Virus record (IMG/VR): IMGVR_UViG_3300042453_004886
Coordinates: 32,001 to 96,000 of that record
Direction: 5' to 3' (one strand)
DNA: 64,000 nucleotides
Source: a virus
The translations under genes were made by a program, and so were the position numbers. Shown piece after piece: positions 1 to 64,000 of this stretch. Within the stretch, counting starts at the first letter, position 1. Every line of letters starts with the position of its first letter. The notes beneath the pieces were generated by a model. It saw only the letters and a list, made by a program, of their open reading frames with translations. It was not told the DNA's origin and did not search any database.

Positions 1-228
1 CTGGGAACTGCGTACACCTGGTTAACTTGCATGGGTAATCAGGGTATGCTATACCAAGACAAACTTGGTTGGGTCATCTCGTACTGGGGAAGAAGACACG
101 CTGTAGGCGGTGTTGCCCTTCCCACGGAAATACTTGAAAAGTATTCACACTTATCCAGCCTTGAAATAGAAGAGTTCCAAAGTTCCAGATTAGATGTCAG
201 TTGGTGGAAAACTTGCACAGGAGGTTGA
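1..228 (+). CDS. hypothetical protein, probably 5'-truncated by the window edge
   Basis: Frame is open from base 1 (LGTAYTWLTC...) to TGA at 226-228; the track starts it at ATG 31. Confidence 0.5.
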   Translation: MGTAYTWLTCMGNQGMLYQDKLGWVISYWGRRHAVGGVALPTEILEKYSHLSSLEIEEFQSSRLDVSWWKTCTGG

Positions 229-235
229 ACACATC

Positions 236-490
236 ATGCCTATGACTGAAACCGATATTGAAATGCTCCAGCAAATCTGCAAAACTGTCCGTGAAGAGTT
301 TATAAGCGCTATCTACATTTCTGCTACAAAGAGATGGAGTCCTTCAAGTGTACAGCGTGTTATTAAAGATGCTTTAGACCAGTGCTCCAAGATCGACGAA
401 GAGATGATCAAAATTGCTTTTCAAGACTTGGATGAAAAAATTGATGACGACGGTCATTTTTACAAAACAAAAGAGCTAACTCAGGTATAA
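236..490 (+). CDS. hypothetical protein, 84 aa (start revised from 194)
   Basis: AGGAGG at 219-224 precedes in-frame ATG 236, which removes the overlap with the upstream ORF. Confidence 0.65.
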   Translation: MPMTETDIEMLQQICKTVREEFISAIYISATKRWSPSSVQRVIKDALDQCSKIDEEMIKIAFQDLDEKIDDDGHFYKTKELTQV

Positions 491-491
491 A

Positions 492-728
492 ATGTCTGCA
501 AAACTGTTTACAGGTATAGCGGCTCCACTAATTTTGATTGCATACTTCATTACAGTTTTTTACCCCAATAAAAAACTGCTGTGGTCTTCTTTAGCATTAG
601 CTGGAGCCGTATCTCAGCTGATAGGTGGGCTCATTTACAGAGATCTTGGAATCATTGCTTTAGAATCTGTTTTTGTTATGATCAATCTAGTTGCTCTGAC
701 AACTGAATTATCTGAGAGTAAAAGCTAG
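492..728 (+). CDS. small membrane protein with 3 hydrophobic segments (SemiSWEET/PQ-loop-sized)
   Basis: Segments GIAAPLILIAYFITV, LLWSSLALAGAVSQLIGGLIY and GIIALESVFVMINLVAL in 78 aa. Confidence 0.65.
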   Translation: MSAKLFTGIAAPLILIAYFITVFYPNKKLLWSSLALAGAVSQLIGGLIYRDLGIIALESVFVMINLVALTTELSESKS

Positions 729-743
729 AAAGAAACTATAGTA

Positions 744-932
744 ATGGTTCCAAGAACATGCCTTGACCTGTTGAATACGATTCAAAAGAATATTGAATTT
801 GCTTCAATAGATATTCATTTTATAAAAAATGAAGAACTCAAGAAAAAACTGGTAGAGCTTACCAAAGATCTTGACGATAAAGTCGAGTCTTTCAAGCAGT
901 CGGAAAAATCCTTACTAAACGAAAGAATCTGA
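744..932 (+). CDS. hypothetical coiled-coil protein
   Basis: 62-aa ORF tightly packed in the operon; heptad-like EELKKKLVELTKDLDDKVESF. Confidence 0.55.
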   Translation: MVPRTCLDLLNTIQKNIEFASIDIHFIKNEELKKKLVELTKDLDDKVESFKQSEKSLLNERI

Positions 933-933
933 C

Positions 934-1299
934 ATGAACTTCAGTGAATACCAAGAACTTGCAAGCAGAACAGCAAACCACTTGCTAGAACCAAAGTTTA
1001 GGCTCTCTGTAGCTGGCCTTGGGCTTGCAGGCGAAACAGGAGAAGCTGTAGAGCTTATCAAGAAGTGTGTTGGGCACGGGCACGAACTCAACCTCGAAAC
1101 CGTTACCAAGGAGCTTGGAGACGTGCTCTGGTACGTTGCAGAAATCTCCACGATTCTCCAGCTAAACATGAATGAGATCGCCGAGAAAAATATCGAGAAG
1201 CTCAAAAAGCGTTACCCTGAAGGATTCAGCAGCAACAGCAGTCAGGCACGTGTGGATGTAAATCCGAGACCCGTCGAGATCAAGCGAGTTGAGCTGTGA
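934..1299 (+). CDS. mazG: MazG-like nucleotide pyrophosphohydrolase
   Basis: MNFSEYQELA start, GLAGETGEAVELIKK, ELGDVLWY and NIEKLKKRYP motifs of phage MazG-like proteins. Confidence 0.9.
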   Translation: MNFSEYQELASRTANHLLEPKFRLSVAGLGLAGETGEAVELIKKCVGHGHELNLETVTKELGDVLWYVAEISTILQLNMNEIAEKNIEKLKKRYPEGFSSNSSQARVDVNPRPVEIKRVEL

Positions 1300-1904
1300 G
1301 AATAGGAATTACCGGAACTCACGGCACGGGCAAAACAACCCTGGCAAATCTTCTGAGCTTGTATACCCGCATACCGCTAATCAAAGAACGTGCAAGAACC
1401 GTGGCCAAGCGCTGGGGACTTACACCTGCAACCATTCCTTCAAAGAACAAATTTGAGTTTCAGTTTGAAGTTCTTTTCGAGCAAATTATGCAAGAGAAAG
1501 AACATAAGTCCGGTTTTATTTCCGATCGAACGGTGTACGATAACCTTGCCTATTACCGAGCCATCTGGTGGCACCAGAACAGCTCTGATTACTACGACTG
1601 GTGGAATCACGACAGGCAAGATGTTCTCAACCACTGGGAAACGTTTGCAAAGTCTCGGTATGAGCACATCGTCAAGGAAAACAACAACTACGACTTGATC
1701 TTCGTGCTCAAACCCGAATGGGATCTGGTCGATGACGGAGAGCGACACACAGACCAATCGTTTCAAAAAACGATTGAGCATGAAATCGACACCATCATCG
1801 AACAGTACGCAAAAAGCCAGACAGAAGTTATTCTTCTGGAAGGCTCGAGCACACATAAACGCCTTGATTTGGCTTTAAATATTATTGAAGCTAGAACTGA
1901 ATAA
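1296..1904 (+). CDS. P-loop NTPase, AAA_28/NadR-kinase-like
   Basis: IGITGTHGTGKTTLA Walker A, DRTVYDNLAY, YDLIFVL and DDGER motifs. Confidence 0.8.
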   Translation: MRIGITGTHGTGKTTLANLLSLYTRIPLIKERARTVAKRWGLTPATIPSKNKFEFQFEVLFEQIMQEKEHKSGFISDRTVYDNLAYYRAIWWHQNSSDYYDWWNHDRQDVLNHWETFAKSRYEHIVKENNNYDLIFVLKPEWDLVDDGERHTDQSFQKTIEHEIDTIIEQYAKSQTEVILLEGSSTHKRLDLALNIIEARTE

Positions 1905-1918
1905 GAAAGGAATATCAA

Positions 1919-2254
1919 GTGTTACTTACACTTGAACTATCAGACAACCAGGCAACAAATATCATCCAAAGCTGGATGAAAGCAGATATGAACGTGGATC
2001 TCAACATCTGCGAAGATCCTGAAGTCTACGGATTCACCGTGGACCCCATGGGAAACGGTGGCCGGTGGACAGAAGTAAACGGAGATGAAGCTAGCCTTTA
2101 TCACGATAGTGTAAACTGGGTTTTTGAATATAACGGATCTCGGGAAGCTTTGAATACTCCTGCACTTCCCGTTGAAATCCTTAAAGAAGCCGACCTGATG
2201 TTTTACTTCGATGAAGAAGAAACAGGATTGGATTGGTTTGAACTTCAATTATGA
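1919..2254 (+). CDS. acidic hypothetical protein
   Basis: GTG start after AAAGGA; 111 aa; ATGA overlap with the next ORF. Confidence 0.65.
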   Translation: MLLTLELSDNQATNIIQSWMKADMNVDLNICEDPEVYGFTVDPMGNGGRWTEVNGDEASLYHDSVNWVFEYNGSREALNTPALPVEILKEADLMFYFDEEETGLDWFELQL

Positions 2255-2430
2255 GCGTTGAAGACGATTACCACGACGAAGAATCTCACCGATTGGCGTC
2301 AAGAGCTCTGGCAAACATAGCAGAACTGATCGTTCTCAAATGGGCCAGAAATAGTAGGCCAAGTTCTTTTGAAATAGATTCCAAGTACCTGGAGATGATT
2401 GATCATATTCTTCCAGAAATTAATTACTGA
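2251..2430 (+). CDS. 59-aa protein absent from the track, paralog of 2442..2663
   Basis: ATG 2251 overlaps the upstream TGA; MSVEDDYHDEESHRLASRALANIAELIVLKWARNSRPSSFEIDSKYLEMIDHILPEINY aligns with the next ORF. Confidence 0.8.
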   Translation: MSVEDDYHDEESHRLASRALANIAELIVLKWARNSRPSSFEIDSKYLEMIDHILPEINY

Positions 2431-2441
2431 AGGAGAAAGCT

Positions 2442-2663
2442 TTGAAATCTAACGAAGAGCTCATCAAGTTATTTGCTTCCGAGATGTCTCAATCAGGAAA
2501 AATAAAAGGTATTTTAGCTCAGAGAGCCGTAAACTCTGTTGTTGAGATTATACTTAATGATTGGGCCCAGCTTGGAAGACCTGGTTTATTCCCTGTAGAC
2601 GGGGACTACCTTCACATTCTTGACAAGCTTCTTTGTGACGTTTCAATTAGCTCAGAGGAATAA
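2442..2663 (+). CDS. 73-aa protein, paralog of 2251..2430
   Basis: AGGAGA before TTG start; shares LAxRA..E.I...WA..RP..F..D..YL..D with the upstream ORF. Confidence 0.75.
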   Translation: MKSNEELIKLFASEMSQSGKIKGILAQRAVNSVVEIILNDWAQLGRPGLFPVDGDYLHILDKLLCDVSISSEE

Positions 2664-2939
2664 ATGCTTGATTGGGTACTAAACCCAAACTTGGATAAAG
2701 TTACCAAGGAGCAGCTACACGCTGAACTGCTTAAAGCTTTTAACCTAATAAATACATCTAAAGAAGAAGAGCTGGTTCACAGAAAAATGCTTGAAAAAGC
2801 TTTGAAAGAACTAGCTCTTCTTCGTAATATTTTCAAAGAAATAAATAAAAACAAGGACAACCAGACATCAGAACTATTAAAATTACTGGTGTCATATGAA
2901 AAAGAATACAAAGAGATATGGAAAAACTATATTTTATAA
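2664..2939 (+). CDS. hypothetical coiled-coil protein
   Basis: 91 aa, Leu/Lys/Glu heptads, abuts the upstream stop. Confidence 0.6.
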   Translation: MLDWVLNPNLDKVTKEQLHAELLKAFNLINTSKEEELVHRKMLEKALKELALLRNIFKEINKNKDNQTSELLKLLVSYEKEYKEIWKNYIL

Positions 2940-2954
2940 ACTAGTTTATAAAAT
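2931..2954. promoter_or_regulatory. perfect 24-bp palindrome upstream of phoH (operator-like)
   Basis: ATTTTATAAACT/AGTTTATAAAAT is an exact inverted repeat with no spacer. Confidence 0.45.
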
Positions 2955-3024
2955 GGGGTAAACTTGAAATTGAATGACACAGATCATTCAGGGATCCTTA
3001 AAACCTACAACGGTGAGGTATTAG

Positions 3025-3759
3025 ATGAGTAAACCCCGTCGTTCTCCTGCTGGACGTGGTCGTTCAAACTACGAAGGAGACATCGCTCAAGCGGGCCCAG
3101 TTCCTTTAGCGGCTAAAAAGATTGACACTAAAAAGCTAAAAACTGTTCCTTTTATTCCAAGAGGAAATCAGAAGTCAGTTCTAACTTGCATTAGCAAACA
3201 CGATCTGACTTTTTTAATTGGACCCGCAGGAACGGGTAAAACTTTTCTTCCTGTTGCTTTTGCAGTCGATCAGCTCATCAAAGGAAATATTTCCAAGATC
3301 GTTGCTGTCCGTCCTGCAGTCGAAGCAGGTGATTCCATCGGGTTCTTGACGGGTGGTCTTGCCGATAAAATGGGACCTTACCTCAGACCGGTTCTGGATG
3401 CCTTTGAAAAGTTTCTGGGTAAACCTCAGCTCGATTTGCTCATGGCATGCGGCTTGATCGAAATTACCTCCCTTACATACTTGAGAGGCCGCACGATCGA
3501 GGATGCTGTCTACATCATGGATGAGATGCAGAATGCAACGCCTGCACAGCTCAAGATGGCCCTGACCCGTATCGGGGAGAACTGCACCGCAGTAGTCACG
3601 ATGGACCCCGGACAGTGCGACATTCATCCTGAAGATTCTTGTATTAGAGAAGTTCACAGATTTGAGGGTGCCGAATCTATTGCCGTCGTCAGGTTCTCTC
3701 AGGAGCAAGTTGTACGCTCCAGAATCGTCAAAACCTTGCTTGATTGCTACAACGACTAG
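3025..3759 (+). CDS. phoH: PhoH-like ATPase
   Basis: GPAGTGKT, RPAVEAGDSIGFL, YLRP, RGRT, DEMQN, TRIGE and VVRSRIV motifs. Confidence 0.95.
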   Translation: MSKPRRSPAGRGRSNYEGDIAQAGPVPLAAKKIDTKKLKTVPFIPRGNQKSVLTCISKHDLTFLIGPAGTGKTFLPVAFAVDQLIKGNISKIVAVRPAVEAGDSIGFLTGGLADKMGPYLRPVLDAFEKFLGKPQLDLLMACGLIEITSLTYLRGRTIEDAVYIMDEMQNATPAQLKMALTRIGENCTAVVTMDPGQCDIHPEDSCIREVHRFEGAESIAVVRFSQEQVVRSRIVKTLLDCYND

Positions 3760-3768
3760 CTCAAAATC

Positions 3769-3799
3769 AAACCCCCTCTGGAGGCTCCAGAGGGGGTTT
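3769..3799. terminator. bidirectional intrinsic terminator between convergent phoH and endolysin
   Basis: AAACCCCCTCTGGA-ggc-TCCAGAGGGGGTTT, 14-bp perfect stem ending in A/T runs on both sides. Confidence 0.9.
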
Positions 3800-3809
3800 A
3801 AAGCGTTCT

Positions 3810-4388
3810 TTAGTCTACCAAGATCTCTTTGTACTGAAACTTAACTTTACCGGCTTTCAGAGCGTCGTAGCGGCGAATAACGTCTTCCTTGAAAGGCAGA
3901 AACAGCCGACCGATATCAACCTTCTGGTTGCGTCCAATTTCCTTATCAACCCTCAGATGATCCGTAAGGTCATCCGTTCTAGGGTCGAGCTTATGCCAAG
4001 CCATGAACTCTGCCACGAACTGAGCTCCTACAGCCATCATCTCAGGAGTAACCGGACACATCCCTTGCATGGTATCTGGGTTGGTCTTGAACATGGCAGA
4101 AAAGCCTACACCAATATTGGACTTGTTAGCCTTGAAAGCGTGCTGACCATACTCTGAAATCTTCAAAGTCTTGATGACGTGCGCCTGATTCTTGGCTTGG
4201 TCAAAGATGATGTTGTAGTGGTAGCCATCAAAAGCCATGGCGTACGTACCCACAGACCAATGCATGGTAATACGCTCGATAGGACCAAGAGCCATACCGC
4301 GCTGCTCGTTTTCATGCTGAACAGTGTACTTAAGTCCATTGATTGTTCCTTGTAGAGGTCTTCCAGGCTTTGCAGCCTCTTTGCTCAT
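3810..4388 (-). CDS. N-acetylmuramoyl-L-alanine amidase (Amidase_2-type) endolysin
   Basis: ITMHWS, YHYNI, QHAFKANKSNIGVG, TDHLRV and KVDIG fit the Zn-amidase pattern. Start revised from 4415 to ATG 4388, which forms an ATGA overlap with the upstream stop. Confidence 0.8.
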   Translation of the reverse strand: MSKEAAKPGRPLQGTINGLKYTVQHENEQRGMALGPIERITMHWSVGTYAMAFDGYHYNIIFDQAKNQAHVIKTLKISEYGQHAFKANKSNIGVGFSAMFKTNPDTMQGMCPVTPEMMAVGAQFVAEFMAWHKLDPRTDDLTDHLRVDKEIGRNQKVDIGRLFLPFKEDVIRRYDALKAGKVKFQYKEILVD

Positions 4389-4825
4389 GTCACGGTATCC
4401 CACAGCTTCCTCCATACTTGTTTCAGATACGGCATCACCTCAAATTGTCCCTGAGCCTGTACGGATCCCATGTAAACAATTTTAGGTATACTTTCCATCT
4501 CTAAGTATACAGCACGCATAGAAACTGAATGAATTCCTGGATCTGTTTTTAAAACAGCAATTCCATCTTTTATTGCAGGTATTACCTTAGACTCTTCGTC
4601 AACTGTAATAAGAATTCCATTTGGTTTCCTGCTGTGAACCTTTGTATTCAAATCAAAATTAGACCAGAGTATTTTTACTATTCCTTGATCCATGGTCATA
4701 ACAAGCACTTGAGCTTGATTTTTACTTACATGATTTTTGGGCTCAGCGCTTACCTTTAAAGCAAAACCAAGCCCAAATGACATAACAGCTAAAACAAGTA
4801 AAACAAATCTCCAAAGCTTGAACAT
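4385..4825 (-). CDS. exported or membrane-anchored protein coupled to the endolysin
   Basis: MFKLWRFVLLVLAVMSFGLGFALKVSA is a signal-peptide-like N terminus; GGGGGA RBS. Confidence 0.65.
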   Translation of the reverse strand: MFKLWRFVLLVLAVMSFGLGFALKVSAEPKNHVSKNQAQVLVMTMDQGIVKILWSNFDLNTKVHSRKPNGILITVDEESKVIPAIKDGIAVLKTDPGIHSVSMRAVYLEMESIPKIVYMGSVQAQGQFEVMPYLKQVWRKLWDTVT

Positions 4826-4890
4826 CTGGTCCCCCTGATTCTTACATGTACGTTTCTCCTTCTAGAGCCAGTAAAAACTAAAAATTACAA

Positions 4891-5805
4891 CTAAGAGGGA
4901 ATCTTGCTCTTGAGCAGTTCAACCTCTGCCGAGAGTTCTTTTATAGCGTTAACAAGAACAGGAATTAGTTCTGAGTAAGAAATACCAAGCAAAGGGTTAT
5001 CTCCGTTATCCGGATCTTCCCCAATATTTGAAATAACTTCTGGAATTAATCCTTGAACTTCAGCTGCATTTAGACCAAGGCTTGTTTTTTGGTTGCCAGT
5101 AAAGTTATAAGATATCGGGTTTAGAGACAGTACTTCGGCAAGTCCATAAGACAGGGGCTTAATATTAGATTTTAGTCGAATGTCTGAACTAGATGATAAA
5201 GTGCCTGTTTCGTTTATACTCCAACCACTCGTGTTAATATCTCGTCTCCAGTACCCTAAATTTCCACCAGAGTTGAAATACCAATAAGGTGTAGTACTAA
5301 AGTTGTTTCTACCCTTGGATATTCTGGTTTCACCAGATGTACCATTTGGGGAGATATCAATTGCACCACTTGTTCCATTTCTTCCTAGTGTAAAAACAGC
5401 TAGTTCTGTGCTGTCTACAACAGAAGAAATGTAGTCATTGCCTAAGTTGTTGTCATGCCTTAAAAAAACACCCTGTGTTGTTGTGGATCCAATAAAAATT
5501 TGAGGAACACTGGAAGAAATTGCTCTTATGTTTCCACCGCTAATATCAAGCTTCTGCCCAGGAGAACTGGTACCTATACCTACGTTTCCCCCTGAACCCG
5601 GAGTAAGCACAATGTGCCCGTTAGATTGGTCATTTGCAATTTGAAAATAAGTAATACCAGATCCCGGAATACCGACATAGGCTTGCCGAGCAGACGGAGA
5701 GTAAAACTCTATATACTCGTGATTTGTTCCTGTTAGGCGCAGTAAGCTACCATTTCCGGTTACAAGTGCCTGACCAGAAATAGTCGTGGAGTTCAGTATA
5801 CGCAT
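4891..5805 (-). CDS. tail fibre/spike with C-terminal intramolecular chaperone (Peptidase_S74)
   Basis: SSDIRLKSNI, GLNAAEVQGLIPEV and YSELIPVLVNAIKEL; GNVGIGTSSPGQKLDI fibre motif. Confidence 0.85.
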   Translation of the reverse strand: MRILNSTTISGQALVTGNGSLLRLTGTNHEYIEFYSPSARQAYVGIPGSGITYFQIANDQSNGHIVLTPGSGGNVGIGTSSPGQKLDISGGNIRAISSSVPQIFIGSTTTQGVFLRHDNNLGNDYISSVVDSTELAVFTLGRNGTSGAIDISPNGTSGETRISKGRNNFSTTPYWYFNSGGNLGYWRRDINTSGWSINETGTLSSSSDIRLKSNIKPLSYGLAEVLSLNPISYNFTGNQKTSLGLNAAEVQGLIPEVISNIGEDPDNGDNPLLGISYSELIPVLVNAIKELSAEVELLKSKIPS

Positions 5806-5833
5806 GAAGGTTTAGTCCTTTATAGAATAACTA

Positions 5834-7240
5834 CTAACCAACAACAACGACTCGGTATTGATTTGTGGTGGGTGCCGTAGCAAACGTTACAATTACAGCG
5901 TTGACAGTGGATACGGTTACATCAGGAATAACTTGGCTACCGTCGCTCTTGGTGTAAACAAAAACCTGCACATCAAGAGTGTTGAGGTTATGCGTAACCG
6001 TAATAGCGGTAGCTGATCCGTTGCCTACGTCTACAGAATACTTGCCAACAGCACCGAGGTTTGTTCTGGCTGCTGCAGCTGTTGTAGCGCCCGTACCGCC
6101 CGCTGCAACTGCAAGCGTTCCCCAGGTAGGGGCGCCAGCCCCGCCAGACAGAAGAGCTTGCCCAGACGTACCTGCAGCCGTAATTGCCATAGCAGATGCC
6201 GTAGAGTAAACAATACCACCGTTAGCAGCAGTAAGAGCAGCATTGGTTCCACCCTTGTTAAGGCCAATATTGGTGGCGCTCCAGGTACCAGTTGTAACCG
6301 TACCCAGAGTTGCAATACTCGAACCACCGGCATAGGTAGAGGCAACAGAGATGCTGTTACCTGAAATTGAAATGCCTGTGCCGGCAGTTAGCTGACCGGT
6401 TCCAGAGAACTTGGTAAAAGTCAGAGCAGTTGTTCCAAGCGTGATCGGATTTGCTGTTGAAAGTACAAATGCAGCAGATCCGTTTGATGTACCTTGCTCT
6501 ACATATGTATAAAGCCCCGCTTCAACCTCTCCTGAAGGAGAATTATCCGCGTCTACTGCACGACTCCAGGAGCTAGCTGAAACAACATAGATACCGTTTT
6601 GTGATGCAGTTGTCTGATCTTTTACAAGAACTCTGTCTCCAGCGATGACTGCAATACCGTCAATGGTCTGCGTACCTGAAAGTGTGATGTTGGCAGTTGT
6701 AGCTACTCGCACGGGGTCTTTGAATGCAAGTCCGGTCTTGGTGGCATCTACATAATTCTTGGTTGCAGCATCCTGAGCATTCTGAGGATCAGCAACTGAA
6801 GTGATTCTCTGGCTGTTTGCGTTTAAAGCACTTGTAGGTGCTGCAAACTGATCAAGTCTGTAACCCTGAACAACGGTGGAGAGATCAGAGATGGTGCTGG
6901 CTGTTTGAGAGCCTGTATGGTTTGCTCGAGCCAGTGGATCCGTTGCAAGCTTTGAAAGCGCAATAGCAGCACTTGCGTTGATGTCGGCGTTAACAATGAC
7001 ACCAGACGCAATCGAGGTTGCGTTGCTTGAACCATCCGTCGTAACGTCACCGGTTAGCTGTGGAGCAGTTGCGCCGGTTAAATCTTTCCAAGCGCTGCCA
7101 TCCCAAACGTATAACTTGTTTACTGCCGTATCGTAGTAGACCTGACCTGTAACAGGACTTGAGGGCGCAGCAGCTAGATTTTGAACGCGAGCATTTTGGA
7201 GCTCGTTCTTGTTCAAATCTAAATTGTTTACAAACTTCAT
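5834..7240 (-). CDS. virion fibre/structural protein
   Basis: Ala/Thr/Gly-rich; modules GQVYYDT, DAATKNYVD, GDRVLVKDQTTASQNGIY, GGTGATTAAAARTNLG and THNLNT typical of phage fibres. Confidence 0.8.
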   Translation of the reverse strand: MKFVNNLDLNKNELQNARVQNLAAAPSSPVTGQVYYDTAVNKLYVWDGSAWKDLTGATAPQLTGDVTTDGSSNATSIASGVIVNADINASAAIALSKLATDPLARANHTGSQTASTISDLSTVVQGYRLDQFAAPTSALNANSQRITSVADPQNAQDAATKNYVDATKTGLAFKDPVRVATTANITLSGTQTIDGIAVIAGDRVLVKDQTTASQNGIYVVSASSWSRAVDADNSPSGEVEAGLYTYVEQGTSNGSAAFVLSTANPITLGTTALTFTKFSGTGQLTAGTGISISGNSISVASTYAGGSSIATLGTVTTGTWSATNIGLNKGGTNAALTAANGGIVYSTASAMAITAAGTSGQALLSGGAGAPTWGTLAVAAGGTGATTAAAARTNLGAVGKYSVDVGNGSATAITVTHNLNTLDVQVFVYTKSDGSQVIPDVTVSTVNAVIVTFATAPTTNQYRVVVVG

Positions 7241-7254
7241 TTATTTACCCTCTC

Positions 7255-7866
7255 TTAGTTAAGGTAAGCCTTTCCACTAAACGCTGCACCAAATTCTAAA
7301 ATAACACGAGACGAAGAAATAATTTGAATATCACCAAAAACAACACTTCCTGCAGAGTCCACAACCGTAACGCTTGGAACTTTCCCTAGCGTGTGATCGA
7401 TTGTCCATGTAGACGCAGGAGTTGTTTGATCGTGAACGTAAGTCGGGGATTCTACCTGAATGTTTTGAAACACGCCTTGGCTGTTTATAACCAAAGTCCC
7501 ATTGATAGATAGACCCCCTACAATATCCAGTTGATTGCTCGTGTTCAACGTCATGGCTCGGGTAGAGCCCTGAACAAACTGCAGGTTACCAGCAGAGTTG
7601 GTCGTCAGATCATTTGGGCTTTCGTAGATTTTCCAACCGCTTCCGCCAACCCACTCGATCCCTTCATTGGGACCTGGATCGTTAAAAGCAAGCTTGTTGA
7701 GATTGCTCAGGTTTTTATCACTGAGGTTTAAATCGACATCAACCGTTCCGCTGGATGCCGCCAAGTAAGTTGAGCTATCAATCGAAGCAGATCCATTATT
7801 TAATTTTACGAATCCGCTAGAGTTCTGATTTGAGATGCTAAGATACTTTTTTCTGTTACTAGACAT
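7255..7866 (-). CDS. virion structural protein (fibre-associated)
   Basis: C-terminal HDQTTPASTWTIDHTLGKVPSVTVVDSAG...FSGKAYLN module common in phage fibre cassettes. Confidence 0.7.
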   Translation of the reverse strand: MSSNRKKYLSISNQNSSGFVKLNNGSASIDSSTYLAASSGTVDVDLNLSDKNLSNLNKLAFNDPGPNEGIEWVGGSGWKIYESPNDLTTNSAGNLQFVQGSTRAMTLNTSNQLDIVGGLSINGTLVINSQGVFQNIQVESPTYVHDQTTPASTWTIDHTLGKVPSVTVVDSAGSVVFGDIQIISSSRVILEFGAAFSGKAYLN

Positions 7867-7878
7867 CCCAACTCCAAT

Positions 7879-9753
7879 TTATTTCCATTTAGGAATTTTA
7901 GATATTCTTGTAGCACCCAATACAGACATTTTAATACCAGATGCACTCCCTAGTCCATACATTTTTTCTTCTTGAGCAATACGAGCTACAACCGTTACCA
8001 CCGCGTCAGCAAGGTCTTTACTGTTTCCAAGACCTTTACCCTTGGGGTGATCGATCTTTCTACCGTTTACAAGCTGAATCTTTTTAAGCTCTTCGTGAAG
8101 TTTCTTGGCAGCTTTTGAGCTATTTGGGTCAGGTAATCTGATCAAGCCGTTGTCCAGTCTGTGCCTGAACAGCTCGTACATGGCTAGCTGTGTTGGCGCA
8201 GAGAACGTGATTTCTTCTGTGATAACTCCCTGAGTGTACAGTTTCTGTAAGCTAGCTTGGTTTTGCCAGTGGTCAAAGCTCAGTCGTCTGACGTTACGTT
8301 TCATACACACTTCAAAGATGTTCTTCTCGACATCTTGAAGATTAACGGGAATCTTGATCTTGGGATTGTTGGGATCTAACTCGGGTTCCCACTCAAGTAC
8401 CAGATCAATTACAGCAATCAAGCCCTTATCACTGGGCTCTCCGTGCCCTACAGCAAAACCAAAGCTATCGTGCTTGATACCTGGGTCTGCGTGAGCGTAA
8501 GAATACTTGTTGAACTCCATCTCTTCGAGATTGATCACCTGTAACCCGACGTAAGCTCTGTACTGGTTTGACTTCATCTCTCTGGCGGTTTCTTCTGAAA
8601 CCAGAGCCACGCCTTGGGTGTCATAAACCTTTGTAGGAGCGTACTGAGCCACGGGCTGCGCCGTTGAGTACAGTTTGAGCATTTCCTTGTTAAAGAAGTC
8701 TTCCTGAGCCCCAGGGCGAACTCCCATGTAATCTCGACGGGCACCTATGGGGTCCGTTGCAAAGAACGTGGTCAAATCTGGATCGTCTTGTCCGGTGTAG
8801 TTGGGGTTTACGTCCCAGGTACACAGTCTCAAACACATCATGCTGGTAGGATCTAGTTGACCGGTCTCAACAAGCTTCCAAAGACGGTCAGACATGTCTC
8901 CTTCTTGCCATGCAGATCCAATGCCAATTTTAATACCGCCGTCTGGATGCAGCTTGAAACGGGTAGTACCTTTACCGACGTTGTCCCAGAGAGCAAGTCC
9001 TGAGCTTTCTACAGATGCGCCAGGCTCAACGGCAAAGCGGTTGACCTCGTCCATCAGCAGTCCCCAGAGGTTCTTACCGACAAGACCTGCGCCTCTTGAG
9101 TGACCCGCACGGAAAATAACGTTCTTTTTGCGGTGAATAATCTCGGTGCTGAGGACTTCAATGTCTCCGCGCTCAATCATAGAACCAAAATATGCAGAGC
9201 TTTCCATACGTGCTTTGGTGTAAGCAAAGATGGTATCTTTGGCCTGCTGTTCATTTGTAGCGATGGATAGAACGAATACAGGGTCTCCGGGCAAAAGCCC
9301 CAGCTCTTGTCCCGGATCTTCCATTTTTGTAAGTCTGTAAAACTCGTAAGAGGACATTGCGCCCGTCAAACTGCTCTTGCTCGAGCCCATTCCGGATTCT
9401 AAGCTAAGGTTTTTATAGCGTTGTCCGGGCACCCAGAGAGCTTTTTTTTCATCAATCCACTTATCCATAATGGCGGCTTCATCAAACTCTGTGTCGTCGC
9501 TTACGCGCCATTTCTTGAGCTTCTCGCCACGCGTAGGGTCATCAGGAGAAATGCACTCTCCCCACAAGCCTTTGCTGAAAGGAATGCCGTAAAAAGCTTT
9601 CATGATGACACGCTGAGCAGGAAACAGGTACAAACCAAGAATTTCCTTGGCGTACTCAACCGGCGACAACATGGAGTTGTCGTTTTGCATGGCTTCAGAA
9701 ATGATCTGATCTAGTAGTCCATCAAAGCCGCGGTCTTTTTTATCTCTTGCCAT
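7879..9753 (-). CDS. terL: terminase large subunit
   Basis: PAQ adenine motif, Walker A-like GMGSSKS, Walker B LLMDE, nuclease motifs HADPG..HDSFG, SFDHWQ and SKDLADAV. Confidence 0.9.
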   Translation of the reverse strand: MARDKKDRGFDGLLDQIISEAMQNDNSMLSPVEYAKEILGLYLFPAQRVIMKAFYGIPFSKGLWGECISPDDPTRGEKLKKWRVSDDTEFDEAAIMDKWIDEKKALWVPGQRYKNLSLESGMGSSKSSLTGAMSSYEFYRLTKMEDPGQELGLLPGDPVFVLSIATNEQQAKDTIFAYTKARMESSAYFGSMIERGDIEVLSTEIIHRKKNVIFRAGHSRGAGLVGKNLWGLLMDEVNRFAVEPGASVESSGLALWDNVGKGTTRFKLHPDGGIKIGIGSAWQEGDMSDRLWKLVETGQLDPTSMMCLRLCTWDVNPNYTGQDDPDLTTFFATDPIGARRDYMGVRPGAQEDFFNKEMLKLYSTAQPVAQYAPTKVYDTQGVALVSEETAREMKSNQYRAYVGLQVINLEEMEFNKYSYAHADPGIKHDSFGFAVGHGEPSDKGLIAVIDLVLEWEPELDPNNPKIKIPVNLQDVEKNIFEVCMKRNVRRLSFDHWQNQASLQKLYTQGVITEEITFSAPTQLAMYELFRHRLDNGLIRLPDPNSSKAAKKLHEELKKIQLVNGRKIDHPKGKGLGNSKDLADAVVTVVARIAQEEKMYGLGSASGIKMSVLGATRISKIPKWK

Positions 9754-9762
9754 GTAGATTTC

Positions 9763-10212
9763 CTAGTCTTTTGCTAAATTACTCTCAGGGTTAGTTACGT
9801 ATACACTCTCATCTTTTTTAATGATCTGTATACTTCTTGAGTTAGATCTAAAATCATTGTAGTTTACGTAGAGTATTTCCCATTTATCCATTTTAGAAAA
9901 ATAGCATATTTCTGGAAACATAGATCCAAATACGCCTGAGTGTAAATTAACTGTACAAAGCAGGATAAAGTCTTCGGTGTAGACTTTATAGCTTCCTAAA
10001 ATTCCAGGAAGCGTTACACCTCCGAGTAAGTCACCTGTTTCTACAAATATGCTTACATCGGGATGATTTATAACCTTCAAAGCAACATCAGGAGGAATAT
10101 CGTTTTGAACTTTTTCCAGACTTTCTACATCTGAAAAAAGCTGATTAACAGAATCCTTGTACTCATCGTTTACACTAAAACCAGGTTGATTGATAGACAT
10201 ATTACTTTCCAC
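9763..10212 (-). CDS. hypothetical protein
   Basis: 149 aa directly upstream of terL; no recognisable motif. Confidence 0.55.
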   Translation of the reverse strand: MESNMSINQPGFSVNDEYKDSVNQLFSDVESLEKVQNDIPPDVALKVINHPDVSIFVETGDLLGGVTLPGILGSYKVYTEDFILLCTVNLHSGVFGSMFPEICYFSKMDKWEILYVNYNDFRSNSRSIQIIKKDESVYVTNPESNLAKD

Positions 10213-13200
10213 TTCCTATTCTTTCCAGTACTCTTAACATTGTCCAGTAGTAATAACCCGGTAATTCAGATTCTAGTAGCTGAGTTTCATTACCAGTTTT
10301 ATCTACCCCAAATAGTCTTATTTCTCCTGTAGTAAGTCTTCTGCTAATAATCGTTTTATACTTCAAGTAAGGATCTGCTGGTACACCCTTTCCACCATTA
10401 AATATTTCATTAATTTCTCTTTGAGTGATTACTTGGTTTGAATTTGAACTGTTTACTTTTGCTTTTATTAAGCTTGATACACCTTCTCTAATATAGTTTA
10501 TATCTTGTAATTCTACAGGATTTATAGGTTTAATATTATTAGTGTTATTCGGTATTAAAACATCTGATCTAGGTATATCTGATAAATCAACACCAGCTAA
10601 ATTTAAGTTTACACTGCTAATAAAAATAATTGAGTTTATATCTATTCCATGAGAAACACACAAAGTACCTAGTATACTAAGTAAATTATTTATCTGTGTA
10701 TTACTTATACTTCTTGTATTGCTAGTATGGCTGTCGCACTCTAATCCTATAAATATAGAGTTTTCTCCTAAGTTGTCGATTCTGCTTCCGTCTTCAATAG
10801 TAATGTAAGCTTTTTTAGGATCTAAAGTACTTACAATTCCTTCAAGTTTAGTTAAAACATTTTCTACTCTTTGTTCTATAGTTCCATCTTTTCGTACAAC
10901 AAAATGGAGAGTTTCTTGTGTACTAGTCTGATCCATATCTTTATTAAATAATCTTATTATTATTCGGGTGGGCTTTAAATCCTGAGTTTTATTACCTGTA
11001 GTCTTAGGTGGAAATTTTATAACTTTAACAGGATTTATAGAAAATTTTATTATATTTTCCGAGTAATTGTATAAAATTTGAACAAGCTCTCCCGTTCTTG
11101 GATCAAATTCGTAAGAATTACCGGAACTTTCTACGTAGGTACCATTTGAACTTTTTGCTAAGCTTCTCATTTTTCTAGAGTTAAGGACTTCTTTTAAAAG
11201 CGCTCTTGCTCCGGCGGGAGTTAAATCTATTACTCCTGAACTTTCTCCAGGAATTGGGTTTCTTCTTATAAACACGCCCTGTATAGGGCTAAACGAAACT
11301 TGACTAATCTGGGTGGGAGTATGGGTACCCCCTTTAACTTTTCTTGATATACCTGTTTTTACAAGAATTAGATCTCTCCAATTACGCTCTAAGTAGTAAG
11401 CAAATCCTTCCCCACTATATTTATCTCCTTGGTAGTGATTTGCGATATTACTGTACTCATCTTTTGTAGCCTGTGGTAAATCTATAGGCCATGGTAACCC
11501 TGTTAGCTCTTGCAAATAATGAGCAAACTCGTGAGCCGTAACACTTAAATAGTCTACTCCCCCAATTAAACGATAATACTTTACGATACTATTATAAGAA
11601 ATTTTTATTATATTTCCGCTATCGTACACTCCTATTGCCCATGTAGTATATATTTCGTGGTCACCCGTGGTTCCTACAAGATCAGTAGAACTAACATTTA
11701 AACTTGTTGGAGCCTCTACCCCGAATACTTCAGCTAATCGAATAGCAAGTTCTTGTGAAGTTTTTGGCATAGGCCTTAACAGTGTAAAACTATTTGTAGC
11801 TGCATCAGTTAGTACGTCAACAGAATCTATACTTACAGAGTTTGCAGTACTTTCAGGGTTAAACTCAAGTTTTAGCGTATTTTCATTGAAACTGTGATCG
11901 GGTATAGGTTGGTTTGTAGCTGCATCCACTATTTCTAGTTTAAACTCTTTAAATTCTTTATTAAGGGGTTTACCTACATCATTTACTAAAACTTCGTTTG
12001 ATCTAGTATTTTCAAATTGATTTAATTCAAATGTTTTTTCTACTTCCCAACTCTGAGAAGAGTTTGTTCTTACGTATAAAGTTACTCTTACTCTACTTGG
12101 GTGATCAGGTATATTAACTGAGAACGAGCTAACTGGCTCAGCTTTATTAAACACTATTGTTACAGTAGTATTCGTATAGGAGTAGTGTCCTTGCTGAAGT
12201 AGTCTAATAGGGTTACTTGTAGTTACTTGCGTGCTTTTTACTGAAGAAGAAGACGCTAGATGATCTAAAGTTTCTACCATGCTTAAAAAGTAAAACTTAA
12301 GTGCTTCTTTTTGGTTCCAAGTTAGTTCTCTATCTTGACTATCGTTTACTACTAAAAACGGAGGGTCTAAATACGCTAGTCTACCGTATTTATTTAATCT
12401 AACTGCCTGTATAGGGGCTTTAAGATCAAGATTTATGTCTATACCAGATTGTTTTATTTCAAATAAGGTAAGAAGATAGTGTTGATTACTGCTGTACCTT
12501 GTGTGAGCATCCTCTTGTCTTAACATACCCTCGGAAGGACTGAAATATAAGGGTATGTCTTTATTTGTTTCTGAATCTTTAAAAGTTAAAGTTATTTTTG
12601 GTCTTAGTAATAGTCCAGAATTTTGTGTTGTTTGAACTATTTTTCTATATTTTGTACTAGAGCTGTTTTGTTTTTCAATCCAATCTATATGGTAATGTGT
12701 GTAATAAATATTCTTATGTCCTTTTACTGCATTACCAGAAGCATCTTGAAAAGTAGACTCAGTATTTGCAGATATTGGAAAGTATCCAATTTTTGGAACC
12801 AAGGAAAAAGTTACGTTAGTAAGTACTCTTTTAAAAGTTTTTGTTTTTTCATCATATTCAGCAATATAGGGAGTTCCATCTGTCTCAAATAATATAACGT
12901 AATTGTCTGTACCGTTCATAACAGCGGTACGACTAAGTTCGGGACTTATATATTTGTCTGAAAATATTACTATACCCCTATTACTTCTAGTTGTTTCGTT
13001 TTCTAGAGTAAGGTCAGAGTAAAGTCTAAAGTAATCCCCAATATTTGTTTTAAATCTGTAATCTAGGTAAACAGCATCTGTTGGTAATTGAATATATTTA
13101 GAGTTTGTAGATAAGATTTGCTTTAATAGTAGCTTTGCATTTTCTCTATCTATGTAAGCAACTTTTCCTGTTGTTATTACAAAAAATTGTCTAGTTATCG

Positions 13201-13549
13201 GATTAAACGACAATTCCTTGTAGGAGTAAGTAGGTAAAAATTGATCGTTTAATTCTTTTTGTTTAAAAAGCTTGGCTTTACTAGTCGGTAACTTGAGAGA
13301 CCTATCTCCACTAATTATTGAGGCTGCCTTTACTATTTTTGTAGACTTTATAGCATAAATTCCTTTTCTTGTTTTTTCTTCAACATCATCTACAATACTT
13401 GATACAAGCTCAGCATCTTCTTTTCCAACCTTTATTATTTCTCTAACTATGCTTTTTAGTACTCTTTGTAAAGTAGAGTAATGCCTTCTAAGAGCAGCTA
13501 TATCTAAATAAGATTTAGATATTTTATTAGACTTTTTTGGATCAGCCAT
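10202..13549 (-). CDS. 1115-aa virion-associated protein: jelly-roll-like domain, zincin metallopeptidase, degenerate amidase-like domain (paralog A)
   Basis: HEFAH near 11519-11533 followed by EGFAYY; LHFVVRKDGTIEQ...SIFIGLECD amidase-like core; full-length similarity to 13551..16916. Confidence 0.7.
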   Translation of the reverse strand: MADPKKSNKISKSYLDIAALRRHYSTLQRVLKSIVREIIKVGKEDAELVSSIVDDVEEKTRKGIYAIKSTKIVKAASIISGDRSLKLPTSKAKLFKQKELNDQFLPTYSYKELSFNPITRQFFVITTGKVAYIDRENAKLLLKQILSTNSKYIQLPTDAVYLDYRFKTNIGDYFRLYSDLTLENETTRSNRGIVIFSDKYISPELSRTAVMNGTDNYVILFETDGTPYIAEYDEKTKTFKRVLTNVTFSLVPKIGYFPISANTESTFQDASGNAVKGHKNIYYTHYHIDWIEKQNSSSTKYRKIVQTTQNSGLLLRPKITLTFKDSETNKDIPLYFSPSEGMLRQEDAHTRYSSNQHYLLTLFEIKQSGIDINLDLKAPIQAVRLNKYGRLAYLDPPFLVVNDSQDRELTWNQKEALKFYFLSMVETLDHLASSSSVKSTQVTTSNPIRLLQQGHYSYTNTTVTIVFNKAEPVSSFSVNIPDHPSRVRVTLYVRTNSSQSWEVEKTFELNQFENTRSNEVLVNDVGKPLNKEFKEFKLEIVDAATNQPIPDHSFNENTLKLEFNPESTANSVSIDSVDVLTDAATNSFTLLRPMPKTSQELAIRLAEVFGVEAPTSLNVSSTDLVGTTGDHEIYTTWAIGVYDSGNIIKISYNSIVKYYRLIGGVDYLSVTAHEFAHYLQELTGLPWPIDLPQATKDEYSNIANHYQGDKYSGEGFAYYLERNWRDLILVKTGISRKVKGGTHTPTQISQVSFSPIQGVFIRRNPIPGESSGVIDLTPAGARALLKEVLNSRKMRSLAKSSNGTYVESSGNSYEFDPRTGELVQILYNYSENIIKFSINPVKVIKFPPKTTGNKTQDLKPTRIIIRLFNKDMDQTSTQETLHFVVRKDGTIEQRVENVLTKLEGIVSTLDPKKAYITIEDGSRIDNLGENSIFIGLECDSHTSNTRSISNTQINNLLSILGTLCVSHGIDINSIIFISSVNLNLAGVDLSDIPRSDVLIPNNTNNIKPINPVELQDINYIREGVSSLIKAKVNSSNSNQVITQREINEIFNGGKGVPADPYLKYKTIISRRLTTGEIRLFGVDKTGNETQLLESELPGYYYWTMLRVLERIGSGK

Positions 13550-13550
13550 A

Positions 13551-16500
13551 CTATTTTCTTCCAGCTATTCTAAGCAAAGCTCTTACTGAGGAGTGATAGT
13601 AATAAGCTGGTAATTCAGATTCTAGTAGTTGAATTTCGTTACCAAGTTTATCTATTCCAAACAGCCGCATCTGTCCATTAGGGAGTCTTCTGCTAATAAT
13701 TGTTTTATACTTTAAATGGGGATCAGGTGGCACACCCCTACCGTTATTAAATAATTGGTTAATTTCTTTATAAGTAATAAGGTGATTTAAATTTATACTA
13801 TTTTTATTGGAACCCTTAGATTTTATTAGATTTTCAACAGCTTCTATTATGTAATTTATATCTTGTAAATCTCCAGGACTTACGTTTATACTCATTATTT
13901 CTTGTATAGAAAACGTCGAGCCTTTTACAACATTACTAAAGAAAATTGAATCTTTCTCTATTCTGTAAGATAACCTAATTACAGCTAGCAAGCTAAACAA
14001 AGATTCTATTTGTTTAGGGGTTATGTGAGAGTTATAAATGTCGGCTGGGTCACACTCTATACCTATAACCATAGAATCAGAGAACAAACTGTCAATTTTA
14101 AGATTACCTTGTTGAATGTAAGCACTATCTGAGCTAAAAGATGACAGACAAGTTAAAATATTATTTACTTTTTGTTCAATAGTCCCATCTTTTTTTACAA
14201 CAAAATGAAACGTTTCTTCAGTTTTAGTAGCATGCGTAGAACTTTGAAACATTTTCAATATAATTCTGTTTACAAAGACCATAAGTCCAGGACCCCTGTT
14301 GGGGTATTTTGGAGGCAGATCTACTTTTTCTACAGGCTTTACATTAAACTTTACTAAGTTTGCTGCGTAATTCGTTGAAATCTGACCAAACTCTCCTGTT
14401 CTTGGATCAAACCTGTAAACATTTGAAGATGCATCTATATACTGTATTTCTCCATTAATATTACTTACTGTTGGTAAGTTTCTTACTCCTTGATTATTGT
14501 GTATTTCTCTTAAAAGAAGCTGAGCAACCGCGGGAGTCAGGTCTAAAGAACCTTTATATTCTCCAGTTACAGGATCTCTTCTCATAAAAAGTCCTTGAAT
14601 GGGGCTAAAACTAACTTCCTCTAGTCTAGTTACCTGATAACTTCCTTCAGCTACTTCGGTTAGTACACCTGTTTTTACAATAATAAGGTCTTTCCAGTTC
14701 TCTTCTACGTAGTATGCAAATCCTTCTAATGACCTGTTTTCACCTTGTCTTGTATCAGCGTAGTTACTGTATTCGTCTTTTGTAGCTTGCGGTAAGTTAA
14801 CAGGCCAAGGTACTCCTGTTAAGTCTTGCAAGTAGTGAGCAAACTCGTGTGCAACAACGTTTAAAACGTCACCCTTATAAAACCTAACTGTATCTGCCAA
14901 TTTTATTCTTACTATGTTTCCACCGTCAGTGTATGTACCAATTGCGTCAGTACTGTGAATAACGTGATCACCACTGTTTCCGGAAAGTAAATCAACAATA
15001 TAACCTGATGGAGCTTCCACTCCAAACGATTCCGCTAATCTACTTAAAAGCTCTGCAATAGCACGATCAACATCAGATTTATCTTGAACATTAGATATTC
15101 TTGGAAGGGGTCTTAACAGCTTAAAACTATTAGTTGATGTATCTGTTAAAGCATCAACAGAGTTTATATCTACTAAAGGTACGTGTGACTCGTGTTTGTA
15201 CTCAAGTTTAAACGTATTCTGATTAAAGCCACTAGAAGATGGTAAACTATTTCCAAAAACATCAACTATACGTAATTTAAACTCTCTATATTCAACTGCA
15301 GTTGTACTATCTTTTTCTAATATTTCTATACCAGTCCTAGATGCTTCCGGGTAAATTCCTGCACTATCTGCAAACAGCGATATTTCATTTAGTTGAGTCC
15401 AGCTTTGACTTGAGTTTACTCTTCCAGATACAATCAATCGAATAACTTGAGGGTTGCTTGACGAGTAAGGGATTACAACAGAAAACCGATTTACTACTTG
15501 TGGTCTGCTAAATACAACAGTTATTTCACTATTTGTAAAAGAGTACTGTCCGTTTTGCATCACTTTAGGTGGAGAAATTTGAATATTTAGTCTGCTTTTT
15601 AATGATCTTTCAGAAGATAAATGATCTAGTGCTTTTACCATGCTTAAGAAATAAAATATTAAAGCTTCTCTTTGATTCCAACTAAGTTCTCTATCAGGAC
15701 TATCGTTTGTTATTAAGTATGGGAAATCTAAGTAAGCCAGCTTACCATATTTATTTGTTTTAACGACCTGTACAAAATTTTTCCAGTCAAACCCCATACC
15801 TGATTCTACTATTTCAAACAAGGTAAGAAGATAATGCTGATTGCTGCTGTATCTTGTGTGAGCATCATCTTGTCTTAACATACCCTCTGAAGCGCTAAAG
15901 TACAGGGGAATGTCTTTACCTGTCTCCGAGTCTTTAAATCTTAGAGTTATTTTTGGTCTAAGAGATCCCTTGTTTTCTTCTTGTTGAAATATTTTTCTGT
16001 ACTTAAGTGGTGAATTATTTTGTTTTTCTACTTCAACAATTTGATTGTCTTCCATGTAGTCTAAATCATAAAATGATTTTGCTCTATTGTTAGGATCTAG
16101 TACTGTGTGTTTAGTGTGTGAGCTTACAAGATAGTAACCAGTCTTGGGAATTAGTGAAAACTTTATATGACTAAGAACCTTTGTAAATGTCCTTGTTTTT
16201 TTATTATACTCCGCAATATAAGGTGTTCCATCTGCTTCAAACAGTATACCAAGTTGAAAGTCATTGCCTACAGGACCAAGTGCAATAAGCTCTCTTTTTA
16301 AATCTTTATCTGCAAATATAACTAAATCTACTCTTTGATTTGTTGTTTGCTCAAATTCTAGAGAATTATTAGAGTAAACTCTATAATAGTTATTTTCTGA
16401 TGTTCTAATTCTATACGCTAAGTACGGAGCTTCAACAGCTAGCTGTAGATATTGGGAGTTTGTAGATAAAATTTGCTCTAGTATAAGTGCTGCGTTTTCT

Positions 16501-16916
16501 CTGGTAATAAAAGCAACTCTACCTGTTGATATTACAAAAAACTGACCTGTCAGTGGATTAAATGAAAGTTCTTTGTAAGAGTAAATAATATTACCACTTT
16601 TATCAAGAGCAGTAGTAGAGCTATCTAAAAGATCTTGTTTTAAGTTATTAAGATCTTTTTGTGTAGGTAGTTTTTTAGGTTTTTTTGGAACAAGTCGTTT
16701 GTCTACTAAGTTTACTTTTGGTTTTTTAAGTCTTCTTATTCCCTTTGCTTTATACTCACCTGTTTTAGGGTCTCTTACCATATCTATATAGTCGTCAGAT
16801 CCTGTTGATAAAGACACTACTTCTTTAGCTTTTTGCTTTAACGCCATTAAAAGGGCACGCCAGTATACTCTAGCCGCTGGAGATGTTGCAATTTTTACTA
16901 AGCTCTCAACGCCCAT
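13551..16916 (-). CDS. 1121-aa paralog B with the same architecture
   Basis: HEFAH near 14835-14849, EGFAYY, FHFVVKKDGTIEQ...MVIGIECD; shares near-identical blocks with paralog A. Confidence 0.7.
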   Translation of the reverse strand: MGVESLVKIATSPAARVYWRALLMALKQKAKEVVSLSTGSDDYIDMVRDPKTGEYKAKGIRRLKKPKVNLVDKRLVPKKPKKLPTQKDLNNLKQDLLDSSTTALDKSGNIIYSYKELSFNPLTGQFFVISTGRVAFITRENAALILEQILSTNSQYLQLAVEAPYLAYRIRTSENNYYRVYSNNSLEFEQTTNQRVDLVIFADKDLKRELIALGPVGNDFQLGILFEADGTPYIAEYNKKTRTFTKVLSHIKFSLIPKTGYYLVSSHTKHTVLDPNNRAKSFYDLDYMEDNQIVEVEKQNNSPLKYRKIFQQEENKGSLRPKITLRFKDSETGKDIPLYFSASEGMLRQDDAHTRYSSNQHYLLTLFEIVESGMGFDWKNFVQVVKTNKYGKLAYLDFPYLITNDSPDRELSWNQREALIFYFLSMVKALDHLSSERSLKSRLNIQISPPKVMQNGQYSFTNSEITVVFSRPQVVNRFSVVIPYSSSNPQVIRLIVSGRVNSSQSWTQLNEISLFADSAGIYPEASRTGIEILEKDSTTAVEYREFKLRIVDVFGNSLPSSSGFNQNTFKLEYKHESHVPLVDINSVDALTDTSTNSFKLLRPLPRISNVQDKSDVDRAIAELLSRLAESFGVEAPSGYIVDLLSGNSGDHVIHSTDAIGTYTDGGNIVRIKLADTVRFYKGDVLNVVAHEFAHYLQDLTGVPWPVNLPQATKDEYSNYADTRQGENRSLEGFAYYVEENWKDLIIVKTGVLTEVAEGSYQVTRLEEVSFSPIQGLFMRRDPVTGEYKGSLDLTPAVAQLLLREIHNNQGVRNLPTVSNINGEIQYIDASSNVYRFDPRTGEFGQISTNYAANLVKFNVKPVEKVDLPPKYPNRGPGLMVFVNRIILKMFQSSTHATKTEETFHFVVKKDGTIEQKVNNILTCLSSFSSDSAYIQQGNLKIDSLFSDSMVIGIECDPADIYNSHITPKQIESLFSLLAVIRLSYRIEKDSIFFSNVVKGSTFSIQEIMSINVSPGDLQDINYIIEAVENLIKSKGSNKNSINLNHLITYKEINQLFNNGRGVPPDPHLKYKTIISRRLPNGQMRLFGIDKLGNEIQLLESELPAYYYHSSVRALLRIAGRK

Positions 16917-19900
16917 TTATTGTAACTCTTTTAATATGTTAGGTATATAGTTTATATTTTCGTTACCAGAGGTTGTACCTAACTGATTAACGGCTCTTTT
17001 ATCTGCTTCTACAGAAAATTGTCTATACTCTAGCTTAGTACCTTGAGATAATGCTGCTTCTAGAGCACCTGATATTTGAGAGTGATACCCTCTTACAGCA
17101 ATTAATCCAGCTTGTACTGGGTCTGCTTTCTTTTGATTAACAAGATCTATAAGTTTTAAATCAGAAGTAGAATAGTTATTTGTAATTATATTGTAAAGTA
17201 TTTTTGCACTAAGTATAGTATAGTATTTTACTGGTCTAGGTATTTTAGACGGTTTATTAGTTAATGGGTGATTTAGTAATTTGTAGTAGTTTGTGTAAGC
17301 TTCGTGATCAAGTTCATCAGCAACGGCAACACTTAAAGCCAACTGACTGTGCGTATTTAAAAGAACTTGGCTAATTCCAGATGCACCTGTATTAAAAGAG
17401 CTTGTTGAACTATTCCAAACAAGTTTTTGATCGTTTGTATAGCCTTGACCATCGTTTGCTAGTATGTACGGATTTAAACCAATACTTTCATGAGCTAACA
17501 TTGCAAGAAAAGTTTGAAGCGGAACCATAAGTCTAGCTGTTTCATTACTACCAAAAGCTTTATTGTAAGCATCAGCTATGTAGTAAGTTAGAGTTTTTGC
17601 ATCATCCATTGTGTACTTCATCTCTGTAAAACTACTTAAATAAGCATAAACCGCATCATCCATTGTTTCAGCAAACTCTACTGCAGTCTTAGCTGAATAT
17701 ATACCGGAGTAGGCTTTTTCTACAGCGGTGTATTCTGCTTTTGTTAATAATCTTTTATCATTACCTGCAAGATTACCCTTTTCGTCAAATCTAATTTCAT
17801 CTACTTTTCTTTGCTTTCTACTCGGGTTTTCTAATCTATCTTTTAAATACCTAGCATCTGCTTCAGTTAAAACTAATTGAAACCTACCTGTGATACCGTT
17901 ATAATAAAATTTATTTGATTCTACATCAAATTCAGCTGCATCGAGCATTTTTTTACGTGATTTAGATAATGGTGCAGCAGGCCTTACTTTTTCTGCGGGC
18001 TCTCTAAACTGAGGAAGTTCAAGGTCTATATCAGCAGGTAAAACAGTTTTGGACAGTTTATTTACAAAGTATTCCATGGATGCAATTAAAATTTTAATTT
18101 CGTCTATTATTGATATAGATTTGGTACCAACTGCAGGAACAGTCATGTTTCTTTCTGGAATAGTATACCTACTGTTAGCTTTAACTAGTTCAAATTTAGA
18201 TTTAGTGGTATGAGTTGAAGTAACTTTAGATAGATCTTTAACATCATCACGTGATGATCTATAAGGGCCGGGAGGAGTATTAAAATAAATAGCTTGATGT
18301 GCTTTACTAATCTCTAAAAATGCGGTTTCAAAGTACCTAATAGGTCTTTGAGCAAGCTGAAATAAACCATGTGGATACTCAGTAATACTTACAGCTCCAA
18401 AGAAAACTTTACCGGTGTTATTAAGATAGTTATCAGTAATAAACCTTGAATCTTGAATATTTGAATCTGGATTGTAGACGCTTAAAAGATAGTTAAGAAA
18501 CTCCTGTAAATTGTTTTCGCTAGGAATTACTTCATTCTCTAGTATTTCCTTTTCCCCTGTTTCTGAGTTAGTTTTGGTGTAGTAGTAAAATACAGGTGCT
18601 TTGAAATTGAAGTTATCTTTAACTTTATTGAAAGTTACAAGTAAATGCCAAGGCTTAAAATTAGGTATATCAGGAGCGAGTTTGATCTTTTTTACAAGCG
18701 CGTTTACATCTTTTTCTGAACCGTAAGATTTGGTAGCAAGCTGAACAGCCCAAGATTGAGAAGTTCTATAGTTTGTAGTAGGCCTAGATTTGCTTGAAGA
18801 AGAAGAACTGCCAGAACTTGCAGACGTAGCGCTACCACCACCTCCTGATTTTGGTGTAAATAAAGTATCTTTTGGTAGGTTGCCTGTGGTTGAACCAACT
18901 ACAAAGTCCCCATCTAGGACTTCTAGCATATACGTTACTGCATCTATTAAAAGTCCTACCTCTTCGTATAAAGACAGGTAGTTTTTAGTTTTTGGTGAGT
19001 TAAAATAGCTAAACTGCCAGTTGTTCTCTGTATGTTTTTCTTCATGCTTAATAGTTTTTATGTTTATTGTTCCCTTTAAATTTACTGTTGTGGTTCCGTA
19101 GTAGTTTTCTTGAGTACCTGATCTTTCCGAGGATACATACCTACTAGCCGATTTGTACAGGTAAAAAGCATTTGGCGTCTCCGGGGTTCCCCTAGCATAG
19201 CGCTCAAAAATAGTTCCTAAATATGGGCCTTCTTTAGCTGAAATCCTATCTGATTTCATTGTTAGTTTAGTGCTTGAACTACTTGGCCTACTTACATCAT
19301 ACCTGTCAGGAGAAAAATTAGATCTATCGGATAGATACGCGGTTAAAAACCATTCCAAATCTTTACGAGTCGGAACAACTTCTGTAAAGGTTAGATCATC
19401 CCGACGGTCGGAATCATTGTAAGATAAACTATAGTAAAATTTTCCGTATCTGAGGTCTATACTGCCGTCTTTATTAGTATGTGGTTTAAATATAATTTTT
19501 GGTAAATGCGGATACGATGTTTTATTGCTAGTGCTAACTAAGGTACTAAGACCAGGTATACCGGTTGAAGTTTTTAACATATTAATAAAAGCAGTTACAA
19601 CACGGTTATTTTCAGGAAAGTACTTTGGATCTCTTAGCTGCTCATATACCCCTGGATAACTTTTTGCAGAAGCTGTTCTACCTGCAGCTTGTGCTGCCTT
19701 TTCAACTTTACCCTGAGGATTACCGTTACTTGGAACAGCTCTTCCCGGCCTTCTTGCCGCAGGTCTTGCAGGAGCAGGTTTTTTTCTTTTCTTTGTTGTT
19801 GTGCCGGCTGCTTTTTTACCAGATTTTTCTTTTTTGGATTCCCCAGAACCTGCAGCACCAGAACCAGATTTACCTTTTGAAGCTTGCGCGACTTTAGTCG

Positions 19901-22900
19901 ATGGTTCTTTTCCAGAAGGAGCTTTTTCTGAGTTTAATCCAGATATTTTGTATTTATCATCAAATTTGTGGTCTGTTACTCTAAATACAATTTTGTACCA
20001 AACCCTGTCGTCTCTTTGAATAAATCTTTCAAAGCTTATAATAAATCCGTTGACTTTGATATTTATTCCATCTTCAGGGTACTCTGGAGACTCTACAGGA
20101 GCTTGTCCTTGAGATCTAAGAGTAAGCGTGCAGATGTTTCCAGCAGTCTGCAGTTTTCTGATAATGATGGATTCTTGATACGCCCTGAAATACTGGTATG
20201 TAGTGCCGTCATAGGGATCTTTGTTTCTGTAGTCGTTAAACGGGTCTCTGACAAATTTGGCACCCTTTGCTCCCTGAGCTTGTCCGGTTGTGTATCCAGG
20301 TTGATACTCGCCCAAGAACGAGCCTACAAACTCGATAACTTCATCGCTGACACCCATGGCCTGATAAACAGGTGTAGAGCCAGGGATATTAATCTTTGCT
20401 ATGTTCAGGTTTGTCCTGAACACGACACCATGATCCGCGCCAGGAGCTTGCATGCCCTGAGAAGGACTTGCAGACCGAACAGCAGGCATCATTTCAAAGT
20501 TGTAAGTTGTTCCACCAGATTTAATTGTGAACTCTGGATCAAGAATAAGAGTACTTGTGTAATTCTTTTTAACAGATAAGTTAGTACCATCTCTGTATTC
20601 TTTTATCTTTGAAATAAGCTGCTTGTAATTTTTTGAGTTTCTTCCAACTATAAAATTGGTTCTATCCAGCAGTCTTTCATAGGCGTTTACTACTCTAAGG
20701 GGTAACTTAGGTAGCTTGGGCAGGGGTTTTCCAGATACTGTATTTGTGTATCCAAATAACTGAGCCTGCAAGACGTCTTCAAGTTTTAAATTAGCTACCT
20801 CTGTCGGGTTATCGGAAGCAAGTATGTAACTACTTGTTCCAAGTTTTGTTTTTTCTTCCTTGCTATTTACTGTTTTAATAAGAGAAATACTGTGTATAGA
20901 TAAGATAGCATCTTTATCTAATCCAGTCTTGAATCCAAGATAAAACTTGTAAGGTCCATCTCCTAATACGTTTTCTTTCAAGTTGGTATTTGAGGAAACT
21001 TTTAACGACCGTGATTGAACAGGATTTCTAGTATTCATTCCTCCGTTTATAATTCCTGATAAAATCTCAAAATCATTGGTTCCATTTGTGTAGTATACGC
21101 AAAGATTGAAGTCACTGTATGATTTACCTTTGTCTAGAGAAAACTCTACGGTGTAATTTGCTTCCTCCCCGGCTTCGCTGAATATGATTTTGTTATCTGG
21201 AGTAACTGTAGCAGGAATTTCAAAAAGTCTGGCCCTGAGCTCTAAGCCGTCTTTACCCTGAATATTTTCGTTAAATCCTTCAGTATGTATGTCTAAAGTC
21301 TTACCACTGTTATCGATTACTACATTGACATCTTTCTTTTTTGTAGCTAAATCAAATGTCTGGAAATCAGCTGCCGCTTCAGTTTCAATTTTGTAGTCTG
21401 AGTACCACATTTGAAGAGGTTTTAGGCCTACCTCTTTTAGCTCAAAGTAGGATATAGCAGAGTTTAATTTATTAGCAGATTCTAGTATGCTTGAAAGTAC
21501 ACTATCAGTTTTTTGGTTTAAAAAGAAGTCTGAAATTTGATCTGGACTTACAAAGCTAGCTTGTCTTTCAGCCAGTGTTTTTTTGTAAAAATCATTGTCT
21601 AGAGTAAAATCTTCAAGCTCAAAATTAATCTCTACATCAAAATTGCCATGATCGTTGTTTAACTTAAAAGTGTTAAACTCAAAACTTATAACTTTATTTG
21701 TATTTAATCTACCTACAAATCCAGCCGGAACCTCAATTCCTTTTACAGGATCTACTTCTAGAGCTTCTTTTGCTTGAGTTTGTGTATTGAGTCCAAAAGC
21801 TGATATAACTGAGTCTGATACAATGTATGTTTTTGATGTATTACCAATGTAGTCAACTATAGCTATTTTTGGTCTAATATAAAAATTAGTTAAAGAACTT
21901 AGACTTACCTGTACAGATCCGTATAGAAATCTATTTTTATTAACTCCAGAGTAACTTCCTTTATTTGGTGAAGCTAAATTATTAGACTTGAAAGACAGGT
22001 GTTTTACTTTTCCAGATACTACGTTATCTACATCACCTTTAAACACTGATGTATATATTTTACTTCTTGGATTAGAATTATAAACAGGAACAGTTATTTG
22101 TTGATCATCTGCATAGTAAATATCCTCATTAAGCCCAAAACTAATAAAGTTTGGACCTGAAGAGCTAGAAAACTTTGTTACTATTACATTTGACGAATAA
22201 TCACCATTTTTATCTAGTTTGTCAGATACTTCTCTATACTCTGACTTTAGTGAAATTTTAAATACTACATAGGAAAGGTCACTTGTAGACTTGTTAGGGT
22301 CAAATATTTTTACACCTCCACCAGGTGTAGGTTTAATGACCATGTCTAAGTAGTAAAATTTCGGTTCAACAGGTCCAGGTACATCTCTAAAAACATCTTG
22401 TATTTTTATAGATTTTTCGGAGTTTACAAGAAGTACGTCTTGAAGTGTTGTATCTCCGGGTACGGTTGAAGGTTTGTCTTTTCCTAGCTGACCATTAACA
22501 AAAAAAGTTCTATTTTTTATATTTATTTGAAAATCTTCAATGTAGGTGTATTCCCCTGAAGTATTTGGAGTAACTGAAGGTAAAACATTCCCAATTTCAT
22601 CATAAGGAACACTGGCAATAAACATGGATGCATACGGGTTTTTATCGTAGATATACTTGTGTCTTTGAACTTCATAAGGAATAGATAATTTAAGTTCTTT
22701 TCCTGTGGATAGCAAATACAGCTGTTCTTTAGAAACCCTGAGGTGTACTTCATTCTCAGATACCGTTGCTACAGCAGCATTAATATCAAGATCCTTGATT
22801 ACACCCTTAAAGTCAGGAAGTAAAAACTCTATCTTCTGCTCAACTTTATGCGTGTAGCTAACAACCTTTGAATCAAGCTTTTTGCTTATAAAATCATTGA

Positions 22901-25900
22901 TTCCCTTAAACTGATCGTTAGCCCCTGAAGCTCCCAGATAACTCAGCAACGACTCTGAAGTTATTGAATCCAAGTAGTTTTCAAGGTTTTTGGAAGACTT
23001 GTAGTTTTGAATGGCAGCGTCCTTTACTCCGAGTTTTTTAAGTTCATCAACAGTTTTTTGAGTTTGCATTTGAATTTGGTCAGGGTTTTTCTGTGCAACT
23101 TTTATATCTGTAGCATTTGCTAGTAAGCTCTTAAACACGTAGGGTAGGTCATCTACGCTTTCAGCCTCACTTGCGTAAGACATCTCTCCAACTTGATTTG
23201 TATCAAATAGAGGAACGTTCGCACCGTTTGCATTATTAAATATGAATCCTAAGCCAGATATCTCGTCAGGTATTCTTTCTTTTGGTATAGCGTTTGGGTT
23301 AAACTCAACCTTTATATCAAGTGCTTTAAACACAGCAGGTTTGTTGTAAATAAACTCATTAAGAGGTCTTGTTGCAGTTGAAGGTTGAACAGCAGCTGCA
23401 TTTGTCTGAGGACTGCTTGCCGGAGTAGCACTGTTGTCTAAACCTGGCTTGCTCTCCAGGTTTGCTGCATCTTTTGCATCGTTAACGGGCTTGGTCTCGT
23501 TTTTTTCCAGACTACTTAAAATAGCAGGACTTATGTAGTCATTGTAAACTTTAGATACAGCAGCTTGAACAACAGGATCATCTTTAAACACACTTCCCGT
23601 CACCTGAGGAAGGGTGTCTTTGATAAACGTATCCCAGATCTGGGCAGCCGCTTTCCCGTCCTTTACAAAGGTATCTCCAACTGCCTTTCTCAGAGCATCT
23701 TGAAGCGTAACTGCCATACCTGCATCTGCACCCATGGCAGTGGCTGCAGCTGCAGCCACTGCGCCTAAAAGGCTTGCAGAAGCTCTTGGATTGGCCTGCG
23801 GATTAAACACAGGCACAAACCCATCCATGCCAAATACACCCGACTTTACGGCGCTTACAGCGTTATCCAAGAAAGACCCGTTCAGGTAGCTCATGGGATT
23901 CTTGGGATCATTAACAGCCCCAGCAACGCCTGCAGGACCGTTGACAATGAGATCGCTTAGCATTGAAAGGGCGCTGCGAGGTTTATCTGAAACCGATGCA
24001 TTTGGAGGAGCTGCCACACCAGGAGGCTCAATAGCTGTTGCGGAACCTGCAGGTATATAATTTTTTGGAGTATTTGTAAGAACAAATGATGGACTAACTG
24101 GATCAAAAACGGATTTGGGATCAATGCTTGGATTAACTACTTGCGGGGGTTGAATGGGATTTTGAGCAGAACTTGAATCTGTAATAGAAGGCGGGTCTAT
24201 GTTTCTGATTTCATCAGTGTCTACAACTTGCTGATTTATTTCAGAAGCCCTTTTATCAGAAATAATATTATATATTGCTCTAGCTATGCCTGTAAGCATT
24301 TCGGTGCTTAAGCTTGACGTTGGAACGGGATTATTAATAGTACTAACCGCGTACAGAGCGTCTGTAGCAAGCATTCTTTCAAGCGTGTAAAGATTTACAA
24401 GTGTATCTTCAGATGTAAAGTTAGAAATTATAATTGGATATCTAGTGTTAATACTTTGAATAGACTTCTGTTCGTCTGGGCTAAGAGAGTTATACAAATT
24501 TAGCAAAGCTTTGAAATTTAGTAGATTTTTAGTTTGTTCAAAAAGCTCTGCGTTTGCAGCTTTTACTGCAAGTTTGTAGGTTTTTACATGTTGCGGGTTT
24601 AATGTGATTGCTCTATTTTTTCTCTGCTCTTGCTGAGTTCTTGCACTGTGTAGAGCATTGATTTTTTTAGAAAGTTCTCCAGTATTTTTAAGCTGTAGGC
24701 CTATATCCTCAGTTTCAAGTTTCATATCTTTACCGTACATACCAATAACGTTGGATGTAACGGTAGCGGCCTTTGCCTGATCAATTTGATGGTTCATGTC
24801 TTCAAAGACATCAAACGCACCAACAAACTTTGGTGATGGCCTTTCACTGAATAAAGCTATCTTGATATCTTTTGCTACTTCTAATTCTGAATTAACTTCT
24901 CCAATAATGACATCGTCAGCTGTTCTTATCTGAGAGTGCGAGGAGAATGTTCTGTCTATAAAACCAAACTCATCAATGCCTGACGTCATAACCTTTATAA
25001 TGGTTTCAACACCACCAGGTATCGCTTGATTTTGATTGGTTACAGGGTTAAAAAATATGTTTTTAGGTATTTCCTCAAGCGTTACAACTTGAGCGTATTT
25101 ATCTCCAATGTAGCTGTATGTTTCGTTGTAATCGTTGTAAGCAATAATTGCAAAAGTTGTGATTTCGGTTTCAATCTCTGAAAGCTTGAAAGTCGGGTTC
25201 TCATCTGTAGAATCATCACCGTCTTCAATAACTTTTGCAGTCTTGTTGACAATTTCTTTTCCAAGATGAACGACGTTACAAAAAATAAGTGTGTCATCTT
25301 CGTACTTATCTACTTGGTGCAAATACTGACCAAGATCAAACTCTTCAACAGTTCCACGCGGGATAAGTAGAGTAACAGGTGTATCACAGATGTCCCCGAG
25401 ATCAAACGGAACACTAATATAGTTATTAAACCCGTTGGGTTCAAGAGAAGACCCCAAGATGTAAGCTAACTTACCGCTGAAGCTCTCATTGTCTTCTGGA
25501 GGCTCGTCTACCAAAACCAAGACTGTGGAATCATTTGAGCCCAGCCCAAGTGCGTCTGAAGAGCCCAAGATGAGTCTTGGAATATCTACAGCCTCTTCTT
25601 CTCGATCTGTAACCATGGGGTCTACAAACTGCTTCATGTACTCAGATACAACAATTGGAGCGGAATCAAACGGGTTAGGGTAGTCTGCTGGTACTTCCAT
25701 GGCGTAATCAAAATTGGTAAAACCCCAGGTAGCCAAAAGAGAGCTAATATCTAACTCAAACAAGTTAGAGAGTACAACCATGAAATCCGAGTACTCTTGC
25801 TCAGTGTTTCTGGTAACCTCATTAGATTTATTTAAAAGTGTCTTGTAGCCTGTTTTACACAGGTTCTCAACTTGATGGAACTTACCATAGAAAAGCTCTA

Positions 25901-26543
25901 GCAAGAACCCGTACAGGACATCTGGATCGCCGTCTTCTTCCAAGTCGGCATCAATAAAAGAATCGCCTCTTAAACTCAGTCTACGCTTTCTGTAGCAGCG
26001 AGTAAGCTCTCTGGTGAGCATCTCGTCAAGCGTAAAGGTTTTCTTTGAAAAGCAGGAAGAGCAATAAGAAGACGTGAAGTAAAGACTGTACGTACCAATA
26101 AAACGTTTTAAACCAACGCCAAGTTCAAGGCTTAAAAAGGTTTCACTCTTAGATTCTGCTTCCAAAGCATCTTCTCTTTGGTAGTGCAGAGCAGCATCTC
26201 CAATTGCCTCAAAAAACTCAAAAACAAGAGGATGGTTTTGAAAAGCATTCTGATAAAATTCCGAGAAGTCAGAATTAATCTTAATAACGCCCTCAGAAGG
26301 GCTCCAAACAGCAATGCTTTCACCGATCTCTGTATCAAGTTCAGGATCTACTTCTCTGAATACAAGTTTAGTTCTTATAAGATCTGGGTGAGAGCCCGGG
26401 AAAAACCCCGTGATTTTTTCAAGGTTTTTGGCAACAGATGACCAAAAATCTATAAAATTTCTATTACTAAGGATGTTATCCTCTGTCTCTTGAGAAAACT
26501 CAAAAGATACGACCTCGGTTGTATTTTTTAGTTCAGTTTCCAT
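16917..26543 (-). CDS. 3208-aa multidomain tail protein with C-terminal lytic transglycosylase-like domain
   Basis: AMLAHES...GASGISQV...AVRGYH...NYIPNIL fits the SLT fold; central tube-initiator-like segment (IAKINIPGSTPVYQAMG...EFVGSF). Confidence 0.65.
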   Translation of the reverse strand: METELKNTTEVVSFEFSQETEDNILSNRNFIDFWSSVAKNLEKITGFFPGSHPDLIRTKLVFREVDPELDTEIGESIAVWSPSEGVIKINSDFSEFYQNAFQNHPLVFEFFEAIGDAALHYQREDALEAESKSETFLSLELGVGLKRFIGTYSLYFTSSYCSSCFSKKTFTLDEMLTRELTRCYRKRRLSLRGDSFIDADLEEDGDPDVLYGFLLELFYGKFHQVENLCKTGYKTLLNKSNEVTRNTEQEYSDFMVVLSNLFELDISSLLATWGFTNFDYAMEVPADYPNPFDSAPIVVSEYMKQFVDPMVTDREEEAVDIPRLILGSSDALGLGSNDSTVLVLVDEPPEDNESFSGKLAYILGSSLEPNGFNNYISVPFDLGDICDTPVTLLIPRGTVEEFDLGQYLHQVDKYEDDTLIFCNVVHLGKEIVNKTAKVIEDGDDSTDENPTFKLSEIETEITTFAIIAYNDYNETYSYIGDKYAQVVTLEEIPKNIFFNPVTNQNQAIPGGVETIIKVMTSGIDEFGFIDRTFSSHSQIRTADDVIIGEVNSELEVAKDIKIALFSERPSPKFVGAFDVFEDMNHQIDQAKAATVTSNVIGMYGKDMKLETEDIGLQLKNTGELSKKINALHSARTQQEQRKNRAITLNPQHVKTYKLAVKAANAELFEQTKNLLNFKALLNLYNSLSPDEQKSIQSINTRYPIIISNFTSEDTLVNLYTLERMLATDALYAVSTINNPVPTSSLSTEMLTGIARAIYNIISDKRASEINQQVVDTDEIRNIDPPSITDSSSAQNPIQPPQVVNPSIDPKSVFDPVSPSFVLTNTPKNYIPAGSATAIEPPGVAAPPNASVSDKPRSALSMLSDLIVNGPAGVAGAVNDPKNPMSYLNGSFLDNAVSAVKSGVFGMDGFVPVFNPQANPRASASLLGAVAAAAATAMGADAGMAVTLQDALRKAVGDTFVKDGKAAAQIWDTFIKDTLPQVTGSVFKDDPVVQAAVSKVYNDYISPAILSSLEKNETKPVNDAKDAANLESKPGLDNSATPASSPQTNAAAVQPSTATRPLNEFIYNKPAVFKALDIKVEFNPNAIPKERIPDEISGLGFIFNNANGANVPLFDTNQVGEMSYASEAESVDDLPYVFKSLLANATDIKVAQKNPDQIQMQTQKTVDELKKLGVKDAAIQNYKSSKNLENYLDSITSESLLSYLGASGANDQFKGINDFISKKLDSKVVSYTHKVEQKIEFLLPDFKGVIKDLDINAAVATVSENEVHLRVSKEQLYLLSTGKELKLSIPYEVQRHKYIYDKNPYASMFIASVPYDEIGNVLPSVTPNTSGEYTYIEDFQINIKNRTFFVNGQLGKDKPSTVPGDTTLQDVLLVNSEKSIKIQDVFRDVPGPVEPKFYYLDMVIKPTPGGGVKIFDPNKSTSDLSYVVFKISLKSEYREVSDKLDKNGDYSSNVIVTKFSSSSGPNFISFGLNEDIYYADDQQITVPVYNSNPRSKIYTSVFKGDVDNVVSGKVKHLSFKSNNLASPNKGSYSGVNKNRFLYGSVQVSLSSLTNFYIRPKIAIVDYIGNTSKTYIVSDSVISAFGLNTQTQAKEALEVDPVKGIEVPAGFVGRLNTNKVISFEFNTFKLNNDHGNFDVEINFELEDFTLDNDFYKKTLAERQASFVSPDQISDFFLNQKTDSVLSSILESANKLNSAISYFELKEVGLKPLQMWYSDYKIETEAAADFQTFDLATKKKDVNVVIDNSGKTLDIHTEGFNENIQGKDGLELRARLFEIPATVTPDNKIIFSEAGEEANYTVEFSLDKGKSYSDFNLCVYYTNGTNDFEILSGIINGGMNTRNPVQSRSLKVSSNTNLKENVLGDGPYKFYLGFKTGLDKDAILSIHSISLIKTVNSKEEKTKLGTSSYILASDNPTEVANLKLEDVLQAQLFGYTNTVSGKPLPKLPKLPLRVVNAYERLLDRTNFIVGRNSKNYKQLISKIKEYRDGTNLSVKKNYTSTLILDPEFTIKSGGTTYNFEMMPAVRSASPSQGMQAPGADHGVVFRTNLNIAKINIPGSTPVYQAMGVSDEVIEFVGSFLGEYQPGYTTGQAQGAKGAKFVRDPFNDYRNKDPYDGTTYQYFRAYQESIIIRKLQTAGNICTLTLRSQGQAPVESPEYPEDGINIKVNGFIISFERFIQRDDRVWYKIVFRVTDHKFDDKYKISGLNSEKAPSGKEPSTKVAQASKGKSGSGAAGSGESKKEKSGKKAAGTTTKKRKKPAPARPAARRPGRAVPSNGNPQGKVEKAAQAAGRTASAKSYPGVYEQLRDPKYFPENNRVVTAFINMLKTSTGIPGLSTLVSTSNKTSYPHLPKIIFKPHTNKDGSIDLRYGKFYYSLSYNDSDRRDDLTFTEVVPTRKDLEWFLTAYLSDRSNFSPDRYDVSRPSSSSTKLTMKSDRISAKEGPYLGTIFERYARGTPETPNAFYLYKSASRYVSSERSGTQENYYGTTTVNLKGTINIKTIKHEEKHTENNWQFSYFNSPKTKNYLSLYEEVGLLIDAVTYMLEVLDGDFVVGSTTGNLPKDTLFTPKSGGGGSATSASSGSSSSSSKSRPTTNYRTSQSWAVQLATKSYGSEKDVNALVKKIKLAPDIPNFKPWHLLVTFNKVKDNFNFKAPVFYYYTKTNSETGEKEILENEVIPSENNLQEFLNYLLSVYNPDSNIQDSRFITDNYLNNTGKVFFGAVSITEYPHGLFQLAQRPIRYFETAFLEISKAHQAIYFNTPPGPYRSSRDDVKDLSKVTSTHTTKSKFELVKANSRYTIPERNMTVPAVGTKSISIIDEIKILIASMEYFVNKLSKTVLPADIDLELPQFREPAEKVRPAAPLSKSRKKMLDAAEFDVESNKFYYNGITGRFQLVLTEADARYLKDRLENPSRKQRKVDEIRFDEKGNLAGNDKRLLTKAEYTAVEKAYSGIYSAKTAVEFAETMDDAVYAYLSSFTEMKYTMDDAKTLTYYIADAYNKAFGSNETARLMVPLQTFLAMLAHESIGLNPYILANDGQGYTNDQKLVWNSSTSSFNTGASGISQVLLNTHSQLALSVAVADELDHEAYTNYYKLLNHPLTNKPSKIPRPVKYYTILSAKILYNIITNNYSTSDLKLIDLVNQKKADPVQAGLIAVRGYHSQISGALEAALSQGTKLEYRQFSVEADKRAVNQLGTTSGNENINYIPNILKELQ

Positions 26544-29500
26544 TAGCTACTCAAATCAATCGTTGTTACCGACTCTACAAGAGGAGAAAATTCAACTTCT
26601 TCATAGGTTTCAAATTCATCCATTTTTTCTTGACCATTAAAATAAGCAGAGTCGTAGTTAAGTATTGTAGCAGATTTAAAAACTGAAGTAGTACCATTTT
26701 TTACTTCTGTGATAATTAAGCCAAGTAAACCAGAAAATTTTGCAACAGTACCAGCATCGTTACCAGCAGCGCGTATGAGGCGTTCAAGCAAAGTATCGTC
26801 ATCAAGTTTATTCAGAACTAATGCTATATCTGTATCATCTTCGTCTATATGATTGTAATAAAAATACCTTGATTTTACGGTGTACCCATTTAATAGTGAA
26901 GAAGTATTTTCTATTTTCCAGGTTACTTCTTCTATAAGCACGTCTTCCGCAGAGGTAAAGTAACCTTCAGTACCAAGTTTACTTACTTTTTTATACTTTA
27001 TTGAATCTGTTGTAGTAGTACCTGTTAATAAATTTTGACTAAGTAGGGTCGGTATATACTTTTTAAGTTCATCAGAAAAGCTGTTTACTCTTATCTGCTG
27101 TTCAAATTCTATTTCTTTTACTTCTTCTGATAGCTCAATATCTTGGTAGCTAGTTATAGGTACTTTTTTAACAATACAAATTGGAAGCTTGTACTCTTTT
27201 AAAAGATTTTCATATACTGAAAGTTTTTCTTGGTTGTTGATTAACTTATACTCAAAGTACCCGTCTGGGCCAGATGAGCTATAGTCTCCTCTAAGGTAGA
27301 TAACGTAACTGTTCAGCGCGTCAGAAGTTAGCTTATCAACATGAATTCTAGAAACAAATCCACTAGATAGACCTAAATTACCTGAGTTAGTTCTATCTAT
27401 AAGAAAAGGACTAAACGTACTATCTGGAAAATTCTTTAGCCTTACTTTATTATCGGATACTTCAGTTTCTAGTTGAAACGATTTATATTTAGTTGTACCA
27501 GGAATAAGATCAGTATAGATAAGTTGTTTATTTGTTTCAGTCTGTACAACGTTTAAATCTACAGTAGCGCTGTAGTAAACTGTATACGCGTCTCCTTGAC
27601 TAGGCTCAAGAACTGCAGCAGTCGAGTTGTTTCTCCATTTAATAACTGGATAGGTTCTCTCAGCAGTATTCAAATTACCACTAGTATCTAGTTTTGTTTC
27701 ATATGTTAATTCGTAAACAGCCTGTGGATCTGTTTGGTTTTCATAACCACGTTTAAGAGGTAATGTTTGACCGTTTCTGGTTACTTCTATCTTTTCAACA
27801 TTTACATTACTTATGTAAGCTGGCATAAGTTGATTATTAGAAGATATTGGAAGTCCTAGAAAATCTTTTGGAGAGCTATTGTTGTAGGTAACAGCGTTCA
27901 ATTGTTCTCTGGTCTTAGTTTCTATAAAAAGAACAGAAACTCTACAACCAGATAAGGATGTAAAAGAAGGTGAAATTGGATATTTAGTAGTTTGACTTAC
28001 AAAGTCAAATACTTTATTTATTGAAGTTGTAGTTGTACCTGCAGAGATAGTGGGAAGTACAACATTATCTTCTCTTCCTGCAATATATCTGCCTTCAACA
28101 AAAGCATCGACCACTTTTACTTTTACAGTATTAGTAGAATTTTCTAATTTACGCACTTCAGGGGGTGTTACAAACTTGGTTTTGATAACGCTTTTAAACC
28201 GTTCAGAGAAGAAGTTAGAAGAAATATTTGTAAATTCCCTGTTAGACAAAGAAGAAACAATTTGTCCATTTTTGGTAATGTGTACAGGATAAACACGAAT
28301 AAAAGCTTCTTCTTTTGTAACGCCGTGTGCATTAAAAAACTGCATATCTTCATCAGGAGTGACCTGAGCTTGTCTTATAACCAGATCTGTAATTCCTGCA
28401 GCTGTAAAAGTAGCAGGCATATTTGGAGTTGAGTAGGATGTAAGAGACGCACCAGAAGTCGTAGATAGGTTTTGTCGAACAGCCTGAGTACCTAACTTCA
28501 AGCTTGAAGTAGGTCCAGGAACAAAGTTTGAGTATGAGCTTCCATTAGCCATTACGTACTTGGTAAATTTGGGTCTTCTTTCGTCTGTTTCCGTGTCTGC
28601 CATATGCAGATCGCTTACGTAAATAACCGTACCTTGGGGAAGAGCAGTATCTGGGTGGTAAATTGTAACTCCGATTCTTCTTCCTTTAAAAGTATCCGAA
28701 TTGTTGGTTTGTAAGATATTTAGAACAGCATCAGTAAGCTTAAGTTTTAACTCTACGGAGGAGTCATCAGTTAGAGATTTTTTAAAGTTATTGTTGGAGA
28801 ACAAATCAATAGCAAGAAAACTCTGAGTGTCTGCAATTTGTCCATTAAGGTTTGCTTGAAATACATTAATATACGCTTTTAAATCAGTTGTATTGTATCC
28901 AGAGTTTGCTGGTAACTTTATTCTTACAAAAGCTTTGAGGTATTTATCTCTTTGAAGCTCGGGAAATACTTCAGTTCCACTTATAATATCTATAGTTTCA
29001 TGATTATTAGCCGGTACGACAAATTTTCCACTGTGAACAGCATTGCTAGCCACCTGGACAGATGTTTCTACCGAGGAAAGTAATCTGTTTCCGTTACCAT
29101 CTCTGTAAATAACGGATGCCGCTGCATTGTTATCAAAGTCTGAAGTAACAAGAGTGCCCGCAACCCAAACAGGAACTACCTGTAACCTGTTTGCTCCAGG
29201 TAACCCCAAGTTTTGTCCAGTTGCTTGCTTGATAACAGGGTCTCTTAGGCTCTGGTCTTCGTTTGCCGTAATAACAAACTTGTCCAAGAAAACGCCCATA
29301 AAGCCCCAACCGGATGCAGGCGCCTCTAGGCCAGATACGCTTGGAATATCATGAACAGCACCATCAATCCAAAGCTTGTTATTAGAGTCATCAACAGTTT
29401 TATATTTACCTGAATTTGCAGAATCAGCAGTAACTACCATTCCAGAAACAACGTCACCGTTTTGAAAAATAGCTTCTCCGGCTTGCTGTACTTTGTCTTT

Positions 29501-29626
29501 TAAAAGAGCCTGTATTTCGTTAAACTCGGCAGATTGTGGAACTTCTCCAGCAAGAGCTCTCCACTCTTCGTAGTTTGAAGAGCGAACGTATCTATTAAAA
29601 TAGTTAGGCTCTCTACTGAATTGCAT
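26543..29626 (-). CDS. DUF4815-like baseplate/fibre attachment protein
   Basis: N-terminal PQSAEFNEIQALLKDKVQQAGEAIFQNGDVVSG matches the DUF4815 start; follows the baseplate wedge genes. Confidence 0.75.
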   Translation of the reverse strand: MQFSREPNYFNRYVRSSNYEEWRALAGEVPQSAEFNEIQALLKDKVQQAGEAIFQNGDVVSGMVVTADSANSGKYKTVDDSNNKLWIDGAVHDIPSVSGLEAPASGWGFMGVFLDKFVITANEDQSLRDPVIKQATGQNLGLPGANRLQVVPVWVAGTLVTSDFDNNAAASVIYRDGNGNRLLSSVETSVQVASNAVHSGKFVVPANNHETIDIISGTEVFPELQRDKYLKAFVRIKLPANSGYNTTDLKAYINVFQANLNGQIADTQSFLAIDLFSNNNFKKSLTDDSSVELKLKLTDAVLNILQTNNSDTFKGRRIGVTIYHPDTALPQGTVIYVSDLHMADTETDERRPKFTKYVMANGSSYSNFVPGPTSSLKLGTQAVRQNLSTTSGASLTSYSTPNMPATFTAAGITDLVIRQAQVTPDEDMQFFNAHGVTKEEAFIRVYPVHITKNGQIVSSLSNREFTNISSNFFSERFKSVIKTKFVTPPEVRKLENSTNTVKVKVVDAFVEGRYIAGREDNVVLPTISAGTTTTSINKVFDFVSQTTKYPISPSFTSLSGCRVSVLFIETKTREQLNAVTYNNSSPKDFLGLPISSNNQLMPAYISNVNVEKIEVTRNGQTLPLKRGYENQTDPQAVYELTYETKLDTSGNLNTAERTYPVIKWRNNSTAAVLEPSQGDAYTVYYSATVDLNVVQTETNKQLIYTDLIPGTTKYKSFQLETEVSDNKVRLKNFPDSTFSPFLIDRTNSGNLGLSSGFVSRIHVDKLTSDALNSYVIYLRGDYSSSGPDGYFEYKLINNQEKLSVYENLLKEYKLPICIVKKVPITSYQDIELSEEVKEIEFEQQIRVNSFSDELKKYIPTLLSQNLLTGTTTTDSIKYKKVSKLGTEGYFTSAEDVLIEEVTWKIENTSSLLNGYTVKSRYFYYNHIDEDDTDIALVLNKLDDDTLLERLIRAAGNDAGTVAKFSGLLGLIITEVKNGTTSVFKSATILNYDSAYFNGQEKMDEFETYEEVEFSPLVESVTTIDLSS

Positions 29627-29636
29627 CTAAATCTCC

Positions 29637-30203
29637 CTAAATCTGAATAACCAGCTGAAGCTTTTTGCTCTGTCCGCTAGTGATATTTATAGCACCCCCT
29701 GTTTGATCTGCAAAAGAGTGTGCTACTTGAATAGTGTAGGTAGTATTTGTTGCAATACTGGGAGCCTTGGGAATAAATCCACCTACTCCAGAACTATATG
29801 ATTCTTTGATAGAAAGATTACTTACGATGAAAATACCATTAATTGCAGTATTGGGAGCGTTGTTAAACATCAAAGAACTTACTTCAAAATCTAGATAAAG
29901 CCTCAATCCCGCTACGTTACCGATAGATGCGGAAGAACTATAAAATTTATAGATAGTTGTTTGAGGGGTAGCGCCGCCTGAAACGACCGTAACACCAGCC
30001 TCCCCAGAGGATAAACTTGCAACAGCAGTACAAATAAACTGATTGCTTACAGGAACAATTCCTAACACACCGTCAGTAGTAGGAGAAGCGAAAGATAAGT
30101 CTCCTGGCCACGTATACCCAGGCTGCATCAGCACGCAATAAAGTCGTTGACTTGCAAGTATTTTTAATCTTTCTGCTCTTCCGTCGTTGTGAATAGTAGC
30201 CAT
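29637..30203 (-). CDS. putative baseplate wedge subunit
   Basis: Position between gpI-like and DUF4815-like genes; beta-rich 188 aa. Confidence 0.45.
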   Translation of the reverse strand: MATIHNDGRAERLKILASQRLYCVLMQPGYTWPGDLSFASPTTDGVLGIVPVSNQFICTAVASLSSGEAGVTVVSGGATPQTTIYKFYSSSASIGNVAGLRLYLDFEVSSLMFNNAPNTAINGIFIVSNLSIKESYSSGVGGFIPKAPSIATNTTYTIQVAHSFADQTGGAINITSGQSKKLQLVIQI

Positions 30204-30223
30204 CTAGTTACCCTCTGTAAGTA

Positions 30224-31369
30224 TTATGGGCCGAAAACCACGGAGTAATTAATTGTAGGGTCTAGGTTTAAAACCACCGATTCGTTGCTACTAGGGTAAG
30301 ATCCCAGATAAATATTTGGCGTGCTGTCTGCAAAATACAATTGAGTATCAAACACTAGTTGCTGAGTCTCCCCTAAAAAAGTAGAAACATGTAATCTTGT
30401 TAGAACTCCTGCAGGACGTATATTTTTAAAAGACTCAGGAACCTCGAAGTTTAAGTTAGTAGTCTTTACGTATACGTCTACAATTCCCCCCGTGTCTTCT
30501 ATATTAAAATATTTTTTTGTAGATCCTTCTAGATAACTAGTATAACTTCCAAGTTGGTTTTTAAGCAAGCGTATTCTTTGTTTTTTTACATCTGCAGGTT
30601 CAATATAATTTCCAGTTTCTGTAAGTCCAGGTATAGAAGTATTTGTTGTAATTCCAGACACTGAAAGTAATTCAGAGTCTAAGAACTGCACAGGGTAAGT
30701 AGAATTTATTTGTTTACTGAACCTTCCATCGCTATAGTAGTTTAAATTGTCGTAGTAATACTTCCTGTATACTTCACATCTTTTGTTAAAACTATCATCT
30801 GACTCACCAACAAATTTAGTAGGAACATAAAGTTTTGCAGAGGGGTAAGGCTTTAAGTTTTTCCAAGTTTCTCTAAGAGATACTTCTCCGTATACGCCAA
30901 AATCAGTCAGATTTTCAAAGTAAGACTTTATTTCTTGGAGTGTTACGCCGGCTGTTTTAAAAACGCTTTTAAGCTCAGTAGCTATTTCTAAAATTCGTGC
31001 TTGGTAATCTTCTACAGTTTCCGTAGAGGCCTTATCCCAAACAATCTGATTGGTTTTTTCTTCACCGTAGTAATCTAAATACGTGTTTTTGACATGCTGT
31101 ATCCAACGATCTGTTACAAGGGGTGGGGTAAGGTACAGGTTTTGATCAAACTCTTTTATGGCATGCACAAACTTTGCAATAGAATCAGACACAGCTATTA
31201 CAATATTTGCAGCTACAGTTCTTGGGGCATTTGTTGTCTGGTTTATACGAGACGCCGCTACACCAAACCAGTTTCTATGTTCAGGGATCTTACTTTTTAA
31301 ATGAAGCGTAACGTCAGTTTTTACGCCATCTAAACTTACGACATTTTGGTTTATTCTATTAAAAGGCAT
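30224..31369 (-). CDS. baseplate wedge protein (P2 gpI/Mu gp48-like)
   Basis: Follows baseplate J; two ETxEDYxARI/GESDDSFNKR-type motifs and C-terminal IRPAGV. Confidence 0.6.
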   Translation of the reverse strand: MPFNRINQNVVSLDGVKTDVTLHLKSKIPEHRNWFGVAASRINQTTNAPRTVAANIVIAVSDSIAKFVHAIKEFDQNLYLTPPLVTDRWIQHVKNTYLDYYGEEKTNQIVWDKASTETVEDYQARILEIATELKSVFKTAGVTLQEIKSYFENLTDFGVYGEVSLRETWKNLKPYPSAKLYVPTKFVGESDDSFNKRCEVYRKYYYDNLNYYSDGRFSKQINSTYPVQFLDSELLSVSGITTNTSIPGLTETGNYIEPADVKKQRIRLLKNQLGSYTSYLEGSTKKYFNIEDTGGIVDVYVKTTNLNFEVPESFKNIRPAGVLTRLHVSTFLGETQQLVFDTQLYFADSTPNIYLGSYPSSNESVVLNLDPTINYSVVFGP

Positions 31370-32620
31370 TTAGTTTTCCGCCGATACATTCAAGCTATTA
31401 AGTAAAATAATTTTTCCAGCGGGAAGTGTAACTACTCTGTTACCGCCAGAGCCTGTATACGCTGGCTTTCCCCTTAAAGCTACATCTGAGTAATCGTTTG
31501 GGTATAAAACTTCAATACTAACCCCTCTGTCAGAAACAGCTGCCGTGAAAACAGTTGCTTCAAGTGCAGAAAGATAAATAGTTTGACCAATACTAAGATT
31601 TGAAAAGTAGTTTTTTACAGTTGTCTGAGCAGCTGCCAAAGCGTTAGTTACAGATTCATCTGTGAGTGCTTTAGAAGTCTTTATTTTTACAACGCAATCT
31701 AAAGCAAACACAGGAGGAAGTTTTATGTCGTATCGTATACCGGCTGGCTTTTTTTCTTGTATTCTATTTTCAACTGATTCTTTTACTTTTGCTGGCAAAT
31801 CTCCGGCTTCCCAAGTTTCAGGAGTTACCTCTACTACAATCGAACCAGGATGGTTTCCTTCTATAACGTTATTTATAACCCTTGAGTTGTCGTGAACAAT
31901 TACTGACTTAACTCCAGATACAGACTTGAGGTAATTTTCAATAATACTAATAGTCCCGTAACCAATATTTTGAATATAGGCCTGAAAGCCTCTTCTAGCC
32001 TCTTCATCGCTTTCTGACGAGCTTCCACCCGAAATGGCATTACCAGTAAAAGAACTCAAGTCCTGTGAGGCTGTAGACCCCACGTAAAACTGAATTTGAG
32101 GGTATATAGAGCTTGTGAGTAACTTGCCAGCAGGAATAGTAAGAGCTCCGTTATTGAGAGCTTCAACGTTAAGTTTTATGGATGCGATATTACTGGTTTG
32201 ATCAAAGCTACCCTGAGAACCCGTTACGCGTAGCGTTGTTGACGGGCTGGCGCTGATAAGCTGAGTTCCTACAGGTATAGGACTTGAAAATGTTACACCA
32301 GCAGGTCTTACGGCAAAAACTGTTCCAGTTGATTTTGTCCCTGCAGCAGGAACGTAGTTAAAATCTAAAAGCCTTGCTTTTAGCTTGTCCCCTGTAGCTG
32401 TGCTGATATAAAACGAGTCTGTAAGCTGTTTTAAGGTCTCCCAGTAGTTAGATATGGTTGCGGCTATTCCTCGTAGAAGTGCGCCCGCTATAGACCCTTC
32501 AGAAAAGTCTGTAATGCGCTTGTTTGTAGGTAACTGACCTTGGAGCTGCTTGTTTTCAATAGAAGATTTTATCTCTGAAAAAATGTTGTCATAAGTTTTT
32601 GATTCAAACTCTCTTGGCAT
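31370..32620 (-). CDS. baseplate J-like protein
   Basis: ITDFSEGSIAGALL, ATGDKL, GGSSSESDEEARR, VSGVKSV and KKPAGI motifs. Confidence 0.9.
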   Translation of the reverse strand: MPREFESKTYDNIFSEIKSSIENKQLQGQLPTNKRITDFSEGSIAGALLRGIAATISNYWETLKQLTDSFYISTATGDKLKARLLDFNYVPAAGTKSTGTVFAVRPAGVTFSSPIPVGTQLISASPSTTLRVTGSQGSFDQTSNIASIKLNVEALNNGALTIPAGKLLTSSIYPQIQFYVGSTASQDLSSFTGNAISGGSSSESDEEARRGFQAYIQNIGYGTISIIENYLKSVSGVKSVIVHDNSRVINNVIEGNHPGSIVVEVTPETWEAGDLPAKVKESVENRIQEKKPAGIRYDIKLPPVFALDCVVKIKTSKALTDESVTNALAAAQTTVKNYFSNLSIGQTIYLSALEATVFTAAVSDRGVSIEVLYPNDYSDVALRGKPAYTGSGGNRVVTLPAGKIILLNSLNVSAEN

Positions 32621-32629
32621 ACTAACTCC

Positions 32630-33115
32630 CTAATTCATGACAACATCAGTTGTTAAAGTTCCTGTTTCGGATGAATCAGTTAGCTCATATGAAACAGTCA
32701 CTTTTATCTCACCAAACTCTTGTTTAAGCTCAAACTGAATATCTAATACGTTTATTCTATCGTCTTTATTTATTGCTTCAAACAGTTTTGTTTTCAATTT
32801 CTGAATAAAAACCAAATTAAAAGGTTCTGATAAAAGGGTACCCAAGTCTGATCCGTAATCAGTCCCGTTCTCAACTGTTTCAGTCTCTGTTATAGCCGTA
32901 CCGGAAGAACCAGCAGTTTTGTAGCCGTATATAAGTTTTGAATAGTCTCCTACCTTGGTAGTAATTCTTCTTATAATCGATCTTTTTATGAGCTCTTCAT
33001 TTGTTATAAGAGATAGATCTCCGTTTACTACAACAAAATCAGGATCATCAATACTAAATCCAGCAACGTATCCAAAATTGCCAGTCTCTATTTGAAGGTC
33101 ACCTTGATCAGCCAC
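32630..33115 (-). CDS. gp25/GPW-like baseplate protein
   Basis: DYGSDLGTLLSEP and AINKDDRINVLDI motifs; directly upstream of baseplate J. Confidence 0.8.
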   Translation of the reverse strand: MADQGDLQIETGNFGYVAGFSIDDPDFVVVNGDLSLITNEELIKRSIIRRITTKVGDYSKLIYGYKTAGSSGTAITETETVENGTDYGSDLGTLLSEPFNLVFIQKLKTKLFEAINKDDRINVLDIQFELKQEFGEIKVTVSYELTDSSETGTLTTDVVMN

Positions 33116-34016
33116 CTATAGTACCTCCCTGTTTTTTCTGAGTAGAAACTTCATTATCTGAAGAAACATACGCAGGAATCCCACTCATGCCTTCCCACTG
33201 AGGTAGCTGAACTTGTGTTTTTGTTTTTGATTTTGACCAATCATCTGATATATGGCTTTCAACTTTTTGATTGCAATTTAGGTAAATTTTATCTCCATCT
33301 ACTCTTATATCGGTTCCAGCAGATAGGCTAATTTTACTTTTTGCAATTAAACCAATATCCCCTGCGGATAGTCCAAATTCGTCTTTTACACTCTGCAAGA
33401 GATTTATAGCTTTATGAATAAGCAAGTCGGCTTCGTTTAACATCGTGTGAGCAAACATAATCCTTGAGTGAGCTGTATCAACCATGACAGGAGCTTCAGT
33501 TCTGATTGCAGTTCCAGCTCGTTTCATGAAAGATCTTCCAACTTTAACTTCACTGGAAGTCAAAATATCAACCTTGTTACCAGAAGCCATAAAGACAGAG
33601 TTTGCAGCTACTACATCCCCAAATTGACCCGTGCTTGATGTTATTTTTGACGTAGCAAACGACATAAAATTTTCAGCAGTGCTACCAAATAAAGTTTTAA
33701 GTTTAGTTATAAACAACTCAATTTCTGGGTAGTCTTTAGTACCTACCGCTGCTAGCTCTGTTGCTAAAATGCTATTTAATGAAAGAACCGTATTTTGCTT
33801 TAACTTTTTAGTTTGCTCTGGGTGAGAATCTTCTGCTGGTATTTGTTTAGAACCTGCGTCAGGGTCAGCTACAAAAGTTGAGTTAACAGCCTTCTCAGCT
33901 GCAGCAGACAAAAAGGTAGCCTGAGTAGAAACCTTCTGAACTGAAGTCTTAACCCCATCAGCAAAGCTTAAAACTTTGGTTATAAGTCCAGAGAAATCTT
34001 CCACGCTAAGCTCCAA
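33108..34016 (-). CDS. putative spike beta-helix protein (gp5C/gpV C-terminal-like)
   Basis: Short alternating beta repeats ending KISLSAGTDIRVDGDKIYLN, typical of spike C termini. Confidence 0.55.
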   Translation of the reverse strand: MELSVEDFSGLITKVLSFADGVKTSVQKVSTQATFLSAAAEKAVNSTFVADPDAGSKQIPAEDSHPEQTKKLKQNTVLSLNSILATELAAVGTKDYPEIELFITKLKTLFGSTAENFMSFATSKITSSTGQFGDVVAANSVFMASGNKVDILTSSEVKVGRSFMKRAGTAIRTEAPVMVDTAHSRIMFAHTMLNEADLLIHKAINLLQSVKDEFGLSAGDIGLIAKSKISLSAGTDIRVDGDKIYLNCNQKVESHISDDWSKSKTKTQVQLPQWEGMSGIPAYVSSDNEVSTQKKQGGTIGG

Positions 34017-35331
34017 GAACTTGGAATATGTTTGCTATGTGGGCCCCATTAAATAGATACTTGGAGTATTTTATTCCCTCTCCCGCCAGTATTTTTATTT
34101 TATCACCAGTAGCTTCACTGTCTGCAGATAAAGCTTCTATCCTGCAAAGAACTGTAAAACATATTATTAATACAATTGCCTGAGATCCAAGAGGACCTCC
34201 TATTTGGTTAGCTGCTGTTTTCCAAGAGTTTAGTTTAGACTTAAAGTCACTATTAGTTGAAGCAGCGTTTGTAATAAAGTCCTGTTTTATAGATTGTAAT
34301 AAATCAGAAGTGGCCTCAAAACTTTTATCAACTGCATCTTTGAACTTTGGATTTGCTTGGATAATTGAACTTACTTGATCGGGGTATCTAACTGTGTTTT
34401 CAATCGGGTTGGAATCAAAGAACCACCACCAAAAGCTATCTGTTCCAAAATTTGTGGTTTCTCTGCCGATAAACATAGACATAAGCAGCTCTACTACTGA
34501 CTGTCCTTGAGGTAATAGAGTTTTAAGTTTTAACATCCAGGCAGAAGGTTCTCTTGCTGATACATTTTGCTGCGTGTAAATGCTCAATACTTGATAGCAT
34601 ACCCCAGTATCAAGTTCTTTAAGAATAGTATCTAAGTTAACGATTGCTTTAAAAATATTGTGGTCCGATTCGGTACGTAAAACATAAGCTGAAAACAGCT
34701 GAAAAAGATTTTTAGACGGGTCGTCTTTTATTTTTTGTAAGTCAAGCGATTCTGCAATCGTACTCTTGAGAACATTAGGTATGCTGTTATAACCAGGTAG
34801 TATGTACTGGGGGAAACAACTTAGCATTAATTCTATTTCTGACTTTGAACTGTTAGCAGGATCAAGTTTTTTAGAATTAAATAAACTATAAAGGTCTGAG
34901 TTATAACTTTCCAAATTTGAAGACATTGCAAGGTAAAAAATGTTTCCCGGTAGGCTTGGAATGCTTAAGTCATAATCAAGTCTTTTCTTTAAAACTTCTG
35001 GATTTTTTTCAGGTTGCTTGGAAAAATTGTAATTAACAGAGCTTTCTATTTCTGATACAGGGCTTAGCCTTGAGTCATGGGTGTAAATATACGAGCACAT
35101 GATTTCTTTTAACTGAGTACACAGCTTCGACATGGCAAGCATTGGAGAAGTTTTTATGGTGTTTAGAGCTTCTATGGAGTTTCTTGATACACGAGCTATT
35201 TGATCTTGCACTACTTTTAGTGAGTCAATATCTTGAGATATTGCTACTGCGTTTTCTACAACTTCAGAAACTGGAGCGTTTGCTTCTATTATTCTTGCTC
35301 TTAAAGCATTTGTATTTTTAGCGTAGCTCAT
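34006..35331 (-). CDS. hypothetical helical protein in the baseplate cluster
   Basis: 441 aa, coupled to both neighbours; no motif recognised. Confidence 0.55.
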   Translation of the reverse strand: MSYAKNTNALRARIIEANAPVSEVVENAVAISQDIDSLKVVQDQIARVSRNSIEALNTIKTSPMLAMSKLCTQLKEIMCSYIYTHDSRLSPVSEIESSVNYNFSKQPEKNPEVLKKRLDYDLSIPSLPGNIFYLAMSSNLESYNSDLYSLFNSKKLDPANSSKSEIELMLSCFPQYILPGYNSIPNVLKSTIAESLDLQKIKDDPSKNLFQLFSAYVLRTESDHNIFKAIVNLDTILKELDTGVCYQVLSIYTQQNVSAREPSAWMLKLKTLLPQGQSVVELLMSMFIGRETTNFGTDSFWWWFFDSNPIENTVRYPDQVSSIIQANPKFKDAVDKSFEATSDLLQSIKQDFITNAASTNSDFKSKLNSWKTAANQIGGPLGSQAIVLIICFTVLCRIEALSADSEATGDKIKILAGEGIKYSKYLFNGAHIANIFQVLGA

Positions 35332-35823
35332 CTAATCGTTCCTGCTAGGAGGGATTTCTTGTCCTGTGCGGTTAAAAACTCGGCCAGCCAAGTCTTTTGC
35401 AAGATGCTGGGGGTGAGGAGAAGCCGGCAACAGCGATTGTATATGTTCTCCTGCCTTGCTTACGATTTCGTCTGTAGATTTGATCAAAGGAACTTCGTGC
35501 CCAAGGTGAGAAAGTCTATCTTCTAGCAAATTACCAAGTTCTGGTAGTTTAAGTAACTTACTTGGATCAAATTCTTTAAGAGCGGTTTCAAATTTTTTAT
35601 TTAAACCTTCTATCTGCTCATTAATAAAATTTTTTCCAGTTTTTAGTAATTCTTCTTGACCGTACATTTTATAAGAGGACACTAACTGATCAGCAGTATT
35701 TTTTACTATAGTTGATTGATCCCCAAGCAAGTTTGAAGTGTACTTATGGGTCTCTTCCATCGCGTTAAACTCACCTGTTAGCTTACTTAATACGTTTAGC
35801 TGATTAAAGTCAAAATTAAACAT
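35332..35823 (-). CDS. hypothetical helical protein in the baseplate cluster
   Basis: 163 aa, tightly packed; no motif recognised. Confidence 0.55.
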   Translation of the reverse strand: MFNFDFNQLNVLSKLTGEFNAMEETHKYTSNLLGDQSTIVKNTADQLVSSYKMYGQEELLKTGKNFINEQIEGLNKKFETALKEFDPSKLLKLPELGNLLEDRLSHLGHEVPLIKSTDEIVSKAGEHIQSLLPASPHPQHLAKDLAGRVFNRTGQEIPPSRND

Positions 35824-35825
35824 AT

Positions 35826-37961
35826 TTACCCCCGTACAATCATTCTATTTCTAGATAAAAGATTCAGTACAAATCTGGTTCTTTCAAGTAGAGTGCTATT
35901 CCATACCGTGTCGACTGTAGGGTAGTCGTAATGCTTTGAGTAAGGCTCTATTATTTTTTGAATATTTTCATCCGTAACTGCAGTTACATCAGACAGGCTA
36001 GCTATAAAAGAATTTGCCAATTCTTGTCCCATCTCACCATTAAAAAGACTTAGCATTACAAAAACTACAAATGCCGAGTCCCACGGTCTTACGTAGATCT
36101 CTTTTTTTATCCCAATATCATCTACTAAAGTAACTGTTCTTGAATCTTTAAGGACTAACATATTTTTAAGACCGTTTTTGTTAACGGTAAGTCGCTTGAA
36201 CTCTGAATACAGATTAATTATTTCTTGTGCTAATGTTCTGACTTGAGCAGACCATACACCAAACAACCAAGAATCAATATCTGCACGACTTAAAGCAGCG
36301 TCAGCTGTATTCGAGGATCTAAAATTTATTTTACTGGCGTAGTTGTTGTTTGATACCTGCCCAGTGCTTATAACATTTGAAAGTGCATAGTCATTGTTTT
36401 CCCATTTGGATGATTTTATTAACCTCAAGTAATTTATGTTATGAGAAATCAATCCACCGTATTCTGAATAATCTTCTGACAAGGTAGAGTAATCTAATAA
36501 ATACTGGGCATACTTGGTTTTTTGAGTAGAGCTAAACAAAGAGTTATTTGTTAACGAATCCTCTAAAAAACCAAACATGTTTGGTATTGCTATAACGTTT
36601 GTTTTATTGTCTTCTTCGCTATACGTATAAACAGTTATTGCCTTATTAGCTAGATACTCTCTTAAAAGATTACTATGACTATTTTGAAGGATAGAAAGAC
36701 GTAGTACTGCTATAAGAGAAGCTAACGAATTACTAGACTTAGAAGAATTGCTGGATGCTGGCTGTTGTATATCATCAAAAACAAAATTCAGACTTTGTGT
36801 AAAGCTAGTTGAAAAGGGATCAAGTAGGTTTGTAAAAGCAGCACAGAAAGAAGCAGATAGTTTCTTTTCTATCTGAAAAGTGTTATCAGAAGAGTTATTT
36901 AGCTCATCTAATAAATTACTGTTTTTTGACTCTTTATTTTCGAAGAAAGAATCCGAATAAGTAGAACTTTTTATAAAACCAAAATGCTTTCCAGACTTCC
37001 AATCTTTAAGTTCAGAATTAGCCAGCGTTGTAACAAACATGGGTATTTGGTAATTTTTTGTATCTACTCCACTTTCTGTACTTGCAGATACTGAGTTTGA
37101 AACTATCCCATGAACTACTTTTACAGAGGGCTCTTTAACACTTACTTTGTTTTGTTCTGCTAGCTTTTTTGTAACTTTCTTCAAAGACTTTATCTGCGGC
37201 TCATTTGAGCCCATCGAAGATGATGAAACATCTTTAGCGAGGTTGTGTACCTCGTCACCAAACGTGGCTAGATTGCCCGATTCGCCGTCGTTTACCCATA
37301 TGCCATACCCTGCAGGGTTACTGACTTTTTGGGCCTCTTTAATGAGCTCTGGGGTGATATTTGAAACGTTGTCTAGCAGTAGTCGGTATTTATCGTGAGT
37401 TGTAGAGAAAATATGAGCGCCGCGGGGATTCTGGCTAACAGGAGCAAACTTGTAACCTGGAAAACTCTCGGAACCTGTGAAATTTATTTCGTTGCTTGCT
37501 CCTGTCAAGAACGCTATTCTAGCGGGTTGATCTGGTTTATTTTCTATGTAAATTACAGATTTATCTTCATTTGATCCCGAGTTGTTTATCGTGTTGTAAC
37601 TTATAATTTTTGACTCAGTAAACCCCTTTGAAAGAATTACTGTAACAGGGGTTCCAGTAACAGGTATGAACGTAGAACCTGCAGAAGACTGTAAAAGTTT
37701 TGCAGAGTACAGCGTAAAGTTAGATCCAACACTGGTTTTAAATCTTTGGACAAATTCTTTACCGGGTGCCGTTACAACCTGAACAATGTTTGTGTTTTCA
37801 CTGCCCGAAGGCTCTGCCCCAGCAACTGCTACAATTGCTTTTTGCTTGTGAGCGTCTACTTCCACAATAAACCCATCATACGTAGACGGGTCGTGGTGCC
37901 GACTAAGCGTAGCTTGCAGCTGCTCTTGTTTTATTCCACCATGAAATCCCGAGTTTAACAT
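35826..37961 (-). CDS. putative spike N-terminal (gp5/gpV OB-fold) protein with possible lysozyme-like C terminus
   Basis: GFIVEVDAHKQKAIV...FIPVTGTPVTVIL OB-fold pattern; follows the hub; C-terminal LSLFNGEMG and ERTRFVLNLL. Confidence 0.55.
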   Translation of the reverse strand: MLNSGFHGGIKQEQLQATLSRHHDPSTYDGFIVEVDAHKQKAIVAVAGAEPSGSENTNIVQVVTAPGKEFVQRFKTSVGSNFTLYSAKLLQSSAGSTFIPVTGTPVTVILSKGFTESKIISYNTINNSGSNEDKSVIYIENKPDQPARIAFLTGASNEINFTGSESFPGYKFAPVSQNPRGAHIFSTTHDKYRLLLDNVSNITPELIKEAQKVSNPAGYGIWVNDGESGNLATFGDEVHNLAKDVSSSSMGSNEPQIKSLKKVTKKLAEQNKVSVKEPSVKVVHGIVSNSVSASTESGVDTKNYQIPMFVTTLANSELKDWKSGKHFGFIKSSTYSDSFFENKESKNSNLLDELNNSSDNTFQIEKKLSASFCAAFTNLLDPFSTSFTQSLNFVFDDIQQPASSNSSKSSNSLASLIAVLRLSILQNSHSNLLREYLANKAITVYTYSEEDNKTNVIAIPNMFGFLEDSLTNNSLFSSTQKTKYAQYLLDYSTLSEDYSEYGGLISHNINYLRLIKSSKWENNDYALSNVISTGQVSNNNYASKINFRSSNTADAALSRADIDSWLFGVWSAQVRTLAQEIINLYSEFKRLTVNKNGLKNMLVLKDSRTVTLVDDIGIKKEIYVRPWDSAFVVFVMLSLFNGEMGQELANSFIASLSDVTAVTDENIQKIIEPYSKHYDYPTVDTVWNSTLLERTRFVLNLLSRNRMIVRG

Positions 37962-40900
37962 TAATCAACAATCCCAAATTTGGCGCCTACTCTGTTTGCA
38001 TTAATTTGACTGGCATACGCTGCCATTTGTCTTCTCAAGTAGGCTAAAACTTGTTCCATTCTTTCATTGTTCTGTGACCTGACTCGGCTGTCAGCCGGAA
38101 GACGTGAGTTTACTTCATCCAACCTAGTTGGAAAATAAGTATGAGCATTTACACAATATGAGTAAGCAAGCTCTAGACTAAGTCTTTGATTAGCCGTGTA
38201 ATACGGTGTTTTTCTAAAGTATGAGGGATTTTCAATTAAATAGTGAGCTACTTGAAATTGTCTTGTGTACGAAAACTGAACTCGAGCTCTAGACCCCATA
38301 AAATACGATTGGCTAGAATTATAATTATACTGCATTATACTTTCTAGATGATCTTTAATATTTTGTATCATTTCAGCAGAACTTCTAAGTTCATGTGTAT
38401 CTGCTTGACTAGCAAGGGGTACCCCAAGAAGTGCTAAAGTGTAATCAATTCCAGTTCGTGTAATTTCATTAAATCTCGTTTGCATTAAACCTATAGACTG
38501 CGGACATATCCTAGCTTCAGCTCTAAATTTTATGATTGGTTTGTTAGTTTCAATAAAGTTATTAAAATCACCACTTTGATGTATTGCTCTAAAGAACTCA
38601 TCTGGATATAAACCTGAGGAAACCTGATTTATAAATGCATTAACTTCTGTAAGATCGTTTTGATTATCTATAAAATTTCTTAGTTCATTCAAGCAGTCAG
38701 CAAACCTTCTTAAAAATACAGTAAATTGCTTTTTGGATTCTTCGTAGTTTACTCCGTAGTTTTCGTCCCAGTTTATATTTGATTCTTGATAGTCGTCGTA
38801 TGAAGTAATTTCTCCGCCAGTAGAAGCCAGCCAATTAAAACAATAACTATACAAATGCTTTCTGTAAGCGTCTCTAACATTAATGTTTTCTTCTACTCCA
38901 GCGTCTTCTAAACCAAATACTCGTCCAGCTAAACCATACGTGTTATTAAATAAATTTTCAGTAAGATTTACAATGGTATTATCTGTATTTTGTCCGTAGT
39001 ATCTTAAAAATTGAGTTGTAACTGGACATTGATCTACATGACGTGGGTAGTAGGCACTTATTCTATCCACTAAAGTAGCAAACAAGTTTGCATTTATATT
39101 TCTTAAGGGCCTAAAATCCAAACTTCTACAAGCATTAGCAGCAACTTGGCCTCGAGTAGTGCTTGAAATTTGTTCTGCATCTTTTTGAACTTGGGAAGAG
39201 TCTGTTGGTAATTTGAGTGCATCTGCTAATTTTAAATTTTGAAGCTTTATAACTTCTACTAAAAGTTTTCTTGCTTTTACGGGGTCTTGAGAGCCTTCTT
39301 TACTTACTCCAACAAGCATAGTAGTACAGCCGTTTTGAACGCCCCCAGACGCAAACATGTGAATTACGCCTTCAATTCTAAATTGATCCCCATTAAAGTA
39401 ACCAAGGTTATGCGTTTCAAGAACATGCCCAGGTCTTATATCTGGATTTAACGGCACCAATAAATCCACCGAGTGAACATCTCTGGAGTAGATGCTCATC
39501 ATTGCATTTAGTATAAGATCGGCTACAACATCTGTTGTCTTGCTGTCGCCGGTTTCATCCCAGAAATATCTATGTCTAACTGGATATCTAATTTTAGACA
39601 AAAATTTAAGAGGTCCATTGATATCAGCCATAGAGGTACTTAAATTATAATTTCTTAAATTTATGTCTCTACTTGAAAAATCAAATGTAGCCCTGTTAAG
39701 AGCTGCTGCATCAGCAGGATCTACAACTTCTCCAGCATCAATAATGCCATCTGTGTTTTTCCATATGCTTACAAGATTCTGCTTGTTAACCTCTTTAATT
39801 GTTCCAAGGGCACCAAAAGGATTACCCCTGAGACTGTGAGATACCCTTACACCTACACCGCCAGATCCTTTTGTTGCACTAGGATTTAAAAGTGTAAATT
39901 TGGTAATCATACCTAAAGTCATCCAGCTTGCGTGAGCAGATATGATATTTGGCTGGATAGTCGCCCCACTTTTATTTTTTGCTTGCCTTTTATAGGTGTA
40001 AACCCAAGGATCTGATTCTCCCCTTAGTATATTTATACCAACGGGTAGTTCAGAAAAAGAAATAGGTTCATCTCTTTCTACTTCATTGGTGTTAGGAGAT
40101 GAAAATAGAGCATCCCTTCCATCTGTTTTTGCAGAACTTTTTAGTTTTAAAGGACGGTAAAAAGCAGCCGCGTAAGACTGCACATTTGTCATGTTTATTC
40201 TAGTTTCACCTGGTTCAGGGGCAGGATTATCTTTCAAGAATTTTTCATATTTTTCATAAGTTAACTTATCCTCTGCCGTAGAAGAACTTAAGGCCAAACT
40301 TAGAGCTTTTGGGCTAGCATCTTTGTATGCTTTTATAGCTATTCTCAATGCTTCTCTTATCGTTACTATATCTTGACTTACAAGGGTAGATAAAGAACTA
40401 AGTTCTTCCTGCCACGAAGTTTCATATAACTTTTTAAGTTTTTTTGCAGATTCTCTTACATACAAAAATACTGGTCTTGGAATAAGTGTAGAAGGTTCAG
40501 CTATAGTGTAGTTGGAATAGTCAATTGGCCGTAGTGCGGTTTGACCAACAGCTTCTAATGGGTCATCTTGTTTGGTTAAATCTATTTCAGTAAATCCAGA
40601 CTCACCTTTAATAAAAGATTGATTTCCATTATTATTAGAACTATATATTGGATTTCCAGGACCTGAAGTAAGTATATAACCTACATTTGCTAGGGAGGAG
40701 CCTTTAAAAACATCAAAGTTATCACTGATTTCTTGCAAGAATCCAAAAAACCAGTGTTCATAGCCAGCTGGAAGCTCACTACCGCTGTAAGACCCCAATA
40801 TACCAGAATACAACGACGTAGCGTCAGTAAGGTCAAAACTTACGTTTGGTCTTGAAATTTGTGATATTTGATTATAAATTATATCTTCTGGAAGTGTTCC

Positions 40901-41992
40901 GTCATCAATATTTACGCTTTCTTGAAAAGTCTCAAGTTCTCCAAACAGGTTACCGTCTGGTTGTGTTTTGTAAGCTTCCCCTAAGCTTCGTATAGTCCAA
41001 GCAATCTTGCCACTTTCAATATCGCAATAAAGCTCTCTAGGTATTGTTTCTACAAGAGAAAACCACCTGAGTGCATCCACAGGAAACTGGTCAGCAATTG
41101 AAAAAGGCACACCTACACCCCCCAAGACAGAGAGACCGTTTTTAGAGCCCTGTATGTCCTTCTCCATGAGGCCTGAGAGCTTCATGGGAGGTCTCCCAGA
41201 GGGATGAAACAATAAAGTTGTGTCTCCTGGTGTGCATGCCCCCGCAGAGCCTTGAACAATCAAAGCTCTCATAATTTCATTTCTACTTACACCACTTGTC
41301 GATGCAAGGTTGGCTTTTGGAACTTTTAAAGATCCAAAAAATTTGTTATCAATCAAAAATCTCAAATGATCCCTTGCAATAACCGTGCAAGTAATGCCGT
41401 CTTGAGGATTTTCACCCCTGCCTAGTTTAAGTTCAACGGAATCAATAATACCGTTGAATACCTTGCTAAAAACCTTAGGGTTTAAAACAAATTTATTGTC
41501 TGCAGATTTAGTTATGTATTTTTCTACTGATTCAAACTTGTTTATGTAACCCATGAAGATTTCTATCTTCATTTCAGGCCTTAGCTCGTAACTTTTTTCT
41601 TTATATGTTGAGTTAGAGCCCCAAGTAACGACATGTTCAGGGTCGTAATTACTAGCGTTTAATTCAGGTACTTTTGAACTGTAACTAAGGCCAGGAGGAG
41701 GTATTATTCCGTTAAGGTCAAGAATATCCGTAGCAAGAGTAATCTTTGCAGTAGAAGCAGCGTAGTACCTTACTAGCTGTACTCTGGAGCTAACGATTTT
41801 CCAGTCTGTAAAGTTATGGTATATAGTTTGCCAATTTCCAAGAACAATGGGTTTGTCTGGGTTTTCAACGTTGTAAACCGTGTACTCTTCTTGAGTACAG
41901 ACTGCTACGCAAACAGGAACTTTTGCCGAACTGGAAAGTGTATTTCCATTTGAGTCAAGTGTGTACTTGTAAGAGTAATTTTCCCAGCCCAT
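37961..41992 (-). CDS. baseplate hub protein (gp27/Mu gp44-like), 1343 aa with extensions
   Basis: FNGIIDSV...TVIARDHLRFLID and VPLNPDIRPGHVL...FRIEGVIHMF hub motifs. Confidence 0.75.
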   Translation of the reverse strand: MGWENYSYKYTLDSNGNTLSSSAKVPVCVAVCTQEEYTVYNVENPDKPIVLGNWQTIYHNFTDWKIVSSRVQLVRYYAASTAKITLATDILDLNGIIPPPGLSYSSKVPELNASNYDPEHVVTWGSNSTYKEKSYELRPEMKIEIFMGYINKFESVEKYITKSADNKFVLNPKVFSKVFNGIIDSVELKLGRGENPQDGITCTVIARDHLRFLIDNKFFGSLKVPKANLASTSGVSRNEIMRALIVQGSAGACTPGDTTLLFHPSGRPPMKLSGLMEKDIQGSKNGLSVLGGVGVPFSIADQFPVDALRWFSLVETIPRELYCDIESGKIAWTIRSLGEAYKTQPDGNLFGELETFQESVNIDDGTLPEDIIYNQISQISRPNVSFDLTDATSLYSGILGSYSGSELPAGYEHWFFGFLQEISDNFDVFKGSSLANVGYILTSGPGNPIYSSNNNGNQSFIKGESGFTEIDLTKQDDPLEAVGQTALRPIDYSNYTIAEPSTLIPRPVFLYVRESAKKLKKLYETSWQEELSSLSTLVSQDIVTIREALRIAIKAYKDASPKALSLALSSSTAEDKLTYEKYEKFLKDNPAPEPGETRINMTNVQSYAAAFYRPLKLKSSAKTDGRDALFSSPNTNEVERDEPISFSELPVGINILRGESDPWVYTYKRQAKNKSGATIQPNIISAHASWMTLGMITKFTLLNPSATKGSGGVGVRVSHSLRGNPFGALGTIKEVNKQNLVSIWKNTDGIIDAGEVVDPADAAALNRATFDFSSRDINLRNYNLSTSMADINGPLKFLSKIRYPVRHRYFWDETGDSKTTDVVADLILNAMMSIYSRDVHSVDLLVPLNPDIRPGHVLETHNLGYFNGDQFRIEGVIHMFASGGVQNGCTTMLVGVSKEGSQDPVKARKLLVEVIKLQNLKLADALKLPTDSSQVQKDAEQISSTTRGQVAANACRSLDFRPLRNINANLFATLVDRISAYYPRHVDQCPVTTQFLRYYGQNTDNTIVNLTENLFNNTYGLAGRVFGLEDAGVEENINVRDAYRKHLYSYCFNWLASTGGEITSYDDYQESNINWDENYGVNYEESKKQFTVFLRRFADCLNELRNFIDNQNDLTEVNAFINQVSSGLYPDEFFRAIHQSGDFNNFIETNKPIIKFRAEARICPQSIGLMQTRFNEITRTGIDYTLALLGVPLASQADTHELRSSAEMIQNIKDHLESIMQYNYNSSQSYFMGSRARVQFSYTRQFQVAHYLIENPSYFRKTPYYTANQRLSLELAYSYCVNAHTYFPTRLDEVNSRLPADSRVRSQNNERMEQVLAYLRRQMAAYASQINANRVGAKFGIVD

Positions 41993-42041
41993 TGCGCCCT
42001 CAAATTAAAATCTATTTTATTCTATAAATATAAGTATAAAT

Positions 42042-42069
42042 TCGGGGGCTTGATTAATCAAGCCCCCGA
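42042..42069 (-). terminator. hairpin/terminator after the tail tube gene
   Basis: TCGGGGGCTTGATT/AATCAAGCCCCCGA is a perfect 28-bp palindrome 15 nt after the tube stop; the following U-tract is weak. Confidence 0.7.
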
Positions 42070-42084
42070 CTTTAATTAAATAAA

Positions 42085-42642
42085 CTAGGAGTTCATTAAT
42101 TCAATACCTTCAGCGGTACCTTGCCACTGATTAGCGACAATGTTACGACCTGAGGTAGCACCGAAGCTCATGGTGTCTGTTTTGCAAAGGTGAAGTCTGT
42201 AGGTTTTCTTTGCGTTTCCACTTTTTTCGTTTAAGTACTTGATTTGACCATTCCAGCTCTTCATCTGCTGGTCTACGAAGTCTTCCTGTCCAGTCTGGAC
42301 ACGGAAGTCAATTGAGAATCTTGCTGCTCGTTTGATTCTTGAGACTTCGTTTCTACCAATCTGGTCTCCGCTGAAGAATCCAAAAGTTTCTTCAAGGACA
42401 CCGGTATTAAGCATTCCGCGTTCCATCTGCCAGACGATGTTAATTTCACCGTCAAGGTGACGAGGCATTCTCTGGTTTAGTTCCAAGTAGGTTTCAGTGA
42501 CGTTTACTACACGAACAAGGATAGAAGTAAAACGACCAACTAAAACCTGCTGACTTGCCCCAGAAGAAGAGTTATAGCTAAACACAGTTACATCGACATC
42601 AAACCCCTGAATGGGATCTGTCATGTTTGCATTAAATGGCAT
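42085..42642 (-). CDS. tail tube protein
   Basis: 185 aa, beta-rich, directly downstream of the sheath, with AAGGAG RBS. Confidence 0.8.
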   Translation of the reverse strand: MPFNANMTDPIQGFDVDVTVFSYNSSSGASQQVLVGRFTSILVRVVNVTETYLELNQRMPRHLDGEINIVWQMERGMLNTGVLEETFGFFSGDQIGRNEVSRIKRAARFSIDFRVQTGQEDFVDQQMKSWNGQIKYLNEKSGNAKKTYRLHLCKTDTMSFGATSGRNIVANQWQGTAEGIELMNS

Positions 42643-42668
42643 TTTAAATATCTCCTTTACTTACCAAA

Positions 42669-45287
42669 CTAAACTGTTCCAGTAGCAACTGTAAGGGAAA
42701 CAGGAACAACAGACCTGTGTAAACCAACCTTGATAAAGTCAGCTGGATAAACAGGTGTAAAGAAGATATCTACACGAAGAATGCCAGCAGCTGCCTGAGC
42801 TGGAGGATTATTTTCGTCGTCTACCTTGATGTCTGAGAAGTTTTCAATTTCTCCTGCAGACTTCATGAGATAAAGCAGATTTCTGAGAGACAGTTTGATA
42901 TTTTCTCTTAGAGCAGAGTTGTTAGGCTCTGACTTTGCAAACTGCAATCTTGCAAATGCGTTTGATCTGATGTAGTTGTAAGTCCTGCGAAGAGAAATCC
43001 ACTTCCAGCTGGTTTCCTTGGAAAGGCTGAGTCCATTCAAGCAGTGGAAAACACCAGTTACTTGATCTGGAATAATCATTTCTACTCTAGCTTTTGTAAA
43101 CTCATTGTATGAAAGTGTTCCAGGATTCTGAACGTCTACGGCAGAAACTCCTATAAAAGCAGGTGAGCTGCTTCGTGCTGCTGGCGATATCTGAAAAGGA
43201 GTCATAGCCAAGTGACCTGCGTAAAAACCATCGGGCGGCACGCTTAAAGGAGCAAGATCGTTTCTCTTGCTGTAAGAGCAGTGCCCCGCAACCATGACGG
43301 CGTACTTGCTATCCAAGTTTTGTGTAAGCTCTCTTGCAGCCGGTACTGAAAGCCTTCTATCAGCTGAAAGAACTGCAATACGTAAGCCGGTGACTTCGTC
43401 TGAGCTTTCAGCTTGAGCAATAAGTTCACTACGCACGCGTGGATTTGAGTTTCCTGATGCAATAATGATGTTTGCTTGATTCTGACCAAGTACCTTGATG
43501 GCCTTTACCCAGTCTTCTATCGAGGGATCTGGACCGTCGTACCCTCTGGTTAGCCTTCCATTAAATGTAGCAATTGAAGCGGACTTGTTTTCGGGGGTCT
43601 TACCAACATAAAAGATCCTGGCAATATCCGAATTCTTTGTAGCAACAACCATGGGATACTGACCATCATCAAGTACACCGTCATCGGTAAGTTTAAAAGA
43701 ATAGGGCTCAGAAATTTGATTGTCTGAGTAGTTATCCGAGTAGGATAGTACAACAGTAATGTTTCCATCTGTTCCATAGCTTACGTTAGCTTGGATATTA
43801 TTACCCCAAGCACCCTCAGCGTTTGCCTCAATCATGAGAACATCGCCGTTGACTACAGGAGCTGGAGTAAATACACCAGGAACACCTTTTGTATAGGTTC
43901 CTAGCTTGATTTCTCCTTCTCTGACCCTGTAAGTTGTAGCACCCATGCTTAGTTTTAGGGTTCCTGAGTTATCCTTGTAAGCATAAATAATTTTATCTTC
44001 TTCATTACTTACAACAATATCTAGATTGCCTAAAGAAAGATTGCCACTGTCACCAAGAGCAATTTCTCCACCTGTTAGGCTTATCTTTGTTTTCTTGTCA
44101 GCGTCAACCCCTTCTTTGGCTACAGTTGCAGTAATTTCAGATCGAATAAACTTGAAAAGCCTTACAGTTTCAAAAGCTCTTTTAGGTCCTTGAATAGCTC
44201 CACCCAGCTTGGAAATAGCGCCTGCGTTCAAGGCTTCAAAATCAACTCCAGGGGAGTCGATTTTTGTTTGCATGACCAAGTTTGTATCTACAGGAGTGGA
44301 GTCTTCGTTAGACACTCTTGTAACAAGAAATTTACTGCTGTCTCCTTCAAGGGCATCTTCAATACCCGTACGAATAAGGAGAGCTTCTGGATCAAGCGTG
44401 AGCGGCTGTAAGCTAAATCCAAGATGTCTGGCATTTGCATTTGCAATAAGAGCTTCTACAAGCTTTGGTGCATCAGTGATGTTCTTTTGAGTGATCGCAT
44501 CAGCTCCAAGTAAAACATGAATTCTTGCAGAGCTGTTTGCAGTAGCAGTTACATCAAACCTGAGAGAAATAGATCCGTTTATAAGACGAATTTCTGAACT
44601 TAATGAAGTATCCGCAGCAAGTGCTATAGTACCTCCAGCATCTACTCTAAGTAAAGAAGCCTGCTCAGCATACCTGATTGAGATTTTTGTATTACTCTGT
44701 GCAGAGTCATTTCCTGGGTTCTGTGGATCTATATTGTAGGTTCTCATTGCAAACCTGATAGGCATGTTCAAGGCATTTGGATTAGAGGTACGAATTGTTA
44801 CAATGTTTCCATCGGTGCTTACATCGCTAAAGTCAAATAGACCTTTTCTCATGACAGCTGCAAAATCGTTTGCAACGTCAATAGACTTGTCTACACCGTT
44901 ACCTACAAAAGGAATCTTGAAAGCGGTTGAGTAAACAGTTACAGTCTCGCTTACTCCAATGACGTTTGTGTTTTCAACGTCAAATTTCAAATAAGCTCCG
45001 GAGTTTAGGCCCGAGCCCATAACTCGAACAACACCAAAGTCGTTAGCGCCTTGGTCAGCAGCTGTTTGAATAGCAATAGAACCAGATCCGCTGCCGCTAA
45101 ACTCCCTTCCAGTTTTGCCGTACTTTTTAGCAAGACTGGCGGCATCAATAAGTTGAAATACGTTACGAGGCCCCTTTAAAAACCTTCCAACAACACCAAT
45201 TCTGTTAGTGGTTGCTGGCGAAAGTTGCCTTGGTGTTTGATCAATTTCTTCAAAAGAAATATTTGGAAAAACCAAAGGGTCTGCCAT
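42669..45287 (-). CDS. contractile tail sheath protein
   Basis: PNISFEEID/IGVVGRFLKGP start, GAWGNNI, SLRRTYNYI and GILRVDIFFTPVYPADFI end. Confidence 0.92.
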   Translation of the reverse strand: MADPLVFPNISFEEIDQTPRQLSPATTNRIGVVGRFLKGPRNVFQLIDAASLAKKYGKTGREFSGSGSGSIAIQTAADQGANDFGVVRVMGSGLNSGAYLKFDVENTNVIGVSETVTVYSTAFKIPFVGNGVDKSIDVANDFAAVMRKGLFDFSDVSTDGNIVTIRTSNPNALNMPIRFAMRTYNIDPQNPGNDSAQSNTKISIRYAEQASLLRVDAGGTIALAADTSLSSEIRLINGSISLRFDVTATANSSARIHVLLGADAITQKNITDAPKLVEALIANANARHLGFSLQPLTLDPEALLIRTGIEDALEGDSSKFLVTRVSNEDSTPVDTNLVMQTKIDSPGVDFEALNAGAISKLGGAIQGPKRAFETVRLFKFIRSEITATVAKEGVDADKKTKISLTGGEIALGDSGNLSLGNLDIVVSNEEDKIIYAYKDNSGTLKLSMGATTYRVREGEIKLGTYTKGVPGVFTPAPVVNGDVLMIEANAEGAWGNNIQANVSYGTDGNITVVLSYSDNYSDNQISEPYSFKLTDDGVLDDGQYPMVVATKNSDIARIFYVGKTPENKSASIATFNGRLTRGYDGPDPSIEDWVKAIKVLGQNQANIIIASGNSNPRVRSELIAQAESSDEVTGLRIAVLSADRRLSVPAARELTQNLDSKYAVMVAGHCSYSKRNDLAPLSVPPDGFYAGHLAMTPFQISPAARSSSPAFIGVSAVDVQNPGTLSYNEFTKARVEMIIPDQVTGVFHCLNGLSLSKETSWKWISLRRTYNYIRSNAFARLQFAKSEPNNSALRENIKLSLRNLLYLMKSAGEIENFSDIKVDDENNPPAQAAAGILRVDIFFTPVYPADFIKVGLHRSVVPVSLTVATGTV

Positions 45288-45325
45288 ACCGTTTTCCTCC
45301 TAGCATTAGGGTAGCGAGTAGCCCC

Positions 45326-46576
45326 CTACTTGAACACTGCAAACTCCCTAATATTAGAAGATCCAAAAGAAATGTAGTGATCCGTAATAATATATAAATT
45401 ACCATTACTTGGATCAACCAAGTCAATATTTTTTACAACGGAACCAGCATTTGGATGTCCTACCCCGTAAACAAGTTTTGACATAGAACTATTCCAAGCA
45501 ACAGGTATCCAGCTGGATGTATCACTTGTGTCTAATAGCTTATTTGTCAACTTAGCCCCCGGACCAGGAATTTTATTAATAACAGTCCCGTCATACTTAA
45601 TTATACTACTAGATGTCTTATTAAAGTATACTGGAATATTTCCATTTTGTAGTATTCCAATAGGTAAAATATCTAATCTAATAAATGCTCTGTCAGAGTT
45701 TTTATCTTTAAGTGCATCTACTGAAAGAGGTTCCCTTGTTTTAGGGTCAACTAGCCTGTTGGTTGTTTTATCCCAAGTTACAGAAACTCCGGAAGGAGTA
45801 TTTAAAATAACAACTCCATAGCCCGTAACCAAAACATCATGTTTTTCAAGGTAAAAAACAGGAGCTCCGTCAGCCTGTAGCGATCCAATAATGGGGTCTT
45901 TACCACGAACCCCCTGATCCACTCGCCATTCTCTTAATGGGTAGTAGTGAACCTGCCACATCAACTCTGCAGTGTGAATAATCAGGCTACTTCCCGCATC
46001 CCAGTTTGTCGTAGGAAAATTACACCAAGTTACAAAAGAACTTTTTACCCACCCGTTAAGATTAAATAAATCAGTAGAAAGAATTAGTCTTACATATTCA
46101 ACATACTTTCTAAGCATACTTTCAGCATCGTTTGTTTCAAACGACTGCACAGAGGTTGTTGTTCCAAAAACATTGGATGGGTCACCTATAATTGTTGAGC
46201 TTTGCGGTAAAGTTCTCAGGCTGTAAGACAAAAAATCGAGTCTTATTTTAATATTTGCAGTTGCAGTATCTATAGCATTTCTTGGCTTTGTAGGGTCAGA
46301 ACCCATGAGACCATAAGGCTTAAAACTTATAGAAGTATTGGTAGATTCAGGAGTTGGCCTACTTGTTCCTTCATAGTTAAACGGGTAAACAGATAAAGTA
46401 AGGCCCGACTCTTTTAGTTCAACCCCATTAAAGTTTCTGTACTTCTTTACCTTAAGCGGAGCTCCGTTGTAGTTAATACCCGCTCCGCCGTTTAGTAGCT
46501 CATGCTTTGCAAGCTGAACAATGGTCGTTTCAATGATGTCATCTATTGTGGTGGGTACGCCAAATTGACGAATCAT
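45326..46576 (-). CDS. putative tail terminator/neck protein with C-terminal duplicated module
   Basis: Position between adaptor and sheath; terminator-like N-terminal ~220 aa. Confidence 0.55.
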   Translation of the reverse strand: MIRQFGVPTTIDDIIETTIVQLAKHELLNGGAGINYNGAPLKVKKYRNFNGVELKESGLTLSVYPFNYEGTSRPTPESTNTSISFKPYGLMGSDPTKPRNAIDTATANIKIRLDFLSYSLRTLPQSSTIIGDPSNVFGTTTSVQSFETNDAESMLRKYVEYVRLILSTDLFNLNGWVKSSFVTWCNFPTTNWDAGSSLIIHTAELMWQVHYYPLREWRVDQGVRGKDPIIGSLQADGAPVFYLEKHDVLVTGYGVVILNTPSGVSVTWDKTTNRLVDPKTREPLSVDALKDKNSDRAFIRLDILPIGILQNGNIPVYFNKTSSSIIKYDGTVINKIPGPGAKLTNKLLDTSDTSSWIPVAWNSSMSKLVYGVGHPNAGSVVKNIDLVDPSNGNLYIITDHYISFGSSNIREFAVFK

Positions 46577-46577
46577 A

Positions 46578-48245
46578 CTACATACCCGTATCCAGCATGC
46601 GCTTGATCTTGTTTAGACCATCTTTCATCTGGGTAGAAGGATTGCCTTGCACGGCACTTGCGCCCCCAAGTGTAGAAGACTCAAGGTGAACTGTTTCTAG
46701 CCTTTCTAGGGCAATTCCAGATATAAGTACCGAGTCCTTTGAGGTGTTAAAGTTAGCAAATGCTTGGGTTAGTCTCAAATCCTTCTGAACAACTGCACTT
46801 TCAAGACCATCAGGCATTTCAGTTATTTCAAATAGAAATGTAACTTCAGTCTCGGCATCGGAAGTGTACCCGACAAAATCAAGCGCGGGTGTATAAACTT
46901 CTGTCTTTTCTGGGCCTACAAACACCTTTAGAGTAGGTATAACAGAAGCAAGAACGTTGTTCAAAGGACTTCTTCTGGTAACTTCTCCGATATTCTTTGC
47001 AACGTTTTCTACCAAGTTTAAAGCAGTCCAGCCCTCTTGAACTACGACTGTAAACTCACCTTTTGATGCAGATCCAAGATAAATTTTGTATTTTAAAACG
47101 TTACTGTTAACAACACTGCTTCCGTCTTTTTTATTACTCAAAGAGGCTCGACCAGAAGCAAGCTTGAAAGCCAACAAATCTGTTGACATGTGACATCCAT
47201 TGGTGGTTATTGGTAAATTAAAAGAACAGTTTTTAATGTTAGCAAATATAGTTGGATTGGCATCTGATGAAAGATCAAGATAGTTAGGACCATAACCAAA
47301 CAGAAGCCCAGCTACGCCAGGTTTCAGAGTAGTCCCATCCAAGTGAACTAAAGATGCTCCAATAAAAGAAACCGGCCTTGATGAAGAGTTTCTTGGTTGA
47401 AACTCAGACTCAACAACAGAAGCTGTGAAATTTACAGTAATATCTTTACTGTTGTGAACGATAGATTTAGATAAAGACTGGGCAGGCTTTAACTTATCTA
47501 TAGTTATGACTTCTGTAGCTGATCTTGTTCTATTACTGTCATTAGCACTTTGATCGGAAGGGCTGATCCAAGCAACTCGAGATCCATAGCTTTGAACCGT
47601 GAGCAGAGAAAGCTTTCTCATAATTGTAGAGGGACTATCCCCTATTGAAACGGGGATATTAAGCTTTTCACCGTCAATGTAAACAAAAAGATTTCCAGCT
47701 TGAGTCGCGCCTGTTACTGTTTCTGCAGTTGATTTTACTGGGTCAACTTTATTTAAATCTATATCCAAAGCCATTGCTAAAGTTTTGTCATCAAGGTGGC
47801 TATCAATTACCGTAGCTTGAATAGCACTAACAACGCCGCCTAAAACAGGACTTCTGATGAAGTTTTCAAGATCATCAAGAGCTTGCTTTTCAAGAAGCTT
47901 GGCGTAATCGCGCTGAGCATCGATCTGAGCAGCCAGCTGAGAGGTCATCATGGCACAGGCTAGCTTTGCAACAATTTGCCTGATACCTGTTGTAACGACG
48001 TCTACAGAAAGAACCTGCTCAAGTAAAATTTCTGCAGCTCTTTGAACACCAGGGTTAGAAAGATCTGTAATCTTACCGTAAAAAACATTTCTTCCAAGAG
48101 TATCAGTGGCAGTTAAAAGTCTGAACTTTACTCTTGGAAAAGCATGATTTGTAATATATGGGAGAACAGAGTCATCCCCTACATTTGAAAGAATGACGTT
48201 CAGGTTTTTAACCATCGATATTGTAGTGGCATCTGTAAATTCCAT
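46578..48245 (-). CDS. head-tail adaptor-like protein (Mu gp36-like N terminus) with long extension
   Basis: IRQIVAKLACAMM...YAKLLEKQALDDLENF adaptor pattern; follows the capsid genes. Confidence 0.55.
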   Translation of the reverse strand: MEFTDATTISMVKNLNVILSNVGDDSVLPYITNHAFPRVKFRLLTATDTLGRNVFYGKITDLSNPGVQRAAEILLEQVLSVDVVTTGIRQIVAKLACAMMTSQLAAQIDAQRDYAKLLEKQALDDLENFIRSPVLGGVVSAIQATVIDSHLDDKTLAMALDIDLNKVDPVKSTAETVTGATQAGNLFVYIDGEKLNIPVSIGDSPSTIMRKLSLLTVQSYGSRVAWISPSDQSANDSNRTRSATEVITIDKLKPAQSLSKSIVHNSKDITVNFTASVVESEFQPRNSSSRPVSFIGASLVHLDGTTLKPGVAGLLFGYGPNYLDLSSDANPTIFANIKNCSFNLPITTNGCHMSTDLLAFKLASGRASLSNKKDGSSVVNSNVLKYKIYLGSASKGEFTVVVQEGWTALNLVENVAKNIGEVTRRSPLNNVLASVIPTLKVFVGPEKTEVYTPALDFVGYTSDAETEVTFLFEITEMPDGLESAVVQKDLRLTQAFANFNTSKDSVLISGIALERLETVHLESSTLGGASAVQGNPSTQMKDGLNKIKRMLDTGM

Positions 48246-48258
48246 GGTTACCTACCTG

Positions 48259-48311
48259 AATAAAAGACCAGCCGAGAGATAGCATGCCTTTCGGCAGAGG
48301 CCCGGCTGGTC
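48259..48311 (-). terminator. structured terminator closing the capsid gene cluster
   Basis: Minus strand GACCAGCCG...TGCC-GAAA-GGCA...CGGCTGGTC followed by TTTTATT. Confidence 0.75.
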
Positions 48312-48320
48312 GTCATAGTT

Positions 48321-48689
48321 TTACTGCTTTCTGGCGCGAGGCTTTGCTGGAGCAGCCTCGGAAGAAACAGATTCTTCAGCAGCTGCCTCTTCTTCAGCAA
48401 CTACGGGCTCTTCCTTGGGCGCTGACTTTGACACTACCTTGGCTTCAACTTGAAGCTTTGACAGTTCAAGAGCAAGAGTCTCAAGAGAAAAGTTTACAGG
48501 GCTAAAGTGAGGAAAGCCCGATCCAGAAAAAGCCTGGAAATTTGAGTGAGCGTACGCAATGCCACCGCGCATAGCAAGGAGCTTTTCAGCGAGTACTGCG
48601 TCTTCAACAGAAACAAGATCGCCAACCATCAAGTGCTGACCAAGATCAGCATTGTGGTGAGCATGTCGTGTCAATAAAACAAACGTCAT
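48321..48689 (-). CDS. hypothetical head-associated protein
   Basis: 122 aa downstream of the decoration gene, with an acidic/Ala/Pro tail and basic end. Confidence 0.6.
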   Translation of the reverse strand: MTFVLLTRHAHHNADLGQHLMVGDLVSVEDAVLAEKLLAMRGGIAYAHSNFQAFSGSGFPHFSPVNFSLETLALELSKLQVEAKVVSKSAPKEEPVVAEEEAAAEESVSSEAAPAKPRARKQ

Positions 48690-48710
48690 AAAAAGCTCCT
48701 TGCTTGCGAA

Positions 48711-49238
48711 CTATCGAACGCGGTGGGCGCGGATAGGATCAACAGCAGTCAACACACCGCCTACAACCTTGAGAGTTGCAAGCTTGAGTGAACGACCCTT
48801 GTAAAAATCGCTATCAGGAACAGCTGCAGCCATCTTGAAAGCACCTGCGGCTACACCAGCCTCAGGAACGCCAGCGGCAACCACATCCTCAGCGTCGCGA
48901 GCAACATCCATGGCCACACCAGCGGCGGCAACAAGACCACCGACCTTCAGCTCAACACCGGTGGTAAGTTCACCAGTAAGAACAGGGTGAGCATAGAGGT
49001 GATAGTGACCATCAGCAAGACCTGAAACATCAAGCTCAGCATCCGTGTTGGCAACAAGATCACCAAGAACAAAATCAAGTGAACGAACGTGAAAGTTGCC
49101 AATAGCTTCCTTCAGGCGAACAATGCCCTTGGATACAGCAACCTTACCGGCAGCCTTCTTGTAGGCAAGAACGCCTTCAACAATACCGGGCTCTGCAAAG
49201 CGAGAATCGAGAGCCCCCCAAGCTTCATTAAATCCCAT
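48711..49238 (-). CDS. putative head decoration protein
   Basis: Ala/Val/Gly-rich 175 aa directly after the MCP, AAGGAG RBS, same C-ending codon style as the MCP. Confidence 0.6.
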   Translation of the reverse strand: MGFNEAWGALDSRFAEPGIVEGVLAYKKAAGKVAVSKGIVRLKEAIGNFHVRSLDFVLGDLVANTDAELDVSGLADGHYHLYAHPVLTGELTTGVELKVGGLVAAAGVAMDVARDAEDVVAAGVPEAGVAAGAFKMAAAVPDSDFYKGRSLKLATLKVVGGVLTAVDPIRAHRVR

Positions 49239-49261
49239 GATTTAAATACTCCTTTTAAGTT

Positions 49262-49281
49262 GGGGGAAGTTTCCTTCCCCC
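49262..49281 (-). other. GAAA-tetraloop hairpin between MCP and decoration gene, no U-tract
   Basis: Minus strand GGGGGAAG-GAAA-CTTCCCCC followed by AACTTAAAAGGAG. Confidence 0.7.
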
Positions 49282-49301
49282 GCCTCAACTCCTAAACCAA
49301 G

Positions 49302-50468
49302 TTAGGCAATAATGGTAGGGCCACCGATCTTGTTCTCAACTGCAGCAGCGCTGGCGGCTACGGTCATGATACCAATCCAATCGGGATACATGACGTAGGG
49401 AAGGCCGCAGTTACCAATCTGGACAGAGCGCCCAGGAGCCTGAGGAGGCGTGGTGTCGGGGCCAGAACGGCTCCAGAGACCAGGCTTACCATCTGGTGCT
49501 TCGCCAGGAGCAAATACAGTACGGCCAATGCTAAGGCCGGACTGCATCTGGTGATTCTTGGCCACAACAGCAATCTTGTGCTGGGGCCAGATCTTGTGGC
49601 GACCGACTGAACCGCTGAGAGCGCCACCGGTGCCGGTGATGAGGCCGTCATCAACGATCATGTCGAAGGTGAGAACTTCAAGACCAGCAATGGCCTTGAT
49701 TTCGCCGTTCTCCCAGGTGACGTGACCGGTGACGTTGCCAGCACCGCTGCCTTCGAGGTAGGCGCGAATCTTGGGATGGCTCTCGAGCATGGCCTTGAGG
49801 TCAGAGGTCATGATGATGCTGGTAGGAGGGGTCTTGGCAAGGTTCATCATGCGGCGACGCATCTTGATGATGTCAACAATGGGATTGGCATCGTCATCGG
49901 TCCAAACCTTGGAGCCATCGCCAGCCTGGAAACCGGGAGTTGTACCGACGGTAACCAGATTCTGTGAAGGAATACCAGTGTTAACGTTAATCTTCATGCC
50001 GGTGCGAGGGTCGGTGTAGTTAATGCTACCGAGAAGGCACTGGGCGCGAAGCATGGTCCAGAGCATGTTCTGACGAGCAACAAGCTGCTGCATGCGGTCG
50101 GCCACGATACGCATACCGTTGGCTTCGTTCATGCTACCAGGCTCACGCAGGTTGTTGATGACATCTTGAGGGAGGAAGTCTGACTCACGGATGTACACCG
50201 GGTAGACAGACATGCGCTCGACGCGGGTCGAGGGCTGGAGGGCGTCTGGACGACCGGGCTCAACAATAGGTGCAAACCCGAGATCCATGGTAACGCGCTC
50301 AATTACGATGGTGCGATCCATCGTGTACTGAGCAGGGAAAAACTGGGCAAGAGGATCACCAGAAAACTGCTCGAACTTCTTTGCGAGCATGGTTAACTGG
50401 GTACCACCCAGAGCTAGAATATCGACTGAGCCTGCCTGAGACCAGTCATTAGCAAAAGGCGCTGGCAT
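49302..50468 (-). CDS. major capsid protein (phage capsid protein E-like, HK97 fold)
   Basis: 388 aa after the protease/scaffold; FFP, APIVEPG, YIRES, MRAQCLLGSI, WTDDDANPIVDI and IIMTS pattern; strong RBS. Confidence 0.9.
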   Translation of the reverse strand: MPAPFANDWSQAGSVDILALGGTQLTMLAKKFEQFSGDPLAQFFPAQYTMDRTIVIERVTMDLGFAPIVEPGRPDALQPSTRVERMSVYPVYIRESDFLPQDVINNLREPGSMNEANGMRIVADRMQQLVARQNMLWTMLRAQCLLGSINYTDPRTGMKINVNTGIPSQNLVTVGTTPGFQAGDGSKVWTDDDANPIVDIIKMRRRMMNLAKTPPTSIIMTSDLKAMLESHPKIRAYLEGSGAGNVTGHVTWENGEIKAIAGLEVLTFDMIVDDGLITGTGGALSGSVGRHKIWPQHKIAVVAKNHQMQSGLSIGRTVFAPGEAPDGKPGLWSRSGPDTTPPQAPGRSVQIGNCGLPYVMYPDWIGIMTVAASAAAVENKIGGPTIIA

Positions 50469-50497
50469 ACGGTTACTCTCCTTTTACTGGGCTCAGC

Positions 50498-50986
50498 CTA
50501 CTGGCCCATGCGCTCCTTAAGAATGGTTTCGTAAGCAAACGAGTTGCTGCTTACGTCGCCGCTGCTCAAAACCTGCTTGTTGCCGACCTGAGCAAAGTTG
50601 ACACGATTTTCGGCGGGAAGCTTGGCAAGCAGGTCGAGTACGACATCTGCAAGAGCGGCTTCGTTACCGTTCATCGAGAGCTTCTGGTTCACACCAGCAG
50701 TCTTGATGGCTGCAAGGGCTTCGTCCACAAGAACAGGGGGCACGCCCTCTGCCTTGAGTGCTTCAGCCTTCTGACTAAGCTTGAGTTCAGCAGCTTCCGT
50801 AGCTGAAACAGCAACCTCAGCAGCCATGTTTGAAAGCTGCTCGGTGGCTGAATCAAGCTTGACGCGGGTCTCGTCAAGCTTTGACTGAAGACCTGCCTTC
50901 TCCGCTTCAAGTGCGGAGACCGTCTGACTGAACTTTTGCTCAAGCTCGGCCATGCGAGCCAGGAGCTGTTCATTCATTTCTGGCAT
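50498..50986 (-). CDS. putative nested short scaffold, 162 aa, in-frame internal start
   Basis: GAGGAGGG 7 nt upstream of in-frame ATG 50986 (codon 384), at the start of the coiled coil. Confidence 0.6.
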   Translation of the reverse strand: MPEMNEQLLARMAELEQKFSQTVSALEAEKAGLQSKLDETRVKLDSATEQLSNMAAEVAVSATEAAELKLSQKAEALKAEGVPPVLVDEALAAIKTAGVNQKLSMNGNEAALADVVLDLLAKLPAENRVNFAQVGNKQVLSSGDVSSNSFAYETILKERMGQ

Positions 50987-51625
50987 CGATGTACCCTCCT
51001 CTTGGGTCTTTACTGCCGAGGGGGTCTCCACCCCTGCAGCATGGGAACTCAGCTGTTCTGAAGGAGCAGCTGAACGGGGCTCAGAGCCCTGACTTAAAAA
51101 AGCGACGTGAGCAACAGAACCTGCGGGTTGAAGCGGAGGCATTGCTCGGAACTGACGGGTTTCTCCACCATTTTCATTGGACATGGCCATCTGAACCTGG
51201 TTAGCAGAAAGATTGCCAAGGTCTTCGCCCTTGACACGCTGACCGTTCTTGTAAAGTGCGCTAGGTGCAGCAGCACTTGCGGTATACTTGCCCTCTGACT
51301 TGCAGCCACATTCGCTCATGGGCTTTTCGCAGTCTGGGCACATGGCATCAGAAGCCATCTTCTCTTCTGCCATGCCGGCTTTTGCAGACATCTTCTCCAT
51401 GTCGGCTTTTGAAGACATCTCTTCCTCTTCAGGCATATCTGCCTTCATGGCGTAAGCTTCTTCTTTCTTCATGGGTACTCCGTTGTTGTAAACCATACTC
51501 TTTGACATAGGGGAGGCAGTCAGCTGCTGCTCCTGCTCCTCCTTGGCAATCGAGAAGAAATTTAGAAGCTTATCAATTCCTGTTGAAAGCTTCTGGAGAA
51601 CTGATGTAGTTTCTTCCTGAGACAT
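50498..51625 (-). CDS. putative nested long scaffold, 375 aa, in-frame internal start
   Basis: AAAGGGAG 6 nt upstream of in-frame ATG 51625 (codon 171), right after the protease domain. Confidence 0.55.
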   Translation of the reverse strand: MSQEETTSVLQKLSTGIDKLLNFFSIAKEEQEQQLTASPMSKSMVYNNGVPMKKEEAYAMKADMPEEEEMSSKADMEKMSAKAGMAEEKMASDAMCPDCEKPMSECGCKSEGKYTASAAAPSALYKNGQRVKGEDLGNLSANQVQMAMSNENGGETRQFRAMPPLQPAGSVAHVAFLSQGSEPRSAAPSEQLSSHAAGVETPSAVKTQEEGTSMPEMNEQLLARMAELEQKFSQTVSALEAEKAGLQSKLDETRVKLDSATEQLSNMAAEVAVSATEAAELKLSQKAEALKAEGVPPVLVDEALAAIKTAGVNQKLSMNGNEAALADVVLDLLAKLPAENRVNFAQVGNKQVLSSGDVSSNSFAYETILKERMGQ

Positions 51626-52135
51626 GTCATGCTCCCTTTGATTTAAGACAAAGAAATGAATATCCTCAGGATTCTCACTTAGTACTTGATTCTGAGGAAG
51701 CCCCGGAACAAAAGGCGCATTGGTCAAAGCAACAGCGGTCAACAAAGTACCAATGTTGCCTCGACCAATTTGCTTGGAGTGTGCATTGCGGGTAAGCTCT
51801 GCACTGGAATAACGATACTTGCCTTCTCTAATTTCTTTTACAACTGTGGGATCAACTGCTTCGAACTGCCCGTAAAGAATTTCGCCTTCTTGAACAATAT
51901 TCTTTAAAAAAGCAGTGGCAGGTTCGCCATCAGTAGCACCAGGATAACGAGAGTGGCCATATCTAAGATAGGGCTCAAATCCAGCTTCATTGTTAGAAAA
52001 GTTTCTTTTGATCTCATTAAAGTCATCTTGGGTAAAAACAACGTACTTGTACACTGGGTGCTCCCAGGCGCCCAGCTTTGCTATTGGAATTTGTAGTGTA
52101 TTCGCTAATGTAATATTATACGAGTCCACTATCAC
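50498..52135 (-). CDS. prohead protease/scaffold (Mu protein I-like)
   Basis: GAWEHPVY, YGHS, YRYSSAEL and LTAVALTNAPFVPGL; acidic coiled-coil C terminus. Confidence 0.85.
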   Translation of the reverse strand: MIVDSYNITLANTLQIPIAKLGAWEHPVYKYVVFTQDDFNEIKRNFSNNEAGFEPYLRYGHSRYPGATDGEPATAFLKNIVQEGEILYGQFEAVDPTVVKEIREGKYRYSSAELTRNAHSKQIGRGNIGTLLTAVALTNAPFVPGLPQNQVLSENPEDIHFFVLNQREHDMSQEETTSVLQKLSTGIDKLLNFFSIAKEEQEQQLTASPMSKSMVYNNGVPMKKEEAYAMKADMPEEEEMSSKADMEKMSAKAGMAEEKMASDAMCPDCEKPMSECGCKSEGKYTASAAAPSALYKNGQRVKGEDLGNLSANQVQMAMSNENGGETRQFRAMPPLQPAGSVAHVAFLSQGSEPRSAAPSEQLSSHAAGVETPSAVKTQEEGTSMPEMNEQLLARMAELEQKFSQTVSALEAEKAGLQSKLDETRVKLDSATEQLSNMAAEVAVSATEAAELKLSQKAEALKAEGVPPVLVDEALAAIKTAGVNQKLSMNGNEAALADVVLDLLAKLPAENRVNFAQVGNKQVLSSGDVSSNSFAYETILKERMGQ

Positions 52136-52182
52136 TCACAACTTTCAGTAAACAAGACCTTTAACTTTGAACACTTAATATA

Positions 52183-52211
52183 ACTCTAGCAGATAAAATA
52201 GTATTTGTAAA
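52183..52211 (-). promoter_or_regulatory. sigma70-type promoter for the protease-capsid cluster
   Basis: TTTACA-17 nt-TAGAGT with TGn extended -10, about 48 nt upstream of the start. Confidence 0.6.
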
Positions 52212-52280
52212 AATAATAAAATAAAAAACTTTAATTACAGCTACTAAAATTTTATGCTGTAAGTAGAAACCTTGCAAGCT

Positions 52281-52844
52281 CTACTCACCCTTATTGAGCA
52301 TCTTATTATAAATTCTAGCAATAAATTGACTAAGTGGAAACTTTTGTTTGAAATCTGTGGGCTCTTGTTCTGAAACAACAGACTCTTCAAACTGGATGTG
52401 AGGAACAACAGGCTCCTCGGGCTGTACCAATTCTTTGATTCTTTGCTTCTCGCTTTTACCTGCTGCTATAAGCTGCCTGGAAAGCTCTTTTTCAAGCTCA
52501 TTGAGAAGCTTGGCACTGATTGCCTTGGCTTCCTTTTTGTTGCTTGCAGCGGCAAATACACCGTTTGCAATGATAGAGGCAACAGACTTCAAGTTAGGAT
52601 TATCTTCGCTAAGCTCTGAAAGCTGACTGCTCAGGTTCTGAAGAACAGCAGGAGCAGATTGACTGATGACAGGATTCGAGCTTGATCTTGCTTGAACCTG
52701 TAAAATATCAATCTGCCGTTTCAAGGGTCTTGCCACAAAGCCAATAAAAAAAGAAACCAGCACAGTTGCGGTGAGTTCTACAGGATCAATTCCAAGTGCT
52801 TTAAAAACACCAAGAATAAGCGGTAAAGCGTGATCCAAACTCAT
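52281..52844 (-). CDS. membrane-anchored protein, possible holin-like
   Basis: Hydrophobic N terminus (LILGVFKALG, ATVLVSFFIGFVA) then a soluble helical region. Confidence 0.45.
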   Translation of the reverse strand: MSLDHALPLILGVFKALGIDPVELTATVLVSFFIGFVARPLKRQIDILQVQARSSSNPVISQSAPAVLQNLSSQLSELSEDNPNLKSVASIIANGVFAAASNKKEAKAISAKLLNELEKELSRQLIAAGKSEKQRIKELVQPEEPVVPHIQFEESVVSEQEPTDFKQKFPLSQFIARIYNKMLNKGE

Positions 52845-52853
52845 TTCATTCCT

Positions 52854-53330
52854 CTACTTTTCACCCAGCTTGGGGATTTGAACACCTACTCCTGGAGCAA
52901 TATGTAGCTGCTGGGTTTGCTTGGTTGTATTTACCCATACTTGCTGAACAGAAAGCTCTACAAGAGTGAGCAGCAAGGCCTGAAGCAAACCAAACGTGAC
53001 AAGATGTTTCCAGCTCAAATTAAACTGTCTCTTCTCGTTGAAAAAAGACTTGGCAACCTGAATAACGTCGTGGTTATCTGTATTGCTTTTCTTAAGATCT
53101 TCTAGTTCTTTCTTGATGACGTGTAGCTCATTTTCGTGGACAATAGCCCATGTCTTTAAACCACCTCTTCCGTCACCGTTTCCGTTTATCGTCTTCAAAA
53201 GATAATCAAGCGCATTTTTCATGTCGTCTTGGCGATCTTCAAGATTTTCAGTCAATTGAAGAACGCGCTCAAGTTGCCTGCCGTGTTCTATCGCCATCTG
53301 GAGAAGAGCATTATACGGGGGGCTATCCAT
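52854..53330 (-). CDS. coiled-coil protein with C-terminal TM segment (XhlA/holin-like)
   Basis: Coiled coil, NGNG linker, then HLVTFGLLQALLLTLVEL. Confidence 0.5.
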   Translation of the reverse strand: MDSPPYNALLQMAIEHGRQLERVLQLTENLEDRQDDMKNALDYLLKTINGNGDGRGGLKTWAIVHENELHVIKKELEDLKKSNTDNHDVIQVAKSFFNEKRQFNLSWKHLVTFGLLQALLLTLVELSVQQVWVNTTKQTQQLHIAPGVGVQIPKLGEK

Positions 53331-53519
53331 TTAACCCTCTCCTTCTAGACCTAAATCCTCTGAAAGTATAGGTCCTTCAATCTTGACCTTCTTTGATCGC
53401 TTTCTGCGGGTTCTAGGTAACATCTCGTTGATCTTTTTTGATAGCACTTCAAGCTGAGACTCAGCGTGCTTTAAAAGCTCTTCTACCTCTTCAGGAGATA
53501 GGTTTTTCTCAGAAGCCAT
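53331..53519 (-). CDS. hypothetical protein
   Basis: 62 aa with GGAGGAGG RBS; short coiled coil plus RTRRKRSKK basic patch. Confidence 0.6.
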   Translation of the reverse strand: MASEKNLSPEEVEELLKHAESQLEVLSKKINEMLPRTRRKRSKKVKIEGPILSEDLGLEGEG

Positions 53520-53846
53520 TTACCCTCCTCCAAGGCTAGGAGTGATGTTTACCTTCATCTCAGATATGGTCTGTGTTCTTCCGTCGGAAAGAATCAACTC
53601 AAGCTCTGCATCCAGATTTAGCTCTGAAAAATCTGTATCTCCAAGTTGCCAATAAAACTCGCATCGGCCTTCTCTTGGAGATCCAATAACAACGCATGCA
53701 CGCCTTAAAAGAATTTCTCCAGTATCTTTTCTTCCAATTACAAAATTTAAAACTTTATTTGTCAGGTCAAAAGTTGTACCGTTTGCTTTAAGGCTAAAGC
53801 GTATAGTTGGTAGAGTTCTGTACTGTTTTATTTCTATTGTGACCAT
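53520..53846 (-). CDS. BppU N-terminal-like beta-sandwich protein
   Basis: LPTIRFSL..NG..FDLT, GRCEFYW..GDT, AELEL..SDG..QT pattern. Confidence 0.7.
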   Translation of the reverse strand: MVTIEIKQYRTLPTIRFSLKANGTTFDLTNKVLNFVIGRKDTGEILLRRACVVIGSPREGRCEFYWQLGDTDFSELNLDAELELILSDGRTQTISEMKVNITPSLGGG

Positions 53847-53848
53847 GC

Positions 53849-53980
53849 CTAGTCACCCTCATATATAAATTCTACTGTAACTTCAAAAGTTTCCTGTTGA
53901 ACGGCTACTTCAAGAGGGGCAAGAATTTCCACGCCGTGGATTCTTTTATTGAACCATTTGCCTCGAGTAAACAAGGCCAT
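53849..53980 (-). CDS. 43-aa protein absent from the track
   Basis: MALFTRGKWFNKRIHGVEILAPLEVAVQQETFEVTVEFIYEGD fills the gap between 53985 and 53846 with 4-nt and 2-nt spacers. Confidence 0.6.
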   Translation of the reverse strand: MALFTRGKWFNKRIHGVEILAPLEVAVQQETFEVTVEFIYEGD

Positions 53981-53984
53981 CAAA

Positions 53985-54464
53985 TCAACCGCCATACTGC
54001 GTCACATCTCCAAATTCATTTAAGGCTATGTCCACGTAGTACTCTTCTTGCAAGTTTTCTGGAGACCAGCTTGTGGCAGAATCTTTTTTTACTGCAAAGT
54101 TAATTCTTGTTGGACCTTCAGGGTCGTTAGGTATTTTCCTGATATTTTTATCTTTTAAGCCCTGAACTTCTCTGGTTGTAAAATCAATTTTATTTATTAC
54201 AGGGGTAAAATCGATGGGAAGTTCGGTGTCCACATAGCTGTGAGTTGTTCTCAAGTTAGCCGATCCGGTGTCCCAGAGAACAATAAAAATACTGTTATCA
54301 GGGAGGGTTAGCTCAGCACCATAGACACCGTTGCCGAGCTCTACAACGCCTTGAGTGGATCTTGCCTGGTACTGTGAACCAGTTTTGGTTTTAATCGTAT
54401 ATCCTACGGTTGTGAGTCCCGTCTGGGATTGGCCGAAGGATGCACTCAGGAACAAGATGGCCAT
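53985..54464 (-). CDS. hypothetical virion-associated protein
   Basis: AGGAG RBS; Ig-like start GVVELGNGVYGAEL. Confidence 0.55.
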   Translation of the reverse strand: MAILFLSASFGQSQTGLTTVGYTIKTKTGSQYQARSTQGVVELGNGVYGAELTLPDNSIFIVLWDTGSANLRTTHSYVDTELPIDFTPVINKIDFTTREVQGLKDKNIRKIPNDPEGPTRINFAVKKDSATSWSPENLQEEYYVDIALNEFGDVTQYGG

Positions 54465-54514
54465 TCATTTCTTCTCCTGATGAAACTTTTTTTATCATAT
54501 AATAAATTTCTAAA

Positions 54515-55045
54515 TTAATAAATGTTTTTTACAAAATCAGATTTACGAAAATCGTGTGGCATCATCTGATAATTCTTAATTTCGGGAAGAAGGACAACAC
54601 CTGCTTCTCTGAAAACCAAATTAATCAAATGACTGAATATCATCTTATTATCAAATTCTAACCCATGTCTGGGAATTTTGTTATTGAATTTTATAAGTGC
54701 AGCTACAGATTCAAAATAATTGTAACCAAGGTCGATATATATTCTTAGTAAGTCAAGCGCTTCTAACTTGACATCAAAGTGATCTACTTCAACTCTCCAG
54801 ACTTGATAAACGTCCGGATTAAACATTTCTCCGGGTGCTAGAAATAAAACTTCTTTTATAGACTCTAACTGTACTTCATAAGTAAAAATACAACCATCTG
54901 CTCTGACACGTGAAACTATTTTGATATCTGGTAAGCTGTGTCCTGTTAAAAAATTAAAAATCTTTTCTCTGTAGTTATGCTTTACTTTTATAAGAATATC
55001 ACCAGGTTCGAACCCATATTTATTTGTAACTGGTTTCAATCCCAT
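54515..55045 (-). CDS. permuted papain-like (YaeF/YiiX, C92-like) fold, catalytic residues apparently lost
   Basis: PGDILI, VWRV, LGYNY, FSHLI..FREAGV and MPHDF match the family pattern; expected His and Cys read as Asp and Phe. Confidence 0.6.
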   Translation of the reverse strand: MGLKPVTNKYGFEPGDILIKVKHNYREKIFNFLTGHSLPDIKIVSRVRADGCIFTYEVQLESIKEVLFLAPGEMFNPDVYQVWRVEVDHFDVKLEALDLLRIYIDLGYNYFESVAALIKFNNKIPRHGLEFDNKMIFSHLINLVFREAGVVLLPEIKNYQMMPHDFRKSDFVKNIY

Positions 55046-55060
55046 GACTTCATCCTACAT

Positions 55061-55092
55061 AAGAAAGGGTGGGCAGGTTGCCCTGCCCACCC
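55061..55092 (-). terminator. intrinsic terminator after the 535-aa fibre gene
   Basis: Minus strand GGGTGGGCAGG-GCAA-CCTGCCCACCC-TTTCTT. Confidence 0.9.
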
Positions 55093-55113
55093 CGGTTACG
55101 ACCTAGCTAGAGC

Positions 55114-56721
55114 TTAGCCCTGGAAAGGAGCGATCCAAACCATGATCTTCATACCTTCAACAAGATCATTCTTGTTGAGGCTGATGGTGGTGCTGGAAAC
55201 CTCGGTGTAGAAAGCGGGCTCGTCTTCGGCAATACCGTCAACGAACACGAGGATGGCATCGCTGCCCATGACATACTGAGGAATGGTAAGTACCTTATCA
55301 ACGTTGGCGGAAATGTCGCCAGCGGTGATTTCATAGCGGTACTTCTGCATCTTCATGGCATTGCGAGCAGCAGCTTCGTCTTCAATGGCCTGATCAAGAG
55401 CAGCAAGGGCATCTTCAGCGGTAGAACCGGAAGCGATACCGAGTTCAGCAGCGAGAGCGTCAGAGATACCGACGTTGTCGGCACCGGCTACGCTGGCGAT
55501 GAGGTTGATGAAGGAGTCAAGAGCAGCGTCAAGAGCATCGTGATCGTCACGAAGGGTCTTGACAACAGCATCGAGCTCTTCAGCAGCATCCTTGATGGAA
55601 GTGGTGGCATCGAGGTAGTTGCTGCCAGAGAAAGCAGCAAAGGTGCCGTCGGTGTTAAGGCCAACTGCGAGCTCGATAGCATCAACTTCATCCTGGAGAG
55701 CGCCGCTGCCGGCCTCGATGAGGTCAGCGAGGTCGTTAAGGGCCTGAGCAACGTCAGCAGGGTTCTTGGCGCCCCAGCCGAGTTCAGCAGCATCCTTCTC
55801 GAAGGAGATCATAGCAGCAGCGTTGCCATCGGCGTTGTCGATGGTTACGCCAGCCATGAGCATGATGGCGCCAGTGATGTCAGCGCCAGCTTCGAGGGTG
55901 AGCTTACCGGCAACATCGAGGGTTGAGTTGAGGTCAGCAGCACCGGCTACGGTGAGGAGAGCGCCGAAGTTAGCGTCGCCATCAACGTTGAGCTCAGCGT
56001 CGAAATCAACGTTACCGACAACACCGAGGGTTGAACCCATGGTGACAGCGCCGTCAGCGTTGAAGGTACCAGCAACGTCAACGTTGCCGCTGAATTCAGC
56101 AGCGCCAGCGTCAACATCCTTGACCTTGATGTCGAGGAGAGCAGAACCAAGTACATCGCCAGCAAGATAAGAAGCGATGAACTGAGCATTGGTTTCATCC
56201 CAGACGAAACCAGCGTGCTCGCGGTCAGAACCGCTGATAGCACCGCGGTGTACGGAGACACCGGCGAGGCCAGCGGGAACAGGATCGTTAGCGCCAGTGC
56301 CGTGGTTGACGTGGATGAGGCGGTCAGCAACTTCAACAACGGTTGACTCAACAGTGGTGGTAGAACCCTGAACAACAAGGTCGCCCACAACGGTGAGGGT
56401 GCCACCGACGGTAGCAGCGCCAACGGTTTCGAGGGTGTCAGCAGTTACCTTGCCAAGGAACTCGCGGTCGCCAGCGATTTCAGCCTTGAGATCAAGACCG
56501 TTGGCGCCAACCTCGAGAGCATCAGCTGATTCGAGCTTGATACCGAGTGAGTTGCTGAGGATCTCGATACCCTTGTCGGCAGCGAGGTTGAGACGGAAAG
56601 CGCGGGTAGTCTGATCAAGAACGATGGCGCCGTCAGCAGCGACGACGTCATTGTTGAAAAGAGCAGCCTTCACGCTTTGGGCGCGAAGTGACTTATAGGC
56701 AAAAGCCTGATTAAGAGCCAT
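55114..56721 (-). CDS. fibre-like virion protein with short beta repeats and coiled coil
   Basis: GGTLTVVGDLVVQGSTTTVES and STLxVxG repeats; own promoter, GGGAGG RBS and terminator; MCP-like codon style. Confidence 0.7.
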   Translation of the reverse strand: MALNQAFAYKSLRAQSVKAALFNNDVVAADGAIVLDQTTRAFRLNLAADKGIEILSNSLGIKLESADALEVGANGLDLKAEIAGDREFLGKVTADTLETVGAATVGGTLTVVGDLVVQGSTTTVESTVVEVADRLIHVNHGTGANDPVPAGLAGVSVHRGAISGSDREHAGFVWDETNAQFIASYLAGDVLGSALLDIKVKDVDAGAAEFSGNVDVAGTFNADGAVTMGSTLGVVGNVDFDAELNVDGDANFGALLTVAGAADLNSTLDVAGKLTLEAGADITGAIMLMAGVTIDNADGNAAAMISFEKDAAELGWGAKNPADVAQALNDLADLIEAGSGALQDEVDAIELAVGLNTDGTFAAFSGSNYLDATTSIKDAAEELDAVVKTLRDDHDALDAALDSFINLIASVAGADNVGISDALAAELGIASGSTAEDALAALDQAIEDEAAARNAMKMQKYRYEITAGDISANVDKVLTIPQYVMGSDAILVFVDGIAEDEPAFYTEVSSTTISLNKNDLVEGMKIMVWIAPFQG

Positions 56722-56758
56722 GAGGTTTAACCTCCCTCATATAGAACGTTACTAAACT

Positions 56759-56779
56759 GAGCATTCACCGTGAATGCTC
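56759..56779. promoter_or_regulatory. 21-bp palindrome in the leader of the 535-aa gene
   Basis: GAGCATTCAC-c-GTGAATGCTC, between the putative promoter and the RBS. Confidence 0.55.
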
Positions 56780-56803
56780 TCCTATGGATTTTAGCTGGAA
56801 GTA

Positions 56804-56831
56804 ATTCTATTATGAGGCAAATTTTGGTCTA
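56804..56831 (-). promoter_or_regulatory. putative promoter
   Basis: TAGACC-16 nt-TAGAAT, nearly the same boxes as 61763..61791. Confidence 0.45.
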
Positions 56832-56866
56832 GGTTTTGACAAAAAAATAACACAAGGAACATTATA

Positions 56867-57277
56867 CTATGGAATCAAAGTGTAGTTTGCGGGAAAAGGT
56901 ATGACATAAATTTCGAAAGTTTCTTCACCCTCTGTGGGATCCGTTAATCTTATCGTTGTAGAGTCAATTTCAAGATAAGCTTCCCCTGGAACTTGCTTTA
57001 CTGTATTTGCGTAAAAAACAATACTGTTTGTTCCTGGAGCGTAAGATACACCTTGAGCTGACAGATCAATATCTACCACACCAGCAGGCATACTCTCAAC
57101 GTAAAACCTCTGGGTTTGAACATTTCTCGTCTGCTGAAGTTGATCTTCAAGCGTCACAACACGAGCAGTTAGAGCATTGATAACTTGCTCTAACTGCTCG
57201 TGTGAAAGCTGTCCTACGCCGCCCAGTTGGCTATGGTGATCGGGAATCCAGGGGAAGTTTTGAATCTTTGGCGACAT
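56867..57277 (-). CDS. virion structural protein sharing a C-terminal module with 55114..56721
   Basis: HHSQLGGVGQLSHEQL motif; SYAPGTNSIVFY...YLEIDSTTIRL. Confidence 0.6.
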   Translation of the reverse strand: MSPKIQNFPWIPDHHSQLGGVGQLSHEQLEQVINALTARVVTLEDQLQQTRNVQTQRFYVESMPAGVVDIDLSAQGVSYAPGTNSIVFYANTVKQVPGEAYLEIDSTTIRLTDPTEGEETFEIYVIPFPANYTLIP

Positions 57278-57307
57278 TCAGCTTCTCCAGTGAAACAGGT
57301 ACGGTGG

Positions 57308-57571
57308 TTAGTCTGGCTCAGCCTGAGCCTTCTTTTCCAGGTGCTCTTCAATAATAGCACTTCTTTGCTTCAGAGCTTCCTCAAACGCGGGGTGAAGATC
57401 GATACCAATTTTACTGGATATCTGCTCAACCTGAAGCATCAAAGCTTTAAGTTGTTCATTTTGAAGCTCATCAAATTTTGATACAGTTTCTTTTTTTACT
57501 TCTGATATAAGTTTTTTAGATATAAACTTTAAAACACCTGATTTTGTTTTTTCAAAATACTCTTTAGGCAT
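57308..57571 (-). CDS. hypothetical coiled-coil protein
   Basis: 87 aa, overlaps the upstream stop region. Confidence 0.55.
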   Translation of the reverse strand: MPKEYFEKTKSGVLKFISKKLISEVKKETVSKFDELQNEQLKALMLQVEQISSKIGIDLHPAFEEALKQRSAIIEEHLEKKAQAEPD

Positions 57572-57992
57572 CTTTAACCTCTATAGTAAACTCTTCCATG
57601 TATATTTTTGCGTTTTCATGCGTAGAAGCTAAAAATACGTTATACCTTCCAGGAATTGAAAAACTAAGCTTTAGCTCTTTAGACAGCTCTACACTCTGCT
57701 TGTTTATGTTTATATTTACAGGCTTTACTTTGCTGTTATTCTTAATTGTAATAACCTCATCAATTTTTGCTGTAAGCTTATCTGGTTTTATGTCTAGAAC
57801 TTCTTTTTCAAGTAAAATTACTTCGTCATTTTCATTCTTTGCAAGATAGAATTTATAGTAGTTGTAAGTGTTTATAACTTTAGACCCTTCATCCAGGTAT
57901 AGATAATTTCCTGAGCGAAAGTTATCATCTGATCGATCTTCAACCTGTGTAATATATCCAGATTCCAAATCACCAAACACTACTGAAATCAT
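57564..57992 (-). CDS. hypothetical beta-rich protein
   Basis: AGGAG RBS; 142 aa; AT-rich. Confidence 0.55.
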   Translation of the reverse strand: MISVVFGDLESGYITQVEDRSDDNFRSGNYLYLDEGSKVINTYNYYKFYLAKNENDEVILLEKEVLDIKPDKLTAKIDEVITIKNNSKVKPVNININKQSVELSKELKLSFSIPGRYNVFLASTHENAKIYMEEFTIEVKDA

Positions 57993-58005
57993 AAATACTC
58001 CTAAT

Positions 58006-59130
58006 TTATGCCGGTATAAAAGTGTAAAGGTATGAAATTCTTAAGTTCATAGGAACATATGAAGCGCCTGATCCAGAGCTTTGTCCTATAGTAGCACTTT
58101 CAAAAGTTAGTGTAGTTTCACTGCTTGAAGCTAAAACTGCGTACCCGTCACTTTCGTTTCTCTCGGGGGTCCAGTATTGACCAGCTAGCTCCGCTTTTCC
58201 GCCAATAAACAATAAAGAAAGAATAACAAGCTTTTTTCCGCCAGGTGCCGCAGGAAAACTATACGTGTAGTCTGTATCAGTAGTAGGTGTAGCTACCACT
58301 ACACTAGCCCAGTATAAATTATCAAGTCTATCGTAATGATTTTTTAGATTTTGTTCTAGCTTACTATAATCTACAGCGCCGTCTAGAATATTAGTCGCAC
58401 TTATTGTTAGATTATCTAGGTAACCTAATAGTTTACTTGTAGGAATAGATCCATCTCTAATAATGCTACCTTCAATAGTTCCGTCTGGATTAATTAATCT
58501 GCCTACATAACCGTTTGTATTAGATGAGGTCCATATACCAATTCCACCTGCTTGAACTGCTCCTACATAAATAGCTCCACGTTGACTATGATTATTCGTG
58601 TGTGCATTATCTGCGCCCCATCCTCTAATTCCAAGAGCGCTTCCATAAAAAATAGCTTGGTTATCCGGATGTGAAGGCTCAATTTTTACAGTGCCTGAAT
58701 TCGAATTAGCTTCGCTAGCGGTGCCGGGCTGAGTGCCGTCTTTTAGAGGAATAGGCGTAAATGGCTCATAATGGGCAATGTTCCAAACTAGCTCATCGTC
58801 TTTAATTCTTGAAATAGATCCTTTTGTGGTTGTATCTAACTTCAACCAGTGATTTTCACTACTGACTACCTTAAAAAGAGCTTCTGCATTTAAATTTGGA
58901 TTTGGTTCATTTCCGTTTGCTACTGGAATGTACGCACTATTAAGATTTACACCCTCGCCTCGGGCGTGAAGACCGTCAACCATATCTGCATTGAAATAGC
59001 CAAGAGGAGCTGTTCCATTCGCATCCGGACCGTTATTTAATGAGGAGTTGTGTCCCTGGCCGATACCGTGGACTCGGTTTTTACCTGTAATTTTCTTCTG
59101 GATGTGGTTAATAAACTGCAGAAAGTCCAC
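58006..59130 (-). CDS. fibre-like virion protein
   Basis: GTG start with AAGGAG; FNADMVDGLHA and DGSIPTSKL/DGAVDYSKL fibre motifs. Confidence 0.6.
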   Translation of the reverse strand: MDFLQFINHIQKKITGKNRVHGIGQGHNSSLNNGPDANGTAPLGYFNADMVDGLHARGEGVNLNSAYIPVANGNEPNPNLNAEALFKVVSSENHWLKLDTTTKGSISRIKDDELVWNIAHYEPFTPIPLKDGTQPGTASEANSNSGTVKIEPSHPDNQAIFYGSALGIRGWGADNAHTNNHSQRGAIYVGAVQAGGIGIWTSSNTNGYVGRLINPDGTIEGSIIRDGSIPTSKLLGYLDNLTISATNILDGAVDYSKLEQNLKNHYDRLDNLYWASVVVATPTTDTDYTYSFPAAPGGKKLVILSLLFIGGKAELAGQYWTPERNESDGYAVLASSSETTLTFESATIGQSSGSGASYVPMNLRISYLYTFIPA

Positions 59131-59133
59131 GGT

Positions 59134-60840
59134 TTACTCCTTTACTGGCGGCTTAGGCGTAGCCTGATTTTGCTGAGGACCCGGCGCAGGGTTTGCAGCA
59201 CCCGGCTGAATGCCCTTGGCAATAGAAGCCATGTTTTCCCGATGACGATAGCGAGCTTCTGAGTTTTTCATATTAAAATCCTGGGAAGCTTTTTCACTAT
59301 CCATTTTTTGCTTATCTTTGAGCATCTTTGCTTTGGTAGCCAAATCTTGTTTCTTGACTTCCAGATCACGATCTTTTTGACTGACAGACTCTACGCTAGC
59401 TTTTGCTCTGACCATGGCAGCGTCTGCCTTGATCTTGTCGTTATCAACCTTCTTGACAGGAGCCATAAGGATCTTCTTTTGGTCTTCCTGACTGAGGATG
59501 GGCTTGAGCGTCTTGGAGGGCAAGCCAAACATCTCTCGAACTTCGTTGAGATCCTGCTCGTCTGCAGGGTTGAGGTAACCATTTTTGACCAGCTTATCAA
59601 ACACACTTGCCAGAACCGTACTGGTGGCTGGGTCAAAGGGCTCAATGATAAACTCGCCGGGATCTGTATTGTCAAAGTTCAAGCGAATCATCTGACCGAT
59701 GACCTGTTCACAGAACGGCTCCACGATTTCTTTTGCAAGTGCTTGAATCATGAGCTTGAAAACATTCCAGTGAGTCTGACCAGGATTGCTTAGTCCAGCT
59801 GAGCCTTCTTCTAGTAGAAGCTGCGGAATAAGTAATCCCCTGAATATTGCTCTGTTGTAATAATTAATTGCATCCAAGAATACTGTACCAAAATTGTTTC
59901 CAGTTGTCAGAGTATCAATCTTGATATCGTCTTGCATCGAAGGACGCTGGAAAACAAGAGCAGTTCCTCGATGCATCTCTGCCAGAGCTGCTTCAGCGGC
60001 CTCTCTGATGGTCATATTGCGTAGTTTTCCAGTTGTATGGTCATGGACACTATCTGGAGTTACACCGGCTGGAACGACCGCGTAGGTGATTGGAGTGCCG
60101 TACCTGTCGAGAGCAACGTTATACATCTCAAGAACGATATCCTTGAGGGTCCAGTTCTTGTAGATCTTCTGAATAGCAGAGGTGCCCGTGTACATGCCTG
60201 AACGCTTGTTATGTACGGTCAAACAAAGCTTGGACTTGGGCAGATGGTTGTAAGTAGCTCCATCTACCCCAATCTGCCAGATACCGCAGTGGGTGATTCC
60301 AGCAGGAGGCGTGTAATAAGGATTATCCAGAGGAGCTTTGTCAATCAATCTTCCGTGAACATTGGGGACAATCAAAATAGACGCAGGGTGGTAGTTAATG
60401 ATTTCATCAATTTGAATCTTGCCTTCTACAAGCTTCCAGAGAACCTCTGAAACGCTGTAACCAAAGATGAGGCTGGATTCCGTGAGTTCACCAATGGCGT
60501 ACTCAACAGTCCCTTCCATTTCATCAATGGCTTTTCTGACAAAAGTTTGAATCTGAGCATCGGGGTGCCGGTATTCCCTGACGGAGGCGATCAGGGAGAG
60601 TTTCATGAACTCGATACCGGCACCCACGGTCTCATCTGTCTTGGCTGCCCGCTCATACTCAATCAGACGACTGAAGTTGGCGGGAGCCATGTACTGAGTA
60701 AGCATTCCCGGGCCACGAGAAAGCGTACTCCCTATCTGGCGTGCGCTGCCGCGAGGAAGGCGATCACGCTCTAATTCAGCACTGGCTGTTTCAGCTGCAG
60801 CTTGTACTGGATTTGCAGTTTCTCGCCTTCTTCTGGCCAT
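59134..60840 (-). CDS. portal protein (DUF935/Mu gp29-like)
   Basis: FGYSVSEVLW, WTLKDIVLEMYNVALDRYGTPI, AINYYNRAIFRGLL and LNF...PGEF pattern. Confidence 0.88.
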   Translation of the reverse strand: MARRRRETANPVQAAAETASAELERDRLPRGSARQIGSTLSRGPGMLTQYMAPANFSRLIEYERAAKTDETVGAGIEFMKLSLIASVREYRHPDAQIQTFVRKAIDEMEGTVEYAIGELTESSLIFGYSVSEVLWKLVEGKIQIDEIINYHPASILIVPNVHGRLIDKAPLDNPYYTPPAGITHCGIWQIGVDGATYNHLPKSKLCLTVHNKRSGMYTGTSAIQKIYKNWTLKDIVLEMYNVALDRYGTPITYAVVPAGVTPDSVHDHTTGKLRNMTIREAAEAALAEMHRGTALVFQRPSMQDDIKIDTLTTGNNFGTVFLDAINYYNRAIFRGLLIPQLLLEEGSAGLSNPGQTHWNVFKLMIQALAKEIVEPFCEQVIGQMIRLNFDNTDPGEFIIEPFDPATSTVLASVFDKLVKNGYLNPADEQDLNEVREMFGLPSKTLKPILSQEDQKKILMAPVKKVDNDKIKADAAMVRAKASVESVSQKDRDLEVKKQDLATKAKMLKDKQKMDSEKASQDFNMKNSEARYRHRENMASIAKGIQPGAANPAPGPQQNQATPKPPVKE

Positions 60841-60866
60841 TTTTACCTCTTGGTTAGGCAGGGCAT

Positions 60867-61711
60867 CTATCTATTAAATCTACCATCAAAGTCGCCACGC
60901 ATGAATGCTAAAGACTCTGCTGCTTTTTGTTCTCTTTCTGACAGAGCAGAGAGGGACTCTGCCCAGGCTTCTGCTTCTGTATCTGACATGGCGTAGAACT
61001 CTGATGGCTGAATGTTTCCATACCTGGCTAGCTGAGCGCCAATGTCTAGGTTCAGGAAACGGCGATACTGCTGCCGAACAGCTTTTTTGAGAGCTGCTGG
61101 ACCTGCTGCATCTCAGGCTTACCAAGGAAGAACATCTCAAGGAATAGTGCTTGATAAAACTGACCATCCTTGAGGGTAAGCATGTCTGACCGCTTGCTCC
61201 AAGAGAAGTTTGAAAGATCCTGCTTGTCAACCTTTTCAAGGCACTGGTAAGCAAGAGCTTCTTCAAGCTTACCGCGCTTTGATAGCTCTTCGCCGTCAAA
61301 GCCTTCAAGAAGCGCACGACGATCCGAGTTACGGGGCTCGCGGAAAATAACCTTACGCCCACTGAGAAGCTCTACAGGCTTGATGCCGGACTCAAGAAGA
61401 GTCTTTGCAAGCTTCTCTGCCTGAGCGTACTCATCCTTGTTGATAGTGTTGGCTTGAATGAAAAGTTGCTCATAGAACTGACCATCCTTGTAGCTCAGGA
61501 GATCAGCCTTCTTCTGCCAAGTAAGCTGGGCAAGATCAGATTCGCCATCTTTTACCAAGCAGGTGTAAGCAAGTGCTTCTTCCATGCGGCCTGGCTTGCT
61601 CAGCTCTTCACCGCCAAAACCTTCCTGAAGAAGGCGACGGTCTGAGTTTCCTGCTTCTCTAAAAACAATCATCCTACCGCTAGGTAGTTCTACTGGAGCG
61701 CTGAGATTCAT
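60867..61711 (-). CDS. gpGT-like frameshift fusion, 281 aa (-1 shift at codons 209-210)
   Basis: The -1 frame runs 71 codons from the slippery site to TAG at 60867-60869 and encodes ...LARYGNIQPSEFYAMSDTEAEAWAESLSALSEREQK.... Confidence 0.8.
61052..61711 (-). CDS. tail assembly chaperone (gpG-like) made of two tandem ~105-aa repeats
   Basis: VELPSGRMIVFRE..NSDRR and VELLSGRKVIFRE..NSDRR; both repeats contain LAY.CL and KDGQFY; AGGAGGA RBS. Confidence 0.8.
   Translation of the reverse strand: MNLSAPVELPSGRMIVFREAGNSDRRLLQEGFGGEELSKPGRMEEALAYTCLVKDGESDLAQLTWQKKADLLSYKDGQFYEQLFIQANTINKDEYAQAEKLAKTLLESGIKPVELLSGRKVIFREPRNSDRRALLEGFDGEELSKRGKLEEALAYQCLEKVDKQDLSNFSWSKRSDMLTLKDGQFYQALFLEMFFLGKPEMQQVQQLSKKLFGSSIAVS
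61082..61088 (-). other. -1 ribosomal frameshift heptamer A AAA AAG
   Basis: TCA AAA AAG is in the X XXY YYZ phase, nine codons before the zero-frame stop. Confidence 0.85.
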
Positions 61712-61762
61712 GAGATTCCTCCTGTTTTTACTTGGTGTCTAGAAAAATATAGCACCTAATTT

Positions 61763-61791
61763 ATTCTAGTTAAGTATTTTAGAAAAGTCTA
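61763..61791 (-). promoter_or_regulatory. putative promoter at the head of the virion block
   Basis: TAGACT-17 nt-TAGAAT in the AT-rich divergent intergenic region, about 50 nt upstream of the chaperone start. Confidence 0.55.
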
Positions 61792-61865
61792 GTAGAAAAT
61801 AGAAGATTTAAAAAATAATTGTTGTAAAATGTTTTTATAGATAATTCTACAAAACCGAGGTAAAG

Positions 61866-64000
61866 ATGGATCGGTTTTCAAATCCAAGAGACTTTAGATA
61901 TAAAGAAGAAATAGAAACAACTTTAGTAAATCTTTTTAATGCTGTCCTTGATGAATACGCTGAGGCAGATGTCTTCTCTGAGGATACGGCTGAAGCTGTA
62001 GACTCGTCTACAAAATTAAAATTAGAAGCTATCCAAGTTATAAAAGACTTTCTCCAGGACAAATATACTGGAAACATCTTTAATGATGTCATGACCCTTA
62101 CTCAAGAGGGTAACTTAAAATTTATTGCAGAAGAACTTATAAATCTGTATGGGGATCCTCAAAACCTCAGCGTACTTTTAGATGATTTTTCTAAAGATGG
62201 TATAAAAGGCACTCACGCTGGCGTAATCAAACATTTATCAAAGTTTTCGCAAGATTTCGTAAAAGCCAGCTTTTTTAGCAGATTCAACGATCAGCAGGAC
62301 TTAAAAGATGACGGCACGTTTGACTACAGGCTTGGTAGGTCTTTTTTAACAAGCAAATACTCAAAACTGAGCCGGGTAAACAGATTAGGAGCACCAGAGC
62401 TCGGGCTAGATGCCAGAGGCATGGTGGACTTTTACAGAAACCTTGTAAAAGACTCTTACAGCCCAGGGCTTGTTTCAGGTTACAACATTGGTCGAGCAAT
62501 GCTTGGATCTATTGTTGGAGCCAAAGAATCCGTACAAATCGGTATGTTCCAGATGGAACACGGGATTCTTCTTGACGCTTTGAGACTTCAACAAGAGCTC
62601 GGTACAAAAGTTAATCTCATGCTCAGCCCACCTCAAAAAAGAGATGGGGCACCCCAAGAAGTCGGATTCTTCAACGTCATTGCCCGAAACTTACTGGGTG
62701 GAACTTCTGTAGAATTTGACAAACAAGTTATGGAGGGCGTAGCAAAAGCCGGTTACGCACACTACAAATTCTTAGGCGTAGACCTTGAGTCCTCCTTGGA
62801 AAACAGAAAAGTCATGATTGGTTCATTCAACATGACCCGAGGCGCTCTGGGCCAGATCATTGACCAGTCTAGAAATTTAGTCAGTAAACACCCGCACAAC
62901 TTTGAGCTTGGGTTCTTGATTGACTACGGGTTGGTTAAAAACCACGGACTTAGAAAGTCTGCATTTGAACGTATAACCAAAGAAGCAAAAGATTACGCTG
63001 GTTGGTTGTTTAATAGAGGAAATGACAGACTAAAACCACTTGGTTACAATCCAGAGCATATTCTATCCGGTCCTCAAACTTATGAAAAAATAAGGCAGGC
63101 GCTAGGATTTGGAGATGGGGTAAACCCTGAAAACTTGACTAAAAAAGTCAATGCTTTCTTTGCTCTGAACGTTATTACAGACCGAGGAATGGGCGTTGAT
63201 AGCGAGGGAAGACCTACAGGTAGATCTATATCTGGAAATAATCCACAGGAAGGTTTTTACCACACACTAGAGCAAAAACTAAGAGCTAGCACAGAATCTA
63301 AAATTACAATCCTTATATCTAGCAACTTTAAAGGAATAAGAAATCAAAACATTGGTGGAAGTCAAGACGCCTTCGAGTCTGGTGCATTTAAAGCACTACA
63401 AGATTTGAAAAGACAGTATCAAGACAGACTAGAAATAATTGAAACTCACGAACACATCCACGCTAAGACAGCTTTGATCTACGGAGAAAGCGGTGAGCTA
63501 GACATTATCAGCGGAAGCGCAAACGTGTCTGGACAAGGTTTTGGTGGTGAATCACAAGACGTAGGCCTATACTTGTCTTCAAAACATTTTGTAAAAGCTT
63601 CCAAGTATTTAGAAAAGCAAGCAGAAAACGTACTTGGTTACTTACAGACCTTGGCCGTAAGACCTGTACTCAGAAAATCACTGGTAAGAGAAAGCAACGC
63701 AATATCAGAAACACTGATGCGTGAGCTCAAGCTTCGTCTGAGCCCAGAACTGATGAAACGAGTTACTTTTACAGCAATTCAGCACATGGGTAGTGATGGA
63801 GAAATTTACCAAAAAGGTACACGAGTAAGTATATCTTTAAACATCAAGGGAGTCAGGGGTAAAGGAAGGTTTTACGTTGCAAACGCTCTCTCATTTGACG
63901 TATTTGAATACCTTGGAGAGCCAACAAGACTGTATATTCCGCAGCTGTACAAGATCATAGACCCAGTTCTGGGTATGCACCCAGAACAGCGCGTGAATAT
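61866..64000 (+). CDS. phospholipase D superfamily protein with two HxK motifs, 3'-truncated (at least 711 aa)
   Basis: GAGG before ATG 61866; no stop to the window end; HYKFLGVD...GSFNMT...NFELG (His codon 62760) and HAKTALIY...GSANVS (His codon 63459). Confidence 0.85.
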   Translation, partial: MDRFSNPRDFRYKEEIETTLVNLFNAVLDEYAEADVFSEDTAEAVDSSTKLKLEAIQVIKDFLQDKYTGNIFNDVMTLTQEGNLKFIAEELINLYGDPQNLSVLLDDFSKDGIKGTHAGVIKHLSKFSQDFVKASFFSRFNDQQDLKDDGTFDYRLGRSFLTSKYSKLSRVNRLGAPELGLDARGMVDFYRNLVKDSYSPGLVSGYNIGRAMLGSIVGAKESVQIGMFQMEHGILLDALRLQQELGTKVNLMLSPPQKRDGAPQEVGFFNVIARNLLGGTSVEFDKQVMEGVAKAGYAHYKFLGVDLESSLENRKVMIGSFNMTRGALGQIIDQSRNLVSKHPHNFELGFLIDYGLVKNHGLRKSAFERITKEAKDYAGWLFNRGNDRLKPLGYNPEHILSGPQTYEKIRQALGFGDGVNPENLTKKVNAFFALNVITDRGMGVDSEGRPTGRSISGNNPQEGFYHTLEQKLRASTESKITILISSNFKGIRNQNIGGSQDAFESGAFKALQDLKRQYQDRLEIIETHEHIHAKTALIYGESGELDIISGSANVSGQGFGGESQDVGLYLSSKHFVKASKYLEKQAENVLGYLQTLAVRPVLRKSLVRESNAISETLMRELKLRLSPELMKRVTFTAIQHMGSDGEIYQKGTRVSISLNIKGVRGKGRFYVANALSFDVFEYLGEPTRLYIPQLYKIIDPVLGMHPEQRVN

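Follow-up and report, generated by a model that had tools for sequence, protein, structure and literature searches.

Probable lysin domains and lineage-specific late genes in the structural gene block of an uncultured myovirus

The 64,000-nucleotide stretch of DNA that was analyzed (the window) is read here, with a probability of about 0.6, as the late structural operon of a ~195-kb myovirus that carries ordinary virion-associated lysins and accessory late proteins of known kinds. Virion-associated lysins are well known, and the general idea is not new. The source is a 194.6-kb IMG/VR myovirus, uncultured and contractile-tailed, and the window represents its late structural gene block, in which profile matches to portal, protease, capsid, and sheath families and to gp25 and gp6 types identify head and contractile tail genes (coordinates of the late genes refer to the minus strand unless stated otherwise). 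The head and proximal tail genes at 42085..60840 encode a Mu-type portal, a protease/scaffold, the major capsid protein, the sheath, and the tube; this block matches Portal_Mu (E 2.4e-38) and Phage_cap_E (E 6.4e-18), the sheath belongs to phrog_30392 (E 1.7e-43), and the head protease to phrog_976. The baseplate wedge set (26543..33115; Pfam and PHROG) consists of a gp25-like gene (32630-33115), a gp6/J-like gene (31370-32620), genes for proteins of 381 and 188 aa, and the gene for a 1027-aa DUF4815 protein (26543-29626), in an order that is kept in relatives. They are followed by the genes for a 3208-aa giant protein and two tandem paralogs, A and B, and the tail block ends with the large terminase gene TerL (7879..9753; phrog_17415, E 3.5e-13). 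From the DUF4815 gene through A the spacing is −11 to +1 nt, so that the genes are tightly packed, and fiber genes with a Peptidase_S74 chaperone are located further downstream. The major capsid protein is only 26–31% identical to those of Microcystis and Microcoleus phages, and the phage genome lacks both NblA and psbA, which served as host markers. Pfam and PHROG profiles were scanned at E≤1 over all open reading frames and, for the large proteins, also over segments of 131–508 aa; the only hydrolase-type matches were Amidase_2, below its cut-off, and PLDc_2, with no member of the SLT, lysozyme, peptidase, or papain families. An earlier sequence-only reading of this DNA had proposed a tail that breaches a complex envelope with a mixture of live and dead hydrolases. 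Its open reading frames and motifs lie where it placed them, about five of its nine domain calls hold, and the virion block does hold degenerate hydrolase domains beside one that looks intact.

The 1343-aa protein encoded at 37961..41992 is assigned by AF2 fold match to the baseplate hub class of gp27, P2 gpD, and Mu gp44. Its gene lies 92 nt directly downstream of the tube gene and is followed by the spike-like, gp25-like, and gp6-like genes, a position between tube and spike/wedge genes that is typical of baseplate hubs. The hub has 10 homologs of 1208–1379 aa, and its model, computed from an 11-sequence alignment, has a mean pLDDT of 50. For residues 21–219 of the model, fold matches were obtained with the MuSo2 43-kDa tail protein (Z 8.6), the R2 pyocin hub (Z 7.5), Mu gp44 (Z 6.9), and VgrG (Z 6.6); this tube-like N-terminal domain thus resembles in fold the hubs of phi812, of Mu (gp44), of pyocins, and of the VgrG type. 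All Foldseek matches of the hub model are baseplate or tail-tip complexes, and SPO1 gp12.1 and a "putative tail lysin" are among those in BFVD. A profile search of the hub against PDB sequences and a tblastn search of 50,697 phage records returned nothing. A split spike had been proposed before; a better fit is a gp27/gpD-like hub, as indicated by the fold match, together with a separate beta-helix spike. The latter is a 302-aa spike-like protein with beta-helix repeats (33108..34016; weak match to DUF2345, VgrG C-terminal, E 6e-4) that is kept in relatives at 37–49%.

Residues 355–617 of the hub (40142..40930) constitute an insert that, judged by the AF2 model and hhalign, is a divergent SLT-fold domain with the lysozyme-like helical fold. 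The insert model aligns with MltF (Z 10.5, rmsd 3.5, 166 residues aligned) and, at lower scores, with MltC (Z 8.4), MltE (Z 7.8), MltD (Z 7.1), and Slt70 (Z 6.5) in VIA-align; its pLDDT is 70–86 over residues 365–430 and 500–590 and low in between. The comparison by hhalign with the SLT profile of the giant type gave 97.4% (E 1.3e-11), and the equivalent insert in two relatives (P0156 and P0161) matches Pfam SLT above the cut-off, with no match of PF01464 to the insert of this phage itself. The insert does not carry the catalytic set of ES, GxxQ, and YN motifs, as they have degenerated: QEISDNF keeps Glu-421 with Ile in place of Ser, GESGFTE has Glu in place of Gln, and KAYKDA has Lys in place of Asn. 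A lysozyme-fold, peptidoglycan-cleaving domain is likewise found in the central hub/spike complex of T4 (gp27-gp5) and in SPO1/Twort-like Tal. In contrast to T4, where a T4-lysozyme domain is part of the spike, the lytic fold here is an SLT-type insert in a gp27/gpD-like hub, and in contrast to both the T4 and Tal hubs its motifs are degenerate. Hubs of this family, in which an SLT domain is embedded, are documented in about ten uncultured relatives. The hub C-terminal SIGLMQ was considered as a second SLT motif and ruled out, since it is not conserved in the 10 homologs.

The 3208-aa giant distal tail protein (16917..26543) is composed of parts with different distributions. In tblastn comparisons with three relatives (L006-L008), its N-terminal ~1200 aa and a domain at residues 2001–2215 are common to 1982-aa homologs, whereas the ~1000 aa from about residue 2216 to 3208 are a lineage-specific extension. 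The giant has no Pfam match, also when searched in 500-aa pieces, and no match to PDB sequences; it is free of internal repeats, and its genome encodes no paralog of it. Its last residues, 2950–3208 (16920..17696), are related to the hub inserts, with blastp values of 1e-27 and 8e-26 against those of P0154 and P0011 and a phmmer E value of 1.2e-17 against P0011. A profile of this C terminus and the related hub inserts matches the Pfam-SLT-positive hub inserts of relatives at 97.5% (E 7.7e-12, hhalign), and the first ESM Atlas match is an SLT cluster (0.95). The motifs occur in order, Glu-3019–Ser-3020 (HES), GASGISQ (3053–3059), and RGYHSQ (3151–3156), and these ES, GxxQ, and Y-N/H motifs align with those of inserts that contain Pfam-SLT members. 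PF01464 did not match the C terminus at E≤1 when the domain was searched alone or at E≤10 genome-wide, and tblastn against the 50,697 phage records found nothing. We infer through the homologous hub insert that the C terminus has the SLT fold, with intact-looking catalytic motifs; the one intact SLT domain claimed for this tail is supported, its Glu-Ser pair being kept. That the hub SLT domain is degenerate while the copy on the 3208-aa protein is intact suggests duplication or transfer, followed by decay of the original. The ~190-aa domain at residues 2001–2215 (19899..20543; phrog_37225, function unknown) is widespread, with about 160 matches at E<1e-3 among 1.8e9 representatives; in relatives, the giant homologs end with it. 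Profile searches linked it to no Pfam family or PDB entry, and hhalign found no relation to tube, hub, wedge, or spike proteins.

As a giant (over 2000 aa), putatively tail-associated protein with a predicted C-terminal lysin of the lysozyme/lytic-transglycosylase type, this protein is reminiscent of phiKZ gp181, a virion protein of 246 kDa that has a glycosidase domain at its C terminus (PMC5380687). The two differ in that there is no sequence similarity between them (tblastn of the giant C terminus against the phage records) and that the SLT domain here is a lineage-specific addition related to the hub inserts. The T5 pb2, TM4, and phiIPLA35 tape measure proteins are also long tail proteins with a muralytic domain near one end (PMC6116005), whereas the giant of this phage is encoded after the wedge genes.

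Paralogs A (1115 aa, 10202..13549) and B (1121 aa, 13551..16916) are encoded in tandem between the giant and terminase genes in a region of low GC (0.31–0.35) and, like the giant, are candidate virion proteins by gene position. They share 47% identity overall; their N-terminal halves are the most conserved, at up to 82%, and the C-terminal region is variable. Among 5.8e9 proteins the only homolog of A is B, and no relatives of the pair were found in IMG/VR and metagenomes, in the 50,697 phage records (tblastn with A), or among PDB sequences (A and an A/B profile).

In MA-clan gluzincins the HExxH motif is accompanied by a downstream Glu, as in the M1/M9-type HExxH...EGxAxY. A and B are similar in that HEFAHYLQ, a putative helix motif, is followed 36 residues later by EGFAYY, with HEFAH at residues 673–677 and EGFAYY at 714–719 in A and at 690–694 and 731–736, respectively, in B; the conserved Glu of EGFAYY lies 37 residues after the second His in both. 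The putative active-site block (residues 660–730 of A, 11360..11572; 14676-14888 in B) is 72% identical between the paralogs, compared with 47% overall. That HExxH...EGFAYY is among the best conserved stretches of A and B suggests selection on the site itself. About 0.19 HExxH motifs would be expected by chance in the whole 18.7-kaa block. Metagenomic open reading frames of about three unrelated groups have HEFAH-X36-EGFA at this spacing, with a hydrophobic strand ahead of HExxH (7 matches compared with roughly 0.5 expected, a rough estimate), and small phage HExxH proteins show the same motif and spacing; the HEFAHYLQ matches in IMG/VR have nothing in common with A and B beyond the motif. In contrast to known MA-clan gluzincins, the motif is embedded in 1100-aa orphans, and the profile matches of the block in A are weak and cover the motif only (Peptidase_M90, E 0.04; SprT-like, E 0.11), with no zincin profile below E 0.04 in either paralog. 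The Atlas returned unnamed clusters only (≤0.90) for this region of A, and the AF2 model of A, which shows four strands, the HExxH helix, and two helices, is unusable (two-row alignment, pLDDT 32). The HExxH-X36-E motif of A and B is probably a gluzincin site. Of the two zincin sites proposed previously, the motifs themselves are real and conserved, but profile or fold support was not obtained.

Behind the putative peptidase block, both paralogs contain an Amidase_2-like segment (residues 873–973 of A, 10631..10933; residues 900–991 of B, 13944-14219). The Pfam Amidase_2 profile (PF01510) scores 24.2 bits for A and 24.1 for B (E about 5e-5), short of the cut-off of 26, and matches over profile positions 31–115 only. 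The positions of the His/His/Cys zinc ligands are unoccupied, with RIIIRLF or RIILKMF and IIFISSV in their place; R/K and L/M stand at the first zinc-His site, and the C-terminal site has neither His nor Cys. Where two ligand-less amidase folds had been called, two Amidase_2-like segments devoid of the ligands are supported, at a score under the Pfam cut-off. Non-catalytic PGRPs are Amidase_2 folds that have no zinc ligands and bind peptidoglycan. The core of the A/B segment (HFVV.KDGTIEQ, IG.ECD), which also has no His/His/Cys zinc site, resembles them; it differs from them in following a putative peptidase within one late protein of a phage and in scoring below the Pfam cut-off. The segment is the least conserved part of A and B, and a comparison with the Amidase_2-like endolysin of the phage itself (3810-4415) showed no relation. 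In these two orphan 1100-aa proteins, a probable metallopeptidase site is paired with an amidase fold that is read as dead.

In relatives, the gene order is giant, a 149-aa gene, and TerL, with A and B absent. When module conservation was checked, A, B, and the SLT extension of the giant were missing even from relatives with 95–99% identical head genes, indicating that they are lineage-specific additions and not parts of a conserved system. From the sequence comparison, they look like add-ons at the tail/terminase junction of a swapped tail module. For positions 8702-20701 of the window, a look-up in other genomes brought up nothing similar.

The remaining hydrolase calls concern two further proteins. 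The plus-strand gene at 61866..64000 encodes the N-terminal 711 aa of a 3297-aa protein and runs off the window. Its PLD-type domain matches PLDc_2 in two stretches (E 8.5e-14, 52 bits compared with a cut-off of 27), and one chain carries both half-sites, HYKFLGVD at residue 299 and HAKTALIY at residue 532, the latter with Tyr in place of Asp. The adjacent two-motif PLD reported earlier is a genuine domain match, but the giant protein that contains it is a separate one, encoded on the opposite strand, and is at most a candidate for entry equipment. A dead papain-like fold was not recovered, as no papain-like, NlpC/P60, or CHAP profile matched any open reading frame at E≤0.01 or residues 1–215 of the PLD protein at E≤1. 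The 711-aa conserved tail protein (35826..37961) has homologs in two relatives (L002 and L003) at 25–35% identity, although a search of 5.8e9 proteins found nothing, and it has no Pfam or PHROG match. Its supposedly lysozyme-like end scored 0.1% in hhalign against SLT profiles built from the hub inserts and the giant C terminus. Of the two additional lysozyme-like domains once counted here, the hub insert is supported by its match to MltF, and the end of the 711-aa protein found no support in the profile comparison.

According to the preferred reading, sheath contraction would bring the hub and spike to the cell wall, where one or both SLT domains may cut glycan strands locally. One of these would be the lytic-transglycosylase-fold domain embedded in the gp27/gpD-type hub, an insert common to relatives that retains the catalytic Glu here and has lost the other family motifs; the other would be the canonical-looking SLT domain, homologous to the relatives' hub inserts, that ends the ~1000-aa extension gained by the giant. 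If A and B are present in the virion, their most plausible role would be that of peptidases directed at peptidoglycan, and the dead amidase fold might serve as a muropeptide-binding module. Should they act on the cell wall, phage entry enzymes would gain a further type of peptidase, and the pair could be a source of new wall-targeting domains. The more specific proposal that A and B are virion zinc peptidases steered by a dead PGRP domain and acquired together with the extra SLT domain, as a lineage-specific upgrade for wall breaching in a swapped tail module, while the ancestral hub SLT domain decayed, is doubtful. If true, A and B would be a new peptidase class among virion-associated lysins, and in this phage a shift of lytic function from the hub to giant proteins of the distal tail would be seen in progress.

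That A and B are not entry enzymes, being paralogous tail fibers or receptor-binding proteins in which the HExxH block and the amidase-like fold would have binding or structural tasks, or else non-virion late accessories such as lysis helpers or anti-host effectors, is possible, if unlikely. They are orphans, they form an insertion at the tail/terminase junction, and relatives lack them, all of which would agree with this, as would the low regional GC and the fact that module junctions often house accessory, non-structural genes; the conserved N-terminal halves and variable C-terminal regions are reminiscent of fiber paralogs, and the fiber genes with the Peptidase_S74 chaperone lie further downstream. 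However, few stretches of A and B are as well conserved as the HExxH...EGFAYY block, and no fiber-type repeats or profiles were found in the Pfam and PHROG scans. Improbable as well is that the giant is a tape measure protein, or a similar protein of the tail center, whose C terminus carries a lytic domain. There is no tape-measure gene between tube and hub, the size would suit a long tail (the homolog of relatives has 1982 aa), and tape measure proteins often end in SLT or M23 domains (PMC6116005), but the gene is located after the wedge genes and not before the hub, and the domain at residues 2001–2215 occurs in about 160 proteins, many of them 250–900 aa long, which is unlike tape measure segments. 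Very unlikely is the coordinated layer-by-layer tail, in which zincins would act on a protein layer, SLT and lysozyme-like domains on peptidoglycan, and the PLD on a membrane of a host with a complex envelope. Several hydrolase-type domains do lie in or beside one virion block, and the distant cyanophage kinship of the capsid would be in keeping with a host that has a thick wall, S-layer, or sheath. The peptidoglycan step is nevertheless the only one supported, the protein-layer step amounting to the HExxH motif and the membrane step to the PLD domain. The zincin motif has as its neighbor a fold of the peptidoglycan-recognition type and no S-layer binder, a different protein from the other strand contains the PLD, near-identical-head relatives do without three of the parts, and the hub GLMQ, the lysozyme-like end of the 711-aa protein, and the papain fold were not found.

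Apart from the lysins, a relative with a near-identical head and a 30–60% identical tail provides a clean case of whole tail-module exchange.

The gene directly after the tail tube encodes a 1343-aa hub protein (37961-41992, minus strand) with ten homologs of 1208-1379 aa. Residues 1-1200 were modelled with AF2 from an alignment of these ten homologs, giving a model of partial confidence (mean pLDDT 50, with 70-86 over residues 23-245, 365-430, 500-590, and 1040-1160). Residues 21-219 resemble central hub proteins (MuSo2 43-kDa tail protein, Z 8.6; pyocin R2 hub, 7.5; Mu gp44, 6.9; VgrG, 6.6), residues 355-617 resemble lytic transglycosylases (MltF, Z 10.5 over 166 residues at 3.5 Å; MltC, 8.4; MltE, 7.8; MltD, 7.1; Slt70, 6.5), and the weaker Foldseek matches are without exception to baseplate or tail-tip complexes. 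Pfam SLT is matched above cut-off at the same insert in two hub relatives, P0156 (residues 409-523) and P0161 (412-477). The hub-type fold, the SLT-fold insert and the Pfam matches in relatives together indicate that the predicted architecture of this family is an SLT domain embedded in a gp27/gpD-type hub. In the insert of this phage Glu421 is kept, with ES changed to EI, GxxQ to GFTE, and YN to YK, and these altered motifs make its lytic activity doubtful. Another SLT-type motif candidate, SIGLMQ at hub residues 1166-1171, is conserved in none of the homologs and is most simply taken as a chance occurrence.

The 3208-aa giant tail protein (16917-26543, minus strand) gave no match to Pfam, including when searched in 500-aa pieces. 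Its C-terminal 1200 residues, searched in full with HMMER against 1.8 billion representatives, gave two sorts of match: residues 2001-2215 hold a domain of ~190 aa common to about 160 proteins (E<1e-3), and the final 250 residues match one protein, P0011 (E 1.2e-17). P0011 is a hub homolog, and the part matching the giant is its SLT insert; the giant C-terminus also matches the SLT inserts of hub homologs P0154 (E 1.6e-27) and P0155. When a profile of the giant C-terminus with the P0011/P0154/P0155-type inserts was compared with one of the shorter inserts including both Pfam-SLT members, the two aligned with a probability of 97.5% (E 7.7e-12) and the motifs HES/YES, GASGISQ/GATGLGQ, and YH/YN in register. 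Independently, an SLT cluster was nearest to this segment in the ESM Atlas (0.95; 12 of 30 hits), and Pfam's own SLT model did not match the domain. We accept the giant C-terminus as a predicted SLT-family domain with Glu3019-Ser3020 intact, which bears out the one intact SLT of the sequence-only reading. Two further lysozyme-like domains had been claimed; the hub insert stands as one of them, but the other, a putative lysozyme-like end of a 711-aa protein also proposed to start with an OB-fold, found no backing: this protein, conserved in relatives at 25-35% identity, matched no profile and could not be linked to the SLT profiles. The ~190-aa domain (19899-20543, minus strand), many relatives of which are proteins of 250-900 aa, falls in no Pfam family, matches no PDB sequence, and could not be linked by profile to the proteins of the tube, hub, wedge, or spike.

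The gene order from the head protease to the DUF4815 gene is common to four IMG/VR fragments. In IMGVR_UViG_3300042554_002954 (G001) the head genes including capsid and protease are 95-99% identical and the terminase segment 94-97%, and every tail gene from sheath to giant is only 30-60% identical as protein and mostly undetectable as DNA; a 149-aa gene is 45% identical to its counterpart there. Relative to that record, ~9800-46500 shows mosaicism of the whole tail module. Downstream DNA was compared in three relatives (G001, G003, and G004), in all of which the giant has a shorter homolog (1982 aa in both G003 and G004, three ORFs in G001) that stops just past the ~190-aa domain, with the 149-aa gene and the terminase coming immediately after it. 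This arrangement indicates that the SLT-bearing final ~1000 residues of the giant and the proteins A (1115 aa, 10202-13549, minus strand) and B (1121 aa, 13551-16916, minus strand) are specific to this lineage, all of them being missing in the three relatives compared.

A and B share 47% identity from end to end, and no other homolog was found in 5.8 billion proteins, phage records, IMG/VR, or a metagenome collection. Each carries HEFAH with EGFAYY 36 residues on, in a block 72% identical between the two and among their best conserved stretches; about 0.19 HExxH motifs are expected by chance across the 18.7 kaa of the gene block. A pattern scan found HEFAHYLQ in small phage HExxH proteins, and HEFAH-X36-EGFA with identical spacing in MA-type-peptidase-like metagenomic ORFs of about three unrelated groups, a recurrence that fits a gluzincin site and does not amount to homology. 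The zincin sites proposed earlier stand as motifs, but the best zincin profile reached only E 0.04 (Peptidase_M90; SprT-like, E 0.11), both matches covering the motif only. ESM Atlas returned only unnamed small viral clusters (≤0.90), and an AF2 model of A from the two-row alignment had a pLDDT of 32. For the proposed ligand-less amidase folds, the Amidase_2 match is of fair statistical significance (E about 5e-5), lies 2 bits below the Pfam cut-off, and covers the profile core only. Arg/Lys, Leu/Met, and Ile/Ser occupy the zinc-ligand positions, and A and B are less alike in this segment than anywhere else. Metagenomic ORFs of 727-996 aa (contigs L016, L017, L018, and L020), found by motif scan only, carry HEFAH.AHL and, after 36 residues, EGFAT..EGR, and resemble a family of MA-type peptidases yet to be characterised. 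The genes between the DUF4815 gene and A, both included, are spaced at only -11 to +1 nt, which makes their late co-expression likely; A and B are candidate virion proteins.

Textbook virion-associated lysins carry lytic domains in the hub/spike (T4 gp5; PMC5380687, PMC6116005), in a giant tail protein (the 246-kDa phiKZ gp181; PMC5380687), or in tape measure proteins (T5 pb2 and TM4; PMC6116005). What this phage adds is an SLT-in-hub family, a probable move of the active copy to a giant protein, and two orphan proteins in which a probable peptidase site adjoins what is probably a dead amidase fold. The sequence-only reading had combined live and dead hydrolases into layer-by-layer entry through protein layer, peptidoglycan, and membrane. 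A two-motif PLD is present as claimed (52 bits, two half-sites, Tyr for Asp in the second), encoded on the plus strand in an ORF running from 61866 past 64000. For the putative dead papain-like fold, neither the ORFs nor residues 1-215 of the PLD protein gave any papain-like profile match. The split spike reads more simply as an ordinary hub and separate spike pair than as a split T4 gp5, given the hub fold and a weak VgrG-type beta-helix match of a 302-aa protein; three conserved genes lie between them. Layer-by-layer entry by tail enzymes is unlikely and has no direct support; ordinary virion-associated lysins plus accessory late proteins are the more probable reading.

The window spans positions 32001-96000 of an IMG/VR virus record (194,626 bp) that is rated complete by CheckV, and almost every gene between 61711 and about 4891 is encoded on the minus strand. 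Pfam and PHROG profiles identified, all on that strand, a Mu-type portal (59134-60840), head protease/scaffold (50498-52135), major capsid protein (49302-50468), tail sheath (42669-45287), probable tube (42085-42642), gp25-like (32630-33115) and gp6/J-like (31370-32620) wedge proteins, the DUF4815 protein (26543-29626), and a fibre gene (4891-5805) whose 304-aa product includes a Peptidase_S74 intramolecular chaperone. The relocated chaperone proposed at 61052-61711 had no profile match. No tape-measure gene occupies the tube-hub interval (41993-42084); candidates are the giant and a helical 441-aa protein (34006-35331, minus strand) that has a hydrophobic stretch close to the C-terminus. The capsid protein matches only Microcystis LMM01-type phages and one Microcoleus phage; because this kinship is 26-31% identity and neither NblA nor psbA is present in the genome, a cyanobacterial host is only weakly suggested.

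The large terminase (624 aa, 7879-9753, minus strand) is uninterrupted, whereas its counterpart in G003 and G004 is an ORF of 1115 aa (for example L008:7877-11221, minus strand) with an intein inserted after residue ~115 (LAGLIDADG_3, 79.8 bits; Intein_splicing, 40.5 bits; both above cut-off), and G001 shows the same ~1.45-kb gap. Fibre-type genes beyond it (4891-7240, minus strand), among them one whose 468-aa product matches PHROGs for head decoration and fibres, place structural genes on either side of the terminase. The probable lysis genes are an Amidase_2-like endolysin of 201 aa (3810-4415, minus strand; phrog_5867, E 9.6e-9; Pfam, 18.6 bits) and an overlapping 146-aa ORF (4385-4825, minus strand); the endolysin has no sequence relationship to the amidase-like segments in A and B. 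PhoH-like ATPase genes are frequent among marine and freshwater phages, and one lies at 3025-3759 on the plus strand (215 bits).
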